This document shows positions 1 to 64,000 of a DNA stretch of 64,000 bases, piece by piece. The notes beneath the pieces are model-generated. The model was not told where the DNA came from and searched no databases. It saw only the letters and a program-made list of their open reading frames with translations. The translations under genes and the position numbers were made by a program. The stretch comes from a virus (Duplodnaviria; Heunggongvirae; Uroviricota; Caudoviricetes), in IMG/VR virus record IMGVR_UViG_3300020048_006428, positions 55,178-119,177 of that record, one strand, 5' to 3'. Each line of letters opens with the position of its first letter. Position 1 is the stretch's first letter.

Positions 1-87
1 TATAAGAAAGTCTTGGGAATCATTATTAAGTTTAATAAAAACAAATAAAATAACAATTACCGTTTTTAATATATAAAAATAAAAAAT

Positions 88-882
88 ATGTTATTAAAAA
101 TTGGTAGTAATGGTGAAGATGTTAAAAAGCTTCAAGAAAAACTTGGATTAATAGCTGATGGTGATTTTGGTGCAAATACTGAAACTGCTGTTAAAACTTG
201 GCAGAAGAACAATGGTCTATCTGCTGATGGTGTTGTTGGTGACATAACTTGGAAGAAGATGTTTTCTGTTGTATTGGTAGAAGAGTTAAACCTATCAAGA
301 CTTAAAGGAATTATACCTGATAAAGTTATAAATGAAATACCTGAAACTGCTAAAAGATTTAATATAACAAATAATCTTAGATTATCACATTTTTTGGCAC
401 AATGTTCAGTAGAAAGTGGTAATTTTGTTGCCGTTTTAGAAAATCTAAATTATTCATCTGATGGACTTAAAAGGGTATTTCCAAGATATTTCCCTGATAA
501 TTTAAGTGAATCATATGCAAGACAACCAGAAAAAATAGCTAATAGAGTTTATGGTTCAAGACTTGGAAATGGTGATGAATTAAGTGGCGAAGGTTATAAA
601 TATAGGGGTAGAGGTTATCTACAACTTACAGGAAAATCAAATTATGAAGCATTTTCTAAATTTATTGGCGAAGATTGTGTTGCTAATCCAGATTTGGTAG
701 CAACTAAATATCCGTTAGCATCTGTTGGATTTTTCTTTAATACTTATAAAGCTTGGGATATATGTGACTTAGGATCAGATGTAAATACAGTAACACTTGT
801 ATCAAAAAGAGTTAATGGTGGAACAAATGGATTAGAAGAAAGAATTAAAAAATTTGCATATTTTTATAATATACTAAAATAA
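88..882 (+). CDS. Endolysin: N-terminal peptidoglycan-binding domain + GH19 (chitinase/lysozyme-like) domain
   Basis: PG_binding_1-like DGDFGANTETAVKTWQ...DGVVG; GH19 motifs FLAQCSVES, ENLNYS, YRGRGYLQLTGKSNY, VNGGTNGLEER. Confidence 0.9.
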   Translation: MLLKIGSNGEDVKKLQEKLGLIADGDFGANTETAVKTWQKNNGLSADGVVGDITWKKMFSVVLVEELNLSRLKGIIPDKVINEIPETAKRFNITNNLRLSHFLAQCSVESGNFVAVLENLNYSSDGLKRVFPRYFPDNLSESYARQPEKIANRVYGSRLGNGDELSGEGYKYRGRGYLQLTGKSNYEAFSKFIGEDCVANPDLVATKYPLASVGFFFNTYKAWDICDLGSDVNTVTLVSKRVNGGTNGLEERIKKFAYFYNILK

Positions 883-893
883 CTAAAATAACT

Positions 894-1418
894 ATGAAAT
901 ACTTAAAATTATTTGAAAATTTCTTTGGTGATGAAACTAAAGAAAAAATATTACGCTTTCTTAAATCTGGTGATTTTTCACTTACAATTCAACTTTGCGA
1001 TGGACAAAATATTGACTTTGATGAATTTATATATGAATATGCAAAGACTAAAAATCCTGATTTATTAGAAGATGATTACATAAATATTTATGTTAATATA
1101 TCTAATGATTATATCAAATCTGAATATATTTGTATAAGACCAAAAATATTTTGTAATGATGGGTTTAGTTTATCTGTTCAAGGCGCATATGGATCATATT
1201 CATGGCCAAGAAAAGATAAAGCTAATCATTATTCTGAAATGGAAATTGGATTTCCATCTGAAAAAGAACCTATTTTAACTGAATATGGAGAAGACCAATT
1301 TGAAGAAGATTCTGATGAATATAGTGATATTTATCCTTATGTTCCAATTGAACTAATAAATAAAGTGTTATTAAAACATGGTGGAATTGACTATGAAAAA
1401 ACACTTGGACAAAAATAA
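894..1418 (+). CDS. Hypothetical phage protein with N-terminal MKYLKLFENF peptide
   Basis: Intact ORF; shared N-terminal motif; C-terminal DGFSLSVQ...EIGFPS...YPYVP...HGGI block. Confidence 0.7.
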   Translation: MKYLKLFENFFGDETKEKILRFLKSGDFSLTIQLCDGQNIDFDEFIYEYAKTKNPDLLEDDYINIYVNISNDYIKSEYICIRPKIFCNDGFSLSVQGAYGSYSWPRKDKANHYSEMEIGFPSEKEPILTEYGEDQFEEDSDEYSDIYPYVPIELINKVLLKHGGIDYEKTLGQK

Positions 1419-1426
1419 ATTAATAT

Positions 1427-2935
1427 ATGTTAAAGAAGTATGATGATTTCTTATTAGAATCTTTATTAATGGAATCTATCTTAGTATATTCCGATGATTT
1501 TAGAAAAATATTAAAAAATGTTGAATCACCAATAGCAACTTATTTATTGGATGCAGAAGATGTAGATTTAGAATTATCAAATAATTATATAGATATATCG
1601 GATAAACCAAACCAAATATCATTTATCAGTGATGAAAAAGGACAAAAATTAGCGAATGATAAAAATATTCAATATATCGGAACAAGTATTAACTATTATA
1701 TAAGTGATTATTTTATAGATGATGTTTGTGTTCCACTTGAATTTGATACTAAGGGTAAGTTTCTTATGGAACTACCAGTTAATTCATCAAACGGAACTAT
1801 TCTAAAAACATTAAATTATGATGGTAAAATTTATTATAAATGTCAATTTGATGATGATATTTATTTATTAAATAGTGAAAACTCAATGATAATTGGTAAA
1901 ACACCATTTAATTCAAATAGGCAGGACATAAAAATAGGAAGAGGAATTAGAGGTATTTTAAACTCTGCTAAAATTAAATATACTGATTCTGAAATAGAAA
2001 CATTTGTTAATAAATATAAGGCTGAAATAGATATATTAAATGATCAATTTAATAATTTTGAATTAACAAGTGGTTATGATATAGCATATTGGTATAATAG
2101 TAATAGATATTATTCAGATAGTGGAACATTAGGAAACTCTTGTATGGCTGATGTTAATAGTGGTAGGTTTGATATTTATTGTGATAATCCAGATGTTTGT
2201 AAGTTATTGATATTAAAACAAGATAAGTCTAAAATAAAAGGTAGGGCATTAGTTTGGAAACTTTCAAATGGTGATACTTTTATGGATAGGGTATATACGA
2301 ATAATGATAATGATTTTGAACTATTCAATAAATATGCTAAATTAAATGGTTGGAAAAGAAAAAAAGCAAATGATAGTTCCACTGATTTTGTGGTGGTTTT
2401 ACCAAATGGTGAAGAAGTTGATAGTGGTTCTTTGAAAATTAATATAAAAGGCGGTAGTTTTGATTATTATCCATATTTAGATACATTTTGTTACTATTAT
2501 TTAAATAATGGAATATTATCAAACAGCGATGATTTAAGGGGTGATTATATAACATTATGTGATGCTGATGATGGTAAATGGAATGAATATTGCTATGATT
2601 GTGATGAAACAGGCATTACAGAATGTGGTAGATGTGAAGGTTATGGAAAAGTAGACTGTGATGAATGTAAAGGTAGCTGTAAAGTAGAATGTTCAGAATG
2701 TGAAGGTAGCTGTAAAGTAGAATGTTCAGAATGTGAAGGTTTTGGTGAAATAGAAGGAGAAGATGGTGAAATGGTAGAATGTTCAGAATGTGATGGTGAT
2801 GGTAAAGTAGAATGTTCAGAATGTGAAGGTGATGGTAAAGTAGAATGTTCAGAATGTGATGGTGAAGGTGAAGTAGAATGTCCAAATTGTGATGGTGATT
2901 GTGAAGTAGAATGTCATTGTAGAGAATCATTATAA
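1427..2935 (+). CDS. 'SCM' paralog family protein with C-terminal DnaJ-like CxxCxGxG zinc-finger repeats
   Basis: Core GTLGNSCM...FDIY...GRALVW...MDRVY...YPYLDTF shared with ORFs at 6224, 52136 and 56422; about 9 CxxCxGxG-type units at the C-terminus. Confidence 0.75.
   Translation: MLKKYDDFLLESLLMESILVYSDDFRKILKNVESPIATYLLDAEDVDLELSNNYIDISDKPNQISFISDEKGQKLANDKNIQYIGTSINYYISDYFIDDVCVPLEFDTKGKFLMELPVNSSNGTILKTLNYDGKIYYKCQFDDDIYLLNSENSMIIGKTPFNSNRQDIKIGRGIRGILNSAKIKYTDSEIETFVNKYKAEIDILNDQFNNFELTSGYDIAYWYNSNRYYSDSGTLGNSCMADVNSGRFDIYCDNPDVCKLLILKQDKSKIKGRALVWKLSNGDTFMDRVYTNNDNDFELFNKYAKLNGWKRKKANDSSTDFVVVLPNGEEVDSGSLKINIKGGSFDYYPYLDTFCYYYLNNGILSNSDDLRGDYITLCDADDGKWNEYCYDCDETGITECGRCEGYGKVDCDECKGSCKVECSECEGSCKVECSECEGFGEIEGEDGEMVECSECDGDGKVECSECEGDGKVECSECDGEGEVECPNCDGDCEVECHCRESL
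2591..2920 (+). repeat. ~33-bp tandem coding repeats (VECSECEGDGK-like zinc-finger units)
   Basis: Repeated gtagaatgttcagaatgtga seen directly. Confidence 0.9.
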
Positions 2936-2993
2936 CTGAGTTCTACCAAATCCAAAAGATTTGATTCGATGATCAGGTCTGTTTTTAGCAATT

Positions 2994-3036
2994 AAAAATT
3001 AGTCTGATATATTAAATTATATCAGACTAATTTTTT
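2994..3036. terminator. Bidirectional intrinsic terminator
   Basis: aaaaattagtctgatata-loop-tatatcagactaatttttt between convergent genes. Confidence 0.8.
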
Positions 3037-3928
3037 ATATACCTTTAAAAATATGGCTTATTACATCAACTGTCCAACCATTACCTAACATTCTATATCT
3101 TTGTGTATCACTTAAACCTTTTGTGTATTGTTCAGGAACAGTTTGTAATCTTTCACATTCTAATGGTGTAAGTCTTCTAAATCCACTTTCGCTTTCTTCA
3201 CAAATTATATATGGGCAATGTGGTGGTTGTTTATAATAAGATGCTAATAATGGTTTTGATTTTTCATTTAAAGTATTATGTTTCCATTTATAACTTTTTA
3301 AGAAGGCTAAATGATGTTTAAATGATAAATGATATTTTTTATCAACTGAATCTTCAATAATATCTTTTAAAGTTTCTTTATTAGTAGGTAGTTCTTTTAT
3401 TGGTATATTAGTCCAATATAAACGTTGTCTATTTTGTGCAGAAAATAAATTGCTATTTATTAATATAGGTTCTATATTTAGAATACTTGATATTAATTTT
3501 TTCCATTTATTTTCCATCTTAACATTTTCTAAAAGGAAATATTTTGGTTTAACTTCATTTAATATTCTTATATATTCCCAAAATAAATAAGATTGTCCAT
3601 CAAATTCAAATCCTGTATTTTTTAAATCTAAATATTGTTTTAATGATGTTATATCTATACTATCCTTAGTTACCATTCCTTGTCTTTTACCTGCAAACGT
3701 GAAATTTTGACAAGGACTACCACCAAACATTAAATCTATTTTTGGTAATTCAAATCCGTTTACTTTAGAAACATCACCTAATTGTATAGTATTTGGATAA
3801 TTATTTTTAGTGACTTGAGTAGCATATTTATCTATTTCAGATGCAAAATAATTATCGTATTTTATACCTAATTTATTTAAAGCTATCTGTCCACAGGACA
3901 TACCATCAAAAAGACTTAATATATTCAT
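3035..3928 (-). CDS. DNA (cytosine-5) methyltransferase
   Basis: Motif I LSLFDG, motif IV GGSPCQ, motif VI LENV, QNRQRLYW, motif X LGNGW. Confidence 0.92.
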   Translation of the reverse strand: MNILSLFDGMSCGQIALNKLGIKYDNYFASEIDKYATQVTKNNYPNTIQLGDVSKVNGFELPKIDLMFGGSPCQNFTFAGKRQGMVTKDSIDITSLKQYLDLKNTGFEFDGQSYLFWEYIRILNEVKPKYFLLENVKMENKWKKLISSILNIEPILINSNLFSAQNRQRLYWTNIPIKELPTNKETLKDIIEDSVDKKYHLSFKHHLAFLKSYKWKHNTLNEKSKPLLASYYKQPPHCPYIICEESESGFRRLTPLECERLQTVPEQYTKGLSDTQRYRMLGNGWTVDVISHIFKGI

Positions 3929-4365
3929 TGTACACCTAATATTATTTTTGGATATCTAACTATTTTACCATTTATACTATACCCTTTACTTACAACATCT
4001 ATAATCTTTTGTTCACCAACATTTAAAATAGAAATAACTTCGTGTATATCTGAATCATAATTTTCAGTTTGAATACATTCTACATTTTGATTTTGTAAGA
4101 ACTTATCTATTTTAGACATAATCAATTTAATACCATCATCAATTGTTATGTTTTTTAATGCTAATGATAAATCAGAATCTAAATCTAAGATAGAATTTAA
4201 AACATCATTTTTAACTGATGTTTTAATATCTTCTTTTTCTTTTAAAGTTCTTTTTTTATAATTATCAAACTCTGCTAATAATCTAAGATATTTATCATCT
4301 GCTTCTTTTTTTATTAAATCAACTTCTTCTATTGAATAAGTTTTAATATCTAAATTTTCTTCCAT
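3925..4365 (-). CDS. grpE: Nucleotide exchange factor GrpE
   Basis: DKYLRLLAEFDNYKKR, HEVI, KGY...IVRYPKI hallmark motifs. Confidence 0.9.
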   Translation of the reverse strand: MEENLDIKTYSIEEVDLIKKEADDKYLRLLAEFDNYKKRTLKEKEDIKTSVKNDVLNSILDLDSDLSLALKNITIDDGIKLIMSKIDKFLQNQNVECIQTENYDSDIHEVISILNVGEQKIIDVVSKGYSINGKIVRYPKIILGVQ

Positions 4366-4370
4366 ATATA

Positions 4371-4859
4371 TTAATAGTTGTTAAATTTTAATAGTTTTTT
4401 TACTGCATTTGAATTATAGAATTCATAGCTTATATTTTGAATTGTAGCTTTTGTTATTTCTAATTGCTCAAGGTTTGTTTTTAGTTTATCAACATATTGC
4501 TTTAAATCTATCAAAGAATTTGAATATTGAATTGTTGGTTCCCAACATTCTGGGAATTTGTCTAAAAACTTTTGAATGCTTATTTCTATGGTCTTCTTTT
4601 TTATTAATAGAACATCCTTTTCTTTCACAGATCTAATTGTTAAGAAATGAATTAGATAATCATTAAATCTATGTATTAGATTATCAGTTTCCATAACTTT
4701 TAATAATCCAATTACTATTGCATCTCGTTCACTTAATTCAAATTCTTCATTTTCTTTTAATAGTTTTTCAGCTTCTTTATCTGATCCAACTATATAATAC
4801 GCATATGAATCCCACAAACATCTTTTTACTATATCTTCTGGCGTTACAAATATTTTCAT
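4371..4859 (-). CDS. Hypothetical protein
   Basis: Intact 162-aa ORF heading the grpE-methylase operon, preceded by a TAAAC-N17-TATAAT motif. Confidence 0.7.
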   Translation of the reverse strand: MKIFVTPEDIVKRCLWDSYAYYIVGSDKEAEKLLKENEEFELSERDAIVIGLLKVMETDNLIHRFNDYLIHFLTIRSVKEKDVLLIKKKTIEISIQKFLDKFPECWEPTIQYSNSLIDLKQYVDKLKTNLEQLEITKATIQNISYEFYNSNAVKKLLKFNNY

Positions 4860-4883
4860 TTAAATAATTATTTTTTAGTAAAA

Positions 4884-4911
4884 ATTATATGGTTAATTTT
4901 AAATTTGTTTA
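4884..4911 (-). promoter_or_regulatory. Putative class-II promoter TAAAC-N17-TATAAT
   Basis: Reverse strand taaac aaatttaaaattaacca tataat; the motif recurs before at least 8 non-structural genes. Confidence 0.6.
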
Positions 4912-4915
4912 AAAA

Positions 4916-5128
4916 TTAACCACAATTACATTTGTTTTTTACAAATAATATAAAATTACATGAATATTTATTCTCTAAATCTTCTATAAAAATTTCATTT
5001 GAATTTCTTATTATTTCTTCGTATATTCTAAATTTCTTATTAAATAAAAAAGACTTAGCTATTAACTGTTGTCTTGAATTTAGATTGTTTATAAGATTAT
5101 TTAACTTGATAATTAATTCTGCTGTCAT
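4916..5128 (-). CDS. Hypothetical protein
   Basis: Short ORF overlapping the stop of its upstream neighbour in a minus-strand run. Confidence 0.5.
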   Translation of the reverse strand: MTAELIIKLNNLINNLNSRQQLIAKSFLFNKKFRIYEEIIRNSNEIFIEDLENKYSCNFILFVKNKCNCG

Positions 5129-5544
5129 AAAGTAAATCCTTTTTGTAGATATAATAGAAATCTTTCCGGTAAATATACATTTTCTAATTTTAATGCCTTT
5201 CTAAATAATGGTGCAATTTCATCAACATTAAACCCAGCTAAATGACATCCAATTTCAGTGACATAAAATATCAAATCTTTATTCACTTTAGCAAATTCAA
5301 TAAATTTATCAACACCATCTTTTACTTCTTGTAAAGTGACTGGTAAATAATCTTTTCTTAATTCTTTTGTTATTATTGCATAAGAATTACCCATTAATCC
5401 TTCTGATTGCCCATATATTGCCCAAAATTTTTTCATAGCAATTAAAGCAGCACCTTTTCCGTGTCTGCCTTGTCGATTTGACCCAAAAACAAATATTTCA
5501 TTATTTTTTAGATTACTAATATTATTTGGTGTTAATCTTTTCAA
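5125..5544 (-). CDS. A1S_2505-like phage protein (possible macrodomain-like fold)
   Basis: EIFVFGSNxxGxHGxGAA...YVTEIGC..AGF...EIAPLF motif; TTG start. Confidence 0.7.
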   Translation of the reverse strand: MKRLTPNNISNLKNNEIFVFGSNRQGRHGKGAALIAMKKFWAIYGQSEGLMGNSYAIITKELRKDYLPVTLQEVKDGVDKFIEFAKVNKDLIFYVTEIGCHLAGFNVDEIAPLFRKALKLENVYLPERFLLYLQKGFTL

Positions 5545-5806
5545 GTATATTTAAAATTTTAATTTTTCTATCAAAATTTTTCGGAATAAACATTTCTTGT
5601 AAAGCTTTAACTGAAAATATTTTTGTAGATTCACTTATAGTTTTACAAAAATCTATTTTTTTATCAATTTCTTTCAATCTATTTTCTTCTTCAATTTTAT
5701 ACAAAATATTATAAATATAGTATTTTCTTTTAATATCATTTGAATCATAATTATTTCCAAATTTACCATAAATTGAATTAATCATTTTCTTCCCTTTATA
5801 ACACAT
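5522..5806 (-). CDS. Hypothetical protein
   Basis: ORF in a contiguous minus-strand run. Confidence 0.5.
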   Translation of the reverse strand: MCYKGKKMINSIYGKFGNNYDSNDIKRKYYIYNILYKIEEENRLKEIDKKIDFCKTISESTKIFSVKALQEMFIPKNFDRKIKILNILEKINTK

Positions 5807-6209
5807 TTCTTATATCCATTAAAATTTTACCTAAATAATTTTTACCAATTCCATTACAAACACCCCAATAATTATCATTCCAGGTGTTTGTTTCTTCTAA
5901 ATAAGAATCTGTTGTTTCTAACAACAGATTCCCTAATAATTCGTTTCTTGTGAATTTATCATAAACAATATTATACATTATATTCAATTTAACTAAATCC
6001 CAATCTTTTCTTTTATCTATAATTTTACCCAATCTTTTAGATTCTTTTGCTGATATATCTAAAAATATATGTCTATCAGAACTATTTATTAATTTTGCTG
6101 ATTGATAAGCATTTTCAGAAGAATTAAACACCAATCCATCATAATATACTTTACAAGTATAAAAATTAGATAGAAATCTATATTTTCCAAAAAATCCACT
6201 TATTTTCAT
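5796..6209 (-). CDS. NADAR (YbiA/DUF1768) family protein
   Basis: FLSNFY, SSENAYQSAK, KRLG, DW, KF..N, LLET, EE...DNYWG, GKNYLGKILM. Confidence 0.9.
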   Translation of the reverse strand: MKISGFFGKYRFLSNFYTCKVYYDGLVFNSSENAYQSAKLINSSDRHIFLDISAKESKRLGKIIDKRKDWDLVKLNIMYNIVYDKFTRNELLGNLLLETTDSYLEETNTWNDNYWGVCNGIGKNYLGKILMDIRNVL

Positions 6210-6223
6210 AAATTTTATATTAT

Positions 6224-7933
6224 CTATACTTTATTAAGTTTATATCTATAGTAAATAAATATTGATAACATTTCTTTATTGTTTGCTAATGATGTTTCAA
6301 CTATATTTAATAATTCTTCTACTGACCAAGTCATAATTCCAAACCAATCAAGTAATTCTAAATAACCTACATCTCCTATTAAACTAACAATAAAATTCTT
6401 ATATGGTGTGATGTCAAATCTATTCCTACAATTTCTTAGGTTTAAATAAACATTTACCATTGCTATATTTTTAATACCTACTGTTTTTTGAACTATGTAA
6501 CCATTATAAATATTTTCAATTCTTGAAAGAACATTATTAGAAAATCTATATTTCAAAAGATATTCTGCTAATTTTTCAAGTCCATCAATATCCATAGATT
6601 GTTCAAATTGTTTTACATTTTCCTTTGTTTTCAAAATCCATTTGTCTAAATATACATTAAAAAATAATTGTGATTTATGACATAAATATTCTGTTCCATT
6701 TATATTAATATTTATTAATAATTTTATTTCATCTTTATGTGTGTAATCACTATTAAATTCATTATCAATCTTGTCATATAATTCAAATTCTATTGCTTCA
6801 TCTGCTGGTAAAGAACAACTATGTATATCTGAATGAACTGATTTATTATAAAGTATATATGTATCCAAATAATCAGAATAAACTATTTGATATGATGTTG
6901 AAAGATAGTATTCACCTTCGGATTCAACAAAAACTGCTTCACCATCAGGCACCCAAGATTGAACATCAACACAATAAACTGCATCATTTGAATCTACTTT
7001 TAGATCAAATTCATTTGAGTAAACTTGACCTGAGCTTGATAGCCCATTTGTCTGTCTTAATCTATTTTGTCTATTTTCTTCATTTGTTATTTCATATGTT
7101 TTTGGATAATATGCTTCAAAAGTGTCCATATATGGAAACATTTTATAATCATATTTTTTTAATACAACTTTCATATATTCCCTATTATCAGAATCATAAA
7201 TTTTCATATTATTTTCTTTTGCATATTCCAAAAATAAATTTGCATCAGAATCATAATTACAATATATCCTATCCATATAATACTCACCTGTTGATAATTT
7301 CCAAATCAATGCTCTTCCAACAATCTTATTTGGATTATCTCTTTTTAAGATTAAAAGACTACAAACTTCTGGATTTTTTGTATAAATGTCAAAAAACATT
7401 TGACATTTTTTATATCGCATACAAGAATTACTTAAATCACCTGTTTTTTCTTGGTAATTATCTACCAAATACCATTTTTTAATTTCATCACCCTTAACCA
7501 ATTCAAATGATGATGAACTATATATTTTATTAAATGTAGATTTATATAAATTTACAAAAATAGGCAATTCCTTACTTGGAAAATCTGTTAATACTTTATT
7601 TACAAATCTACCTATTGCAATTTCAGATCTTTGTTTTTTCCATAAAGTATGATTTGAATCACTCGTAACAACTTCTAAATTCTTATCTATATCTTCTTCC
7701 CCTAATGTATTTACAATCCTATTTACTTGTATAAAAGATACTGAATTATCCTTATCTGTTATATCAATTAATGTAAAGTCTTTTTTATTATCCACATCAT
7801 TTTCTATATCCAATAACTTATTAGTTATTGGATTATCAATCATTTTGAATAATTCTTTTAATTTAGTGGAATAAATTAATGGTAATGTTTTTATACTTTC
7901 TAAAAACAACTCGTAATTTTTAATATTTTTCAT
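6224..7933 (-). CDS. 'SCM' paralog family protein
   Basis: GDLSNSCMR...FFDIY...GRALIW...YMDRIY...FPYMDTF; N-terminal YELFLES. Confidence 0.75.
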   Translation of the reverse strand: MKNIKNYELFLESIKTLPLIYSTKLKELFKMIDNPITNKLLDIENDVDNKKDFTLIDITDKDNSVSFIQVNRIVNTLGEEDIDKNLEVVTSDSNHTLWKKQRSEIAIGRFVNKVLTDFPSKELPIFVNLYKSTFNKIYSSSSFELVKGDEIKKWYLVDNYQEKTGDLSNSCMRYKKCQMFFDIYTKNPEVCSLLILKRDNPNKIVGRALIWKLSTGEYYMDRIYCNYDSDANLFLEYAKENNMKIYDSDNREYMKVVLKKYDYKMFPYMDTFEAYYPKTYEITNEENRQNRLRQTNGLSSSGQVYSNEFDLKVDSNDAVYCVDVQSWVPDGEAVFVESEGEYYLSTSYQIVYSDYLDTYILYNKSVHSDIHSCSLPADEAIEFELYDKIDNEFNSDYTHKDEIKLLINININGTEYLCHKSQLFFNVYLDKWILKTKENVKQFEQSMDIDGLEKLAEYLLKYRFSNNVLSRIENIYNGYIVQKTVGIKNIAMVNVYLNLRNCRNRFDITPYKNFIVSLIGDVGYLELLDWFGIMTWSVEELLNIVETSLANNKEMLSIFIYYRYKLNKV

Positions 7934-7951
7934 ATATTATATATTAATATT

Positions 7952-10165
7952 TTAATACCAATTTCGACCATTCAAATTCTTCATCTCCTTAGCATATTTC
8001 CTTTGCTTATTTATTTTTATAATACTTGAATAGTCAATTCCTTCAACATAATCAACCTGTTTTATATAACTATTCCACAATAATAATTTATCATTAGAAA
8101 TGTTTTTATTTGCATAATCTTCAACCATTTCCCTAAATTCATATTTAGAAAATACACTAGCCCCATTTATAAGAGTCATTACTGTATCATCATTTCCAAT
8201 ATCAGCAGCATATCTTATGTTTCCTGATGGGGTTATGTGTTTAACAAATGTTGTTATTTCATTTATATTTTCTTCATTTGAAATAATAAAATTCTTTTTA
8301 CCCATTGCTTCTTGGTAATCCTTAACCAACATGTTTTTATTGTCACCTATCTTTATACCAATTTTTTCTTCTAAAGCATCTGCTCTATGTTTATATCTAA
8401 AAAATATATTTGAACCATAATTATTTCTACCTTCAAATAAATGTGGTAAATGCGCCAATAATTCATTTCCATATGTGTTTATTTCTAAAACAACCTTGAA
8501 ATTTTCATTATTGAAATATTCAAATGCTAAAACATAAAATAATTCAGCTAACTGTTTAACAGAAACTAAATTGGATCTATATATACCAATCTGTTGCAAA
8601 CAAAAGAAATCTGATAAATGTGTATATGTTGATTTTTGCATTTCTATCAACTCATCTGATTTTTCTTTTATCTTAAATATATTCATAATTGAATAATCCT
8701 GTCCTAAACCTTCTGATAAGTCAATAGATATTATACCACTAACACTATTACGCATTAATGGACTAAATACATCATCATCTTGGATCCATTTTAAATCTTT
8801 ATACGAAAATTTTAATCTATTACTAAATTCAGTCAATTCTTCATATTCATAATGCTTCTTATTGTTTATCAAATTATCTATTATAGCTTCACTTAATAAC
8901 GATCTTGTTGCATTAACAAATCTTAATCCATATTCTTGATTAAAAGCATCTTCCCCACCAATATCCTTAATAGCTTCTTCTTTCCAAGTTGTTACTTCTG
9001 CAACCGCTCTAATTGGAATTAACATACCATCTTCCCTTGTAATTTGGAATTGTTTAGCTAATTCATCAGTACAAAATTCATTGTTATATATGTATATAAC
9101 ATCTTTCATTAAATCCGGTATATATTTAACTTCAACCTTAGTTAACTCACCAAACGCTTCTTTTACCTGTTCAAATATCGTATCTTTATCTAAATTATTT
9201 TCATACATTAAATGTGGATTTAATCTGAAATATGTAACAAATCTACCCTTAACCTGATACCAATAAACACGCATTGCTTTATAGTTATTCTTTGATGGAT
9301 CACCATATGGTCTTTCAGCATCACTTAATAATTTATGAAATAAATTCATACCATTTGGGGTGGATGTAATTACAATCTTTGAATTGTTAATAGCAGATAC
9401 AGTTGGGAATGCTGCTGTATAATAAGGTTCTATAATATTACTTGGAATATGCGCAAATTCATCCAGATACAAAAAGTCAATAGTAAAACCAATTGCTGGT
9501 GTCTTACTTCTTGCTGATGATTTTATTCTGCACCCATTCTCAAAAATCATTGTTCTTTGATTCCAGTTCTTTATACCAGATTTTAAGAAAAAAGGTAATA
9601 ATGAATAGATAGACTTAATCTTATCAATAATTTCAATAGTAGTACCCGCTACATTCGCTACAATCATTATATTCTTATCATTGTTGAATATAACGAAATG
9701 TAACATTGTTATGGCAGCATTTACTGTATTATGGCTTAATATACCATTTGTGTAAAATCTATGATCTTTGTGGTCTATACTTAAATCAAACATAGAAACA
9801 CTATTACTCTTCTTTATTATATTTTTAATTGATATTAAACCATCATCAGTTTGTATAACATCACCAATCTTTAAATCTTTACAAAATACTTGATTATAAT
9901 CTTTATCAAATAATATATGATTATCTGCACATTCAATATTATATCCATTTTCTAACTCTATTAAATAAATCTTATAAGGTTGTGTTATATGAATATCTGT
10001 TGCTTTAACATAGCCATCATCAGATTTTACTAATAAGGTTAAATTAGATATAGTATTTAATATTTTTTTTGAAATATCATCTTCATCCAACTTTAAGTTT
10101 CTATATTCATATCTTTCAATTAATTGAATTATATAATATATTATTTTAATAATAATTTTAAACAT
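7952..10165 (-). CDS. Terminase large subunit (T4 gp17-like), C-terminal part, preceded by the C-half of a split intein
   Basis: Walker B YLDEFAH, ITSTPNG, FNQEY, nuclease DLSEGLGQDYS and DDTVM; residues 1-146 are intein-like and end in SHN/T. Confidence 0.92.
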   Translation of the reverse strand: MFKIIIKIIYYIIQLIERYEYRNLKLDEDDISKKILNTISNLTLLVKSDDGYVKATDIHITQPYKIYLIELENGYNIECADNHILFDKDYNQVFCKDLKIGDVIQTDDGLISIKNIIKKSNSVSMFDLSIDHKDHRFYTNGILSHNTVNAAITMLHFVIFNNDKNIMIVANVAGTTIEIIDKIKSIYSLLPFFLKSGIKNWNQRTMIFENGCRIKSSARSKTPAIGFTIDFLYLDEFAHIPSNIIEPYYTAAFPTVSAINNSKIVITSTPNGMNLFHKLLSDAERPYGDPSKNNYKAMRVYWYQVKGRFVTYFRLNPHLMYENNLDKDTIFEQVKEAFGELTKVEVKYIPDLMKDVIYIYNNEFCTDELAKQFQITREDGMLIPIRAVAEVTTWKEEAIKDIGGEDAFNQEYGLRFVNATRSLLSEAIIDNLINNKKHYEYEELTEFSNRLKFSYKDLKWIQDDDVFSPLMRNSVSGIISIDLSEGLGQDYSIMNIFKIKEKSDELIEMQKSTYTHLSDFFCLQQIGIYRSNLVSVKQLAELFYVLAFEYFNNENFKVVLEINTYGNELLAHLPHLFEGRNNYGSNIFFRYKHRADALEEKIGIKIGDNKNMLVKDYQEAMGKKNFIISNEENINEITTFVKHITPSGNIRYAADIGNDDTVMTLINGASVFSKYEFREMVEDYANKNISNDKLLLWNSYIKQVDYVEGIDYSSIIKINKQRKYAKEMKNLNGRNWY
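9728..10165 (-). mobile_element. Split intein C-fragment (146 aa)
   Basis: Block B-like ECADNH, DLKIGD, block F MFDLSI, block G FYTNGILSHN followed by +1 Thr. Confidence 0.88.
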
Positions 10166-10190
10166 TATTTATTCTTTTTTTTAATAAAAA

Positions 10191-11189
10191 TTATGATAGA
10201 AATTCTATGCATTTTTTTATTGTTTCTTTTTTGTTCTTCCTATATTCACTATCCCAAATAACCAAAACATCAAACCCTTTATTTTTGGCTACACTTAATT
10301 TATCAGAATCCTTATCCCATGTTTCTTTTGCACTTGGACCATTTTCTTTATAAAAAGGGTGTGGATAATCATTTTCGTTGTATATATTTGGATTTGCGTG
10401 ATATACATCACCATTGTATTCAATTATTCTTTTAGAATTTAAATCAACATAATCATAAATATAAAATGAACCTTTAACTGATATGTAATATTCTTTGTTT
10501 TTTGTTGCAAAATATATATTTTCTAATTTACTTGATTTTAATCTTGTGTTAAACAATATTTCTGAAAATAGTTCTTGACTTATAGCAGAATATCCACATT
10601 TTATATTACCATTTTCCAATAAACTCTTTTGCCATTTTCGTTGTCTTTCCTTCCATTTATCTAAACCTTTTTCTTCACCATATTTTTCTATACATTTATC
10701 TAATGAAAAAGTCTTTTGTCTTTCAGATACCATTTTAATAGATTCTTCTTCTGAATATCCTTTTACCATATAATATTCCTTTTGATTTGGTGATATTCTA
10801 TCTTTAATAGCTTCTTTTGCAAAATTACTTATGTGTTCTTCTTTGTTTTCAATTTCTTCATATTTACTGAAATTTTTAGAAAATGGACTCCTTGATTTTC
10901 TTTCTTCTTCTGTTGTCTTATTTTTATGATTAGGATTGTTTTCACCTTTAAATTTTTCACTAAACATAGTCTTATACTTTTCTTCCTTCATATGCTTACC
11001 ACTATTGATAGTGGTGTTTTTTAAGTCACTTGTAGCCATTAGTGGCGCACCCGGAAACATAGATTTATATTCATCAGATGTAATCTTATGTTCGTTTTTT
11101 AAATGGGCACCATATATTCTTTTTTTGTTAATTCCACAAATTCTACACGTTACCATTTCTTCATTGTCCGTAATTATAATATTTTCCAT
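10191..11189 (-). CDS. Free-standing putative homing endonuclease (Zn finger + Vsr/DUF559-like nuclease) between the terminase halves
   Basis: CRICG...HLK..H; C-terminal YDY...IIEYNGDVYH...D..K...GFDVLVIWDSE. Confidence 0.78.
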   Translation of the reverse strand: MENIIITDNEEMVTCRICGINKKRIYGAHLKNEHKITSDEYKSMFPGAPLMATSDLKNTTINSGKHMKEEKYKTMFSEKFKGENNPNHKNKTTEEERKSRSPFSKNFSKYEEIENKEEHISNFAKEAIKDRISPNQKEYYMVKGYSEEESIKMVSERQKTFSLDKCIEKYGEEKGLDKWKERQRKWQKSLLENGNIKCGYSAISQELFSEILFNTRLKSSKLENIYFATKNKEYYISVKGSFYIYDYVDLNSKRIIEYNGDVYHANPNIYNENDYPHPFYKENGPSAKETWDKDSDKLSVAKNKGFDVLVIWDSEYRKNKKETIKKCIEFLS

Positions 11190-11207
11190 AATGTTTAATA
11201 TTTTTTA

Positions 11208-11236
11208 ATTATATTAAATTTATTGTATATTGTTTA
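11208..11236 (-). promoter_or_regulatory. Putative class-II promoter TAAAC-N18-TATAAT for the intervening endonuclease
   Basis: Reverse strand taaac aatatacaataaatttaa tataat just upstream of the ATG at 11189. Confidence 0.55.
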
Positions 11237-11240
11237 TGTA

Positions 11241-11402
11241 TTAAGATAAATAGTATATTATGTCATATAGAAACATTTTAAACCTTTCAACAAATTTTAA
11301 TTTTCTTTCCTTAGATAATAGCAAATAATATATTTTTCCTACCCTATACTCAAATTCTAAATCTTCTAAAACTATTGATATTTCTGTGTTGTATGAAAAG
11401 CA
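11241..11402 (-). mobile_element. Split intein N-fragment (53 aa)
   Basis: Block A CFSYNTEISI begins right after the Walker A Lys; the ORF ends 53 aa later. Confidence 0.85.
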
Positions 11403-11756
11403 CTTACCAATTTGCCTACTCGCCATTAATATACTAAATCTATTTTTTGTATATAGGTCAAGGATATCTTTTTGATAATCTCTGAGTGTCATATTAGTTA
11501 CTGTACCATCTTCTGTTTTAACTTTACAGTATTTTTCTGCAAAGTAGTGTATATCAAGTTTACATTTTATATATTCTTGAATTTCATCTTCTGTCATCAT
11601 GAATGTTATACCAGCTCTTCTAACACCTATTTCATTTTTAAACCATGGATTTTGGTATCTTTTAACAACAACACCATCATTTATTTTTTCTGTAATTTCA
11701 TCTATATTTTTGCTGGTAAATATGAATTTCTTTTCTGCTTCTACCTTTTTGGCCAT
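11241..11756 (-). CDS. Terminase large subunit, N-terminal part, ending in a split-intein N-fragment
   Basis: EYIKC..D..YFAEKY, Q-motif LRDYQ, Walker A SRQIGK interrupted by CFSYNT. Confidence 0.92.
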   Translation of the reverse strand: MAKKVEAEKKFIFTSKNIDEITEKINDGVVVKRYQNPWFKNEIGVRRAGITFMMTEDEIQEYIKCKLDIHYFAEKYCKVKTEDGTVTNMTLRDYQKDILDLYTKNRFSILMASRQIGKCFSYNTEISIVLEDLEFEYRVGKIYYLLLSKERKLKFVERFKMFLYDIIYYLS

Positions 11757-11809
11757 AAATTGGGGGAAAATTAATTTTATTTATATATATAATAAAATTA
11801 ATTATTCTT

Positions 11810-12436
11810 ATGAGTAAAAAGGAAGAAAAGATGAATAGCTTACAGAATGAGTTTAACCGAATTCAAGAAGAAAATAAAGATTTGGATGTAAGCAAGTATT
11901 TAGCAAAAAGAGAAGATTTACCAGATTTGGGTGAAATACAGATATATGATTATGATGCAGACACAGTAGAATCACAAGAACAAGCAATAGATATATTAGA
12001 ATCATTGGTTGATATGTATTTAGGTGATAATCCATCAATTTTAAAACATAAGTATATACAGAAAAAAATGATGGAAGATGCCCAAGTGTATGCTGATACT
12101 ATTTTCTTACAGAAGATGACTAAGAAGAACTTTCTTACACAATTAAGACAGGTTGATAATGGTGATAGTTCTGCAAGGATGCACGAAGTAATAAATCAAT
12201 CTATATCACAAATAAGGGATAATATAAAATTTTCTCAAAATCAAAGAACTGATTTAGAGAAATTTTATAGAGATATGAGAAAGGATTTGGGTTTGAACGA
12301 AATATCAGAATCTATGGAACAAAAAAACATGCAAGATCATGATATAAATAATAATACTAATAAGGAAGAAGGTAAAATTATGGATACTAGAAATTTAAAC
12401 AATATGATTGATAATTATTTGAAGAATAAAGAATAA
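11810..12436 (+). CDS. Hypothetical helical protein, divergent from terL (possible small terminase or packaging factor)
   Basis: Shares a TTATATATATAA late-type element with terL; functional guess rests on position only. Confidence 0.55.
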   Translation: MSKKEEKMNSLQNEFNRIQEENKDLDVSKYLAKREDLPDLGEIQIYDYDADTVESQEQAIDILESLVDMYLGDNPSILKHKYIQKKMMEDAQVYADTIFLQKMTKKNFLTQLRQVDNGDSSARMHEVINQSISQIRDNIKFSQNQRTDLEKFYRDMRKDLGLNEISESMEQKNMQDHDINNNTNKEEGKIMDTRNLNNMIDNYLKNKE

Positions 12437-12697
12437 TTAATATTCATCATATTCATCATATTCATCATCTGGAAATTTATCTTTAATAAATTGTGGGGTG
12501 TTTTCAACAAATTCTACATTTACACCAAAATGGTTTAATATTATATTAAAATATTCTTCTCTATAATCACCATCATTTTCGTGTATAGATGTAATTATGT
12601 TATTATCTTGATCATAAAAAACTTGACCGTTATTCCAATAGGTATAGAATAATGTTTTACCTATTGACATTTCATTTATTGACATTAAGTGTTTCAT
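12437..12697 (-). CDS. Small acidic protein with N-terminal MKHLMSINE peptide
   Basis: Shared N-terminal motif; late-type palindrome upstream. Confidence 0.65.
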   Translation of the reverse strand: MKHLMSINEMSIGKTLFYTYWNNGQVFYDQDNNIITSIHENDGDYREEYFNIILNHFGVNVEFVENTPQFIKDKFPDDEYDEYDEY

Positions 12698-12715
12698 TTT
12701 ATAATATTTATTTTT

Positions 12716-12727
12716 TAATATATATTA
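12716..12727. promoter_or_regulatory. Palindromic TAATATATATTA, putative bidirectional late promoter
   Basis: Lies between divergent genes 12697(-) and 12746(+); AATATATA core recurs upstream of most structural and targeting-motif genes. Confidence 0.6.
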
Positions 12728-12745
12728 AAATTATAAAATTATAAA

Positions 12746-13531
12746 ATGAAACACTTAAAAACATTTGAATCTTTTAACTATTCACCTTATAGGTTGATTA
12801 ATGAAAATGGTGAATATATTAAGCAGATTAAGGAATTGATTCTAAGTTTTGATGAAGATAATATTAAATTAGCATTTCAGATTGCGAAAGGATTAAAGAT
12901 TAAACAAATAGATATTTTGGAAGAATACAGAGATTTGTTTACTGCTTTTGGATATAAACCATCAGTAACCAGTTTATTAAAAATAATTGGAACATATAAT
13001 TTGGATTGTAAATCAGCTACTGTTCCTGATATTTTATTTAAGTTACCAAATTTAGAAAAAATAACATTTTATAAAATTGTTAATTTGGATAATTTAGTTG
13101 AGTTTGATGGTGATATCAATATTTGGACAACTTATGGTGGTGGTGGACAGGGAACTATAACAAGTTTACCATCATTGAAAAAAATAGGGGGTTCATTAGA
13201 TATATTATTTAGTTTAATTAATTCAATACCACAATTAGAATATGTTGGTGGTAGTTTGAACTTAATGGGGAAAACAATTAAATCATTTAGTAAACTAACA
13301 GCAGTTGGTGGAAATTTGTATATGAGTAATGCTAAAATTGAGTCATTGGGTAGTTTAACTACTGTTGGTGGAAATTTGAGTTTAAGTCACGCTAAAATTG
13401 ATTCATTGGGTAGTTTAACTACTGTTGGTGGAGATTTGAGTTTAAGAAATACACCATTATCAGAAACAGCAGAAGAGGAAATAAGAAATAAAGTTGATGT
13501 AAAAGGTAAGATTTTCCTATATGGATACTAG
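12746..13531 (+). CDS. Leucine-rich-repeat protein with MKHLKTFESF N-terminus
   Basis: ~20-aa SLGSLTTVGGNLSL repeats. Confidence 0.75.
   Translation: MKHLKTFESFNYSPYRLINENGEYIKQIKELILSFDEDNIKLAFQIAKGLKIKQIDILEEYRDLFTAFGYKPSVTSLLKIIGTYNLDCKSATVPDILFKLPNLEKITFYKIVNLDNLVEFDGDINIWTTYGGGGQGTITSLPSLKKIGGSLDILFSLINSIPQLEYVGGSLNLMGKTIKSFSKLTAVGGNLYMSNAKIESLGSLTTVGGNLSLSHAKIDSLGSLTTVGGDLSLRNTPLSETAEEEIRNKVDVKGKIFLYGY
13331..13446 (+). repeat. Near-perfect 60-bp-period tandem repeat (LRR units)
   Basis: gctaaaattga.tcattgggtagtttaactactgttggtgga.atttgagtttaag at 13331 and 13391. Confidence 0.9.
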
Positions 13532-13595
13532 AAGTTTAAATAATATAAAAAATAATAAATTGAATTTTATATATAATAAAAAATAAAACTATAAA

Positions 13596-13898
13596 ATGAA
13601 ACATTTAAAAACATTTGAAGCTTTTGATGATAATTTTAGAAAGGATTCAGCAAGACCTTATTCAAGAGAAGAATATAGTGGAAAAGTAGATACATCTAAA
13701 TTTATGATGAACAGAAAAAGGGATTCAAGAGAATTGGGTTTAGATCCAGAAGACGAATTTGATGATAATTATACAGAAGATGAAATTGACATCGAAGATG
13801 ATTTATATCCAACTGAATTAGAAGATGACGAAGATTTTGGTGATGATGATGATTACGAAGATTACGAAAACTTCGGTTATGGTGATGATGAATTCTAA
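13596..13898 (+). CDS. Highly acidic small protein with MKHLKTFEAF N-terminus
   Basis: Asp/Glu-rich C-terminal half; shared N-terminal motif. Confidence 0.7.
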   Translation: MKHLKTFEAFDDNFRKDSARPYSREEYSGKVDTSKFMMNRKRDSRELGLDPEDEFDDNYTEDEIDIEDDLYPTELEDDEDFGDDDDYEDYENFGYGDDEF

Positions 13899-13907
13899 AA
13901 ATTGTTT

Positions 13908-14501
13908 ATGAAATATTTAAAATTATTTGAAAACTTCAATCAATCTGAAATTGTTGATATTTGTAAAAGATATGGAATAAAAAATTACACAATAAATCCA
14001 GATGGATCTATTGATGTAGATGGTGATGTTTGGTTGGTTGGTAATGAATTAAAAGAACTTCCACTTAAATTTAATAGAATAATTGGTGATTTTAATTGCA
14101 TTGCTAACAGATTAAATAATCTAAAAGGATGCCCTAATTATGTTGGTGGTTTCTTTGATTGTTCTAATAATAACTTAACAAGTTTAATAGGGTGTCCTAA
14201 AGAAATAGGTGAAGAATTTAGTTTTTCTAATAATGACTTAACAACATTAGAAGGGTATGCTTTAGAAACATATATTATAAACCATGATATTATATATCAT
14301 AGTAATCCAATTGCGGAAATTATAGATTTGTTTAATGAAAGTGTTGAAATATATTTAGACTATCAAGAAACATTTAATTTTGTTAGAAATGATTGTAAAG
14401 TAGTTAAACATTTATTAGAAGCAGCCTTTGAAGATTTCAATGAATATACTGAACAAAATATAAAAATACCAAAAGAAATAAAAGGATATACTTATATCTA
14501 A
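13908..14501 (+). CDS. LRR-like paralog family protein (MKYLKLFENF...GYTYI)
   Basis: Start reassigned to the ATG at 13908 by alignment with paralogs at 22795, 23439 and 55613; LxGCPxxVGGxFxCSxN repeats. Confidence 0.78.
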   Translation: MKYLKLFENFNQSEIVDICKRYGIKNYTINPDGSIDVDGDVWLVGNELKELPLKFNRIIGDFNCIANRLNNLKGCPNYVGGFFDCSNNNLTSLIGCPKEIGEEFSFSNNDLTTLEGYALETYIINHDIIYHSNPIAEIIDLFNESVEIYLDYQETFNFVRNDCKVVKHLLEAAFEDFNEYTEQNIKIPKEIKGYTYI

Positions 14502-14537
14502 ATAAGAAGCCAATCAATTTGATTGGCTTCTTATTTA
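14499..14537. terminator. Bidirectional terminator (AAGCCAAT family) whose stem ends are both convergent stop codons
   Basis: taaataagaagccaatc-aattt-gattggcttcttattta. Confidence 0.8.
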
Positions 14538-14816
14538 TGCTAATTCCATAGTAACTGTTAGTCCAGCTGATTTTAGAATATCATATAGTTTTTTGATAGT
14601 TTCTTGATTACCTCTTTTAACATCACATTTTCCTGTATAATGAACTAAAAAAGCACATTGGGTAGCTTGTTCATATTCGTGTTTTACATATTTTATAAGA
14701 CACTCTATTACGAAATCAAATGTTGATACATCATCATTGTGTAATATTAATATATATGGTTTTGATAAAATTTCTTCTAATTTACTATCGGTTTGTTCTC
14801 TTGTAATTGTTGCCAT
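14535..14816 (-). CDS. clpS: ATP-dependent Clp protease adaptor ClpS (Bacteroidota-like)
   Basis: LILHNDDVSTFDFVIECL...EQATQCAFLVHYTGKCDVKRG. Confidence 0.88.
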   Translation of the reverse strand: MATITREQTDSKLEEILSKPYILILHNDDVSTFDFVIECLIKYVKHEYEQATQCAFLVHYTGKCDVKRGNQETIKKLYDILKSAGLTVTMELA

Positions 14817-14838
14817 TTTTTTTTGTTTTATTTATATA

Positions 14839-15342
14839 TTAAAAAATTATTTCATTGGTTTTGCTATCATAGATAGTTATTTTTACTTTTTGTTTTTTTG
14901 CCCAAATTTTAAATTGTTCAAGATGTTCATCTCTGTCATCAAACATAATAAGTTCGTCAGCTTTTGGATTTTTTTGGATTAGTGTTTCAAAAAGATTAGT
15001 TTTGAAAGAAAAAGTATCACCACCGGTATTACAGTATAAGTCGTTATCTATGTTATAGATACCAAGAACATTTTTAACGTGTTTTTCTAATCTTTTTATT
15101 CTACCTGTTGCAATAAATACATAATGGTCTGAATTAATTGAATAGTTAATAAAATGGTCATAAATATGTTCAATAAGTTCAGGTTTAAATACATTAGTAT
15201 TTAAAGATTCTGAATTAGCCCACCAACCTTTTCCTGGCCATTTTGATCCAATTTCTTTTTCCCAGATTGGGATTCCGACATCGGGTGTTGGTGTATCTAT
15301 TAATGTACCATCAAAATCGAATGATATTAATTTTTTATACAT
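14839..15342 (-). CDS. HAD-superfamily hydrolase (RNA-repair/Swiss-army-knife-like HAD)
   Basis: Motif I FDFDGTL..TP, motif II ATGR, K, motif IV FDDR. Confidence 0.8.
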   Translation of the reverse strand: MYKKLISFDFDGTLIDTPTPDVGIPIWEKEIGSKWPGKGWWANSESLNTNVFKPELIEHIYDHFINYSINSDHYVFIATGRIKRLEKHVKNVLGIYNIDNDLYCNTGGDTFSFKTNLFETLIQKNPKADELIMFDDRDEHLEQFKIWAKKQKVKITIYDSKTNEIIF

Positions 15343-15387
15343 AGGGATTATATTTTTTGATATATATTATAAATAATAATAAATTTT

Positions 15388-15801
15388 ATGAAAATAGATA
15401 TAAAAAGTTTAATTATAATTATTTTACTTATAATGAGTATATTTTTTTTATTTAAATGGCTTAATTCAAATGATAGACATATAAAGAATGAAAATAAGTT
15501 ATTAAAGGTAGAAATAAAAGATTTGCAGTTAAAAAGAGATTCTTTATCTAAAGAAAGAATTAGATTAGAATCTAATTATAAGACAATAGAACTAAAGGTA
15601 AATGAATATGATATTAAAATAATAGCTTTAAATACTGAATTAAAAAAAGTTAAGTCTGAATTAGAAAAATCAAAATTTGATTTGGGTAATCAGAAGATAA
15701 AATTTGATGATATTAATAGACAGATTGAAATATTAAAAGGTAAACCTTTTGATAAAAATGGTGAAGATTTAATAAATTCAATTTTAAAAAAAATAAATTA
15801 A
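15388..15801 (+). CDS. Membrane-anchored coiled-coil protein (spanin-like candidate)
   Basis: N-terminal hydrophobic helix followed by a long heptad-rich region. Confidence 0.5.
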   Translation: MKIDIKSLIIIILLIMSIFFLFKWLNSNDRHIKNENKLLKVEIKDLQLKRDSLSKERIRLESNYKTIELKVNEYDIKIIALNTELKKVKSELEKSKFDLGNQKIKFDDINRQIEILKGKPFDKNGEDLINSILKKIN

Positions 15802-15805
15802 TAAG

Positions 15806-16312
15806 ATGAAAAAAATATTATTTATAATAATGTTGTTCATATACAACAATGTTAGTTCACAAATAGTTCCAACATTACCACAATATTTTATTGTTGATGG
15901 TGATACAATTGGTATAACATTTAGTATAAAGCAGGTTCAGCAGATTGATAATGATTTGGAATTATTGCAATTATTGGAATATAAATCATTGAGTTGTGAT
16001 ACAATGGTTAAAAATTATATAAGAGTAATAGATAATTATGGTAGGGAAGTAGCATTATTGGAAATTAAAATAGATAATTTAGAAAAAAAAGATGTAGAAA
16101 GTGATAATTTAATAAAGAATCTAAATAATCAAATAGATAATTATAAGAAAGAATTAATATTGGCTAAAGAACAAGAAGATAATTATAAGAAAATTGTTTC
16201 AAATAATGAAAAAAGAATTAGAAATTTAAAGCTACAAAGGGGTTTGATATTTGGTGGTGGTATAGTTGGAACAGTTGGTGGAATATTAATAGGTGTATTT
16301 TTAATAAAATAG
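15806..16312 (+). CDS. Secreted/membrane coiled-coil protein (spanin-like candidate)
   Basis: Signal-peptide-like N-terminus, coiled coil, C-terminal Gly-rich transmembrane segment. Confidence 0.5.
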   Translation: MKKILFIIMLFIYNNVSSQIVPTLPQYFIVDGDTIGITFSIKQVQQIDNDLELLQLLEYKSLSCDTMVKNYIRVIDNYGREVALLEIKIDNLEKKDVESDNLIKNLNNQIDNYKKELILAKEQEDNYKKIVSNNEKRIRNLKLQRGLIFGGGIVGTVGGILIGVFLIK

Positions 16313-16369
16313 TATAAAAAGTGTTTTTAAAAAATAATATATATAATTAGAAAAAATAATTTTTAAAAG

Positions 16370-16945
16370 ATGAAACACATTAGAAAATTTGAATCTTATG
16401 TAACAAGAAAGAAAAGAGATGAAATTATAAAAGAATCTGTTCTTCAGGTTAATGACATTTACAAAGTTAGAACTATGGTTGATATTCCACAATCTTTAAT
16501 AAATGCTTATGTTAAAAAAGTAAAAGATACAAGTGGTAAAAACTTAAGACAATTTTTTGGTGATGTTGATATTGCAGAAGAAATTGTAAAGTTCATAACT
16601 CTAACTGGTATGGATGTAGAAAAGATTCCTGGTAATGCACTTATGGGTGGTCCACAAGGTCAGGGTCAGGGTCAAATGCAAGGACAAGGTCAAATGCAAG
16701 GACAAGGTCAAATGCAAGGTCAACCACAAGCACAGACCCAAGGTCAAATGCAAGGACAAGGTCAAATGCAAGGTCAAGAAGGTGATTTTGAAGATGTTCA
16801 ACCACAAGGCCAAGGACAGCCACAAGTACAAGTTCAAGGACAAGGTCAAGGACAAACACAAGGTCAAGGACAACCACAAGGACAAGGTCAAGGACAAGGA
16901 CAGGGTCAAGTACAAGGACAAGATGAAGAAGAATTACCAATCTAA
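16370..16945 (+). CDS. Protein with MKHIRKFES N-terminus and Gln-Gly low-complexity tail
   Basis: (QG)n/QGQMQG repeats; shared N-terminal motif. Confidence 0.75.
   Translation: MKHIRKFESYVTRKKRDEIIKESVLQVNDIYKVRTMVDIPQSLINAYVKKVKDTSGKNLRQFFGDVDIAEEIVKFITLTGMDVEKIPGNALMGGPQGQGQGQMQGQGQMQGQGQMQGQPQAQTQGQMQGQGQMQGQEGDFEDVQPQGQGQPQVQVQGQGQGQTQGQGQPQGQGQGQGQGQVQGQDEEELPI
16654..16922 (+). repeat. Gln-Gly coding microrepeats (caagga/caaggt, 18-bp caaggtcaaatgcaagga units)
   Basis: Seen directly. Confidence 0.9.
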
Positions 16946-17003
16946 TAATTAAAAATTAAGCAATAATATAAATTATTGCTTAATTTTTTTAATATATATA
17001 TTT

Positions 17004-17633
17004 ATGAAATATATAAAATTATTTGAAAACTTTGAAAAGACTAACCCCAATGATAATATTTTAATAATTGTGGATATACAGAAGAGTTTTAAGAAATTCT
17101 TTACTGAAATTTACCTCCACAAGGTAAAGGAATATTGTAATCAATTTAAACAAGTATATCAAATTTGGGATAATCATATTGATGGTAAAAATGTAGATAA
17201 GGATTATTTATATGATGAAGATCCAACAATACCTGTTCATAGTGATTTATATGATTTTCCAAATCAAAAAGATATAATAGAAAAACGTTATAACTATAAT
17301 GTTAATGTTGATTTCTATAAAAAGATTTTAGATAGTAAAACATATAAATTAATAAAATCCAAAGAAGAAAATAAGCAATTAAAAAGAGGTGACTTCTTTT
17401 ATACAAAAGAAGACACTATTATTGTTTATATTGGTAATAATCATATTTGGCATCATCTTCCAAAGAAATTATATGAATTATTTAAAGATTTAAAAGGTAA
17501 AGAAGTTGTTATGATTGGTGGTGCAGATCATGAATGTTTTCTTGATATTGAAGTTGCTGCTAAATCATTAGGTGTTAAAGTTAAGAGGGATTTTAGGTTT
17601 ATTTATTCTGCAACTAATTGTCCTATTAAATAA
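17004..17633 (+). CDS. Isochorismatase/cysteine-hydrolase-like protein with MKYIKLFENF N-terminus
   Basis: LIIVDIQ, D.H, IEK.Y, VMIGGADHEC..DI pattern consistent with a D-K-C triad. Confidence 0.6.
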   Translation: MKYIKLFENFEKTNPNDNILIIVDIQKSFKKFFTEIYLHKVKEYCNQFKQVYQIWDNHIDGKNVDKDYLYDEDPTIPVHSDLYDFPNQKDIIEKRYNYNVNVDFYKKILDSKTYKLIKSKEENKQLKRGDFFYTKEDTIIVYIGNNHIWHHLPKKLYELFKDLKGKEVVMIGGADHECFLDIEVAAKSLGVKVKRDFRFIYSATNCPIK

Positions 17634-18012
17634 ATCTTCCAATTTGCGCATATACTTCATAGTCAGCTATTTTTAAATATATAAACATAATATCTTGATA
17701 TCTTTGTGGATCTTGTGTAAACACAACATCTAAGTTATAATTAATATCAATTAATTCTGGTATATACAATGCAATTTGTTCGTTTATTATTGATTTTACA
17801 TAAGTATCAGAAACTTTAGTTTGATGTAACAATTCTAATAGATTAGCACCAAAATTTGGATCACCTAATACTTCACCTTTATTGGTAAATAAAACCATTT
17901 CATATTTTTGTAGGATAACACTTAATATGTCATCTTCAATTAATTCGTTTATCATATATCTTGGGTGACCTTGATATAAAATATAAAAATCTGTAAAATC
18001 TAAAGCAGCCAT
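17626..18012 (-). CDS. Baseplate wedge / sheath initiator, T4 gp25-like
   Basis: LFTNKGEVLGDPNFGANL..LL motif of the GPW/gp25 family. Confidence 0.8.
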   Translation of the reverse strand: MAALDFTDFYILYQGHPRYMINELIEDDILSVILQKYEMVLFTNKGEVLGDPNFGANLLELLHQTKVSDTYVKSIINEQIALYIPELIDINYNLDVVFTQDPQRYQDIMFIYLKIADYEVYAQIGRFI

Positions 18013-18058
18013 AATTAAAAAGTTATTTTTAATATATATTAAAAAAATAGTTATTTAA

Positions 18059-18601
18059 ATGAAATATTTAAAAACTTTTAATGAATCTAAAACAGATACT
18101 TGGTTAGATAATTATACACCAGAACAACTTGCTAAATCTATTGATCAATACTTTAATCAATTTGATGAATATAATGATAATTTAGAATCTTTATTAAAAT
18201 CATATAATGATGATGATGATGAATATGATAATCCATATGAATTTATACTTACAAGTGTTAAGAATATATTGAAAGATAGTAATTATATAGAAAATTTTCT
18301 TGATTGTATGGCATCTGTTTATGAAATTGTTCCTGATCCAAATGATGAAGTTACGGATATGGATGATATAGAAGAACATTTCCTTGATTATGAATTTAAT
18401 ATCACAAGATTGAAAGATGATGGTTTTAGTATATTATTATCTAATGTTAAAGTAGATGAAGTTCATAAAATATTGAAATATATATGGTATAGTGTTTTCC
18501 AAAGACTAAGAAAACATAAAATAAAAGAAGTAACTGCTATAAATTTTGATAGATATGCCACTATTAAGATAATTTTAGAACTTAAAAAAATGGTAGAATA
18601 A
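18059..18601 (+). CDS. Acidic hypothetical protein with MKYLKTFNES N-terminus
   Basis: Shared N-terminal motif. Confidence 0.7.
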   Translation: MKYLKTFNESKTDTWLDNYTPEQLAKSIDQYFNQFDEYNDNLESLLKSYNDDDDEYDNPYEFILTSVKNILKDSNYIENFLDCMASVYEIVPDPNDEVTDMDDIEEHFLDYEFNITRLKDDGFSILLSNVKVDEVHKILKYIWYSVFQRLRKHKIKEVTAINFDRYATIKIILELKKMVE

Positions 18602-18625
18602 AAAAAGGGTAGAAATATTACATTT

Positions 18626-19429
18626 CTATCCTTTTTTATTTATAAATGATAATATATGAGAAATTATATCAACAGTCCAACCATTACCAATATGTTTTAT
18701 GGATTTTGATTTTGATAAAATTTTTGTATATCCTATTGGTAAAGTTTGTATTTTTTCACATATTTCTGGTGTGAATGATTCTTTTGTTCCATTTCTAAAT
18801 ATAAAGAAATTGTGTTCCCAACCACTAGTTGTTATTGTTGGTGACTTTCCTTTATATTTTTGTACACCACCTTTATTATATCCTCTTGGATATACCCATA
18901 TTCCATCATATTCGCCAATTATGTCTTTCAACATTATGTTTCTATCTTTTGGTATTTCAACATTTGGTATATTTGTCCAATAAAGTCTTTCTCTATTTTG
19001 CGCACTAACCAAACTACTGTTTATTTTAATTGGTTCAACATCCAAATGTTGGGAAATTATATCTTGATATTCTTTTTTCATTTTATTATTTTCTAAAAGA
19101 AAATATGTTGGTTTACATTCATTTTTTATTCTAACGAATTCAAAAAATAATTTACTTCGTGGATCATCAAAATTTAATTGTTTTCCCGCAAAGCTAAAAC
19201 CATGACAAGGAGATCCACCAATTAATAAATCTATCTTTGGTAATGTATTTACATTTACGTTTATAACATCACCAATCTGTATAGTATTTGGATAATTATC
19301 CTGGGTTACTTTAATTGCATATTTATCTATTTCAGAAGCAAAGTAATTATTTACTTTTATTCCTATACGTTCCAATGCTATTTGTCCACAACTAATGCCA
19401 TCAAATAAACTTAATACATTTATTCCCAT
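18626..19429 (-). CDS. DNA (cytosine-5) methyltransferase (second paralog)
   Basis: LSLFDG, GGSPCH, LLENN, QNRERLYW, IGNGW. Confidence 0.9.
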   Translation of the reverse strand: MGINVLSLFDGISCGQIALERIGIKVNNYFASEIDKYAIKVTQDNYPNTIQIGDVINVNVNTLPKIDLLIGGSPCHGFSFAGKQLNFDDPRSKLFFEFVRIKNECKPTYFLLENNKMKKEYQDIISQHLDVEPIKINSSLVSAQNRERLYWTNIPNVEIPKDRNIMLKDIIGEYDGIWVYPRGYNKGGVQKYKGKSPTITTSGWEHNFFIFRNGTKESFTPEICEKIQTLPIGYTKILSKSKSIKHIGNGWTVDIISHILSFINKKG

Positions 19430-20404
19430 TTAAAATAATTCTTTTATTTTACCTATTACTGTTAATCCTAATATTATTGGATCAGTATCTGTTTCTAATA
19501 ACTTTTTGTGTTCTGTTATTATGCTTGCTACTTTAAATAAATTTTCTACATTTTCTTTTTTCTCAATAGAAAAATCTATAAATGGTCTTCCTAATAAATC
19601 AATCATTTCGCCTATATTATCACCACCAAAATTATCCATTAGGAAATGATATATTTCTTCAAATGTTTTCTTTTTATCAAAAACACAATTAAATAATTCA
19701 TTTTTTAATTTAATATCAACTGTTTTAGTTGAATTGTTTAAATCACCTGTTTGTTTAAAATGTTCTAATTCAATAAGAATTGCCCTAAAATCAGGAAATT
19801 TCTTATTTATTATATTTATGACATTTTCTTTTGGTATTTCTATATTTTCAACTGGACAAATTTTATTTATTATCTTTTTGGCAATTTCTGTTTTTAAATA
19901 CTTTTCTTCATCAATAGATAAGCAATCAAAATTTACTTCTGTTAATCTTGATCTTATACCATCTTCTACATCATTAATATGATTAGTTGTTAATATAAAT
20001 CTTACATTTTTCTTTGAGTATTCTTCTATATATGCTTTTAGTCCATCTTGATAATTTTTTGATGTTCTTTCAAATTCATCCAAAAATACATATTTCATAG
20101 TATCTTTTGATACATCAACATTTAAATCAAGACCCATATAAACCTTAGAACAGAAATCATCAATTTTTGTTCTAAGTACATCTATTGATGTGTGAAAAGA
20201 GCTATTTATTTCTAAATATGGTGCATTCTTTAGATATTTTCCTATTAATATTCTGGCTAATGTGGTTTTGCCTGTTCCAAAATTTCCATAAAGTATAACA
20301 TTTTGTGTTAAACCATTTTCAAATATTTTCTTGATTCTTGGCAATAGTATTACGTCCTCTAAGTTTTTAGGTCGCCATCTTTCTGTTAGTAGTAGTTGTT
20401 TCAT
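19430..20404 (-). CDS. Sliding-clamp loader large subunit (T4 gp44/RFC-like AAA+)
   Basis: ERWRP, Walker A GNFGTGKTT, INSS, Walker B LDEFE, IRSR, FPDFR. Confidence 0.9.
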   Translation of the reverse strand: MKQLLLTERWRPKNLEDVILLPRIKKIFENGLTQNVILYGNFGTGKTTLARILIGKYLKNAPYLEINSSFHTSIDVLRTKIDDFCSKVYMGLDLNVDVSKDTMKYVFLDEFERTSKNYQDGLKAYIEEYSKKNVRFILTTNHINDVEDGIRSRLTEVNFDCLSIDEEKYLKTEIAKKIINKICPVENIEIPKENVINIINKKFPDFRAILIELEHFKQTGDLNNSTKTVDIKLKNELFNCVFDKKKTFEEIYHFLMDNFGGDNIGEMIDLLGRPFIDFSIEKKENVENLFKVASIITEHKKLLETDTDPIILGLTVIGKIKELF

Positions 20405-20553
20405 ATAAATTATAATAAGTATTAATCAAAAAGTTCATCTAATTTTTTGATTTTAATTTTTTATAGATGTTTGTTTAAAAAAATTTAGATTTTATATATA
20501 GATTTAATAAAAGCGAAGTGAAAAATAATATATAGATAAATTATATTTTAATA

Positions 20554-21357
20554 ATGATAGGTGAAAAATTTAATATGAACGATGTTTTCTTTAGGGATTT
20601 AACAGTTTGTTTGTTAGATACTTTAGAGGGCGAAATAAGATGGGTTAATAGATTTTCATCTGGTGATAGAGAAGTAAATGTTCCTTTCTACTATTCTATG
20701 ACAGGTGATGAAAGATTTTTGATGGATTCGTTCAGTGATGATATTGTTTCAAATAATAGATTTGTTGAAGTTAATACAGATATGATACCAAGAGGTCATT
20801 TGACTATGACTGGTTTTGATATAAGATCAGATGAATTTGCAAATCCAAATGTTTGGTTGAAAATGGTTATTGAAAATAAGGAAGAAATAAGAAAAATTTT
20901 AACAAAAATTAGAGCAATTCCAATAACAGCAAAATATGATTTAGTTATATTACTATCATCGGAAATAGATATTTTTAAATGTAGTCAAGCAATAATGAAT
21001 ACTATATGGTTATATAGATTTATGTATTTTGAATATAATTTTATGAATATAGATGCTGTTATGTTAGTTCCTGATAGTAATAGTGTTGAAATAAACAGAG
21101 AGATAAGTTTAACATCAGAAAATACAATAAAATTAACATTATCTTTTGAAGTTCAAACTTATTATCCAGCGTTCAGACAACCAAGATTTGATGATTCATT
21201 AACACCAGATGATAAAAATACAACTTGGGCAAATGCATATAATTCAAATACCTATGCAATTGATCCAAATTCACCAGATGTAATAGTTTATCCAAGGAAA
21301 ACTAAATGGTATAATAATATATTGGAAGCCAGGGAAAGAAATGCAACAAATGATTAA
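20554..21357 (+). CDS. Tail sheath stabiliser/terminator-like structural protein (T4 gp15-like)
   Basis: VPFYY, PR..L, P..A.Y.L, L.FEVQTY.P pattern; late-type promoter. Confidence 0.55.
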   Translation: MIGEKFNMNDVFFRDLTVCLLDTLEGEIRWVNRFSSGDREVNVPFYYSMTGDERFLMDSFSDDIVSNNRFVEVNTDMIPRGHLTMTGFDIRSDEFANPNVWLKMVIENKEEIRKILTKIRAIPITAKYDLVILLSSEIDIFKCSQAIMNTIWLYRFMYFEYNFMNIDAVMLVPDSNSVEINREISLTSENTIKLTLSFEVQTYYPAFRQPRFDDSLTPDDKNTTWANAYNSNTYAIDPNSPDVIVYPRKTKWYNNILEARERNATND

Positions 21358-21427
21358 TATCAAAAAGTGAAAAAAATGACTTTTTGTATATAATATATAC
21401 ATTAAAGAAAATAAAAATAATAATTAT

Positions 21428-22711
21428 ATGAAGGATATTAAATTAGAGTTATTCAACTTTAGAAAACAACTATCTATTGATCAAGACGAAGTTTCTACAA
21501 TTATTGAAGGACATATAAATGTTTGTAATGATTTGTCAGGAAAGACAATTATAAAGTCTTTGAACGAAAAATTAAAAATTTATACTTTTGATAAAGAAAT
21601 TAAGGGCTTTTTAGAAAACTTAAATAGCGATTTGTCTAAATATGAATTGTTATATGAATTAAAACATTTATATAATGTTTTAAATTCTAAAAATCAAGGT
21701 GAACTTTATAGACAGCCAATTAATGTCTTATTACAAACTATTAATTTAGATGGTGATCAAGATAGAATGTCTAAAATATTAAATGAATTGGCTATTTATG
21801 ATTGGGTTCCCGAAATTAAATTATTTTGTTATAATTTAACAAAATCACCTGTTCAAAAACAAAATCTTTTATCAGGCGGTAAATCTGATTCAGTTTATAC
21901 AATCGTTGAACAAGTTGAAGCTGGATATTTATGTCATATTAAGGATTCTTGGTTCTTATTATCTGAAAATAATATTGAAAAGACATTACTTGAAACACAT
22001 GTTACAGATGATACTAAACTAAGATCTATAAGAATGTTAGAAACTGGTTTGAGATATGCTAACATTAATAATAATAGAATTGATTTTAGAATATCTGAAA
22101 ATCTAATAATTGGATTAGCTGTTAATAAAAAAGGCATCATTTATATAAACGATGATGAAATGAATAAAGAAACTACATTAGAAAGTTTATTTAGTTCCCC
22201 AATTATTCCAATTGTAAATAAGAATTTCTTCCCAATATTATTAGAAACATCTAATAATTTAAATAAATTTGTTGAATTGGATGTTGTTAGAAAAGTAACT
22301 AATTTAATTAATCCGTTCCTTGAAACTTATGCATTCAATTATAAAAATTCAAACTATGTTTATAGATGTGATGAAAGATTCGGTACTAATTTTTTCAGAT
22401 ATGAATCAGCACTTGAATTAGTCAATGAAACTAAAAATGAATTGAATTATGATTTAACTTTCTTTTTTGAAAATAAATTAAGTAAAGAATTAATTTCTAA
22501 ACGTAAATTAGAAGATAAAGAAAGAGAAATAACATTGAAATTAGAAGATGTTAGTTTTAATATTGATAAAGTTAAACATTCAATAAAATATATAGGTGAA
22601 TCTAAAACATTATCAATTGCTTTGGAAAATCTAAACAAAAGAAAATCAAATTTAGATTCCGAACTTCTAATTATTAAAGAACTCCAATATAAGGAAAGAA
22701 TTAGAAAATAA
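21428..22711 (+). CDS. Hypothetical late protein, probably virion or prohead-associated
   Basis: Late-type promoter; many L/I-x-E motifs; C-terminal coiled coil. Confidence 0.55.
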   Translation: MKDIKLELFNFRKQLSIDQDEVSTIIEGHINVCNDLSGKTIIKSLNEKLKIYTFDKEIKGFLENLNSDLSKYELLYELKHLYNVLNSKNQGELYRQPINVLLQTINLDGDQDRMSKILNELAIYDWVPEIKLFCYNLTKSPVQKQNLLSGGKSDSVYTIVEQVEAGYLCHIKDSWFLLSENNIEKTLLETHVTDDTKLRSIRMLETGLRYANINNNRIDFRISENLIIGLAVNKKGIIYINDDEMNKETTLESLFSSPIIPIVNKNFFPILLETSNNLNKFVELDVVRKVTNLINPFLETYAFNYKNSNYVYRCDERFGTNFFRYESALELVNETKNELNYDLTFFFENKLSKELISKRKLEDKEREITLKLEDVSFNIDKVKHSIKYIGESKTLSIALENLNKRKSNLDSELLIIKELQYKERIRK

Positions 22712-22794
22712 AAAATATAGAAAATCCAAAATCATTTGATTTTGGATTTTTTTTCTTTAATATATAAGTATATAAAAAATAGAAGGATATATTT

Positions 22795-23442
22795 ATGAAA
22801 TACTTAAAATTATTTGAAAACTTTAATCAATCAGAAATTGATGATATTTGTGAAAAATACAACATTAAAAACTATACCATAAATCCAGATGGATCTATTG
22901 ATGTAGATGGTAATGTTGAGTTATCTTATAGAAATTTAACTAAATTACCAATTAAATTCAATAAAATAACTGGTCATTTTAATTTATTTAGTAATAATTT
23001 AAACAACTTAGAAGGTTGTCCAAATTATGTTGGTGGTGAGTTTGATTGTAGATATAATAAATTAACTAATTTAATAGAAAGTCCTAATTATGTTGGTGGT
23101 AAATTTAATTGTTCTTTTAATCAATTAACCAATTTAGAAGGTTGTCCTAACCATATTGGTGAATGTTTTAATTTTTCTTCTAATCAATTGACTAGTTTAG
23201 ATGGGTGTCTTAATGTTGGCAATTATTTTAATTATTATTATACAACAAATCCAATATCACCAATAGTAGATTTATTTAATAGTATTAAGATATATTTAGA
23301 TTATCAAGAAACATATAATTTTCTAAGATCTGATTCTAAAATTGTTAAACATCTTTTAGAAGAAGCTATAAAAGATTATAATGAATATTATAATAAAAAA
23401 GTAGAATTACCGGAAGAAATAAAAGAATATACTTACATATGA
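22795..23442 (+). CDS. LRR-like paralog family protein
   Basis: MKYLKLFENFNQSE, NYTINPDGSIDVDG, four 22-aa repeats, YQETYNFLR...YTYI. Confidence 0.78.
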   Translation: MKYLKLFENFNQSEIDDICEKYNIKNYTINPDGSIDVDGNVELSYRNLTKLPIKFNKITGHFNLFSNNLNNLEGCPNYVGGEFDCRYNKLTNLIESPNYVGGKFNCSFNQLTNLEGCPNHIGECFNFSSNQLTSLDGCLNVGNYFNYYYTTNPISPIVDLFNSIKIYLDYQETYNFLRSDSKIVKHLLEEAIKDYNEYYNKKVELPEEIKEYTYI

Positions 23443-23990
23443 AATACTTAAAATTATTTGAAAATTTTGATCAATCAGAAATTGATAAAATTTGTAAAAA
23501 ATATAACATAAAAAACTATACCATAAATCCAGATGGTTCTATTGATGTTGATGGTCATGTTTGGTTGGTTAATAAGGATTTAACCAAACTACCACTTAAA
23601 TTTAATAGAATTTCTATGGCTTTTAATTGTTCTGGTAATAGACTAACCAGTTTAGAAGGTGTGCCTAAAGAAGTTGGTGGGTTATTTGATTGTTCTGATA
23701 ATAATTTAACCAGTTTAGAAGGTTGTCCTAACTATGTTGGTGGTAGTTTTGATTATTCTTATAACCCAATATCTATAATAATAGATTTATTTAATATCGA
23801 TGGTGATTATTATTCAGTTAATAATTATTTAGATTACCAAGAAACATATAATTTTTTAAGAAAAGATGGTAAAATTGTTAAACACTTATTGGAAGAGGCA
23901 TTAAAAGATTTTAATGAATATTATCATAAAAATGTAAAATTTCCAAATGAAATAGAAGAAATAGAATCATTTGGATATACTTATATTTAA
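23439..23990 (+). CDS. LRR-like paralog family protein
   Basis: Tandem paralog of 22795 with fewer repeats. Confidence 0.78.
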   Translation: MKYLKLFENFDQSEIDKICKKYNIKNYTINPDGSIDVDGHVWLVNKDLTKLPLKFNRISMAFNCSGNRLTSLEGVPKEVGGLFDCSDNNLTSLEGCPNYVGGSFDYSYNPISIIIDLFNIDGDYYSVNNYLDYQETYNFLRKDGKIVKHLLEEALKDFNEYYHKNVKFPNEIEEIESFGYTYI

Positions 23991-23994
23991 AAAA

Positions 23995-24022
23995 TAAACA
24001 ATTTGTATAATAAATGTATAAT
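23995..24022 (+). promoter_or_regulatory. Putative class-II promoter TAAAC-N17-TATAAT
   Basis: taaac aatttgtataataaatg tataat upstream of the late sigma gene. Confidence 0.6.
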
Positions 24023-24090
24023 ATCTGAAAGCATTTTCAGATATTTCTGATTTTGGAAAGACATACGTCTTAGAAAAAAAATATGCTTAT

Positions 24091-24456
24091 ATGTATTTAC
24101 ACAATAAAGATTTATTTATAGAAATAATTGTCAGTAAGGCAAAAGGTAAACTTACTAATCCTGCAAAATTAATGTTGGAAATTCTTGCTAAAAGAACTAT
24201 TAAAAAAATGAGATATTATAATGATGATGATAGAAAAGATTGCTATCAATCAGGATTATTAGATATGTTTTCTAATTGGCACAATTTTAATGAAGAAAAA
24301 TCTGATAACGCTTTTGCTTATTTTACAGAAATTTTCAAACGTGGATTAGCAAAAGGTTTTAACGAGATTTACAAGAAAAAAGGTGATGCGGATCATCAAA
24401 TAAGATTAATATCCATTGAAAGTTCAAATGATGGAATGGGTTTACATTCAATTTAA
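24091..24456 (+). CDS. Late-transcription sigma factor, T4 gp55-like (compact)
   Basis: Y..NKDL, D.Y.SG...NF.EEKS.NAFAYFT.I resembles gp55 region 2. Confidence 0.75.
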   Translation: MYLHNKDLFIEIIVSKAKGKLTNPAKLMLEILAKRTIKKMRYYNDDDRKDCYQSGLLDMFSNWHNFNEEKSDNAFAYFTEIFKRGLAKGFNEIYKKKGDADHQIRLISIESSNDGMGLHSI

Positions 24457-24489
24457 TTATATAAAAATATTTTATAACTTTTTTAAATC

Positions 24490-25998
24490 ATGATTAAGGA
24501 ACAATTTATAGAAATAAAGGGACATAGAACCAATTTTGATTATTTTGTAAAGTTAGGTTATCCTATACAATATAAAAGACCAATATTGGTTAAAGTTGTT
24601 GATTTAATGTCGGGTTCTACTTGTGCTATTACATCAGTGTGTGATAATTGTAATAAAGAAAAGAAAACTGCATTTAGGGATTATTATGAATATACTTATG
24701 GATTAAAAGAAAAATATTATTGTAATAAATGTAATAATATTAAAAGAAAAGAAACTTGTATTGAAAAATATGGAGTTGATAATCCGATGCAAGTTGATGA
24801 TATTAAAAATAAATTAAAGGATTCTTTACTCGATAAGTATGGTGTTAATCATTATTCAAAGACTGATGAATATAAAGAAAAATATAAAGAAACTTGTATT
24901 GAAAAATATGGGGTTGACAATGCTTCTAAATATCAAGATGTAAAAGAACTTATTTCTGATATTAAATTAAAATATCACAATAGTTTGGATAAATATAAAG
25001 AACTTATTTCTGATGAATATGATATTATTGAATATAATAAGGATAGAAATTTTACTATAAGTCATAAAAGATGTTCTTCAAATTTTGATATATTTATTGT
25101 TACATTATCAGATAGAATAAAAAACAAAAACATAATTTGTACTAATTGTAATCCAATTGATAATTTTAATTCAAGTTCTGAAATAGAATTAAAATTATTT
25201 TTAAAAGATTGTGGGGTAGATTTCATTGAAAATTCTTATAAAATTATTCCGCCATTATCATTGGATATATTTATACCAGATCTTAACTTAGCTATTGAAT
25301 TTAATGGTGTATATTGGCATTCTGAAATTTACAAAGATAAAAAGTATCATTATAATAAAACGATAAGTTGTAATAAATTAGGAATTGAATTAATACATAT
25401 ATGGGAAGATGATTGGAACAATAAACAAGAAATTGTTAAATCAATCTTACTGAATAAGATTAAAAAGTCAAAAAGTATTTATGCAAGAAATTGTATATTA
25501 AAAGAAGTTGAAGATGTAAAACTTATTAAGAATTTCTTGGATAAAAATCATATACAAGGATATGTAAATTCATCAATAAAAATTGGTTTATTTTATAAAG
25601 ATGAATTGGTTAGTTTGATGTGTTTTGGAAAGAAAAAGAAAAATATGGAATTAGTTAGATTCTGTAATATATTAGGATTTAATATAGTAGGTGCTGCTTC
25701 TAAATTATTTAAATACTTTATTAAGAATTATAATTTCAATTATATAGAATCGTTTAGTGATAATGCGATGTTTAATGGTAATTTATATACCAATTTAGGA
25801 TTTAAATTTGTCTATAATACACCAATAAATTATTGGTGGGTTGTTGGAAGCATTAGAAAACACAGATTCAATTTTAATAAAAAAACATTAGTTAAAAATG
25901 GTTTTGATGAAAATAAGAGCGAAAGTGAAATAATGAATGAACGTGGATATTATAGAATATGGGGGTGTGGATTAAAAAAATGGGTATACTTAAAATAA
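24490..25998 (+). CDS. Hef-like mobile nuclease: Zn/KYGV repeats + Vsr-like nuclease + GNAT(Mom)-like domain
   Basis: EKYGV repeats; LDIFIP..LAIEFNGVYWH...IWEDDW; HIQG...ELVRF...GAASKL...S.SD...G..Y..LGF. Confidence 0.72.
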   Translation: MIKEQFIEIKGHRTNFDYFVKLGYPIQYKRPILVKVVDLMSGSTCAITSVCDNCNKEKKTAFRDYYEYTYGLKEKYYCNKCNNIKRKETCIEKYGVDNPMQVDDIKNKLKDSLLDKYGVNHYSKTDEYKEKYKETCIEKYGVDNASKYQDVKELISDIKLKYHNSLDKYKELISDEYDIIEYNKDRNFTISHKRCSSNFDIFIVTLSDRIKNKNIICTNCNPIDNFNSSSEIELKLFLKDCGVDFIENSYKIIPPLSLDIFIPDLNLAIEFNGVYWHSEIYKDKKYHYNKTISCNKLGIELIHIWEDDWNNKQEIVKSILLNKIKKSKSIYARNCILKEVEDVKLIKNFLDKNHIQGYVNSSIKIGLFYKDELVSLMCFGKKKKNMELVRFCNILGFNIVGAASKLFKYFIKNYNFNYIESFSDNAMFNGNLYTNLGFKFVYNTPINYWWVVGSIRKHRFNFNKKTLVKNGFDENKSESEIMNERGYYRIWGCGLKKWVYLK

Positions 25999-26148
25999 GT
26001 ATATATTTTTCTAAATTACCTAGCTACATAGATACATATTTAAATAGGTTAAAGGAAATGGCAAAGGATATTGATATTAAAGGTGATATTACAATTGAAA
26101 AAATATAATTTCTTTTTAATATATACATAAAAATAAATAATTAATTAT

Positions 26149-26457
26149 ATGAAAAACGTAAGAAGATTTAATGAAGAATGGTCAGATGGTTATGATGATG
26201 ACCAAAAAAGATATGTTCCAGATGGGGTTTGGGATTTAGAAGACATTTTAGTATTTGAAGATGAAGATGAAATTTCAGAATATCCCGATTATGCTATTGC
26301 TGCACCATATGATACAGATGCAAGAATATATTTATCAAGAAAACCAACAAAAAGTGTAAATTTTACAGATTTTGCATTGAGTTTTGAAGGACATGGAACT
26401 TGTGCTATGATAGAAAACTGTCCTAAAAGAATTTTAATTTTGGGTGGAAATGATTAA
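26149..26457 (+). CDS. Hypothetical protein with MKNVRRFNE N-terminus
   Basis: Shared motif variant; late-type promoter. Confidence 0.65.
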   Translation: MKNVRRFNEEWSDGYDDDQKRYVPDGVWDLEDILVFEDEDEISEYPDYAIAAPYDTDARIYLSRKPTKSVNFTDFALSFEGHGTCAMIENCPKRILILGGND

Positions 26458-26511
26458 ACTTTTTTAAAATTACTAATACAAACCATATTAATAATTTTAA
26501 AAATATATAAT

Positions 26512-26817
26512 ATGAAAGCATTTATTCAATTTTGGGAAGAATCTGAACTAGGTTGTGGTGTTAGACCAGATGGTTGTTCACTTCATTTAGAAGAAATCCA
26601 TTATAAAAAATTTATAAAATCTGTATATTCAAAACGGGATAATGTAGTTCCAAATGAATATGATAGAATAAAAGGTGATTTATTAGAAGTTGAAATATCA
26701 AAAAGTCTTTTTGATGAATTGTTATTAAATGATGGTTCATTAAGATTACCACAACATTCAACCAATAATCTTATAAATTTTGGTGAAATAAAATTAGAAA
26801 ATGAATTAAATGATTAG
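26512..26817 (+). CDS. Hypothetical protein (WEESE.G.G.RPDG.SLH motif)
   Basis: Intact ORF. Confidence 0.65.
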   Translation: MKAFIQFWEESELGCGVRPDGCSLHLEEIHYKKFIKSVYSKRDNVVPNEYDRIKGDLLEVEISKSLFDELLLNDGSLRLPQHSTNNLINFGEIKLENELND

Positions 26818-27160
26818 TTTATTTTATATTAGTTCTATTTTATTCATATATGTTGAAATCTTTCAAATTATAAATAGAAATACCATATATAAAAGATTTA
26901 GTGATATATCAAATATATCACTAAATCCTTTTTTGCTTATATCATTTTATATTTTAAAGTTATACTACTTTATATGGATTCCAATTGGTTTACTAACCAA
27001 TAACTGGATTTATTTCGCAATTTTAATAGGTCTTGGTTTATTTAAATATCCAATCTTATTAACTAAGAATAATTTTTGTATAAATTTATATGATTTGATG
27101 AATACAATTATTAGTTGTGTTATATTGATTACTATCCTAGTAACTTTTCTGTTATTATAA
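26810..27160 (+). CDS. Small multi-pass membrane protein
   Basis: Four hydrophobic segments. Confidence 0.6.
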   Translation: MISLFYISSILFIYVEIFQIINRNTIYKRFSDISNISLNPFLLISFYILKLYYFIWIPIGLLTNNWIYFAILIGLGLFKYPILLTKNNFCINLYDLMNTIISCVILITILVTFLLL

Positions 27161-27635
27161 TAAATTCAAAATCCTTTCTTTGACAATAATCAATCATATA
27201 TGTCCATTTAGCTAAGTTTTTATTATACATTTTCAAAGCATATTCAAAATTCTTTAATTGTTTCGCAGTTGGTTTTGGATTTAATTTAGGTTCGACTGTT
27301 TCTGAATAAGGCTTTACTTCTGCTACTACTTTTGATACACTACCATCACTTCTTTTTAATTCATAATAAAAATCGGGATAATAAGTATGTGATGTAGTTT
27401 TATAGTCTTGTGTATCATTAGACCATTCAGTTTTTTGATAAGGGATCTTAAGTCCTTCGCTCATATATGAAGATATTTTATCACTATGATCTAACCACAA
27501 TAAAAATTTTTTTTCAAGTCCACTTCTGTAGAAAATCCCACCTTGTGAATTTAATTTAATTACTTTATCTTTATTTACTGGTATATAAAGTCCTTGGTGG
27601 TATTTAGTTGGTTGTCTTGGTGCTGAATTTAACAT
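27132..27635 (-). CDS. Head completion nuclease, T4 gp4-like (TnsA-type)
   Basis: YRSGLE, SE..KIPY, YYPDF, EVKP..ET, N.AKW, F.IITE. Confidence 0.85.
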   Translation of the reverse strand: MLNSAPRQPTKYHQGLYIPVNKDKVIKLNSQGGIFYRSGLEKKFLLWLDHSDKISSYMSEGLKIPYQKTEWSNDTQDYKTTSHTYYPDFYYELKRSDGSVSKVVAEVKPYSETVEPKLNPKPTAKQLKNFEYALKMYNKNLAKWTYMIDYCQRKDFEFIIITEKLLG

Positions 27636-27639
27636 TATA

Positions 27640-27673
27640 ATTTCCTTTTTTAATATATATTAAAAAAGGAAAT
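27640..27673. promoter_or_regulatory. Perfect 34-bp palindrome centred on the late-type TAATATATATTA, between divergent gp4 and gp2
   Basis: atttccttttttaatatatattaaaaaaggaaat equals its reverse complement. Confidence 0.65.
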
Positions 27674-27678
27674 CTTTT

Positions 27679-28368
27679 ATGTCAGAATTATTAGAAAGAG
27701 TTAAATTAAATGCATTAGTATATGGAAATGGTATAGCTGAAAATTTTAAAAATAATTCATTATATTTTTATAATAAATTTAGTCAATCAGATAAAGAAGT
27801 TACTTCTATTTCAGTAGGTCAAATGAAATTAGGTGGTTTTTATCATCTACATTATTTAGATGATTCTAATTGGATGAAATATTCACCAATATTTACTGTT
27901 GATTTTAAAAAATTAGAAAATTTAATAATAATAATTGGTGTTAATTTAAATTTTATACCAATAGAACTAAGAGTTGCCATTTTTGATAAATTCATAAAAG
28001 AAGATGATTTTGAAAATGATAGATTGTTAGCAGTTTCATTTGAAGGTGTATATAATGAATTATTGAAATATGGATTTGAATATTCAATTGTTGAATATAA
28101 TGCTGCACAAATAAAACTAGTTCATAAAATAAATATGGATAGTGTTCCGAGATTCATATATTCAGGTCATCCAAAAAATAAATATGATCCAAATAAATTA
28201 TATGAAATTTGGACTGCTAAATTAGGTGGTAGATCCAAAAGAGATTCGGAAATGAATAAATTATTAATGGATGATTTCACAAAAGCATCTGATGAAATAA
28301 GTGAAAATTTCAAAATGCTTAAAAACCACATTCAAAGAGTTAAGAAAAGTATAGATAAATATGGATAG
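27679..28368 (+). CDS. DNA end-protector protein, T4 gp2-like
   Basis: G.FY...Y, PIF, GVNLNFIP..LR (compare GLNLHYLP..R); divergent from gp4. Confidence 0.6.
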   Translation: MSELLERVKLNALVYGNGIAENFKNNSLYFYNKFSQSDKEVTSISVGQMKLGGFYHLHYLDDSNWMKYSPIFTVDFKKLENLIIIIGVNLNFIPIELRVAIFDKFIKEDDFENDRLLAVSFEGVYNELLKYGFEYSIVEYNAAQIKLVHKINMDSVPRFIYSGHPKNKYDPNKLYEIWTAKLGGRSKRDSEMNKLLMDDFTKASDEISENFKMLKNHIQRVKKSIDKYG

Positions 28369-28410
28369 GATTATATTTTTTTAATATATAAATAAAAATT
28401 AAAAAAAAAT

Positions 28411-30123
28411 ATGTCTTCATATAATCCATTAAATAATCAAGGTCAAAGTTCAGGTTATATATCATCCGCAATAGAAAATAAAGGTTTGTTCAATAGACTA
28501 CTTAGAAGCCTAAGTAGTTTTGGTATGAAATATGATGATATGATAATGCGAAATACTGTTGGTGTTGGTGTTAATGAAGATCCTTATGCTCAGAAAAATT
28601 CAATGTATGATTTTTTCAGTCAAAGGGCAGTTGCATCTGTTTTAAATAAAAAATCAATACCTTACTTAGATAGATCATATCCAGATAAAAGAAGAATATT
28701 AAGAGAATATTCAATTAAAGATGAGTTGAGGGATTTTATTTCTTCAATTGCTGATGAATGTATTATATACAATGATGAAAAGGATTTTTGCTCACCTAAA
28801 CCATTATCAAATGAATATGCACAAGATATAAAAGATAAATATCAAGAATATTTTGAAAAATTATATAATCGTTATGGATTTGGTGATAATATAACCGCTT
28901 GGAATATGATGAAAGATTTCTTAATTGATGGTTATGTTGCAATAGAAATAGTTTGGGATGATAAAAAGAAAAATATAGTTTATTTTAATAGATTAAGACC
29001 AGAAACATTAGTTCCTGCTTATGAACCTGCTATTGGTAATTTATGGTTGCAATATCCAGAAGACCCACAATTAAGAAGAATTTTCTTAGATTCGCAAATT
29101 GTATTTGTATCATATTCAACACAAAATGATTATAGCGAAACATCATATCTTGAAGGTCTTATTAAGCCTTATAACCAATTAAAGATATTGGAACAAACAA
29201 GAATAATGTTTAATATTATTAATGCAACTGTATATCAAAAATTTACAATTCCTATTAAAGGATTGCCAAGACAAAGGGCAGAAGAACAAATAGGTCAATT
29301 AATAGCCGATTATTCAGAAGAAATTGAATGGGATGATACATTGGGAACTGTTACAGTAAATGGTAGAAAACACCTACCATATAATAAACAAGTTTGGTTT
29401 CCTGAAGGTGATGCTGGAACACCTGCAATGGAACTTGTTTCACCAGAAGGTCATAATCTAAATGAAAGTGATATGCTAACTTGGTTCTTTAATATACTTA
29501 AAAGGGCTACTAAAATACCTTTTCAAAGATTTGATAAAGAAAGTGGCGGTGGTAATATTGTTAGTGATGCTGCTGAAATGACAAGGGATGAGGTTCAATT
29601 TCATAATTTTATAAATAGAATAAGAGCAAATTATAAAGAATTGATTGTTAAGCCATTGAAATTGCAAATGTGTATGGAATTTCCTGAACTTAAAGATGAT
29701 GAAATTTTCTTAAATCAAGTTGATATTGTTTTTAATTCAAATCAAATATTTGAAGAATGGAAAAAATTAGCTAATTTGGAAAAAAGATCTACTATATTAA
29801 GTACTTTATTAGGTATTCAAACAGCAGATGGACAACCATACTTTCATATTGATTATCTTATTGATAAAATAATGAAATTAACCCCAGAAGAAATAGAAGA
29901 AAATAAAGCATATTGGATAAAAGCTGCACAAGGCGGTGGTGCTGCTGAAGGTGCGCAAGGTGGTGAAATGGGTGGTGAAATGGGTGCTCAAGGTCAAGGA
30001 GCACAAATGGGCGCACAAACCGGAATGGAAACTGGCGCACAAGGTGGCGCACAAGGTGGCGCACAGACAGGAACAGAAACCCCACCTGCTGATGAAGGTG
30101 GTGGATCAGAATTTGAATTTTGA
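28411..30123 (+). CDS. Portal protein, T4 gp20-like
   Basis: IDG, SYLE.LIKPYNQLKILE, KGLP..RAE, W.PE...GT..E, KIPFQR, TRDEV.F..FI.R.R; Gly/Ala-rich acidic tail. Confidence 0.92.
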   Translation: MSSYNPLNNQGQSSGYISSAIENKGLFNRLLRSLSSFGMKYDDMIMRNTVGVGVNEDPYAQKNSMYDFFSQRAVASVLNKKSIPYLDRSYPDKRRILREYSIKDELRDFISSIADECIIYNDEKDFCSPKPLSNEYAQDIKDKYQEYFEKLYNRYGFGDNITAWNMMKDFLIDGYVAIEIVWDDKKKNIVYFNRLRPETLVPAYEPAIGNLWLQYPEDPQLRRIFLDSQIVFVSYSTQNDYSETSYLEGLIKPYNQLKILEQTRIMFNIINATVYQKFTIPIKGLPRQRAEEQIGQLIADYSEEIEWDDTLGTVTVNGRKHLPYNKQVWFPEGDAGTPAMELVSPEGHNLNESDMLTWFFNILKRATKIPFQRFDKESGGGNIVSDAAEMTRDEVQFHNFINRIRANYKELIVKPLKLQMCMEFPELKDDEIFLNQVDIVFNSNQIFEEWKKLANLEKRSTILSTLLGIQTADGQPYFHIDYLIDKIMKLTPEEIEENKAYWIKAAQGGGAAEGAQGGEMGGEMGAQGQGAQMGAQTGMETGAQGGAQGGAQTGTETPPADEGGGSEFEF

Positions 30124-30124
30124 T

Positions 30125-30155
30125 AAAATGGATCAAGCTAACTTGATCCATTTTT
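30125..30155. terminator. Intrinsic terminator after the portal gene
   Basis: aaaatggatcaag-ctaa-cttgatccattttt. Confidence 0.75.
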
Positions 30156-30557
30156 ATTTTTCTTTTTTTCAATAATTTCTTTTGATTTAGATGGATTATC
30201 AACGCCAAATTTTTCAATCATAGTATTTTTAATCCTTTCTTTTATTAATTTATTTTGAATTGGATATTCAACACCATGATTTTCTAATAATGTTTTCTTT
30301 CTTTTCTTTTCTGAACACTTTCTACAATAATATTCCCCCCAATTATTGTCATATTTAACATAGTTTTTAAATATTACTTCCTTTATAATACCACAACCAT
30401 CACATTTACAATCTATTTTATAATGACTACCAACTGATAATAGTTCAATTGGTATTATAATAGTTTCACCTATTATAACATCATCATAACCCAATTCTGT
30501 CCAGTATGAAAAATTAGATTCGTTTATTTTTATTATTATTTCTCTTGTTAATATCAT
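30138..30557 (-). CDS. Truncated Hef-like protein (Zn-binding/KYGV N-terminal part only)
   Basis: L..GS..KI...CD.C, Y.C..C, EKFGVDN as in 24490 and 30595; no nuclease domain. Confidence 0.6.
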   Translation of the reverse strand: MILTREIIIKINESNFSYWTELGYDDVIIGETIIIPIELLSVGSHYKIDCKCDGCGIIKEVIFKNYVKYDNNWGEYYCRKCSEKKRKKTLLENHGVEYPIQNKLIKERIKNTMIEKFGVDNPSKSKEIIEKKKNKNGSS

Positions 30558-30594
30558 AATTCTTTTCTTTTAAAAGTTATATGAAAATAATTAA

Positions 30595-32040
30595 TTAAAC
30601 TTTTTCATATTTTATTTTTCCACAATCCCATATTTTTGGAATTGTTAATGTTTTTTCGTTTTTCTTGAAATTTGATTTATGTATTCTTTTTCCATCTATT
30701 ACATATTTATAATCTGGATTTGATTCCTTAATCTTTATAAATCCTAACTTTTCATAAAGATTCCCATTTGACCAATCTCTGTCCGCATAACTTATTATTC
30801 TAACCACCTTATTGTTGTTTATAAAATATTTTAATAGTTTTGAAGCACCACCAACAACAGTATAGCCAATCTTATTACAAAATCTTGAAAGATTCCATTC
30901 ATCATCACTCATTCTATTCCTACCCTCAAGATGATCAAATATCATCATACTTACCAATTCATCATTCAAATATAAACCAATCTTTATATTTGAATTCACA
31001 AAACCTTGTATATGATTATTATTTAGAAAATTTCTAACAACATTTATATCTGAAATAAGTCTAATGTCACAATTTCTTGCATAAATACGATTGCTTAATT
31101 TTAAAATGTTTTTAATTTGACTTTTTATTATATCCGATTTATAATTCCAATCATCTTCCCATATATGAAAAATATGTATTCCTTTTTCATTGAAAAACTT
31201 AGTCTTAATTAAATGTGCATCCTTTTCTTTATATTTTTCTGAATGCCAATATATTCCATTAAATTCAAAGCCTAAATTCAATTCAGGTAAATATATATCT
31301 ATTTCATACTTATTTCTATAAGATTGCTTAATTTCACCATTATAAATAGATTTTATAAAATTAAATAACATAATTTCTTGACCTGATTGATGTCTGTCTA
31401 CTGGATTGCAAATAGTGCATAATATTGTTTGGTATTTTATTCTTTTAGAATAATTTTCAATATTTATTTCAAAACTATGTTCTTTTCCTTGGTCACAACT
31501 AAATGAAGAATTCCCTTTTTCTAAATAATTTAGATAGTTTTTATTCTTAGCTATTTTGAAATATAATTTTCTAAAGTCTTCATTTTGTCTATTATTTTCA
31601 GTTTTCCAATTTGATAAGAATCTATCCACTTTTTTCTTTTTTACATCATCGCATTTAGATATATTATCAACACCATACTTTTCTAAATTAGTATTTGTTC
31701 TCTTTTCCTTTATAGATTCCTTATCTAACTTTGATAAGGAATCTTTTACTTTTATATTTATATCAATGGATTGTGATATAAATTCAACACCATACTTTTC
31801 CTTATTGGTCTTTTTAGTCTTTTCTTTTGTAGAATCTAATTGAAATACATTTTCAACACCATACTTTTCTAAATTATTCTTTTTTAACTTGCATTTTCTA
31901 CATAAATAATCACCATTTGAATATCCATATGATGTATATAATTTATACTTCATATTTTTTGGTGAATTACAAGAATCACATAACAAATCTATTTCTACAT
32001 TAGACCATTTACTAAGGTTGGTTATATCTGATATTATCAT
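30595..32040 (-). CDS. Hef-like mobile nuclease (KYGV repeats + Vsr-like + GNAT-like)
   Basis: EIDIYLP..GFEFNGIYWH...IWEDDW; HIQG; LSRF; GGASKL; SYAD. Confidence 0.72.
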   Translation of the reverse strand: MIISDITNLSKWSNVEIDLLCDSCNSPKNMKYKLYTSYGYSNGDYLCRKCKLKKNNLEKYGVENVFQLDSTKEKTKKTNKEKYGVEFISQSIDINIKVKDSLSKLDKESIKEKRTNTNLEKYGVDNISKCDDVKKKKVDRFLSNWKTENNRQNEDFRKLYFKIAKNKNYLNYLEKGNSSFSCDQGKEHSFEINIENYSKRIKYQTILCTICNPVDRHQSGQEIMLFNFIKSIYNGEIKQSYRNKYEIDIYLPELNLGFEFNGIYWHSEKYKEKDAHLIKTKFFNEKGIHIFHIWEDDWNYKSDIIKSQIKNILKLSNRIYARNCDIRLISDINVVRNFLNNNHIQGFVNSNIKIGLYLNDELVSMMIFDHLEGRNRMSDDEWNLSRFCNKIGYTVVGGASKLLKYFINNNKVVRIISYADRDWSNGNLYEKLGFIKIKESNPDYKYVIDGKRIHKSNFKKNEKTLTIPKIWDCGKIKYEKV

Positions 32041-33596
32041 AGTATAATTTCATATAAATTTGAACCACAATCAAAAATTCTTAAATATCCAAGACTGTGC
32101 ATTATTTCAATTTCAGTTTTATTTTTATCATATCCCATTTTAACTAAAATGTCTTTTCTATACTTCCATCTATTTTCTTTCAAACATGTGTTTTTATTAA
32201 ACCAGTGGTAATTTGGTTTCTTTTTCTTTTCTATTAATTTAAATCCTGCTTTAATATAAGAGTCACCCCTATTGAAAGAACGATCGCAATAACTTATTAT
32301 CCTTTCGGTGTTATAATTCTTTTTTAAATAACTTATTGTTTTTGATAAACCACCAATTATATTTAAATCCTTTTTACTACAAAATCTCAATAATTCATAC
32401 TCATTTTCATTAATATTTTTATGTCCAAGATTTCTTCTTAAATTTCCAAATGTTGCCAATCCTATTAATTCATCATTATTAAATATACCCAATTTTATTT
32501 TGGATTGACACCAACCTTGTATATGGTTTTCATCTAAAAACAATCTTGATGAAGAATTATCAATTGGTTTTATAATACACTTTCTACCATATACAACATT
32601 TTTATTTAAATTTAATTTATTTATTAATCTGTGTTTAATTATATCTTGTTTATATTTCCAATCATCTTCCCATATATTTATAATATTTATTCCCAATTCA
32701 TCAAAAAATGCTAATTTATCAAGATGATAGTTTTTATCTTTATAAATTTCAGAATGCCAATATAACCCATTACATTCTATTCCAATATTAAGCTCTGGCA
32801 AATATATATCTATTTCATACTTTTTAAATTTCTTATGATTCGATATTATATCGCCATTATAGATTGATTTTACATAATCAAATACCTTTTTTTCAAAATT
32901 AGATGATCCGTTTATTGGATTGCATTTGGTGCATATATCTATTTCAAATCTTTTTCTTTGACTGAATAATGTTGATTTTATAATGAAATCCTTATTACAA
33001 GTATCACAATATAATTCAAAGTTACCATTTTCAATGTTAATAATATTAAATCCATTTGATTCTATATTATTGATAGTTTTTTTCCTATTTGTTTCTTTTC
33101 TACCAACTTTAGAATTTTCAACTATTTTTTTAATAATATCAATGTTTTTTGAAACAATATCAACACCATATTTTTCTAAATTTGTTTCATTTCTTTTATT
33201 GTTTATCTCTTCTTTTCGTTCATCAGAAAATTGACCCTTTGTTATATTTGCACGTTCAGTCATTTCTTTTCTTAGTTCAACATCATTGTTAGATTTAGTT
33301 AGTGCTTCAACTCTTTTAGCCTTTATTTCTACATTTTTATGTGTGTCTAATGCTGCACATTTTCTTGAACAGTATTTTCTATAACCCTTATAGAACTTAG
33401 TAAAATTAACCTTTTCTATTTTACAATTTTCACATTTTGGTCTTTCTGTTAAACCATTTTGATAAAGATAAATTCTTTCAGATAAAGATATATTTTCTTC
33501 TGTTACTATATAATTTATAATATCATAGTATTCTTTGTGGTTATTTTTCAACCACTTTTCACTTATTCCATTTGTTGTATTAAAATGTAAATCCAT
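32037..33596 (-). CDS. Hef-like mobile nuclease (Zn + Vsr-like + GNAT-like)
   Basis: EIDIYLP..GIECNGLYWH...IWEDDW; HIQG; ELLRF; SYCD. Confidence 0.72.
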   Translation of the reverse strand: MDLHFNTTNGISEKWLKNNHKEYYDIINYIVTEENISLSERIYLYQNGLTERPKCENCKIEKVNFTKFYKGYRKYCSRKCAALDTHKNVEIKAKRVEALTKSNNDVELRKEMTERANITKGQFSDERKEEINNKRNETNLEKYGVDIVSKNIDIIKKIVENSKVGRKETNRKKTINNIESNGFNIINIENGNFELYCDTCNKDFIIKSTLFSQRKRFEIDICTKCNPINGSSNFEKKVFDYVKSIYNGDIISNHKKFKKYEIDIYLPELNIGIECNGLYWHSEIYKDKNYHLDKLAFFDELGINIINIWEDDWKYKQDIIKHRLINKLNLNKNVVYGRKCIIKPIDNSSSRLFLDENHIQGWCQSKIKLGIFNNDELIGLATFGNLRRNLGHKNINENEYELLRFCSKKDLNIIGGLSKTISYLKKNYNTERIISYCDRSFNRGDSYIKAGFKLIEKKKKPNYHWFNKNTCLKENRWKYRKDILVKMGYDKNKTEIEIMHSLGYLRIFDCGSNLYEIIL

Positions 33597-33706
33597 ATAA
33601 TATATATTATTTTATTGGTCTTTTGTTGTCTTCTATAAAAAATCCGCCTGGAAAAAATTACAATTTGGACGCTCTATATATATCTTATAAAAATAAATTG
33701 TAATAA

Positions 33707-35863
33707 ATGAAACCAATCCTTATTGTTGAAAACAATGCTAATCCTTTAAGGGAAAGTGTTATTGGTTCGGGTAGTAAAAAAGAATATTTATTAGGTGGTA
33801 TATTTACCGAGTTTAACGTGAAAAATCGAAATGAACGTATCTACACAGCCGATAAATTCTTGCCTTGCTTACAAGAACTAAATGAACGTATTGTTAATAT
33901 GGGTGTCGTGTATGGTGAGTTTGATCACCCCGACGTCTTCGACACCTCGTTGTCAAGGGCATCACACATTATAACAAAAGCTTCTTTTGTTAAAGAATCA
34001 AATCGTGTTGATGGTCAGATTAAATTATTAAATACTTATTGGGGTAAAGAAGCTAAATCATTGGTAGAAGATGGTTGTCCAGTTTTTGTATCTTCAAGAG
34101 CTGCTGGTGTAACTGAATCTGATGGTACAGTAACATTGAAAAAACTATTCACATATGATATAGTTGCTGATCCTGGCTTTGCATCAGCTAAAATGAGTTC
34201 CATTAATGAATCTTTTGGATTCACAAATAAAGCTAACTTTAGGATATACGAAATGTCCGACGAGTCAAAAATAAATAACCTTTTCGACATGAACAAAAAT
34301 GACTATGTTACAAAACAGCAGTTGTCAGACTATTCTAAGTATTTAGTTACTGAAATAGCTTCTACTAAGAAAGTTGCAAACAATGCTATTAAGACCGGTA
34401 ATCTTTCACCAAGAAAATTGGATGAATTACTTGGTTACTATGAAGAATTAAATAAAACAAATACTCAAATGGTTAAATATTTGGATTATTTGGCTGAAAA
34501 AGTTCAAGTAGTAGTAAATGAAAATAAATCATTGAAGAATACAACTAAGAAGTTGATTGATCACAATGATTATTTGGCTGAAAGTTTAGAAAAATCTATT
34601 AACTATACTGAATATTTAGCAGAAACAGTTGATAAGAACATTTCTTATTCAGAATACTTAGCAGAAACAGTTGATAAGAACATTTCTTATACTAAGTATA
34701 TTGCTGAAAATGTTGATAAGAACATTTCTTATTCAGAATACTTAGCAGAAACAGTTGATAAGAATATTGCTTATTCAGAATACTTAGCAGAATCAGTTGA
34801 TAAGAATATTGCTTATTCAGAATACTTAGCAGAAAGTCTTGATAAGAATATTGCTTATGCTGAATATATTGCTGAAAATCTTGATAAGAATATTGCTTAT
34901 TCAGAATACTTAGCTGAAAATTTAGATGGTTCAATTGCTTATTCAGAATACTTAGCAGAAAACGTTGATGGTAACATTGCTTATTCAGAATATATTGCTG
35001 AAAATTTAGATGATAATATCGCTTATTCAGAATATATTGCAGAAAGTCTTGATAAAACAGTTTCTTATGCTGGTATGATTTCTGAAAAATTGAATGGTGG
35101 TAAATTAAATGAAAGTTTTGGAAAAAGCAAATTCCCAACATTAGAAAACGCTGGTTTTGAAATGGTTGAAGAAGAAGAAGAAGATAATCATTATGATGAT
35201 GATATGAATTATGGTGATAATAATATGCCACAATTGAATGCTCAAACAAGAAATCATGAATATACACAAGATGGTGAATTTGATGATGAATATTTTGATG
35301 AAGAAGAATGTGATACATGTGATGATGAAGAAGAATTCGGTGGTGAATCTGATTCTGCATTATCTCAGCAAATAGACACATTAATTGAAGAAGCTAGAAA
35401 ACGTAAGGTTTCTGAAACTAATGATTTACACTTTTTAAAATTTTTGAATAAATCCCAAGTTAATAGTTTTTACGAATTAACAAATGAGGAACAAGAACAA
35501 GTTAAACTTCATATAAACGAAAGAAGCTATTTTACAAGTTCAGAAGTATTAACAATGATTCAAGAATCATTATCAACTAAAAATGAATCTTTGGAAGAAA
35601 GATTGATCAGATTGATGCCTGATAACATTAAGCCAATCTGGTTACAAATGAATGAATCTTCTAAAAGATCTATCTTGTCACAAGCTAGACTTTACACAGA
35701 CTTAACAACTGAAGCAAAAGTTGATCATTTCTGGGCAACAAGAGAAATCAAAAAGAATCAATCAGTAACAAAAAAATTGATTACACACGAACCAATTATC
35801 CAAGAAGATAAAATATCAAATTCTGATATGCATGCTATCTTAGAAAGATTCAAAAGTATTTAA
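33707..35863 (+). CDS. Prohead protease (T4 gp21-like) fused to a repeat-rich scaffold/core region
   Basis: N.N.R.Y, GEFDHP, SH.I, T..GK, VSSRAAG, TYDIVADPG; followed by 14-aa repeats and an acidic linker. Confidence 0.9.
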   Translation: MKPILIVENNANPLRESVIGSGSKKEYLLGGIFTEFNVKNRNERIYTADKFLPCLQELNERIVNMGVVYGEFDHPDVFDTSLSRASHIITKASFVKESNRVDGQIKLLNTYWGKEAKSLVEDGCPVFVSSRAAGVTESDGTVTLKKLFTYDIVADPGFASAKMSSINESFGFTNKANFRIYEMSDESKINNLFDMNKNDYVTKQQLSDYSKYLVTEIASTKKVANNAIKTGNLSPRKLDELLGYYEELNKTNTQMVKYLDYLAEKVQVVVNENKSLKNTTKKLIDHNDYLAESLEKSINYTEYLAETVDKNISYSEYLAETVDKNISYTKYIAENVDKNISYSEYLAETVDKNIAYSEYLAESVDKNIAYSEYLAESLDKNIAYAEYIAENLDKNIAYSEYLAENLDGSIAYSEYLAENVDGNIAYSEYIAENLDDNIAYSEYIAESLDKTVSYAGMISEKLNGGKLNESFGKSKFPTLENAGFEMVEEEEEDNHYDDDMNYGDNNMPQLNAQTRNHEYTQDGEFDDEYFDEEECDTCDDEEEFGGESDSALSQQIDTLIEEARKRKVSETNDLHFLKFLNKSQVNSFYELTNEEQEQVKLHINERSYFTSSEVLTMIQESLSTKNESLEERLIRLMPDNIKPIWLQMNESSKRSILSQARLYTDLTTEAKVDHFWATREIKKNQSVTKKLITHEPIIQEDKISNSDMHAILERFKSI
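34604..35065 (+). repeat. 11 tandem 42-bp repeats encoding YSEY(L/I)AE(N/S/T)(L/V)DKNI(A/S)
   Basis: Seen directly, with degenerate units on each side. Confidence 0.95.
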
Positions 35864-35955
35864 TCTATAAAAAATCCACCCTTTAAAAAATTGATATTTA
35901 GGTGGTCAATATATACAGTATAGATTAAACAAACAAAAAAAAATTATTTAAAATT

Positions 35956-37734
35956 ATGTCAAACATTAGAATAGACAAACAAAAAGCTTTAAAGAAATGG
36001 GCTCCAGTTTTAGAAAATATGGGCGTTGCAGGAGATGAAAGACTCGACTGGATGTCAGAACTAGCTGAATACCATTCAATTAACGAAAACGCATATGTAA
36101 ACGCAGCTAACGCTGGTATGGGTAGTGTAGTAGGTGCTCAACCATCAGTTTATGCAGGTTCAACAAACTTTACTGCTAATGCAGTTAATCAAACTAACCA
36201 ATATGCTAGTGCATTAGGTAACTTAGGTTCAGGTGATGTTGGTCAAAACATGTTGCCAGTTGCAATGAAAATTGCTGCTCAGACAATCGGTCTTGATTTA
36301 GTATCAGTTAAACCAACACCAGGTCCAAAATTAGACTTGCTTTATATTGACTTCCAATATGATGATGTTGATACAACACAAGCTAATCCAGTTGTATTTA
36401 AATACACAGATGTACAACTTCTTTCATATAGAGCTTCTATCCGTGCTTTTATGGTAGCTAATAGCATTGTTGAAACAACAGGTGGTCTTGCATTCGGTTC
36501 AACAACAGGTGCATCAGCTAGAATATTTGTTAATATTGCAACTGGTGTTCCAACAATAACTGCTCCTGTTGCTACTGGTGACAAACAAAACATTGTAGAA
36601 TTCTTAGGTTTCTCACGTATTGATGGTCAATTGATGTTTAGAGCTTACAGACAAGCTAACGCTGTTGGTAATTTTAGTTTATCATCAAGTTCACCTTATG
36701 CTGCACCTTATGCTTGGGATCAAACACAGAATACGTTCTCACCAACAAATTCTATGGTTTCTCAAATTGATTTCTTACCATTTGCTACAACTGGCTTTAC
36801 TGCTTCTGGTGCTACTGCTACAACAGCAACTGATCAAGCAATCAACTTGATTTCTGCTTTAGAAGACCACTTACCTGGTTTTTCAACTAACTTCTCTGCA
36901 AACTCTAAAGGTGGATTGTATCCAATGTCAAGAGCTGAAGATGATTTATCTTATGCAGGTGTAATCGGACCAAAAGTATCTACTAAGTCAATTGCAGTTG
37001 GTACTATCGAAGTTTCTTCTGTTCTTAGAAGAACTGAAATTGAAGACATCAAAGCTAACACAGGTATGGATATCGTTCAAAAAATGGAATCAATCCTTGT
37101 TAATGAATTGTCACAAACAATTTCTAAACAAATCGTAGCTAAAATCTTTGAAATGGGTGATCTTAACAGAACTTCTGCACCTACATTCGGTGGAACTGCT
37201 ACAATTACAGGTCATACAGTATTTGACTTAGATACAAATTATGCAGCAGCCGGTCCTGGTGGTGAAACTACACATTCTATCCAACGTAAACTTATTACTA
37301 AGATGGTTCATGCGTCTAACTTCATTGCAACAGAAGGTCGTGTTGGTCCAGCACAATTCGCTGTAACTAACGGAGCATTGGCAGCAACTTTGATGGATAT
37401 TTCAGGTTATACAATTAATCCTGTTAAATCTAAAATGAATGCAGCAGGTCAATTATATCCAGTAGGTCAAATCGGTGATATGCAAGTATATGTTGATCCA
37501 TATATGAAATATAATGACAACCGTATCGTTATCGGTAGAAAGAACAATCCCGACCAACCTGGTATCTTGTTTGTTCCTTACTTAATGGCACAGTCAATAA
37601 GCATTATATCTGAAGCGACATTCGCACCAAGAATGTTATTGCGTTCAAGATACGCAGTCGCAGAAGTTGGTTGGTATCCACAAAAACAATTTATGACAAT
37701 TGTTGTTAAAGATACTAATAGCTATCTTAACTAA
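35956..37734 (+). CDS. Major capsid protein, T4 gp23-like
   Basis: KW.PVLE, P.A..I.AQTIG.DLV.V.P, E..QTI.KQI, G.IG...VYVDPY, PG..F.PY, F.PR....SRYA; high-expression codon usage. Confidence 0.93.
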   Translation: MSNIRIDKQKALKKWAPVLENMGVAGDERLDWMSELAEYHSINENAYVNAANAGMGSVVGAQPSVYAGSTNFTANAVNQTNQYASALGNLGSGDVGQNMLPVAMKIAAQTIGLDLVSVKPTPGPKLDLLYIDFQYDDVDTTQANPVVFKYTDVQLLSYRASIRAFMVANSIVETTGGLAFGSTTGASARIFVNIATGVPTITAPVATGDKQNIVEFLGFSRIDGQLMFRAYRQANAVGNFSLSSSSPYAAPYAWDQTQNTFSPTNSMVSQIDFLPFATTGFTASGATATTATDQAINLISALEDHLPGFSTNFSANSKGGLYPMSRAEDDLSYAGVIGPKVSTKSIAVGTIEVSSVLRRTEIEDIKANTGMDIVQKMESILVNELSQTISKQIVAKIFEMGDLNRTSAPTFGGTATITGHTVFDLDTNYAAAGPGGETTHSIQRKLITKMVHASNFIATEGRVGPAQFAVTNGALAATLMDISGYTINPVKSKMNAAGQLYPVGQIGDMQVYVDPYMKYNDNRIVIGRKNNPDQPGILFVPYLMAQSISIISEATFAPRMLLRSRYAVAEVGWYPQKQFMTIVVKDTNSYLN

Positions 37735-37752
37735 TCGTAAAGATGAATATAT

Positions 37753-37790
37753 AAAAAATAGAAGGTTTAATCACCTTCTATTTTTTTTTT
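37753..37790 (+). terminator. Intrinsic terminator after the capsid gene
   Basis: aaaaaatagaaggt-ttaatc-accttctattttttttt. Confidence 0.8.
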
Positions 37791-37837
37791 GTATCTATCG
37801 TCAAGCGAACATTTCTTCTATTTTATATATAATTAAT

Positions 37838-39730
37838 ATGGAAAAATTAGAAATTATAAATAAAATATTAAATGGTTCTGCAACCAAATTAAGGGAATCT
37901 TATTTTATAAATAAACATAATGATATTTATGATGAAATAATACAATATTGTATTAACATAAATGATTTACCATTTAAACATAAATTATGGCATTGGGTGA
38001 ATGATAATCCTAATTACTTCACATGTAAGTGTGGGAAATATACTACTTTTAATAAAAATTGGTTAAATGGTTATAGAAAATTTTGCACACCAAAATGCGC
38101 ACAAACTGAAACATCTACAAAGGAAAAACGCAAAAAGACAACATTAGAAAAATATGGTGTTGAAAACATAGCTATGTCTGAAACATCAAAGAAGAAACAA
38201 GAAGAAACTAATTTACTTAAATATGGTTCAAAATCTTCCTTTCAAAATAAAGAAGTTAAAGAAAAATGGAAAAAAACCATAAATGATAAATATGGTGTTG
38301 ATCATTATTTCCAAACAGATGAATTTAAAATTAAATCTATTGAAACAAACAATATTAAATATGGTGCTGATTATTATGTTCAGACTGATGATTATATAAA
38401 TAAAACTATAAATACCAATATAGAAAAATATGGTAAAAATTGGTATACACAAACTTTTGAATATAAAGAAAAAGCAAAGAAAACAAATATAGAAAAGTAT
38501 GGTGTTGAACATTTAAGTAAAGACTTAAAATATAAGGAATCTATTAAGAATAAAAATAATGGGGTTTATTATTTTCAAACGGATAAATTTAAAAATAAAT
38601 CTATTGAAACAAATAATATTAAATATGGTGTTAATCACTATACAAAATCTAAGGAATATAAAGAATATATAAATACTAATTTATATAAAGAAAAAAGATT
38701 TAATGAAAGTATAGATTTTTATAAAAAAAGAAATTTAAATTTTATTGAAAAAATAGATAAAAATGTATCATTATATAGTGATGTGTGTAATCATACATTT
38801 GAAATACATCCAACTAATTTAACAAGAAGACAAGAAGTTGGTGTAATTGTATGCACAAAATGTAATCCAATAGATAGTGGTCAATCAGGTCAAGAATTAA
38901 ATTTAATATCTTGGTTATTGTCACTTGATTTAGAAATACATTGTAAAAGAAGAGATATAATATCACCATTGGAATTGGATGTTTATATACCATCAAAAAA
39001 AGTAGCTATTGAATTTAATGGATTATATTGGCATTCTGAAAAATATAAGGATAAAAAATATCACTTAGATAAGTCATTAAAATGTAGCGAACAAGGGATA
39101 GATTTAATACATGTTTGGGAAGATGATTGGATGAATAGAAGAAATATTATTAAATCAATAATATTATCAAGATTAGGACTTATTGAAAATAAGATATATG
39201 GTAGAAAATGTCAAATTAAAATAGTAGATAATAGGGAATTGGTTAATAATTTTTTCAATGATAATCATATTCAGGGTAAAACAAAATACAAAACTGCAAT
39301 TGGGTTATATTATAATAATGAAATGGTTTCTTGTATGTTATTTAACAAACCAAAGAAAAGTTTGGAATTGGTTAGATTCGCTAATAAAAAAGACTATTCA
39401 GTTATTGGTGCTGCATCAAAGTTATTTAAATATTATGTTAATAATAATGATTTTGAAGAAATTGTTTCTTTTGCTGATAGGTCAATATTCAATGGTAATT
39501 TATATAAAACATTGGGATTTGAATTTGTTTGGAAAACCGATGTTAATTATTGGTGGGTAGTTAATCATGTTAGAAGGCATAGGTTTAATTATAGCAAATC
39601 AAAGTTGATTAAAAATGGTGGTGATCCTAATAAAACAGAAGTTCAGATTATGTTGGAATTGGGACATTTTAGGGTATGGGGTTGTGGATTAGATAAGTGG
39701 GTTTGGAAAAAAAATGGTTTTGAAATTTAA
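37838..39730 (+). CDS. Hef-like mobile nuclease with about 8 KYG repeats
   Basis: Start reassigned to the ATG at 37838, downstream of the capsid terminator; AIEFNGLYWH, VWEDDW, HIQG, ELVRF, SFAD. Confidence 0.72.
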   Translation: MEKLEIINKILNGSATKLRESYFINKHNDIYDEIIQYCININDLPFKHKLWHWVNDNPNYFTCKCGKYTTFNKNWLNGYRKFCTPKCAQTETSTKEKRKKTTLEKYGVENIAMSETSKKKQEETNLLKYGSKSSFQNKEVKEKWKKTINDKYGVDHYFQTDEFKIKSIETNNIKYGADYYVQTDDYINKTINTNIEKYGKNWYTQTFEYKEKAKKTNIEKYGVEHLSKDLKYKESIKNKNNGVYYFQTDKFKNKSIETNNIKYGVNHYTKSKEYKEYINTNLYKEKRFNESIDFYKKRNLNFIEKIDKNVSLYSDVCNHTFEIHPTNLTRRQEVGVIVCTKCNPIDSGQSGQELNLISWLLSLDLEIHCKRRDIISPLELDVYIPSKKVAIEFNGLYWHSEKYKDKKYHLDKSLKCSEQGIDLIHVWEDDWMNRRNIIKSIILSRLGLIENKIYGRKCQIKIVDNRELVNNFFNDNHIQGKTKYKTAIGLYYNNEMVSCMLFNKPKKSLELVRFANKKDYSVIGAASKLFKYYVNNNDFEEIVSFADRSIFNGNLYKTLGFEFVWKTDVNYWWVVNHVRRHRFNYSKSKLIKNGGDPNKTEVQIMLELGHFRVWGCGLDKWVWKKNGFEI

Positions 39731-39753
39731 TATATAAATAAAAACTAAAAACT

Positions 39754-40419
39754 ATGTCTAAACCGTATATTAAAATTAATTCGGCTTCTCATTCAGGTGG
39801 TGTTTTGGGTATTGATTATACATTCCTTAAATTGAGGGGTAATATGAGTGGTGGTGGTGATATCACTATTCTTGGATTATCTGATTCAATTTCATTCTAT
39901 CAGCCCGATAGTTACACTTATAATGAAGTAGCTACTTTTTCAGTGCCAACTGTTGCCCCAGGTGCAGGTGCTGCTTATTCTGATCCAAGTGCAATTACTT
40001 GGACGTTTGCTGGTGTTCCTAATGGAATAGGTACAACTGCTACAAATGCTAAGTATACTTTAGCAGGTGTTGAATTATCAAATTATACAGCATCAACTGC
40101 TACTTTATCTGTATTTTTGACAGGATTAGTAAGTTCATTTGTATTTGGTGGTACTGCTACTGGATTTTCAGCATTAGCTGGTTCTAATACTGTTACATTT
40201 AATGTTCCTGCTAATAGTGGAAATACTTATAATTCGACAGGTATTTTGTTAAATTTAACACAAGGAACTGCATCAATTGTTGGAACTGCATCAAGTGGAT
40301 TAGCAACTGCTGCTACATTCTCTGGTGGTTCAACAACTATTAATTTAGTTATGTCAACTACTGTTGGTGGTTATATGGAAGGTGTTTCAAGCACATCTTT
40401 TACTGCATCTGTTCTTTAA
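39754..40419 (+). CDS. Ser/Thr/Gly/Ala-rich putative virion decoration protein
   Basis: Composition typical of beta-rich virion proteins; late-type promoter; near the capsid gene. Confidence 0.55.
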   Translation: MSKPYIKINSASHSGGVLGIDYTFLKLRGNMSGGGDITILGLSDSISFYQPDSYTYNEVATFSVPTVAPGAGAAYSDPSAITWTFAGVPNGIGTTATNAKYTLAGVELSNYTASTATLSVFLTGLVSSFVFGGTATGFSALAGSNTVTFNVPANSGNTYNSTGILLNLTQGTASIVGTASSGLATAATFSGGSTTINLVMSTTVGGYMEGVSSTSFTASVL

Positions 40420-40436
40420 AAATAAAATCAAATTAA

Positions 40437-40470
40437 AAAAAAGCCAATTCAAATTTGAATTGGCTTTTTT
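40437..40470. terminator. Bidirectional terminator (AAGCCAAT family)
   Basis: aaaaaagccaattcaa-a-tttgaattggctttttt. Confidence 0.8.
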
Positions 40471-40474
40471 ATAT

Positions 40475-41419
40475 TCAACTATACTCATAGTTTTCGAATT
40501 TCTTACTATTTAATCTTCCTTTGATTGTTGTTTGGTGAATTCCTAATATATCAGATGCTTCTTTAAGTGTTCTATATTCTACACCATCTATCTTGAATGG
40601 TTTATTGTGTTTACACTTTTTACCTATTTGTGGCTTTGATAACCTTTCAGATTGTTCATCTTCCGAATAAGAAATTTTAATTTCATTCTTATATGAATAT
40701 TTTTTGTATTTTGGATTTTTACTCAATATTCTCCATCTTATTGTTGTAATCGGAATGCCAAGTTCTTTATTAGCTTTACCCAAAGATTCATATTCTACAC
40801 CATCTATTAAAATGGGAATATTTTGTTCACCAAAGTATTTACCATTTCTAACTTCTGATAAGTGTTTTTTTGTCACTATTGTGTGACTTTTACCAAAAAA
40901 TGGATTTTTGTTACCACTTCGGTCTCTGCATTTTGAACAAGTTTTAGCTGTATTATCTTTTATTTCACCACATTCACAATATGATTTAGAAACACCACCT
41001 TTCCAATTAGGATTTTGTTCTAAAGGCTTTGAATATTTTTCCTTTTTTTCCAAATCAGACATATTTTGGTATTTATTAATTAAAGATATGCGCATTTTTT
41101 CAATTATATGTTGTCTATTTGGATTATTAGAAATATTATCACCACCAGAAGAAGATATACCTATATTATATTTAGGTTTTAAATCCAAATATTTTTGCTC
41201 AAATTGTTTAAGATGTTCAACATCACAAATTTCAACAATTTCAAAAATAAAATTATCTTCCCCATATTTTTGCCAAGCTCTTGTTAATATTATATTTATG
41301 TGTTTGTTATTTCTTAAATCATTTTTATGTCTGGTCCATCTTTTTTCAATATTTTTGGATGATCCATAATAACAATCATTTGTAATTAAATTTCTTATTC
41401 TATAAATTCCTGACTTCAT
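40475..41419 (-). CDS. GIY-YIG homing endonuclease with NUMOD3-like repeats
   Basis: SGIYRI...YYGSS....R...H, EQKY, YN; NPFFGKSHT; IDGVEY..L..A repeats. Confidence 0.9.
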   Translation of the reverse strand: MKSGIYRIRNLITNDCYYGSSKNIEKRWTRHKNDLRNNKHINIILTRAWQKYGEDNFIFEIVEICDVEHLKQFEQKYLDLKPKYNIGISSSGGDNISNNPNRQHIIEKMRISLINKYQNMSDLEKKEKYSKPLEQNPNWKGGVSKSYCECGEIKDNTAKTCSKCRDRSGNKNPFFGKSHTIVTKKHLSEVRNGKYFGEQNIPILIDGVEYESLGKANKELGIPITTIRWRILSKNPKYKKYSYKNEIKISYSEDEQSERLSKPQIGKKCKHNKPFKIDGVEYRTLKEASDILGIHQTTIKGRLNSKKFENYEYS

Positions 41420-41478
41420 AATTTATATATTAAAATATAGGTATTCCCTTTAATATTTCTTTTTACTAAAAGTCTGGA

Positions 41479-42627
41479 CTAATTTGATAATTCCCCTTTT
41501 ATAGCAGGTCCGGACTTATATCCAACTAATTTTATATCATCATATTCAATATCAAAAATAGATTTATTACTAATTTGTATAGTTGGTAGTTTAAATGTAG
41601 GTAAATTAATTTGAAGCTTTGCTTGTTCTATGTGATTTAGATATATATGCGCATCACCAATTGTAACTATCAAATCGTCCGCAATCATATTTACTTCTTT
41701 TGCCAAGAGATGAAGTAAGGTCGAATATGATGTGCAATTAAAAGGACACCCTAAAAAGACATCATTTGATCTGATATTGACTTTCAAACTAATTTTTCTT
41801 TTTGGAAAATTCAATTTATCTAATTTTTCCCATGTCATATCATCACCATATGAAATATTCTTACTTAAACTTTCACACCATTCTTTTATTCTTTCTTCTT
41901 CTGTCATTTCATAAGTGTAACATTGGAAAAAGTTATGGCACGGCCTCAATACCATGTTTTTCAAATCAGCCACATTCCATGCTGAAACAATTAATCCTCT
42001 ATCATCTGGATTTATTTTAAGGTCATTGATTAGATTTTGAATCTGATCAATTGGTTTTCTTCTTAAGATATCGGATTCTTCTAATATTAGTGTCTTTGAA
42101 GAAAAGTGTTGTCCTATTTCTTCGTAGTTTTCCCAATTGCGCCATTGTTGCCCATACACAGGACCGAGTTCACCCCATTTTTCAGCAAATTCATTATCTG
42201 TTTTAATTTTGTTGATAAATTCTTCTTTAGATAATCTTTCAAGAATCGGATATCCACTTTGTTTGTCTGTTTTATTAATCCAAGTCATACATTTCTTCAT
42301 AGGATCTGAATCTGAACCAATTATATGTTGTTTTGGTGTATTTTTTTCATATGCTTTATAGGCATCACCATCCCAAATATGAACACCATTATCAATTAAA
42401 TATTTTATATTTGTTTGTCCACGAAGAAACCAAATTAATTCATGAACTACACCTTTGAAAAATACTTTTTTTGAAGTTAGTATTGGGAATCCTTCTTTCA
42501 TATTAAATCTCATAGTATAATCAAAAACTGAAATTGTTCCAGTTCCGGTTCTATCTTTTTTTACTCTACCATTTGTTAGAATATGTTTTAGTAATTCTTT
42601 ATATTGTTTGTCTACTGAATTATCCAT
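41479..42627 (-). CDS. thyA: Thymidylate synthase
   Basis: DRTGTGT, ELIWFLRG, LGPVYG.QWR, SAWN, LRPCH, RSND.FLG.PFN, GDAHIY.NH. Confidence 0.95.
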   Translation of the reverse strand: MDNSVDKQYKELLKHILTNGRVKKDRTGTGTISVFDYTMRFNMKEGFPILTSKKVFFKGVVHELIWFLRGQTNIKYLIDNGVHIWDGDAYKAYEKNTPKQHIIGSDSDPMKKCMTWINKTDKQSGYPILERLSKEEFINKIKTDNEFAEKWGELGPVYGQQWRNWENYEEIGQHFSSKTLILEESDILRRKPIDQIQNLINDLKINPDDRGLIVSAWNVADLKNMVLRPCHNFFQCYTYEMTEEERIKEWCESLSKNISYGDDMTWEKLDKLNFPKRKISLKVNIRSNDVFLGCPFNCTSYSTLLHLLAKEVNMIADDLIVTIGDAHIYLNHIEQAKLQINLPTFKLPTIQISNKSIFDIEYDDIKLVGYKSGPAIKGELSN

Positions 42628-42679
42628 AAATTAAAAAACTTTTATTATTTTATGATAAAAATAATAAAAGTTTTTTAAT

Positions 42680-43447
42680 TTAATAATTATATGCTGACTT
42701 TACTTGTGTATATTTGTTGATTGCCCCTATTTTATGGTTAGATGTTGCAATATGATTGTTTATTTTATTTATATCACCATCTTTATAGTTTTCCATAATA
42801 CTATCACTTCTTTGATTTAGTGTTGTGTCAATTGCTTCTGGGTTATGATATAAATGATAGCCAGTATAATCCATTTGTTTATAATTTAAAATATTTGATA
42901 TTTTCATATCTTGGAATTTATTTTCATAACCAAATCCAATGAAATCTTCGTTCCAACCTGCGATTCTAAATAAGGCATCCTTTTTGAATATCGTTAAACC
43001 ATTTGTCATAAATGGTTTTGTTGCTATTCTTTTAAGATTTAAGATTGAATTTATATCTGCTGTACTTTCTTGTTGTGTTAGGTTTATTATATTAGAAGTC
43101 GGTATAACACAATCATAATTTTCCAATTCTTTCAATGATTCTATTAGTTCATTTGGATTCATTATAAAATCTGCATCAGCACATATTATTGTTGGCGAAG
43201 AAGCTCTTTTTATGGCTACATTAAAAGCCCAAGATTTATTAAATGGTAAATCACTTTCTATGAATATATGAGTAGCTTTTAGATTAAGATTAGATATTTT
43301 TGAATATTTATCCTGCTCAACTATAATAATTTCAATGCCTTGAAATCCTGCTAATAAATCAATTACTCTTCTTAATGGTAATATTCTATCACTTCTGAAT
43401 CTAAATGGTATTATATAGGTAAATTTTGGTATATATGTATTGTTCAT
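42680..43447 (-). CDS. Glycosyltransferase (GT-A fold, GT2/GT7-like)
   Basis: IIPFR, IIVEQ, FNKS..FN, DAD, GWNEDF.G.G.E, H..H. Confidence 0.8.
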   Translation of the reverse strand: MNNTYIPKFTYIIPFRFRSDRILPLRRVIDLLAGFQGIEIIIVEQDKYSKISNLNLKATHIFIESDLPFNKSWAFNVAIKRASSPTIICADADFIMNPNELIESLKELENYDCVIPTSNIINLTQQESTADINSILNLKRIATKPFMTNGLTIFKKDALFRIAGWNEDFIGFGYENKFQDMKISNILNYKQMDYTGYHLYHNPEAIDTTLNQRSDSIMENYKDGDINKINNHIATSNHKIGAINKYTQVKSAYNY

Positions 43448-43484
43448 ATTTTTTTATTTTTATATAAAAAATAATTAAAAATGT

Positions 43485-43515
43485 TTTGAAATATGGAATA
43501 TTATTTATATATTTG
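43485..43515 (+). promoter_or_regulatory. Bacteroidota primary-sigma promoter TTTG-N19-TATATTTG
   Basis: Matches the -33/-7 consensus TTTG-N19-21-TAnnTTTG; ATG follows 5 nt later. Confidence 0.7.
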
Positions 43516-43520
43516 CGCTT

Positions 43521-44012
43521 ATGGATAAAATAGAAGAATATAATAAGGCAGAAGAACAGATAAAATTATTAGAAGAAAAACAAAATAGTATTTTAAAGCT
43601 ATTTAAATATTCTATGATTTTTGAGTCTTGGATGATGTACCGAGATGAAATTGATTTTTTTCTTGGTGATGGGTTTTCCAAAGGATATACACATGAAAGT
43701 TATTTGCTTAAGTCAGATGAACATTTAGTTTTGAGTTATTATGATGACTATGATTATAGTCGTGATAAACTATATACTGATAATTTATTTGATGCTGTTA
43801 TGTTTATAAAGGATCAGAAAATTAGTGTAAGATATATATATGTTAATAACAGAACAATTAAAACTGATAAATCAAGGGCTATTTTTTCCTTTATAAGGAA
43901 GAATTATGATATTTTGATTAACCATCCATATAAAGAAAAGATAGAAGAGTTGTTGATAAGTGGTGATGTTATGCTTGCAAAGGAATTAATAAAAAGTATC
44001 ACCAATTGGTGA
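43521..44012 (+). CDS. Hypothetical early protein
   Basis: Directly behind a host-type promoter. Confidence 0.65.
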   Translation: MDKIEEYNKAEEQIKLLEEKQNSILKLFKYSMIFESWMMYRDEIDFFLGDGFSKGYTHESYLLKSDEHLVLSYYDDYDYSRDKLYTDNLFDAVMFIKDQKISVRYIYVNNRTIKTDKSRAIFSFIRKNYDILINHPYKEKIEELLISGDVMLAKELIKSITNW

Positions 44013-44023
44013 TACTTTTTATT

Positions 44024-44224
44024 TTAGCTATATAGAATTCCTGGATTTTTATATCCTTTTTGTTCTACTATTTCCAGTAATTGGTTTGGGCTTAGATTGG
44101 ATTTATCCCAACCTTTTTTACTTGAATAATTTTCAATAAATTTCTCTCTTAGTAAATTAAGATCATTTTTATTGATGTTGTTGGTGCTTGTTAGTAAATC
44201 ACCTTCAATTTTAGGTTTTTCCAT
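44024..44224 (-). CDS. Hypothetical protein
   Basis: 66-aa ORF with a plausible start context. Confidence 0.55.
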   Translation of the reverse strand: MEKPKIEGDLLTSTNNINKNDLNLLREKFIENYSSKKGWDKSNLSPNQLLEIVEQKGYKNPGILYS

Positions 44225-44266
44225 AATTTTTTTCTTTTATATATTATATATATATGTGTCTTTTAT

Positions 44267-44725
44267 TTATAATTGATAATATAACTTAATACTTTTTATT
44301 ACTGTTTCTGCTAAGTCATCAAAGTTAGAATCACATAGAAAATAAATTGGGTCTGGTTCATCTTTATCAAGAATCAAAATGAGAACCGCATAATAATGGT
44401 CTTCAAGTGGTAATATTTCAATCTTATCTATTATCACTAATGGTTTTTGTGAATAAGAATATGAATTTTGTATATTATACATGTTTTTATAATAATAATT
44501 TGGTTCTATTTTAGCTTCTTTATTAAGGACAAAAGCATTGTATATTTCTTCTAATTTTTCTTCAATATCATATTTACTTATAAAGTTTTTTTCTAAATAT
44601 GTATTACTACCATTTGCTCTTACTTTATATAAATGGTCATCAAATTCTTCCCAAGTTAATTCTCTACAACTTTCTTCATTGTTGTTTTCAAAAAACTTTT
44701 TTATTTTAAAATTTTTATTTGTCAT
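44267..44725 (-). CDS. Hypothetical protein with KIKKFFEN N-terminal motif and C-terminal D.YY...YF.CD block
   Basis: C-terminus resembles ORF 45325. Confidence 0.65.
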   Translation of the reverse strand: MTNKNFKIKKFFENNNEESCRELTWEEFDDHLYKVRANGSNTYLEKNFISKYDIEEKLEEIYNAFVLNKEAKIEPNYYYKNMYNIQNSYSYSQKPLVIIDKIEILPLEDHYYAVLILILDKDEPDPIYFLCDSNFDDLAETVIKSIKLYYQL

Positions 44726-44778
44726 ATATTCTTTTTATATTTGTAATTATATATTAAAAACTAAAAATAGAAAATCTT

Positions 44779-45294
44779 ATGGTTATCAAATTAAAAGGAA
44801 AAATAGAATTTTCGCCAGAAGATGTTACTAAAAAACATAAAACCCAATCTTCTTGGAAAAGAGTTGCAATGATTAGAACAGATTGTGACTTGGATAAATA
44901 TTATGCTTGGTTTATAAAAAAACGCTTTAATCTTGAATTGAATAAGAATCTTAGAGGTGCGCATATAACTTTTATATCTGATAGATTAGATGAGAAGATA
45001 TTTGATGATGCTTCAAATATTTTTAATGGTAAAGATATTGATTTTTTTATTGATATAGAACCAAGAACTGATGGTTTACACTGGTGGTTAAGGGCTTATA
45101 GTAATGAAGCTGAGAATATAAGGGAAGTTATGGGTTTATCAAGAGAACCATATTTTGATTTTCACTTAACAATTGGTCACGCAAATGAAAAAAATATTGA
45201 ACATTCTAAATATATTTTGGAAGTTTGTAAGAAATTTGAAATAATTTCATCAGAAAAAAGAAAGCCTTTAGATCAACATATAATTTATGAATAA
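44779..45294 (+). CDS. 2H phosphoesterase superfamily protein
   Basis: Two HxT motifs: GAHITF and FHLTIG. Confidence 0.7.
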   Translation: MVIKLKGKIEFSPEDVTKKHKTQSSWKRVAMIRTDCDLDKYYAWFIKKRFNLELNKNLRGAHITFISDRLDEKIFDDASNIFNGKDIDFFIDIEPRTDGLHWWLRAYSNEAENIREVMGLSREPYFDFHLTIGHANEKNIEHSKYILEVCKKFEIISSEKRKPLDQHIIYE

Positions 45295-45326
45295 AAAAAC
45301 CCTGAAAATAAATTCAGGGTTTTTTT
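45292..45326. terminator. Bidirectional intrinsic terminator
   Basis: aaaaaaaccctgaa-aataaa-ttcagggtttttt. Confidence 0.8.
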
Positions 45327-45768
45327 ATAAAATCATATTTACAATATAATATTTTAAGCATTCTTTAAGTCCTTCAATTTGATCGCATTTATAAAAGTCT
45401 GAAAATCTGCCTTTATAACAGAAATCAATAAAATACCAATAGTCTGTATTTTTTGTTATTGTAATAAAATAGCTAACATCATCTCTTACATCTATTAATA
45501 TTTCTTTATTATCTATTTCTATTTTAAAGCAATCAAAATATAATTTAAAAATATCATTAATTTCTTTTAAATCGATTTTATTTAAATCCTCTCTGTTTTT
45601 ATCAACGTGGTTAACTATATCAATATCCATTTTATTATTATAAACCATATAATAATCTATAGTAGTATCATTTGAACCATATAAATATTCAATATATTCT
45701 GTATAATTTATTTTATTATAGGATTCAGATTTATTCTCAAATAATCTGTAATTTTTTAAATGTTTCAT
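45325..45768 (-). CDS. Hypothetical protein with MKHLKNYRLFEN N-terminus and YKCDQ.EGL C-terminus
   Basis: Shared N-terminal motif. Confidence 0.65.
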   Translation of the reverse strand: MKHLKNYRLFENKSESYNKINYTEYIEYLYGSNDTTIDYYMVYNNKMDIDIVNHVDKNREDLNKIDLKEINDIFKLYFDCFKIEIDNKEILIDVRDDVSYFITITKNTDYWYFIDFCYKGRFSDFYKCDQIEGLKECLKYYIVNMIL

Positions 45769-45792
45769 ATAGTATATATAAAAAATGTAAAT

Positions 45793-45824
45793 AAAAAAAT
45801 TCCCCTTTTAAGGGGAATTTTTTT
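45793..45824. terminator. Intrinsic terminator
   Basis: aaaaaaattcccct-ttta-aggggaattttttt. Confidence 0.8.
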
Positions 45825-46395
45825 ATTTACATTCAATTCTTAATTTATCATATTTCATAAGAAGTTTAAACATTTTGTCATATTGTGTATCAAGATTGTT
45901 TACTGGTAGTTCATTCCATTTATTGTTATTAAAATACTCTATTATCATTCCATTTTTTAATTCTTCTTTCTTTCTTGGGAAGAAGAATTTCTTATTTTCT
46001 AAGAAAGAAAATGAAACCCCATTATATAAATATGTTCTGTTTTTATGCTCTGAATTATAAACTAATAAACTTAGTGATTTCTCATTACCATCCTTAGTTA
46101 TTTTAGTGGCTTCTTTATCACCATTATACTTTACAATTACTGAATCTTGATTAAATTTATCAATTAGATAAATTGCATCAAATCTTAATGAGTTATTATC
46201 ATATGATGTGATTGCTATGAATGATTTTTCATATTTGTTATTATAAAAACCTGTCACATTAATAATTGTGTAATCTTTAGAATAAAGAATACTGCAAACT
46301 CTTTCACAGTTTATTTTATTTTCTAAATCACTATTATCTGATTTTTCAGGTGAAATTATCATATATGATATATTTGGATCTTGTAAGTTGAACAT
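45823..46395 (-). CDS. Hypothetical protein
   Basis: Intact ORF (IISPE...G.Y...EKSF...F.QDSV). Confidence 0.65.
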   Translation of the reverse strand: MFNLQDPNISYMIISPEKSDNSDLENKINCERVCSILYSKDYTIINVTGFYNNKYEKSFIAITSYDNNSLRFDAIYLIDKFNQDSVIVKYNGDKEATKITKDGNEKSLSLLVYNSEHKNRTYLYNGVSFSFLENKKFFFPRKKEELKNGMIIEYFNNNKWNELPVNNLDTQYDKMFKLLMKYDKLRIECK

Positions 46396-46411
46396 ATCCT
46401 ATATATTAATA

Positions 46412-47626
46412 TTATAAAATTTGAAATTCCTTTTTTAGATTATTGTTGAATATTTTTTCAACAATTTCTTTATGTTCTTGACTACATATTATACTATCGT
46501 GTATAGTTATTAAACGAACATCTGGTGCAACATACATTATTTCTTTTATTATCTTATTGAAAATTAAATTGGATTCTAAATTTTGTAATTCGTGTGCTAA
46601 TACTTTATAATCATTATGTATTTTTTTAAAAGTCTTTATAAGATTGTAAATAGTAGGAAATAATCTGAAAAACATTGTGTCTGCTTTACTTTTAAAATTC
46701 TTTCCAAAAAATACTTTATATATAGCATCCTTTACTAATTTTCTATCTGTATAATCTGAATTATCAATTATATACTGGTAAAACAATCCATTGTATGTTA
46801 AATATTTATATAATTCAAATTCATTTTTATCAACTAATATTCTACCATTTTGGATTAATTTACAAAGAAATAAAGGTTGGCTATTTTTTATATCAAATTC
46901 AATTGTATCAAATCCATCAATTGAAAGGCAGTTTTTTCTTATAAATGATTTTAATATTGTGTAGTTGGTATGCATTCTACCATAACTATCAAAATGATAG
47001 AATATTTGTTTATCATTTATACATTCAACACTATATTTGTTTTTATTATAAATATCAAAGTCTTGCTGGATTGCATCTAAGAAGAATATAGCTTTTTCAA
47101 AATGTATTTTTATATGGAATAAATCATCAACTAATTTCTTCTTAACATCTTGTGGTATTTTATTTGACTCTATATTTTCTTTTTCAATTAGTATAATAGC
47201 AGATCTATATTTCTTCAATAATACTTTATCACTATTTTTATATCTTATAATATCACCTTTTATAATTGATTCGGGTAGTTTATAAATTTTTGTATGTTTA
47301 CCTTTTAGATAATTTCTAAATAATATTATATGATTATTTTCTATTAAATAATCCATATAATAATTATAATTATGTCCATATTTTTCTTTTAATATTAAAG
47401 AAGAAAGGTTGAACATATTATCTTTTTTAAAGTAATATTTTAATATTAGATTATGTATTATATCTATAAGATATGATACTTTTATTTTCTTACCCTTGTA
47501 GTTTAGTGTTTTTAATGTTGATATATTTTCTAATTGAATTGGTAGGAATTGTATGCTATATTTTTTATCAGCTACATTTTTTGTTAGTTTACTTGCTTTT
47601 GGTTTATATTCTTTAATATCTATCAT
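46412..47626 (-). CDS. Minimal family-A polymerase-like protein
   Basis: GRMHT, motif A EFDIKNSQP, motif B R..VK...Y..FFG, LQ..ES, motif C TIHDSI; no exonuclease domains. Confidence 0.6.
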   Translation of the reverse strand: MIDIKEYKPKASKLTKNVADKKYSIQFLPIQLENISTLKTLNYKGKKIKVSYLIDIIHNLILKYYFKKDNMFNLSSLILKEKYGHNYNYYMDYLIENNHIILFRNYLKGKHTKIYKLPESIIKGDIIRYKNSDKVLLKKYRSAIILIEKENIESNKIPQDVKKKLVDDLFHIKIHFEKAIFFLDAIQQDFDIYNKNKYSVECINDKQIFYHFDSYGRMHTNYTILKSFIRKNCLSIDGFDTIEFDIKNSQPLFLCKLIQNGRILVDKNEFELYKYLTYNGLFYQYIIDNSDYTDRKLVKDAIYKVFFGKNFKSKADTMFFRLFPTIYNLIKTFKKIHNDYKVLAHELQNLESNLIFNKIIKEIMYVAPDVRLITIHDSIICSQEHKEIVEKIFNNNLKKEFQIL

Positions 47627-47670
47627 AACAATTATAAATTTTTATATAGATATGTTTTTAATATTAAGTA

Positions 47671-47707
47671 AAAAAACAGATGATATTTTGTATCATCTGT
47701 TTTTTAT
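47671..47707. terminator. Intrinsic terminator
   Basis: aaaaaaacagatgata-ttttg-tatcatctgttttttt. Confidence 0.8.
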
Positions 47708-47908
47708 TTAAGGTCGCCATTCTAATGATTTATTACTCAATTCTTTTGCTTTTTGCATATCACTATTATGTTCTAATAACTTTTCTATTATGTTATCTAC
47801 TAAATCTTTATTATCTTTATATCTATCATAATCAACTGATGTTGTTTCTTTCCAACCTTTGTTATTAGTTAATGTAATTCTTATTTGTAGTCTTTCTTGT
47901 TTTTCCAT
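47708..47908 (-). CDS. Hypothetical protein
   Basis: 66-aa ORF downstream of the ligase-like gene. Confidence 0.55.
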   Translation of the reverse strand: MEKQERLQIRITLTNNKGWKETTSVDYDRYKDNKDLVDNIIEKLLEHNSDMQKAKELSNKSLEWRP

Positions 47909-47916
47909 TTTATAAT

Positions 47917-49233
47917 TTATTTTTTATTATACATATTTTTTGTGTCTATAATACCTTTATCTTTTTTCTTTTTATCGTCACCTTTTCCATTTTCTAATTC
48001 AGTATAAACATCTGGATAAACTTGACCTTCTGCATCTGTATTGAATTTTATATCAAAAAAATCACCAAAATCCAAAAGACCACTTCTTGTTAACTCTAAT
48101 TCGCTTTTTTTCTTTAATGACATATCAATTTTACTTTGAATAGCATCAACGAAATTATTGAATATAATTATAGTACTATCTGTGAATATACCAATTGGTT
48201 TCTTTCTTTTTTTATTAAAAGAACCTAATATAGCTTTGAATATATATTCAAACTTTTTATTCTGTTCAATATATTCTTTTGTTAAATTGTTTGGTATTAG
48301 CTCAACATTTATTCTAAATTTATCTTTATCAAAAAATTCAGGAACACTAAATTCAAAATTTAATAAATCGTCTTTTACTTCTGCTAAATACATATTAAAT
48401 AATTTACATATTATATTAATATACATTTCATCTCTTTTATTGCCTTTTGCTTTTAATTCGTTTATATTTATTATTTGACAGAAATTTAAAAAATTAACCA
48501 ATATTAAAGAATATATTTCAACGAAATCAGTTGAATTCATATCAGATATTCTTCTATATAAAGGATTTAATATTTCAAATGATATATCTTGTCCAACAAC
48601 TCTTATAATCATTTTTTCAGTATTTTTCTGAAAATCTTCATCCATTAAAAACGAATTTTTAGTTTGTGGACTTAATAGTTTATAAAAGAAGTAAGAAAAG
48701 GATTTTTCACCAAAAACAAATTCTAAATCCTTTTCAGATGTATTTAAAAAATATTTTATAGCTTCTTTAGACTTTTCATTTAATTTACCACTAAATATAA
48801 CCGGAACTGAATCAACACCTATTAATCTAGCGTATTCTTCAAGTTCTTCTATATTATACTCAAATTTGCCATTCTTTGCTATGCAGGTAAGCACCAAATT
48901 ATTTTTTGGTATTCTGTTATATTCTATATTCGCTGGTTGATTATCGGGGAAATATTCAAATCCAAACCACCATTTTTTATTTAAAAGACTTTTTATTCTA
49001 TCATCTAAAGAATTTAAATAATCAATCGCTATATTATAATAGTTTTGCATAGCCAAATCAATAAGATTTATATCTTCATATGATAATGACTTTGGTTTAA
49101 TTGAAAATGATTCACCATTCCAATTGACATATATTTTACTGCCTTGTATGTCTTCATATACAGTTATTTCGCTATTAAATATATCTAATAGTTTTTCATC
49201 TGATATTTCATCTAATCTTATTAATTTTGCCAT
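47917..49233 (-). CDS. RNA-ligase (Rnl2)-like fold protein, apparently degenerate
   Basis: VYEDIQGS in place of EKxDGxN; FEYF; VPVIFSG; EKMIIR in place of EGxVxR. Confidence 0.45.
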   Translation of the reverse strand: MAKLIRLDEISDEKLLDIFNSEITVYEDIQGSKIYVNWNGESFSIKPKSLSYEDINLIDLAMQNYYNIAIDYLNSLDDRIKSLLNKKWWFGFEYFPDNQPANIEYNRIPKNNLVLTCIAKNGKFEYNIEELEEYARLIGVDSVPVIFSGKLNEKSKEAIKYFLNTSEKDLEFVFGEKSFSYFFYKLLSPQTKNSFLMDEDFQKNTEKMIIRVVGQDISFEILNPLYRRISDMNSTDFVEIYSLILVNFLNFCQIININELKAKGNKRDEMYINIICKLFNMYLAEVKDDLLNFEFSVPEFFDKDKFRINVELIPNNLTKEYIEQNKKFEYIFKAILGSFNKKRKKPIGIFTDSTIIIFNNFVDAIQSKIDMSLKKKSELELTRSGLLDFGDFFDIKFNTDAEGQVYPDVYTELENGKGDDKKKKDKGIIDTKNMYNKK

Positions 49234-49318
49234 ATTTTATTATATTATAAAATTACTTTTTGTTTTTAATATTATTTATTTAATATATATAAATAAATAG
49301 ATTTACAAATTTAAATAA

Positions 49319-50644
49319 ATGGCTAAAGCAATAAAATTATCTGATGATTTATGGCAATTATTAGATAGATTAAATGGGTGTGAACGGATAATTTGGGATA
49401 TTCAGTTATTGGATTCTAATTATAATATCAATAATAAACTGGATATTGATGTGTTAGATATGTCTGATAAAAGTTCTTATTTTGATGTTGTTGTCAATAA
49501 AAAAACTCATAGAATAAAGATAGTTAATTTTTTAGAAACTTATTATGGTAAGAAATATTCTGCTTTTGAAATTGAAGAATTTATATCTGAATATAATAAG
49601 ATTATTGGTGGTGTTCAACCTAAAAATACAACACCAATAAAACCAAGACCATTTAAATACGAACCATTAAATATAAGAGATACATTCATATCTTTGGTTA
49701 CTGAAACATATCCAATGGGTTATGAAGATGAAGTTGTTCCACTTTTGAAAAAAGGTTTGAAAAAAGATAAATTTGGTAACTATTATTATATAATTGGTAA
49801 TAGCACAACAGCTTTTACAAGTCATCTTGATACTGTTTCAAGGAAAAAGGAAAATATAAATCTACAATCATATACTAAAGATGGTCAAGAATTTATTGTA
49901 AGTGATGAAACAACAATATTAGGTGCTGATGATAAAGCGGGTGTTTGTATATTATTATATATGATTGAACATAACATACCAGGTGTATATTGGTTTTTCT
50001 ATGGTGAAGAAAGGGGTGGACAAGGTTCAGCAAGGGTTGCTGATAATTTAAATAAATATCCATTTATGAAAAATGTTAATAAGATAATATCTTTTGATAG
50101 AAGAAATTATTTTTCTGTAATAACATCACAAATGGGAACAGAATGTTGTTCTAAAGAATTTGCAGTTTCTTTATGTAGCGAATTAAATAATAATGGGCTT
50201 AATATGAGTTTAGACCCAACTGGTGTTTTTACGGACTCTGCTAATTTTATAGAATTGATACCAGAATGCACTAATGTTTCTGTTGGATATTTTAATGAAC
50301 ATACACATAATGAAATACAAAATATAACTTTCTTAGAAAAATTAGCCAAATCTTGTGTTAAAGTAAATTGGGAAAAACTGGTTGTTAAGAGAAGAGTTGG
50401 ATTTAGTAATAATATTTTATTAAAATATGATCCATTAATAAAAGGTATGAAAAAATTAGTATTTAATAATACTGAAAAAATAACGGAAGAAAAAGGAAAA
50501 TTAGTAATAATATTAGGGATTGATGATCCAGATCCAAATAATTTATATGAAGATTTAGTGTCATTACGTTCATTATTTGTATTACACAAATTGGATCCAG
50601 ATATAACTTTTGATAATTATATCATAAAAATAGAATTAAATTAA
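49319..50644 (+). CDS. M28/M20-family metallopeptidase with an N-terminal domain shared with the SCM family
   Basis: SHLDTV, LGADDKAG, GEE.G..GS, SFDRR, FTDS, NVSVGY..EHT..E. Confidence 0.85.
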   Translation: MAKAIKLSDDLWQLLDRLNGCERIIWDIQLLDSNYNINNKLDIDVLDMSDKSSYFDVVVNKKTHRIKIVNFLETYYGKKYSAFEIEEFISEYNKIIGGVQPKNTTPIKPRPFKYEPLNIRDTFISLVTETYPMGYEDEVVPLLKKGLKKDKFGNYYYIIGNSTTAFTSHLDTVSRKKENINLQSYTKDGQEFIVSDETTILGADDKAGVCILLYMIEHNIPGVYWFFYGEERGGQGSARVADNLNKYPFMKNVNKIISFDRRNYFSVITSQMGTECCSKEFAVSLCSELNNNGLNMSLDPTGVFTDSANFIELIPECTNVSVGYFNEHTHNEIQNITFLEKLAKSCVKVNWEKLVVKRRVGFSNNILLKYDPLIKGMKKLVFNNTEKITEEKGKLVIILGIDDPDPNNLYEDLVSLRSLFVLHKLDPDITFDNYIIKIELN

Positions 50645-50645
50645 T

Positions 50646-50999
50646 ATGGCATTGAAGAAATTTATAGATATTCTAAAAGAAAATTTAGATGATAGTAATA
50701 CTTTTGAAGAAATAGCTTATATTTTGAGAAAAATGTCTAAAACTTCTGGTATAGTATCTAATATATATACAAATAATGATAGTTTAACCGCAGAATTTAC
50801 ATTAGTTGATACTAAAAAGATATCTGATTTGCTTAAAATAATGGGTTTTGTAAAAAAGATAAAATCCGATATATTAATACAATATGTTTCTGAAATAGAT
50901 TTATGTATGGATAAGGACAATAAACCTTCACTTATCGTGAACTTTTATTATGATACTGATGTTGATGGTGAATATAACGAAGAAGATATTCCATATTAA
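50646..50999 (+). CDS. Hypothetical protein (MALKKFIDILKEN)
   Basis: Coupled to the peptidase gene; motif variant. Confidence 0.6.
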   Translation: MALKKFIDILKENLDDSNTFEEIAYILRKMSKTSGIVSNIYTNNDSLTAEFTLVDTKKISDLLKIMGFVKKIKSDILIQYVSEIDLCMDKDNKPSLIVNFYYDTDVDGEYNEEDIPY

Positions 51000-51007
51000 A
51001 AAAATAA

Positions 51008-51150
51008 TTTTAAACTTATTTGGATATTTAAAATATAATATATATCTTTGTAGTGTTATAAATATCCAACCAACAAAAAAAGATTTTTTAAAATAGTTTT
51101 AAACTTATTTGGATATTTAAAATATAATATATATCTTTGTAGTGTTATAA
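51008..51150 (+). repeat. Exact 54-bp direct repeat (51008-51061 and 51097-51150) carrying overlapping promoter motifs upstream of the tmRNA
   Basis: ttttaaacttatttggatatttaaaatataatatatatctttgtagtgttataa occurs twice. Confidence 0.92.
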
Positions 51151-51191
51151 TAATTATAACAACTTTTAGTATCAACAAACGCACAACACAA

Positions 51192-51547
51192 GGGGGTGAC
51201 ATGGTATTGATTCGTAGGATAAGGTTAATTATGCAAGCATCGGATGATATCTAAACCGATTTAAAAATGGTATTAAACCGCTTTAAATGGCAACAAAAAT
51301 GAAGTAGCAAGCAAAGAAGATGTAGTATTTGCATTGCGTAACAACATCCTTAAAGGTAGCGAAGTAGCAACAGCTTAAGAGACTCCAAACAGATTGAACC
51401 CTGTGATAGTTCCGATGAAGTTTTCTTTTGTAAATCGTTAAAAAGAAATTGAATAATTTTGTAAGTTTAGAAAAACTTACTAAGCTTGTAAATGAATAGT
51501 TAGTTTTAACTAAGGAAGACTCGGCTTCGAAGCCGACACCTCCACCA
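51192..51547 (+). ncRNA. ssrA: tmRNA
   Basis: 5' GGGGGTG pairs with CACCTCC before ACCA-3', giving a G3:U alanine determinant; T-arm-like hairpin; internal tag ORF 51289-51378 ending in ATA*. Confidence 0.92.
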
Positions 51548-51551
51548 AATT

Positions 51552-51582
51552 AATCCAACAGTTTTAAACTGTTGGATTTTTT
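51552..51582 (+). terminator. Terminator after the tmRNA
   Basis: aatccaacagttt-t-aaactgttggattttt. Confidence 0.75.
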
Positions 51583-51624
51583 ATTTAAACATTTTTTTCT
51601 TTTTTATATATAAAAAAGAAAAAA

Positions 51625-52029
51625 ATGACACAAAGTAACACAGAAATTTATAAAAAATGGGGAAGTTCTGGACATTTAGAAAATATAGAAAAAATATGGA
51701 AAAATCAATTAGCATATGATAGTTCAACCAGTAGTGTTAGTGAATTTGATGATTTATTTTTCCCAATTGCAAAAAGTGTTTTTGCTCAAACAATTGGGCA
51801 GGATTTGGTAACTGTCCAACCACTAAGTGGGGGTTATAATACAGAAGAAGAATTAGAAAAAATTAAAAATGAAATAAAATCAGAAAATAGAGATTCAAAA
51901 ATAGAATCTTTATTAGAAGATAAAGAATATAATGAAAAGAAAATTGAAGAACATCCTGACTATAAAAAAGGACCACAACCACTATTATATTATTTAGATT
52001 ATAAATACAAAAACGATGAAGATAATTAA
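51625..52029 (+). CDS. Miniature paralog of the major capsid protein N-terminal region
   Basis: KKW...LE, FPIAKSVFAQTIGQDLVTVQP...LYYLDYKY vs capsid LPVAMKIAAQTIGLDLVSVKP...LLYIDFQY. Confidence 0.75.
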   Translation: MTQSNTEIYKKWGSSGHLENIEKIWKNQLAYDSSTSSVSEFDDLFFPIAKSVFAQTIGQDLVTVQPLSGGYNTEEELEKIKNEIKSENRDSKIESLLEDKEYNEKKIEEHPDYKKGPQPLLYYLDYKYKNDEDN

Positions 52030-52092
52030 AACTAGAGTTGCCCCATTACCTACTGGACAAATAAATTGTTGTTTCTAAATAAAATTTGGAAT

Positions 52093-52134
52093 AAAAAAAA
52101 TAAGATAGGCTAAAAACCTATCTTATTTTTTTTT
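52093..52134. terminator. Bidirectional intrinsic terminator
   Basis: aaaaaaaataagatagg-ctaaaaa-cctatcttattttttttt. Confidence 0.8.
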
Positions 52135-52135
52135 A

Positions 52136-53791
52136 TTAATGTTCGCACTCTACTTCACCTGATCCTTCACAATAAGAACATCCACCATGTTCACATTCTC
52201 CACAATCTTCTGTGCCTCTACCATCACATACCTCACATTCAAAATCTCCTTCTCCATCACAACGCTCACAATTTTGTTTACATGAACCTTCACATTCACC
52301 ACATTCCACTTTACCTGATCCACCACAATCACTACATTCTTCCATTTCATCATCATTTCCTTCTATTTCACCTGACCCATCACAATTTGTGCATTCTATT
52401 TCACCTGACCCATCACATTCATCACAATTTTCCTTACCTGATCCACCACATTCATAACAGTCATATTTACCCGTTCCATCACAACTTGAACAATCATTAT
52501 CACCACTCCCACCACATTCATTACAAACTCCTGTTCCACCACAGTCATAACAATCTGTATATCCACTTCCTTGACACCTTGAACAAAATCCTGTCCATCT
52601 ACCATTTGTATAATCTCTTAATTCAATCATACCTGTATGATTATCTTCTGTTGATAATATCCCATCAATATAACTATAATATATAAATGTATCAAGATAT
52701 GGGTAATAATTATGATGATATGCATCTACTTCTACCACTAATTCACCATCAATTAATTCGCCAGTTGGGGATTCGATTGGTGAATCTTCACTATTGTTAT
52801 TAAACTTCTTAATATAGAATCCATTTGATTTAGCATACTTGTGAAATAATACAACATCCGATTCATCGCAAGTATATACTCTATCCATAAAGGTAATATT
52901 TTCTGGATTACTTAATTTCCAAACTAATGCACGACCTTTTATTAGATTTCTATCATTATCACTATATAATACTAATAAACTACACACATCTTTATTATCA
53001 CAATATATATCAAATCTTTCACTATCAACATTTCTCATACAAGAACTACCTAATGTTCCAATTTTTCTATCATAATTATATGCAGAATACCAATGTGATA
53101 TAGCACTACCTGATACCAATTCAAAATAATCGAACTTTTTATTAAATATATCTATTTCAGATTTGCAGTCATTAACAAATTTTTCCAATTCTGAATCTGT
53201 ATATTTAATATTTGCTGAATTTAAAATACTTCTAATTCCCCTACCTATTTTTATATCTTGTCTTTTTGTAGAAAATGGTGTTTCGCCATTTATTACTGAA
53301 TTATCATCTTCAAGTATTGTTATATCATTTCCAACATCATCAAATTTAACCTTATAATAATATGTGTTGTTATAATATATTTTATCTAAAATAGTTCCTA
53401 CTTCACCACTTATAGGTATATAAAGACCAGTTTTTTCCATATTAACATAACTTTTACCATTTTCTATATAAACATTTAAATTAAATGGTTTACATACTTT
53501 TTCTATAAAATCAGGGGTTATTATTGCAAGTCCACCTCCATTATATTTTATATTTTTTGTATTTAATATAGATTGTGCTTTTTTATCTGTTATAAAGGAA
53601 ATATGTTCTGGTTTATCTGATAAATCAATATAATTGTTTGGTGTATTAATATCAACATTGTCCAAATCTAAAAGAGCATCTGATAGTGGTGATTTCATAT
53701 TACTTAAAACTTCTTTGAATTGTCTAGAAAATACTAAAATTGATTCCATTAGCATTGATTCTAATAGGAAATCATCATATTTATTTATCAT
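52136..53791 (-). CDS. 'SCM' paralog family protein with C-terminal CxxCxGxG repeats
   Basis: Close paralog of 1427 (KYDDFLLES.LMES, RQDIKIGRGIR, SCM, GRALVW, MDRVY); about 12 zinc-finger units. Confidence 0.75.
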   Translation of the reverse strand: MINKYDDFLLESMLMESILVFSRQFKEVLSNMKSPLSDALLDLDNVDINTPNNYIDLSDKPEHISFITDKKAQSILNTKNIKYNGGGLAIITPDFIEKVCKPFNLNVYIENGKSYVNMEKTGLYIPISGEVGTILDKIYYNNTYYYKVKFDDVGNDITILEDDNSVINGETPFSTKRQDIKIGRGIRSILNSANIKYTDSELEKFVNDCKSEIDIFNKKFDYFELVSGSAISHWYSAYNYDRKIGTLGSSCMRNVDSERFDIYCDNKDVCSLLVLYSDNDRNLIKGRALVWKLSNPENITFMDRVYTCDESDVVLFHKYAKSNGFYIKKFNNNSEDSPIESPTGELIDGELVVEVDAYHHNYYPYLDTFIYYSYIDGILSTEDNHTGMIELRDYTNGRWTGFCSRCQGSGYTDCYDCGGTGVCNECGGSGDNDCSSCDGTGKYDCYECGGSGKENCDECDGSGEIECTNCDGSGEIEGNDDEMEECSDCGGSGKVECGECEGSCKQNCERCDGEGDFECEVCDGRGTEDCGECEHGGCSYCEGSGEVECEH

Positions 53792-53818
53792 TATTTAAAT
53801 TTATTTTTTTTTGAATAT

Positions 53819-54298
53819 TTATTCAAATGCACATGTACATTCTTCACAACAAACACAATCCATATCACCGGAACAATCACCACAACAACCACATCCACAA
53901 TAGTCATCATCATTTTCAAATGATCTATCGTTATTATTATCATCTAATGATGTATTTGTTCTTGGTAATGAACGATCATCAATCATTCCTGATTGAAAAG
54001 CTTCAAATTTTTGAATTTTAAAAGTTTTATTTGATTTTTCTGATGGAAAATCGTCTTCTATTTGTTCTATTCTACCATCAACTTCATCTTCTGTAATATC
54101 ATCGTATTTTCTTGTTACTTTATTAAATTTATGTCTAAATTTATTAGGTAACTCATATGTATCATTTTCGTTATCAAGATAAGTTCTTTTCATTTTAGAA
54201 AGTTCTTCTTTTTCACCTTCTTCATTATCAATGAAATCATTATAATGATGTATTTTAGAATAAGGTGTTTGATAGTTTTGTGTATTATCTTTTCTCAC
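53819..54298 (-). CDS. Acidic protein with metallothionein-like Cys-rich tail
   Basis: YCGCGCCGDCSGDMDCVCCEECTC; GTG start; internal KIQKFEAF. Confidence 0.6.
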   Translation of the reverse strand: MRKDNTQNYQTPYSKIHHYNDFIDNEEGEKEELSKMKRTYLDNENDTYELPNKFRHKFNKVTRKYDDITEDEVDGRIEQIEDDFPSEKSNKTFKIQKFEAFQSGMIDDRSLPRTNTSLDDNNNDRSFENDDDYCGCGCCGDCSGDMDCVCCEECTCAFE

Positions 54299-54333
54299 TA
54301 TAAATTGTTTTATTTTTATTATATATTAAAATT

Positions 54334-55026
54334 TTATTTATTTATTTTTTCATCTAATAATTTAGCCACATTACTTCCAATCATAAAGTGTATATTTTGT
54401 AATGTATCACTTTCAATTGTTTTATATTCATCTAAAAATCTAAATTGGAATGTGTAAGTATCATATACTTCATCCTTTTTTCTTTCATTTTTAGATATTG
54501 ATAGGAATATTCTATAATTGTTATTTATATTTATTTCAAAATCAAATGTTATTTTATCACATGGTGTTGTTTTGAATTTTGGTTCATATTTAACTTCATA
54601 TATAGAATAATCAGTTATTTTAGCTCTTTTCATATAATAATTTAAAAACATTGCTGGTGCTTCAATAAAATCTGATAGGATTTGTAAATCTTCGCCAAAA
54701 TCATTAGATATAACAATATCTTCAATTTTTGACTTTAAATCAATTACATTTTTAAAATCCATTTTATGATAAACGCAATCAATATCATAAAGATATATGA
54801 AAGCATTTTCAACTATATTTCTTTTTTCCAAATCTGTTTTGAATATAAATTTGGTGTGTATTATTAAGGTATCTTCAATAGATAAATTATGAATTGATAT
54901 TACCAATTTATAATATTTTTCGTCTTTATCCATTTCATAGACAGTTTCAACTGAACTTACTCTACCTTCTTCTTCTTCAAAGATTTCTTTGAATGTTTGT
55001 TCTATTTCCGATATTTTAATTTTCAT
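54334..55026 (-). CDS. Hypothetical protein
   Basis: Intact 230-aa ORF. Confidence 0.65.
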   Translation of the reverse strand: MKIKISEIEQTFKEIFEEEEGRVSSVETVYEMDKDEKYYKLVISIHNLSIEDTLIIHTKFIFKTDLEKRNIVENAFIYLYDIDCVYHKMDFKNVIDLKSKIEDIVISNDFGEDLQILSDFIEAPAMFLNYYMKRAKITDYSIYEVKYEPKFKTTPCDKITFDFEININNNYRIFLSISKNERKKDEVYDTYTFQFRFLDEYKTIESDTLQNIHFMIGSNVAKLLDEKINK

Positions 55027-55613
55027 ATATATGTGTAACCTTCTATTTTTTGTGGTAATTCTACTGATTGTTTATAATATTCATTAAAATCTTTTAAAGC
55101 ATCTATTAATCTATGCTTAACTATTTTACAATCCTTTCTTAAAAAATTATATGTTTCCTGATATTCTTCAAAAAACTTAATATCACCAAACATATTAATT
55201 AAATCTGCTACTTTCGTATCCATAAAGAATATACGATTAGCTAATCCATTTGAATTAGCTAATCCATTTAAATCAGCTAATTCAAAATTATATCCAATAT
55301 TTATAAAATTTTTTATTTCTTTTGGGCACCCTTCTAAAGTAGTTAAATAATTAGAAGAGCAATCAAAACTATCACCAACATAATTTGGACACCCTTCTAA
55401 TGTAGTTAATTGATTATCTGAACAATCAAACCAACCAGAAACTCTATTAAATTTCAGGGGCATTTCTTTTAATTGCATATTACATAACCAAACTGTACCT
55501 TCCACATCAATACTTCCATCTGAATTTATGGTATAGTTTTGAATGTTATATTTTTTACAAATATCATCAATTTCTGATTTATTAAAGTTTTCAAATAATT
55601 TTAAGTATTTCAT
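55023..55613 (-). CDS. LRR-like paralog family protein
   Basis: Start reassigned to MKYLKLFENF at 55613; same termini as 13908, 22795 and 23439. Confidence 0.78.
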   Translation of the reverse strand: MKYLKLFENFNKSEIDDICKKYNIQNYTINSDGSIDVEGTVWLCNMQLKEMPLKFNRVSGWFDCSDNQLTTLEGCPNYVGDSFDCSSNYLTTLEGCPKEIKNFINIGYNFELADLNGLANSNGLANRIFFMDTKVADLINMFGDIKFFEEYQETYNFLRKDCKIVKHRLIDALKDFNEYYKQSVELPQKIEGYTYI

Positions 55614-55614
55614 T

Positions 55615-56367
55615 TTATTTATATTGTCTATCATATGATTTCTGTTTAGCATCAATTATTCTTTGTGTATAACCATTTCTTCGTAATAATTTAAATACTA
55701 AATTTTCTACTGAATATTCACCTTCACCTTCTAATCCTGCTTTCCTACCATCTTTTATCTTTTTCCAAAGTTTTTTAAGCTTAGATGATATTTCAACATA
55801 GTCTTTATTAGAATCTAATTCCGCTTCAATTTCTTTTACTGATTTCATTATTTTACCCGCCTTTGTTCTTATTAATTTATCATCAACTTTAAATGTTTGT
55901 TTAGTTGGCTTAACAATCCATTCACTATTTAATAATGAATATTGTCCTGATGAAATATGTTCTTGTTTTGAATCTTGGCAATATAACTCAGTTTCATATC
56001 CAAGTATTTTTATATCGTGTTGGAACTTCCATACTTTTTCTTTAGCATCTAAATATTTCTTAACTAAATCAATATTTTTATCTGCTTTTGAAAAATCAAA
56101 TATCAAATGTATATCAAAATCAGAATATTCACTCCAATTGAAATTTGCTAAAGATCCAGTTAATATTATATCTTCTAATTCAACACCATCCAATTCAACA
56201 TAATCAAAATAGTCATAAGCCAATTTTAATAAATCTTCTTTTATATCAGTATCTAAAATAAAATTATCCCATATTTTTGGATTTAATTCATCTTTCAAAT
56301 TGAAAGATTTTATTGGTTCAAATTGTGCTTGTGTGAATTCATTAAATTCAAAAAACTTTTTTATCAT
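55615..56367 (-). CDS. Pol-beta-superfamily nucleotidyltransferase with MIKKFFEFNE N-terminus
   Basis: LTGS.AN...YSDFDIH...ETELY = GS..DxD..E/D catalytic pattern. Confidence 0.75.
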   Translation of the reverse strand: MIKKFFEFNEFTQAQFEPIKSFNLKDELNPKIWDNFILDTDIKEDLLKLAYDYFDYVELDGVELEDIILTGSLANFNWSEYSDFDIHLIFDFSKADKNIDLVKKYLDAKEKVWKFQHDIKILGYETELYCQDSKQEHISSGQYSLLNSEWIVKPTKQTFKVDDKLIRTKAGKIMKSVKEIEAELDSNKDYVEISSKLKKLWKKIKDGRKAGLEGEGEYSVENLVFKLLRRNGYTQRIIDAKQKSYDRQYK

Positions 56368-56421
56368 AGTTTTAAAATTAAAAATTTAATATATATATTA
56401 AATTTAATACATACTAAAATT

Positions 56422-57543
56422 ATGATTTATAACTATAATGATTTTTTATTAGAATCATATCTATTTGCATCTAAATATTTTATAGATGTCTTAAAAAATA
56501 TTAATGATGATATTTCCAATGATTTATCTAAATTGATTTTTAATGATGTTAATACTAAATATAATGCCCTAAATATAACAGATAAGAATGATATTATATC
56601 ATTTATACCAGATAGCCAATATAATGATAAAATTAATCAGGGTATAAACCCAATTGATTTATTTAGTGATAGCAACAATAAAACAAGTGTTGGTAGAATA
56701 GTAAGAAAAATACTTAAAGATAATAATAAAGAATATTCAGATCAAGAATTAGAAGCATTTGTTAATAAATTCAAAGCAACTTGGTCAAAATTCAAAAAGA
56801 CAAATGATGATATAAGATTAGTAAGTGGCGAAGAAATTAGATTTTGGTATCTTCAAGATAACTATAATGATGATGCATTGGTTGGTTATGGAACACTTGG
56901 TAAATCTTGTATGCGTTTTGACGAATGTCAATTTTATTTTGATATTTATGTAAAAAATCCAGATGTTTGTAGATTACTAATATTTACAAATGATGAAAAT
57001 GAATTAATGGCAAGGGCATTAGTATGGGAAACTTCAAAAGGTAAATACTTAGATAGGGTATATTACACAAATCCAGAAGAAGAAAATCTATTAAATGATT
57101 GGACTGAAAATAACTTAGATTGTGATTTATATTGGACAAACGGTAGTATTCCAAGATTTGAAGTTAATCTATCTGTTGGTGGAAATTTTAAATTCTATCC
57201 ATATTTAGACTCAATACCATATTATTCACCAACTTCAAATAAATTATATAATTATATAGCAGATGAACCAACTCTATTCTTTTTACAAGATGATGATGGG
57301 ACATATGTAGATGTATCAGAAGTTTATTGTGATTATTTAGATACTTATGCAAAAAAAAGCAATTGTTTTTGGTCAAATATACATAATTCTTATTTACCAA
57401 TGTATCTATGTCTTTATAGCACATATTATAATGATTTTGTATTTAAAGATGATGTTGTGTATTTAGCAAGCGTTGATGGTTATGTATTAATTGATGATGT
57501 AATAAAAGATGAAGATGGAAATTATACTTTACGTGAAGATTAA
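56422..57543 (+). CDS. 'SCM' paralog family protein
   Basis: Start reassigned to MIYNYNDFLLES; GTLGKSCMR, ARALVW, YLDRVY, YPYLD. Confidence 0.75.
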   Translation: MIYNYNDFLLESYLFASKYFIDVLKNINDDISNDLSKLIFNDVNTKYNALNITDKNDIISFIPDSQYNDKINQGINPIDLFSDSNNKTSVGRIVRKILKDNNKEYSDQELEAFVNKFKATWSKFKKTNDDIRLVSGEEIRFWYLQDNYNDDALVGYGTLGKSCMRFDECQFYFDIYVKNPDVCRLLIFTNDENELMARALVWETSKGKYLDRVYYTNPEEENLLNDWTENNLDCDLYWTNGSIPRFEVNLSVGGNFKFYPYLDSIPYYSPTSNKLYNYIADEPTLFFLQDDDGTYVDVSEVYCDYLDTYAKKSNCFWSNIHNSYLPMYLCLYSTYYNDFVFKDDVVYLASVDGYVLIDDVIKDEDGNYTLRED

Positions 57544-57568
57544 ACAAATAAGAAAAAATAAATATAAT
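57541..57568 (+). promoter_or_regulatory. Putative class-II promoter TAAAC-N17-TATAAT
   Basis: Seen directly upstream of 57583. Confidence 0.55.
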
Positions 57569-57582
57569 AAGAAAAAATAAAT

Positions 57583-58083
57583 ATGAATTTTCCAACAAGA
57601 AATGAATTAAATATTAATTATGCTTCTAAAATATTAGAAGATATAAGATTAATAGACACTGATAAAATAGACTTTTCTGGAGCTGATTTCAATCCTATTT
57701 CTGAAGTAAAAGAAAAACAATCAGTCTATTTTTGGATTAGAATATATCTAAATGAAGAATATGATATAGAACCAAATACAGATATAAATATTAAATATAC
57801 TTATTCAGGTGAAGTATTAACAACTAAATTTATTTGTTATTCTAAAAAAGGTCTTAATAAAAATATGGATGAAAACATTATAAATTACAATCCAGAAGAT
57901 GATAAGAAAATATTATGTCTTATGGTTGACACAGATAGAATAAATGTTAATTCAAGTGATATACCATTCATTCGTTCCTTATTTAAATTGAGTAGATTTT
58001 ATAGCCCACAAGTTATTAGATTATCAGAATTGGAAATAATTGATAGTAAAGGAAATATTAGCTTTTATGATATAGATTTCTAA
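57583..58083 (+). CDS. Hypothetical protein
   Basis: Intact ORF. Confidence 0.65.
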   Translation: MNFPTRNELNINYASKILEDIRLIDTDKIDFSGADFNPISEVKEKQSVYFWIRIYLNEEYDIEPNTDINIKYTYSGEVLTTKFICYSKKGLNKNMDENIINYNPEDDKKILCLMVDTDRINVNSSDIPFIRSLFKLSRFYSPQVIRLSELEIIDSKGNISFYDIDF

Positions 58084-58123
58084 AAAAATAGAGTAGTAAT
58101 TTAAAATTGCTACTCTATTTTTT
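58082..58123. terminator. Bidirectional intrinsic terminator
   Basis: aaaaaatagagtagtaattt-a-aaattgctactctattttttt. Confidence 0.75.
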
Positions 58124-59011
58124 TAGAAATTCACTATAATTAATAATTTTATCATCAATAAAATAATTTTCAAAATTGTATGATGTATTTATCAATCTAT
58201 CTAATATTTTCTTATTTTTATTTTTAATTGATTTTATATATTTTAAAAAATTTGATTCATAATTAGTTGATGGATTTTTTAAAAATATACAACTAAAATC
58301 ACTTATAATTTTATCATAATTTATGTCTTTTTTCAATTTATCCAAAAGTATATCACCATCCATATTTGATAAGAAATCTAAATCCTTATATATCTTAGAA
58401 TTTTTTATATATTTAATTACATTTTTTATTCCATTTAATCCAGTTTGTTCTATTTCACTATTTAATTGGTGTGTTCTTGCTCTTATTTCGTGTGGTAAAG
58501 ATAAATAAATAAAATATGATATATCTTGCCAATTTTTATCATTTTTGTATTTATTTTGCATCTTTTTTAGTTCACCATCCATTGACCAAGAATTTGATAG
58601 TTTTTTATTATCATTTATAGTTAAATACCTTTCTATTAAATGTAAAAATTCGTGATTTATGGTTTGATTAATTTTATTATTTATAAACCTTTTTGCCGAT
58701 ATTTCCATAGGGCTTAGAATAAGTTCTAAATTTATAACCAAGTTTGATATTGTATTATTAGAAATAATACAAGAATTCGTATTTATATTACCATAAAATC
58801 TATTTGATAAAGAAATATTTATAATACTATTGTTAAAATTTATACCAAAATTATTATTTAATATACAATTTAATGATAATGATTTATTTATAATCAATTT
58901 CCCAATATTTATTTCAATTTCAGATAATATTGTTTTTGATAATTCTTTAGCAATTAAATTTTCACCATTTCTTTCAAAGATAATATCATCATAATTATAT
59001 ATTATTAACAT
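58115..59011 (-). CDS. Putative zincin-like metallopeptidase
   Basis: INHEFLH (HExxH) with downstream Y...PHEIRAR; N-terminal YDDIIFE motif variant. Confidence 0.55.
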   Translation of the reverse strand: MLIIYNYDDIIFERNGENLIAKELSKTILSEIEINIGKLIINKSLSLNCILNNNFGINFNNSIINISLSNRFYGNINTNSCIISNNTISNLVINLELILSPMEISAKRFINNKINQTINHEFLHLIERYLTINDNKKLSNSWSMDGELKKMQNKYKNDKNWQDISYFIYLSLPHEIRARTHQLNSEIEQTGLNGIKNVIKYIKNSKIYKDLDFLSNMDGDILLDKLKKDINYDKIISDFSCIFLKNPSTNYESNFLKYIKSIKNKNKKILDRLINTSYNFENYFIDDKIINYSEFLKK

Positions 59012-59032
59012 TTTAGTTTTTTATTTATATAT

Positions 59033-59061
59033 TAAACTTAGTTATCTATGATTTTTATAAT
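59033..59061 (+). promoter_or_regulatory. Putative class-II promoter TAAAC-N18-TATAAT
   Basis: Upstream of the DNA polymerase gene. Confidence 0.55.
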
Positions 59062-59079
59062 TAAAAAATAATAAAATAA

Positions 59080-60570
59080 ATGCTAATAGATACTCAATTT
59101 TTACATAATACAAAAAAATTAGTTGTTTCTTATGTTGATAAAAGTGGTGAAATAAAACTGAAATACTATAATTGGGAAAACCCACAGAAATATGTTATAT
59201 GCGATGATAGTGATAATGATAAACACCCATCATACAAATCTTGGGATGGTAAATCAGTAAAACTTGAATCTGTAAATAACCCAGATAGATATTCAACATA
59301 CGAATTCTTAGATTCTCTTCCTGAAAAAGATAGAAATGAAATATTTGAATTCAATTTACCAAAAGTATATTTTATAGATATAGAAACACGAATAGTCGAT
59401 GGATTCCCTGATGCAGAAACAGCACCAACAGAAGTGCTTTCAATATCAATAGTATATGAAGATAAAATAATTCTTCTTGGCTTAAAAGATATGCCTGCTG
59501 ATATGCAAGAACGTATATTGAATAATACAAATAAATATTTTAAGAAGTTTGGAATAGAATATAAATTCAAATACATAAAATATGAAGATGAATTTGATAT
59601 GCTACATAACTTTTTTAATAAAATGGTTCCAAAAATGCCACTCTTAACTGGATGGAATTTTGTTAAATATGACTGGGTCTACTTAGTTAATAGATGCAGA
59701 AAAATCAAAAAAGAAATAAATGGTAAAATATATGAAATTGATCCAGCAGTTTCTTCATTTACAAAAAGACTAAATAAAATTTGGATGTCTAATGAAGAAA
59801 TGCCTGCTCACAGAATGATATTTGACTATATGCAATTATACGAAATATGTGATACCACAATTAAAGTAAAAGAATCTTCTTCATTGGACTTTGTTTCAAG
59901 TAAATTAGTTGGGGTTGAAAAAATAAAATATCAAGGATCTTTGCAAAAGTTGTATGACGATGATTTTGAAACATTTATGTATTATAATGCAGTTGACTCC
60001 GTGTTGGTACAAAAAATACACGAATCAAAAAATTATATATCAATTATTTATGCGATTTCATCATTAGCGAAAATTAAAATAGTTGATGTTATATCACAAA
60101 TGAATAGTTCATTAGGTTCATTAGCAATAACAGAAGGTGTTCTTAGAAACAGATTCCGAGATGATAATATGGTTCTATTTAGAACCGATAAAAGTTCAGA
60201 AGAAAATGTCGGTATTGAAGGCGGTTGGGTAAAAGAACCATTCAAAGGAATGAACAAATGGTGTGTCACATATGACTTTTCTTCAATGTACCCACATATT
60301 CAAAAACAATGGTATATTGCGCCCGAAAATTTTGTTGGTGTTCAAAGTAAATCTGATCCTAAAAAATGTGATAATGGTATGGAAATAGATTTAAATAAAC
60401 ATGTTGTTTGTATAAATGGTGTTGTATTTAAGAAAATAAATTCACCAACTATAAATATGTTAACAGATGTTTTCAATGATAGAAAGAAGAGTAAAAATAT
60501 AATGATGGCTAAAAAAGATGAATTGAAAAAATTATTAAATGAAATAGAAAAATTAGAAAATATGATATAG
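59080..60570 (+). CDS. Family B DNA polymerase, N-terminal subunit (3'-5' exonuclease + motif A) of a split gp43-like enzyme
   Basis: ExoI IDIET, ExoII GWN..YD, ExoIII YNAVD, GGWV, motif A YDFSSMYP; ends in the fingers helix (DRKKSK); no KxxxNSxYG or DTDS. Confidence 0.85.
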   Translation: MLIDTQFLHNTKKLVVSYVDKSGEIKLKYYNWENPQKYVICDDSDNDKHPSYKSWDGKSVKLESVNNPDRYSTYEFLDSLPEKDRNEIFEFNLPKVYFIDIETRIVDGFPDAETAPTEVLSISIVYEDKIILLGLKDMPADMQERILNNTNKYFKKFGIEYKFKYIKYEDEFDMLHNFFNKMVPKMPLLTGWNFVKYDWVYLVNRCRKIKKEINGKIYEIDPAVSSFTKRLNKIWMSNEEMPAHRMIFDYMQLYEICDTTIKVKESSSLDFVSSKLVGVEKIKYQGSLQKLYDDDFETFMYYNAVDSVLVQKIHESKNYISIIYAISSLAKIKIVDVISQMNSSLGSLAITEGVLRNRFRDDNMVLFRTDKSSEENVGIEGGWVKEPFKGMNKWCVTYDFSSMYPHIQKQWYIAPENFVGVQSKSDPKKCDNGMEIDLNKHVVCINGVVFKKINSPTINMLTDVFNDRKKSKNIMMAKKDELKKLLNEIEKLENMI

Positions 60571-60582
60571 TTTAAGTATATA

Positions 60583-60611
60583 TAAACAAATATAGGAATA
60601 TAAAATATAAT
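60583..60611 (+). promoter_or_regulatory. Putative class-II promoter TAAAC-N18-TATAAT
   Basis: Upstream of the helicase gene. Confidence 0.55.
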
Positions 60612-60633
60612 AATTAACAATAAATTATAAAAA

Positions 60634-62286
60634 ATGTCAATAAGAACAGATTTAAATAAATATACACCAAGAAAAGAACAATTGGATGCTTTGGATTTTA
60701 TAGCAAAGATTAAAACCGATAAGCCAGATAATAAGTTTTTTCTTTTAAATTTGCCTACTGGAACGGGCAAATCACATTTAGCTATGATGATTGCAGATTG
60801 GTATACAAGTAAGTTTGATAAATCATCAAAAGTTGATTTAATAACTGCTGGTAAGATATTACAAGATCAATATGATGATGAATATGAATCAATAAATAAT
60901 TTAAAGGGAAAGGATAACTATAATTGCACACAATATTCCTGTTCTTGTTCAAAGGGAAAGGAATTCAATCGTTTGAATAAAACGGCTTGTGATTTTTGTC
61001 CATATGATGATTCTAAAAGTGGTTATATAAATGGCAAGATTAGTTTAACTAATTTCCATTTATATTTAACATATTTGTTGTATAATGTTGGGATAACTGA
61101 TCAAAGAAATTCAAATATATTAATATGCGATGAGTGTCATGAACTAGATTCTGTTATGAGTGATTTTATATCAATTAAGATTACTGAAAATGTAATTAAG
61201 AAATTAAAATTTTCAAATGAAGATGATGTTTTAAAGAATCTAAAAAAGGTAGGTAATATTTCACAATATGTTGATTTTTTAAAGTATTTAGAAATAGAAA
61301 TTGCTTCTACAATTGATCAGATAGATAGATCAATGTCTGGTGGTAGAGATGTAGCAAGTGATAAGAGGGATTTAAAGATAAATAAAATAGTTGGTGGTAA
61401 AAATCCTGATATTAAGATGATGGAAATAATAACTGATTTAAAGCAATATCAATTGAAGATTGATTTATTCATTAAAGAATATTATGAAAGTCCTGATAAT
61501 TGGGTTTTAGAAACTAACTTCAATGAAAAAAATCAAAAAGAGTTATCATTAGAACCTATATGGGCATTTGATTATTTGGATAAATATGTTTGGTCTAAAT
61601 ATGATATGGTTTTTTTGATATCAGGTACAATTTTAAATAAGGAAATTTTCTGTGATTTAAATGGATTAGAAGTTGATAAAACAGAATATTATTCAATACC
61701 ATCACCATTTCCGGTTGAGAATAGAATGATATATTATATGCCTTTGGGAAAGATGTCATATACTAAAAAAGAAGATACTTTTAAGAAATATGTTCCTTAT
61801 ATTAAGAAGTTTTTAAAAAAGTATGAAGGGAAAAAAGGGATAATACATACAAATTCATTTGAATTATCAAAATGGATTGCTGATAAGGTTGAAGATCCAA
61901 GATTGATATTTCACGATTCTTCAAATAAAGAAGAGATGTTAGAAATGCACTTTGAAACTAAGGATCCAACTGTATTTGTAAGTCCATCAGTTTCTACTGG
62001 TGTTAGTTTTGATTATGAAAAAAGTAGGTTTCAAATAATTGCTAAAGTTCCATATCCATCTTTGGGTTCGCAGAAAAATAAGATGCGACAAAATAATAAT
62101 CCAGAATGGTATGCAATGATGACAGTTACAAAATTGATACAGATGGCAGGTAGAAGTATAAGAAGTAAGACTGATTATGCAGACACGATAATAATTGATT
62201 CATCATTTGGTGACTTATTAAGATATTCAAGTCATTTCTTTCCAAAATGGTTTTTGGATTCTATAAAAACAATTAATATAAAATAA
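60634..62286 (+). CDS. DinG/XPD-like SF2 helicase
   Basis: PR.EQ, PTGTGKS, LQDQY, KGK.NY.C...C...CPY (FeS), DECH, SGT, SPF, GVSF, Q.AGR.IR...D. Confidence 0.88.
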   Translation: MSIRTDLNKYTPRKEQLDALDFIAKIKTDKPDNKFFLLNLPTGTGKSHLAMMIADWYTSKFDKSSKVDLITAGKILQDQYDDEYESINNLKGKDNYNCTQYSCSCSKGKEFNRLNKTACDFCPYDDSKSGYINGKISLTNFHLYLTYLLYNVGITDQRNSNILICDECHELDSVMSDFISIKITENVIKKLKFSNEDDVLKNLKKVGNISQYVDFLKYLEIEIASTIDQIDRSMSGGRDVASDKRDLKINKIVGGKNPDIKMMEIITDLKQYQLKIDLFIKEYYESPDNWVLETNFNEKNQKELSLEPIWAFDYLDKYVWSKYDMVFLISGTILNKEIFCDLNGLEVDKTEYYSIPSPFPVENRMIYYMPLGKMSYTKKEDTFKKYVPYIKKFLKKYEGKKGIIHTNSFELSKWIADKVEDPRLIFHDSSNKEEMLEMHFETKDPTVFVSPSVSTGVSFDYEKSRFQIIAKVPYPSLGSQKNKMRQNNNPEWYAMMTVTKLIQMAGRSIRSKTDYADTIIIDSSFGDLLRYSSHFFPKWFLDSIKTINIK

Positions 62287-62750
62287 TGGTAGATTTAAAA
62301 TATGTAAAAGGAAGACGACTAATTGACTTTTTCAATAGTGAAAATTATGAATTTGATATTCTATACAATGTTAAATTTGTTTATGAAAGTGAAGAAATCA
62401 ATGAAGAAGGTTTTTATTTGTATTTTTCAATAGATGGTTATTATAATAGAGTTATGTCAAATTACGTAAATGTAGATAAAAATGGTGTAGTTTTTTGTTG
62501 TGTAGCAGAACCATATAATAATAGTTCTGAATATGAAGAAATTGAAGAAGCAACTAAATTATATTTAAACAATCTTGAAATTGATATAAGAGATAATAAA
62601 CTATCAGAAGTAATTGATTCTGAAGAAGAAATAATAAATAGATATAAATCAATTATTTTATCTAAACTTAATAGTATTTCTGATTTAGTAAATAAATGTA
62701 ATGATATTAATACATTGAAAGATATTGATGATAGATTAATTGAAATATAA
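62286..62750 (+). CDS. Hypothetical protein
   Basis: Coupled to the helicase gene. Confidence 0.6.
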   Translation: MVDLKYVKGRRLIDFFNSENYEFDILYNVKFVYESEEINEEGFYLYFSIDGYYNRVMSNYVNVDKNGVVFCCVAEPYNNSSEYEEIEEATKLYLNNLEIDIRDNKLSEVIDSEEEIINRYKSIILSKLNSISDLVNKCNDINTLKDIDDRLIEI

Positions 62751-62786
62751 TAAAAAGCCAATCAAATTTGATTGGCTTTTTATTAT
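62747..62786. terminator. Bidirectional terminator (AAGCCAAT family)
   Basis: ataataaaaagccaatcaa-at-ttgattggctttttattat. Confidence 0.8.
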
Positions 62787-62787
62787 T

Positions 62788-63441
62788 TCAACTATCAAAT
62801 TCAACTTTAAATTGAAGGACTGCAAATGGGTGAGTACCAAAACAATCGTAGGTTGACTTTATTATATAAAATACGTCTATATTTTTGTCACAATATAGTT
62901 TTTGGAACATCTTAAAAATAGATTTAGTCATTTGAAATATCATTTTTCTTTTTTCTATCATATTAACAAATGTTCCGCTGTTTATAGGTCCATCATGTAT
63001 AAAATCTTTTGTGAAGTTACAATCCAAAGAAATTTCAAAGTAAATACCATCTTTATTTGTAGATTCTTTTACTGACTTGGCTTTCCATAAATCATCTATA
63101 TTATCATCTATATCATCAATGAAGTAAAAAGGATTTTGTTGAAATTCACCATTTGATATTAAACAATACTCAAAATTACTAAGAAAATAAAAAAGGTTAT
63201 TTTTTGAAATAGATTTATTCCAATCTTGTAGTTCTATACTTTTTATTTTACCCATATCAATATGTGAACTTAGATATGTATTTTCTATTTCTTCATAAGT
63301 TATTTTTGATTCTAAATGTTCTTTGATATAGTTTTGATATAATTTTATATAATTAACAACAATAAACTTTGGTTCAACCAATTTAGATTCATTTATAAAA
63401 ACAAATTGTTCAAACAGCTTTATGTATCTTAATTTTTTCAT
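62788..63441 (-). CDS. Hypothetical protein with YIKLFEQF..INES N-terminal motif
   Basis: Shared motif. Confidence 0.65.
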   Translation of the reverse strand: MKKLRYIKLFEQFVFINESKLVEPKFIVVNYIKLYQNYIKEHLESKITYEEIENTYLSSHIDMGKIKSIELQDWNKSISKNNLFYFLSNFEYCLISNGEFQQNPFYFIDDIDDNIDDLWKAKSVKESTNKDGIYFEISLDCNFTKDFIHDGPINSGTFVNMIEKRKMIFQMTKSIFKMFQKLYCDKNIDVFYIIKSTYDCFGTHPFAVLQFKVEFDS

Positions 63442-63484
63442 AAATTTATTTTTTTTTTCATAAATTAATTTTAGTTTTTATAAT

Positions 63485-64000
63485 TTATTGTTCATTAATC
63501 ATTTCATCATCATTACTAATCATCTTATTATTAATTGGTTTTTTATAAAGTGAATTTATAAAATCTTTTATTTTATTTGCTAAATTATCAAATCCTCTTC
63601 TTGCTAACATTGCTGAAATACCTACACCAAATGATATTAAATTTTGTCCTATTATTGTTGGTAGTGTTTCGATATTCCAGTTATTAGTATCAATTAATAA
63701 ATGAATTGCATTCATAGTAGGAATTAGAACTGCTGTATATCCAAATAAATCTAAAAACGAACTTATAATTAAAGGTGTATTTTTAAAAATCATTTTCAGG
63801 AAATGTCCAATTGATATAAAGCATTTAACTACTTTTTTAACTATTCCATTACCAAATCCCCTTAATTTTAATTCTTCCAATAAAGTTCTTGCATCTTCTT
63901 TTGTAACAACGCTTTTTACCATACCAACTTCATCACAATCTTTACAACCTTTGCCTGAACAAATATTGCATAATACATTTGAATCACCTGTTTTATTTTT
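63485..64000 (-). CDS. Partial membrane-associated protein with CxxCxGxGCxxC zinc knuckle (5' end outside the window)
   Basis: Frame stays open from the window edge: KNKTGDSNVLCNICSGKGCKDCDEVGMVKS...; hydrophobic C-terminal helices. Confidence 0.55.
   Translation of the reverse strand, partial: KNKTGDSNVLCNICSGKGCKDCDEVGMVKSVVTKEDARTLLEELKLRGFGNGIVKKVVKCFISIGHFLKMIFKNTPLIISSFLDLFGYTAVLIPTMNAIHLLIDTNNWNIETLPTIIGQNLISFGVGISAMLARRGFDNLANKIKDFINSLYKKPINNKMISNDDEMINEQ

Follow-up and report, generated by a model that had tools for sequence, protein, structure and literature searches.

In bacteriophage T4, a capsid-targeting sequence (CTS) begins the internal proteins IPII and IPIII (MKTYQEFIAE) as well as IPI, Alt, and gp24, and it is removed by the prohead protease gp21. 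Residues 4 and 7 of IPIII are needed for targeting and residues 8 and 10 for processing, and Asp at the cleavage position prevents cutting (PMC9026906). The T4 core proteins undergo cleavage at L/I-x-E, and most of this material is expelled from the head (PMC9026906, PMC5694885). In the phiKZ-like giants (SPN3US, phiKZ, and 201phi2-1), more than 50 head-internal species per head have been reported, with N-terminal propeptides that are cut after Glu by an S80 protease, a diverged gp21 homologue; paralogues with identical N-termini occur, and in one ejection protein the cut is closely followed by a transmembrane segment (PMC5694885). The T4 sequences used here were taken from AF158101 and the T4 facts from PMC9026906, PMC3012670, and PMC5694885. 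In the present study, a shared N-terminal peptide of 10-16 residues, the tag, was found on about one-sixth of the genes in part of the genome of an uncultured phage of roughly 600 kb. The tagged proteins probably make up a very large set that is packaged in the virion.

The window, that is, the whole stretch of 64,000 nucleotides analysed, lies in a 276-kb record (G000) over which 352 ORFs were called anew. When the sequence was re-read, all 22 window starts listed in the first-pass annotation translated as given there (Table 1), with those at 50646 and 59011 being weak and that at 12697 a variant. The commonest form of the tag is MKYLKLFENF and the main consensus is MK[YH][LI]KxFExF, while several tags sit 4-14 residues in from residue 1. 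A strict form, MK[YH][LI][KR]x[FY][EN], was found in 27 of the 352 ORFs versus 0.003 in shuffles in which the first 24 residues of each protein were permuted. Under a broad definition, 52 of the 352 ORFs were tagged (19 of 76 within the window) versus 1.5, and at most 6, in shuffles, which bears out the first-pass observation. Inside the proteins of the record, the broad definition gave 13 matches in 75,734 positions, and a position matrix at a threshold of at least 12 bits gave 32 N-terminal matches and no internal ones. Altogether, 52-60 of 352 ORFs are tagged in about half a genome. These results indicate that the tag is a real N-terminal module.

Table 1. Tagged genes, candidates, and head-module features in the window
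Feature	Position	Strand	Remarks
Tagged gene MKYLKLFENF, 174 aa	894..1418	+	No Pfam family in body; second in unit led by TAATATATA
Tagged gene, MLKKYDDFLLES-LLMES, 502 aa	1427..2935	+	T4-like Y..F[L].E pattern; one of seven paralogues
1427-family paralogue, MKNIKNYELFLES, 569 aa	6224..7933	-	TAATATATA immediately upstream
Variant tag MKHLMSINEM, 86 aa	12437..12697	-	TAATATATA upstream; I-N-E site present
Tagged gene MKHLKTFESF, 261 aa	12746..13531	+	
Tagged gene MKHLKTFEAF, 100 aa	13596..13898	+	
LRR-like paralogue with tag, MKYLKLFENFNQSE, 197 aa	13908..14501	+	
Tagged gene MKHIRKFESY, 191 aa	16370..16945	+	
Conserved protein, tag MKYIKLFENF, 209 aa	17004..17633	+	1157 homologues
Tagged gene MKYLKTFNES, 180 aa	18059..18601	+	
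LRR-like paralogue with tag, 215 aa	22795..23442	+	
LRR-like paralogue with tag, 183 aa	23439..23990	+	Start overlaps end of 22795 gene
Variant tag MKNVRRFNEE, 102 aa	26149..26457	+	
T4 gp20-type portal, untagged	28411..30123	+	Pfam Portal_T4, E 2e-59
Prohead protease, T4 gp21 / S77-S80 type, fused to scaffold-like region	33707..35863	+	Pfam S77, S80
42-nt repeat, 10.9 copies, encodes YSEYLAE[STN]VDKNI	34610..35068	+	L/I-A-E site per copy
T4 gp23-type major capsid protein	35956..37734	+	Pfam Gp23; alignment to T4 gp23
Tag six residues in, MTNKNF-KIKKFFEN, 152 aa	44267..44725	-	
Tagged gene MKHLKNYRLFEN, 147 aa	45325..45768	-	
Weak candidate MALKKFIDILKEN, 117 aa	50646..50999	+	Outside all tag patterns used
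1427-family paralogue, MINKYDDFLLES, 551 aa	52136..53791	-	
LRR-like paralogue with tag	55023..55613	-	Tag from ATG at 55613, internal to longest ORF
Variant tag MIKKFFEFNEF, 250 aa	55615..56367	-	
1427-family paralogue, MIYNYNDFLLES, 373 aa	56422..57543	+	
Weak variant MLIIYNYDDIIFER, 298 aa	58115..59011	-	
Tag four residues in, INES site behind, MKKLRYIKLFEQFVFINES, 217 aa	62788..63441	-	

The window genes had been described as about 22 unrelated proteins. This number does not stand, as they form 16 mutually unrelated BLAST body clusters, with four LRR-like paralogues and four members of the KYDDFLLES (1427) family among them. BLAST grouped the 52 tagged ORFs of the 276-kb record into 34 body clusters, 27 of which are singletons. 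Two LRR paralogues have no tag, and their starts fall exactly behind the tag position; in addition, one 1427-family orthologue has MRFLKLFENFFLNES where others have MLKKYxDFLFES, indicating a tag swap. The tag is thus portable across unrelated bodies. It might be argued that the shared start has no function of its own and merely survives from the duplication of genes or the shuffling of promoter cassettes, given that 17 of the 52 tagged genes come from two large paralogue families and that many tagged genes are held in tandem arrays. We consider this highly improbable and close to refuted. The 27 singleton bodies speak against it, as do the DNA upstream of tagged genes, which is unconserved outside the promoter box, and the identical tag on differing bodies in dozens of other viral contigs. 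Moreover, the tag in the form M[KRQ][YH][LI]Kx[FY][ED]x[FYH], which a linker of variable sequence separates from the body, was retained in all 120 orthologues listed for the 17004 protein, at 63-74% identity, and in the LRR paralogues identity was 93% in the tag versus 60% in the body.

Synonymous codon variation was present inside the tag, and the LRR tag codons showed 1.32 synonymous versus 0.74 non-synonymous differences per pair. The amino-acid substitutions were conservative (Y/H, L/I, K/R, F/Y). These results show that the tag is under purifying selection at the protein level. The codons also show that AAA is invariant in second position, that the tag is AT-rich, and that TAC and AAC are favoured over TAT and AAT. 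Together with the association of the tag with one promoter class, this would suit an expression or stability element. Such an element could be a favourable ramp of the first ten codons for ribosomes that, as in Bacteroidota, do not depend on a Shine-Dalgarno sequence, or a stabilising or degron signal at the N-terminus by which late proteins are timed. However, such an element is improbable in view of the conservative amino-acid changes with free synonymous change, the conservation extending to residues 7-10 and to the hydrophobic-N-E site behind, and the tags that are offset from residue 1. A plain expression element is also argued against because strongly expressed structural proteins, including the most abundant late ones (capsid, portal, sheath-like), are untagged.

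In AlphaFold models, residues 1-16 of the 17004 protein and residues 4-16 of the 1427 protein had pLDDT below 50, while the body of the latter was confident from residue 17 and both bodies scored 80-97. The tag is thus predicted to stand outside the fold. A Sec, Tat, or lipoprotein signal peptide was rejected, since such signals have a basic N-region and then a hydrophobic stretch of some 10 or more residues, whereas the tag is amphipathic and only 10 residues long. A transmembrane-like window was detected in 3 of the 52 tagged proteins, in none of them inside the tag. The genuine lipoprotein-like signals of the genome, for example at 15806, differ in look from the tag.

The cargo had been described as including enzymes, which is weakly supported, as about 9 of 137 non-redundant tagged proteins of the clade had any Pfam match. 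ART-PolyVal, SET, ankyrin, and ASCH domains occur among the tagged bodies of relatives, and no replication or tail family was seen among them. In the window, the 1427 protein ends in a DnaJ/BSD2-type zinc finger (fold match), and the 17004 body gave weak fold matches to nicotinamidase/isochorismatase-like proteins. In agreement with the first-pass annotation, the Pfam-identified replication and metabolic genes of the window (family B DNA polymerase, helicase, thymidylate synthase, clamp loader, C5 methylase, and glycosyltransferase) were untagged. Tagged proteins have an acidic pI, with a median of 4.8 vs 6.5 (p = 3e-10). This would fit with their entering the prohead to fill its core or scaffold, in the manner of T4 gp67 and gp68, which are also acidic, to be cut up and expelled, as T4 core proteins mostly are, or retained in the head, and not as injected effectors; a capsid for roughly 600 kb would also need a very large core. 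Even so, filler appears quite unlikely, since the modelled bodies are confidently folded and conserved, they include ART-PolyVal, SET, and ankyrin domains and a cysteine-hydrolase-like fold, and 34 unrelated families would be hard to account for.

The tag is linked to a late-type promoter-like element that is common to virion genes. As previously noted for most of these genes or their operon leaders, 12 of the 22 window genes have TAATATATA in the 60 nt ahead of them, and 17 do when operon leaders are counted. Over the whole record, the suggested co-occurrence was confirmed, as units with TAATATATA hold 45 of 52 tagged versus 87 of 300 untagged ORFs (odds ratio 15.7, p = 3e-15). The element was also found ahead of the gp15-like, baseplate, and very large structural genes, and not ahead of the polymerase, helicase, ribonucleotide reductase, and thymidylate synthase genes. 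It had been reported before both portal and capsid; this is true of the portal (TAATATATA at 28382-28390), while the capsid gene is preceded by AATATATA (35908-35915).

Judging from Pfam matches and alignments, the phage has a portal, prohead protease, and capsid protein of T4 type. The protease domain, residues 1 to about 160, aligns with T4 gp21, including the His and Ser motifs GEFDHP and VSSRAAG. The LxE/INE sites attributed to the protease-scaffold were located; they comprise an INES at residues 166-169 (nt 34199-34213) together with some twelve [LI]AE[STN] sites, and the repeat layout is unchanged in the orthologue from the relative G021. Behind the protease domain, S-[IL]-N-E-S occurs in two phages. 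The SINE/N reported in the capsid protein is present at Glu44 (nt 36076-36090), where it is a candidate maturation site with the cut before the final Asn. H-S-I-N-E-N is kept in 15 capsid proteins of tag-bearing phages, and its Glu, lying in the capsid delta domain, is the last one ahead of the conserved capsid core. Most MKH[LF]KTFESF proteins have a hydrophobic-N-E site behind the tag. Hydrophobic-x-E was present in residues 5-26 of 47 of 52 tagged versus 147 of 300 untagged proteins, and hydrophobic-N/A-E was 4-8-fold enriched in tagged proteins, although within residues 5-24 it was found in only 15 of the 52 tags of G000.

The likeness to the T4 CTS is closer than was first seen. KKYDDFLLES (1427 and 53791) reproduces Y4, F7, I8, and E10 of IPIII, and so do MKIKKYLDFIAE, which lies outside the window, and KKYLDFIAE. 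When the first 22 residues of each protein were searched for the pattern [YF]xxF[ILVM]xE, derived from the T4 mutational data (PMC9026906), G000, G012, and G021 gave 10, 7, and 33 matching proteins, respectively, where shuffles gave 0.7, 0.7, and 2.0 (10-16-fold excess). In relatives, MKHL-KTFESFLNE followed by A can be set beside T4 M-KTYQEFIAE followed by A. Every tag class has two conserved aromatic positions, which are Y3 and F7 (+4) in the main class, with Phe10 in addition. In MKYLKxFE, on the other hand, Thr or Lys often stands three residues ahead of Glu8, and some orthologues have Asp in place of this Glu, both of which count against a head tag. For these reasons, the cut may fall not at Glu8 and instead at a later hydrophobic-N-E or hydrophobic-x-E site.

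Exact tags were found in 36 + 26 = 62 IMG/VR stretches, and none of the 185,579 prokaryote genomes searched had the tag, even by a fully degenerate pattern. The tag is therefore virus-specific. Wherever a tag-bearing record shows a capsid gene, its type is T4 gp23. Of 54 tag-bearing records, most of them small fragments, 21 have this gene, among them both records that are at least 98% complete. The HK97-type Phage_capsid family was found in 0 of 42. Some tag-bearing records of 170-280 kb show no gp23, gp20, or protease, which counts against a head tag, but these are probably fragments. The cultured Tenacibaculum jumbo phage PTm1 lacks the tag, and no cultured relative carrying it was found.

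As a short linear motif that is conserved but not part of the fold, the tag would suit any partner, and it might instead be a docking or recognition peptide for something other than the head interior, such as a phage chaperone, an unfoldase/protease adaptor, a modifying enzyme, or an external virion site displaying LRR and ankyrin proteins. The acidic, repeat-protein-rich cargo and an AAA+ 'ATP-dependent protease' encoded in relatives would agree with this, as would a putative ClpS in one relative. We regard another partner as rather unlikely. No alternative partner gene was found in this analysis, and the T4 CTS determinants, the hydrophobic-N-E of capsid and protease, and the confinement of the tag to phages of gp23 type all favour the head machinery as partner.

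The best reading is that the tag is a portable address peptide that would work like the T4 CTS, by capsid targeting with proteolytic trimming, and we give it an even chance of being right; injection of the cargo is less certain. We infer core binding, cleavage, virion residence, and injection in the following order. Tagged genes would be co-transcribed with virion genes from the TAATATATA-type promoter, and the amphipathic tag (Lys2, aromatic 3, Phe7, Phe10) would dock the new protein on the prohead core, which in this phage would be the scaffold region that shares a polypeptide with the gp21-type protease. After shell closure, the protease would cut behind the Glu of a hydrophobic-x-E site, in most cases hydrophobic-N-E or hydrophobic-hydrophobic-E-S, placed at the tag or directly after it. 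The mature protein would thereby be freed inside the head and could be carried out with the DNA when the next cell is infected. A head that takes up about 17% of all gene products has no known precedent, which speaks against this reading. A bolder proposal, which we advance only tentatively, is that T4-headed phages of about 170-675 kb, probably infecting Bacteroidota, may have generalised the CTS into a genome-wide address system that co-injects an effector arsenal. If true, one short peptide and a protease site would load 50 to more than 100 different fast-evolving proteins, including ADP-ribosyltransferase, SET, ankyrin, LRR, and hydrolase-like proteins, a pre-made arsenal as broad as the effector sets of bacterial secretion systems.

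Compared with known systems, the tag resembles the T4 CTS in being a short N-terminal peptide (10-20 residues) on otherwise unrelated proteins, with Lys2 followed by two aromatics and, as a candidate cleavage site here, hydrophobic-x-Glu at the end, and both phages encode head proteins of gp20, gp21, and gp23 type. However, T4 has two genes with an identical CTS (AF158101) and a handful of processed head proteins, whereas 52-60 of 352 ORFs are tagged here; the main consensus has a +4 aromatic spacing with Glu right after Phe; the cargo is acidic, unlike the basic, DNA-associated IPII and IPIII, which argues against a head tag; and the scaffold is fused to the protease. The phiKZ-like propeptides are mostly 80-160 residues long, share no common tag, and are cut at S/A/G-x-E, in contrast to the uniform 10-16 residues and hydrophobic-x-E candidate sites found here. 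A long propeptide of phiKZ/SPN3US type was accordingly rejected, as the folded bodies begin at residues 17-19. In idea, the tagged set also resembles the polyvalent proteins of phages and conjugative elements, whose effector domains are delivered with the DNA, and an ART-PolyVal domain stands behind the tag in the relative G021. Polyvalent proteins join many domains in one giant polypeptide, whereas the proteins described here are separate and small, each with its own tag.

Translation agreed with the first-pass annotation at all 22 proposed tag starts, of which those at 50646 and 59011 are weak. Across G000, the single virus record that contains the window (276,400 bp, 25% G+C), 352 ORFs were called, and the strict tag MK[YH][LI][KR]x[FY][EN] starts 27 of them, compared with 0.003 when residues 1-24 of every protein were permuted. 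The broad tag (five patterns) starts 52 of the 352 ORFs, compared with 1.5 in the shuffles (maximum 6); tag sequences include MKYLKLFENF and MLKKYDDFLLESLLMES. A chance origin of the shared tag was rejected in view of these shuffles. Inside proteins, the broad tag gave 13 matches at 75,734 positions, and a position matrix at a threshold of at least 12 bits gave 32 N-terminal matches and no internal ones. The tag had been placed on roughly a quarter of the window genes, which agrees with the 19 of 76 window ORFs found under the broad definition.

When the first 20 residues were taken off and the bodies were clustered by BLAST, the 52 tagged proteins formed 34 clusters, 27 of them singletons, and the largest families were LRR-like (15 members) and KYDDFLLES (7 members). 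The 22 window genes had been described as unrelated proteins; their tags stand, but they represent 16 clusters. Two untagged LRR-like paralogues (Table) start exactly where the body of 13 tagged siblings starts, and in one orthologue of the 1427 family (the KYDDFLLES paralogues) the other tag class, MRFLKLFENFFLNES, sits on the same body. The 1427 family has 601 homologues and keeps the start M[LI]KKYxDF[LI][FL]ES[LI][LI]xES, with E16 and S17 invariant. Pure paralogy was rejected, since identity among the 13 tagged LRR paralogues is 93% in the tag and 60% in the body, and since all 120 homologues listed (63-74% identity) among the 1157 of the tagged conserved protein 17004 begin M[KRQ][YH][LI]Kx[FY][ED]x[FYH], ahead of a variable linker (4-8 residues) and a body of high conservation.

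A DNA-level repeat was also rejected, because the tag codons vary synonymously (TAC/TAT 17:9, AAC/AAT 12:6, TTC/TTT 10:16) and the DNA upstream of tagged genes shares only the promoter box. The tag codons of the LRR paralogues show 1.32 synonymous and 0.74 non-synonymous differences per pair. These sequence comparisons argue that the tag is a selected peptide and not a DNA repeat; that it is a functionless leftover seems hardly credible beside them. AlphaFold with deep alignments modeled the 17004 and 1427 bodies confidently (pLDDT 80-97), while pLDDT was under 50 at residues 1-16 in 17004 and 4-16 in 1427, positions that are nevertheless conserved in the alignment. In such models, low pLDDT combined with conservation is the usual signature of a partner-binding short linear motif.

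The upstream element TAATATATA is directional: 84 ORFs have it within the preceding 60 nt in the sense orientation and 33 in the antisense orientation. It is positioned 4-29 nt ahead of start codons. It precedes portal, gp15-like, baseplate-wedge-like, and very large structural genes, and was not found upstream of the DNA polymerase, helicase, ribonucleotide reductase, and thymidylate synthase genes. Because of its association with structural genes, we infer that TAATATATA is a late promoter. When operon leaders are included, TAATATATA units hold 45 of the 52 tagged ORFs and 87 of the 300 untagged ones (odds ratio 15.7, p = 3e-15), in line with the co-occurrence noticed earlier, and the tagged ORFs in these units span 30 of the 34 body clusters. 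In view of the conservation of the peptide itself, the explanation that the tag serves as an expression or stability element is improbable.

CheckV estimated G000 to be 47% complete (record class "provirus"); it therefore probably represents roughly half of a phage of about 600 kb, and "per genome" counts are counts per fragment. The nearest GenBank capsid proteins belong to the uncultured phages LR745206, LR756502, and LR756501 (630-735 kb, 49-65% identity), and those of Lak phages share 28% identity with the G000 capsid. Lipoprotein-type and FSQ-type signal peptides in G000 and its relatives suggest that the host is a member of Bacteroidota. Signal peptides of lipoprotein-like or Bacteroidota type were observed on one window ORF (Table) and on several ORFs outside the window, e.g., MKKILFIIMLFIYNNVSSQ. 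In addition, there are three paralogous C5 cytosine DNA methylase genes, a GIY-YIG/I-TevI-like endonuclease gene adjoining the thymidylate synthase gene, and three ORFs that group with the large terminase subunit as its pieces or paralogues.

Coordinates of features in the window and in G000
Feature	Location	Details
Untagged LRR-like paralogues	G000 190924-191304; G000 207391-207828	
Prohead protease fused to scaffold-like region	window 33707-35863	718 aa; gp21 (S77) and phiKZ (S80) families match N-terminal 160 residues
Scaffold repeats	window 34610-35068	10.9 copies, 42-nt unit, YSEYLAE[STN]VDKNI, then acidic tail
Capsid protein	window 35956-37734	
HNH/homing-endonuclease-like genes	window 24490-25998; 30138-30557; 30595-32040; 32037-33596; 37838-39730	
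Terminase-clustering ORFs	window 7952-10165; G000 125627-126790; G000 182856-183593	
C5 cytosine DNA methylase genes	window 3035-3928; window 18626-19429; G000 180555-181403	
GIY-YIG/I-TevI-like endonuclease and thymidylate synthase genes	window 40475-41419; 41479-42627	
ORF with signal peptide	window 15806-16312	

The exact peptide MKYLK[LF]FENF was found in 36 IMG/VR stretches (about 28 contigs), preceding different bodies that include SET domain, HAD-like, and ART-like proteins, and MKH[LF]KTFESF was found in a further 26 stretches. A fully codon-degenerate pattern for MKYLKLFENF was absent from 185,579 prokaryote genomes, and the GenBank matches to the 17004 protein came only from four uncultured huge phages. 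The tag-bearing records are mostly 3-30% fragments; a Gp23-type capsid gene is present in 21 of 54, among them the two with a completeness of at least 98% (675 kb and 465 kb), and the HK97-type Phage_capsid family was found in none of the 42 tested. No gp23, gp20, or protease was seen in the tag-bearing records G012, G015, G026, and G028, which are probably fragments, because G012 encodes a baseplate wedge of T4 type together with homing endonucleases of the same family, and G000 is likewise only 47% complete. In G012 (281 kb), 32 of 394 ORFs are tagged, and the complete relative G021 (675 kb) has 37 tagged ORFs under the patterns used here and about 30 more of a T4-like form. In the cultured Tenacibaculum jumbo phage PTm1, the strict tag was absent and the T4-like pattern was not in excess. 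No description of the tag, or of tagging on a large scale with CTS-like (capsid-targeting-like) peptides in huge phages, was found in the literature searched.

The window codes for a T4 gp20-type portal and a T4 gp23-type major capsid protein. The protease domain aligns with T4 gp21 (AF158101) over residues 1-134, with GEFDHP and VSSRAAG opposite GELNHP and VSSRGLG; phmmer searches of PDB sequences with the capsid protein and the protease gave no match. Many LxE/INE sites had been claimed for the protease-scaffold, and they are present as about 11-14 copies of YSEYLAE[STN] in the scaffold part and as S-[IL]-N-E-S downstream of the protease domain in G000 and G021, whose protease-scaffold has the same layout (62% identity). 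The SINE/N reported near residue 44 of the capsid protein was also recovered, as HSINEN. Fifteen capsid proteins of tag-bearing phages all keep H-[SKNQ]-[ILM]-[NY]-E-[NDGS] there, and its Glu is the last one ahead of the conserved GSGDxGQNLLP core. Hydrophobic-N-E also comes after the tag in the majority of MKH[LF]KTFESF proteins and in 15 of the 52 G000 tags. These motifs in the capsid protein, the protease-scaffold, and the tagged proteins are candidate cleavage sites. In the window capsid protein and those of 14 other records, the stretch opposite the cleavage site of T4 gp23 is variable, Glu-free, and rich in Gly, Ser, and Pro, and the residue-44 Glu is the only conserved Glu near it. An eight-member HNH/homing-endonuclease-like gene family, some members with a Mom-like region, is interleaved among the portal, protease, and capsid genes.

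Once redundancy was removed, G000, G012, G021, and other contigs gave 137 tagged proteins, of which only about nine had a Pfam match (E <= 1e-4), to ankyrin repeats, SET, ART-PolyVal, ASCH, DUF5824, DUF7448, L5_gp82, and DUF5872. Families for replication, nucleotide metabolism, or tails were not among them, in agreement with the observation that replication and metabolic genes lack the peptide. At curated cut-offs, Pfam gave no match for the 22 window bodies and 10 more G000 bodies. Foldseek searches with the two AlphaFold models gave weak matches only, of the 17004 body to nicotinamidase/isochorismatase hydrolases (E about 0.015) and of the 1427 body, which has a C-terminal DnaJ/BSD2-type zinc finger, to that zinc finger and to a weak GNAT fold. 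The tagged proteins are markedly acidic, and their median length is 195 aa. The proposal that such cargo is injected as effectors is possible but doubtful, and that the tagged proteins are core filler and not effectors is quite unlikely.

If the tag loads the head, virion-delivered proteins of uncultured megaphages could be listed from sequence only. Such proteins would reach the host ahead of any phage gene expression and would therefore be the first to consider for roles in counter-defence and host take-over. The T4 capsid-targeting mechanism would then be old, widespread among gp23-type heads, and scalable to a large share of the proteome, which would help account for the purpose of huge capsids and hundreds of orphan genes. 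The tag and protease site could also act as a portable packaging signal for work on these phages in laboratory strains.

The T4 internal proteins IPII and IPIII share the start MKTYQEFIAE. The first ten residues of IPIII are enough for encapsidation, with residues 4 and 7 serving targeting and residues 8 and 10 processing; gp21 cleaves behind L/I-x-E, and a change of residue 10 to Asp stops cleavage but not targeting (PMC9026906). The pattern [YF]xxF[ILVM]xE, derived solely from these four IPIII positions, is found within the N-terminal 22 residues of 10 (G000), 7 (G012), and 33 (G021) proteins, compared with 0.7, 0.7, and 2.0 in shuffles. A T4-like capsid-targeting and processing signal on an unprecedented scale is the best-supported reading of the tag, with about an even chance of being right. 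Against it are the acidic cargo, the imperfect L/I-x-E fit at Glu8, and the very large load per head. Docking on a different common partner, with which the short linear motif signature would also agree, is rather unlikely; the tag would in that case still define a large co-regulated protein set with one common interaction. As for the capsid-targeting signal, the commonest tag form fits the gp21 site imperfectly around Glu8, which is replaced by Asp in some orthologues. KKYDDFLLES (window 1427, 53791) and MKIKKYLDFIAE (G000 45105) match all four determinant positions of IPIII, and the common viral form MKHL-KTFESFLNE/A aligns with T4 M-KTYQEFIAE/A.
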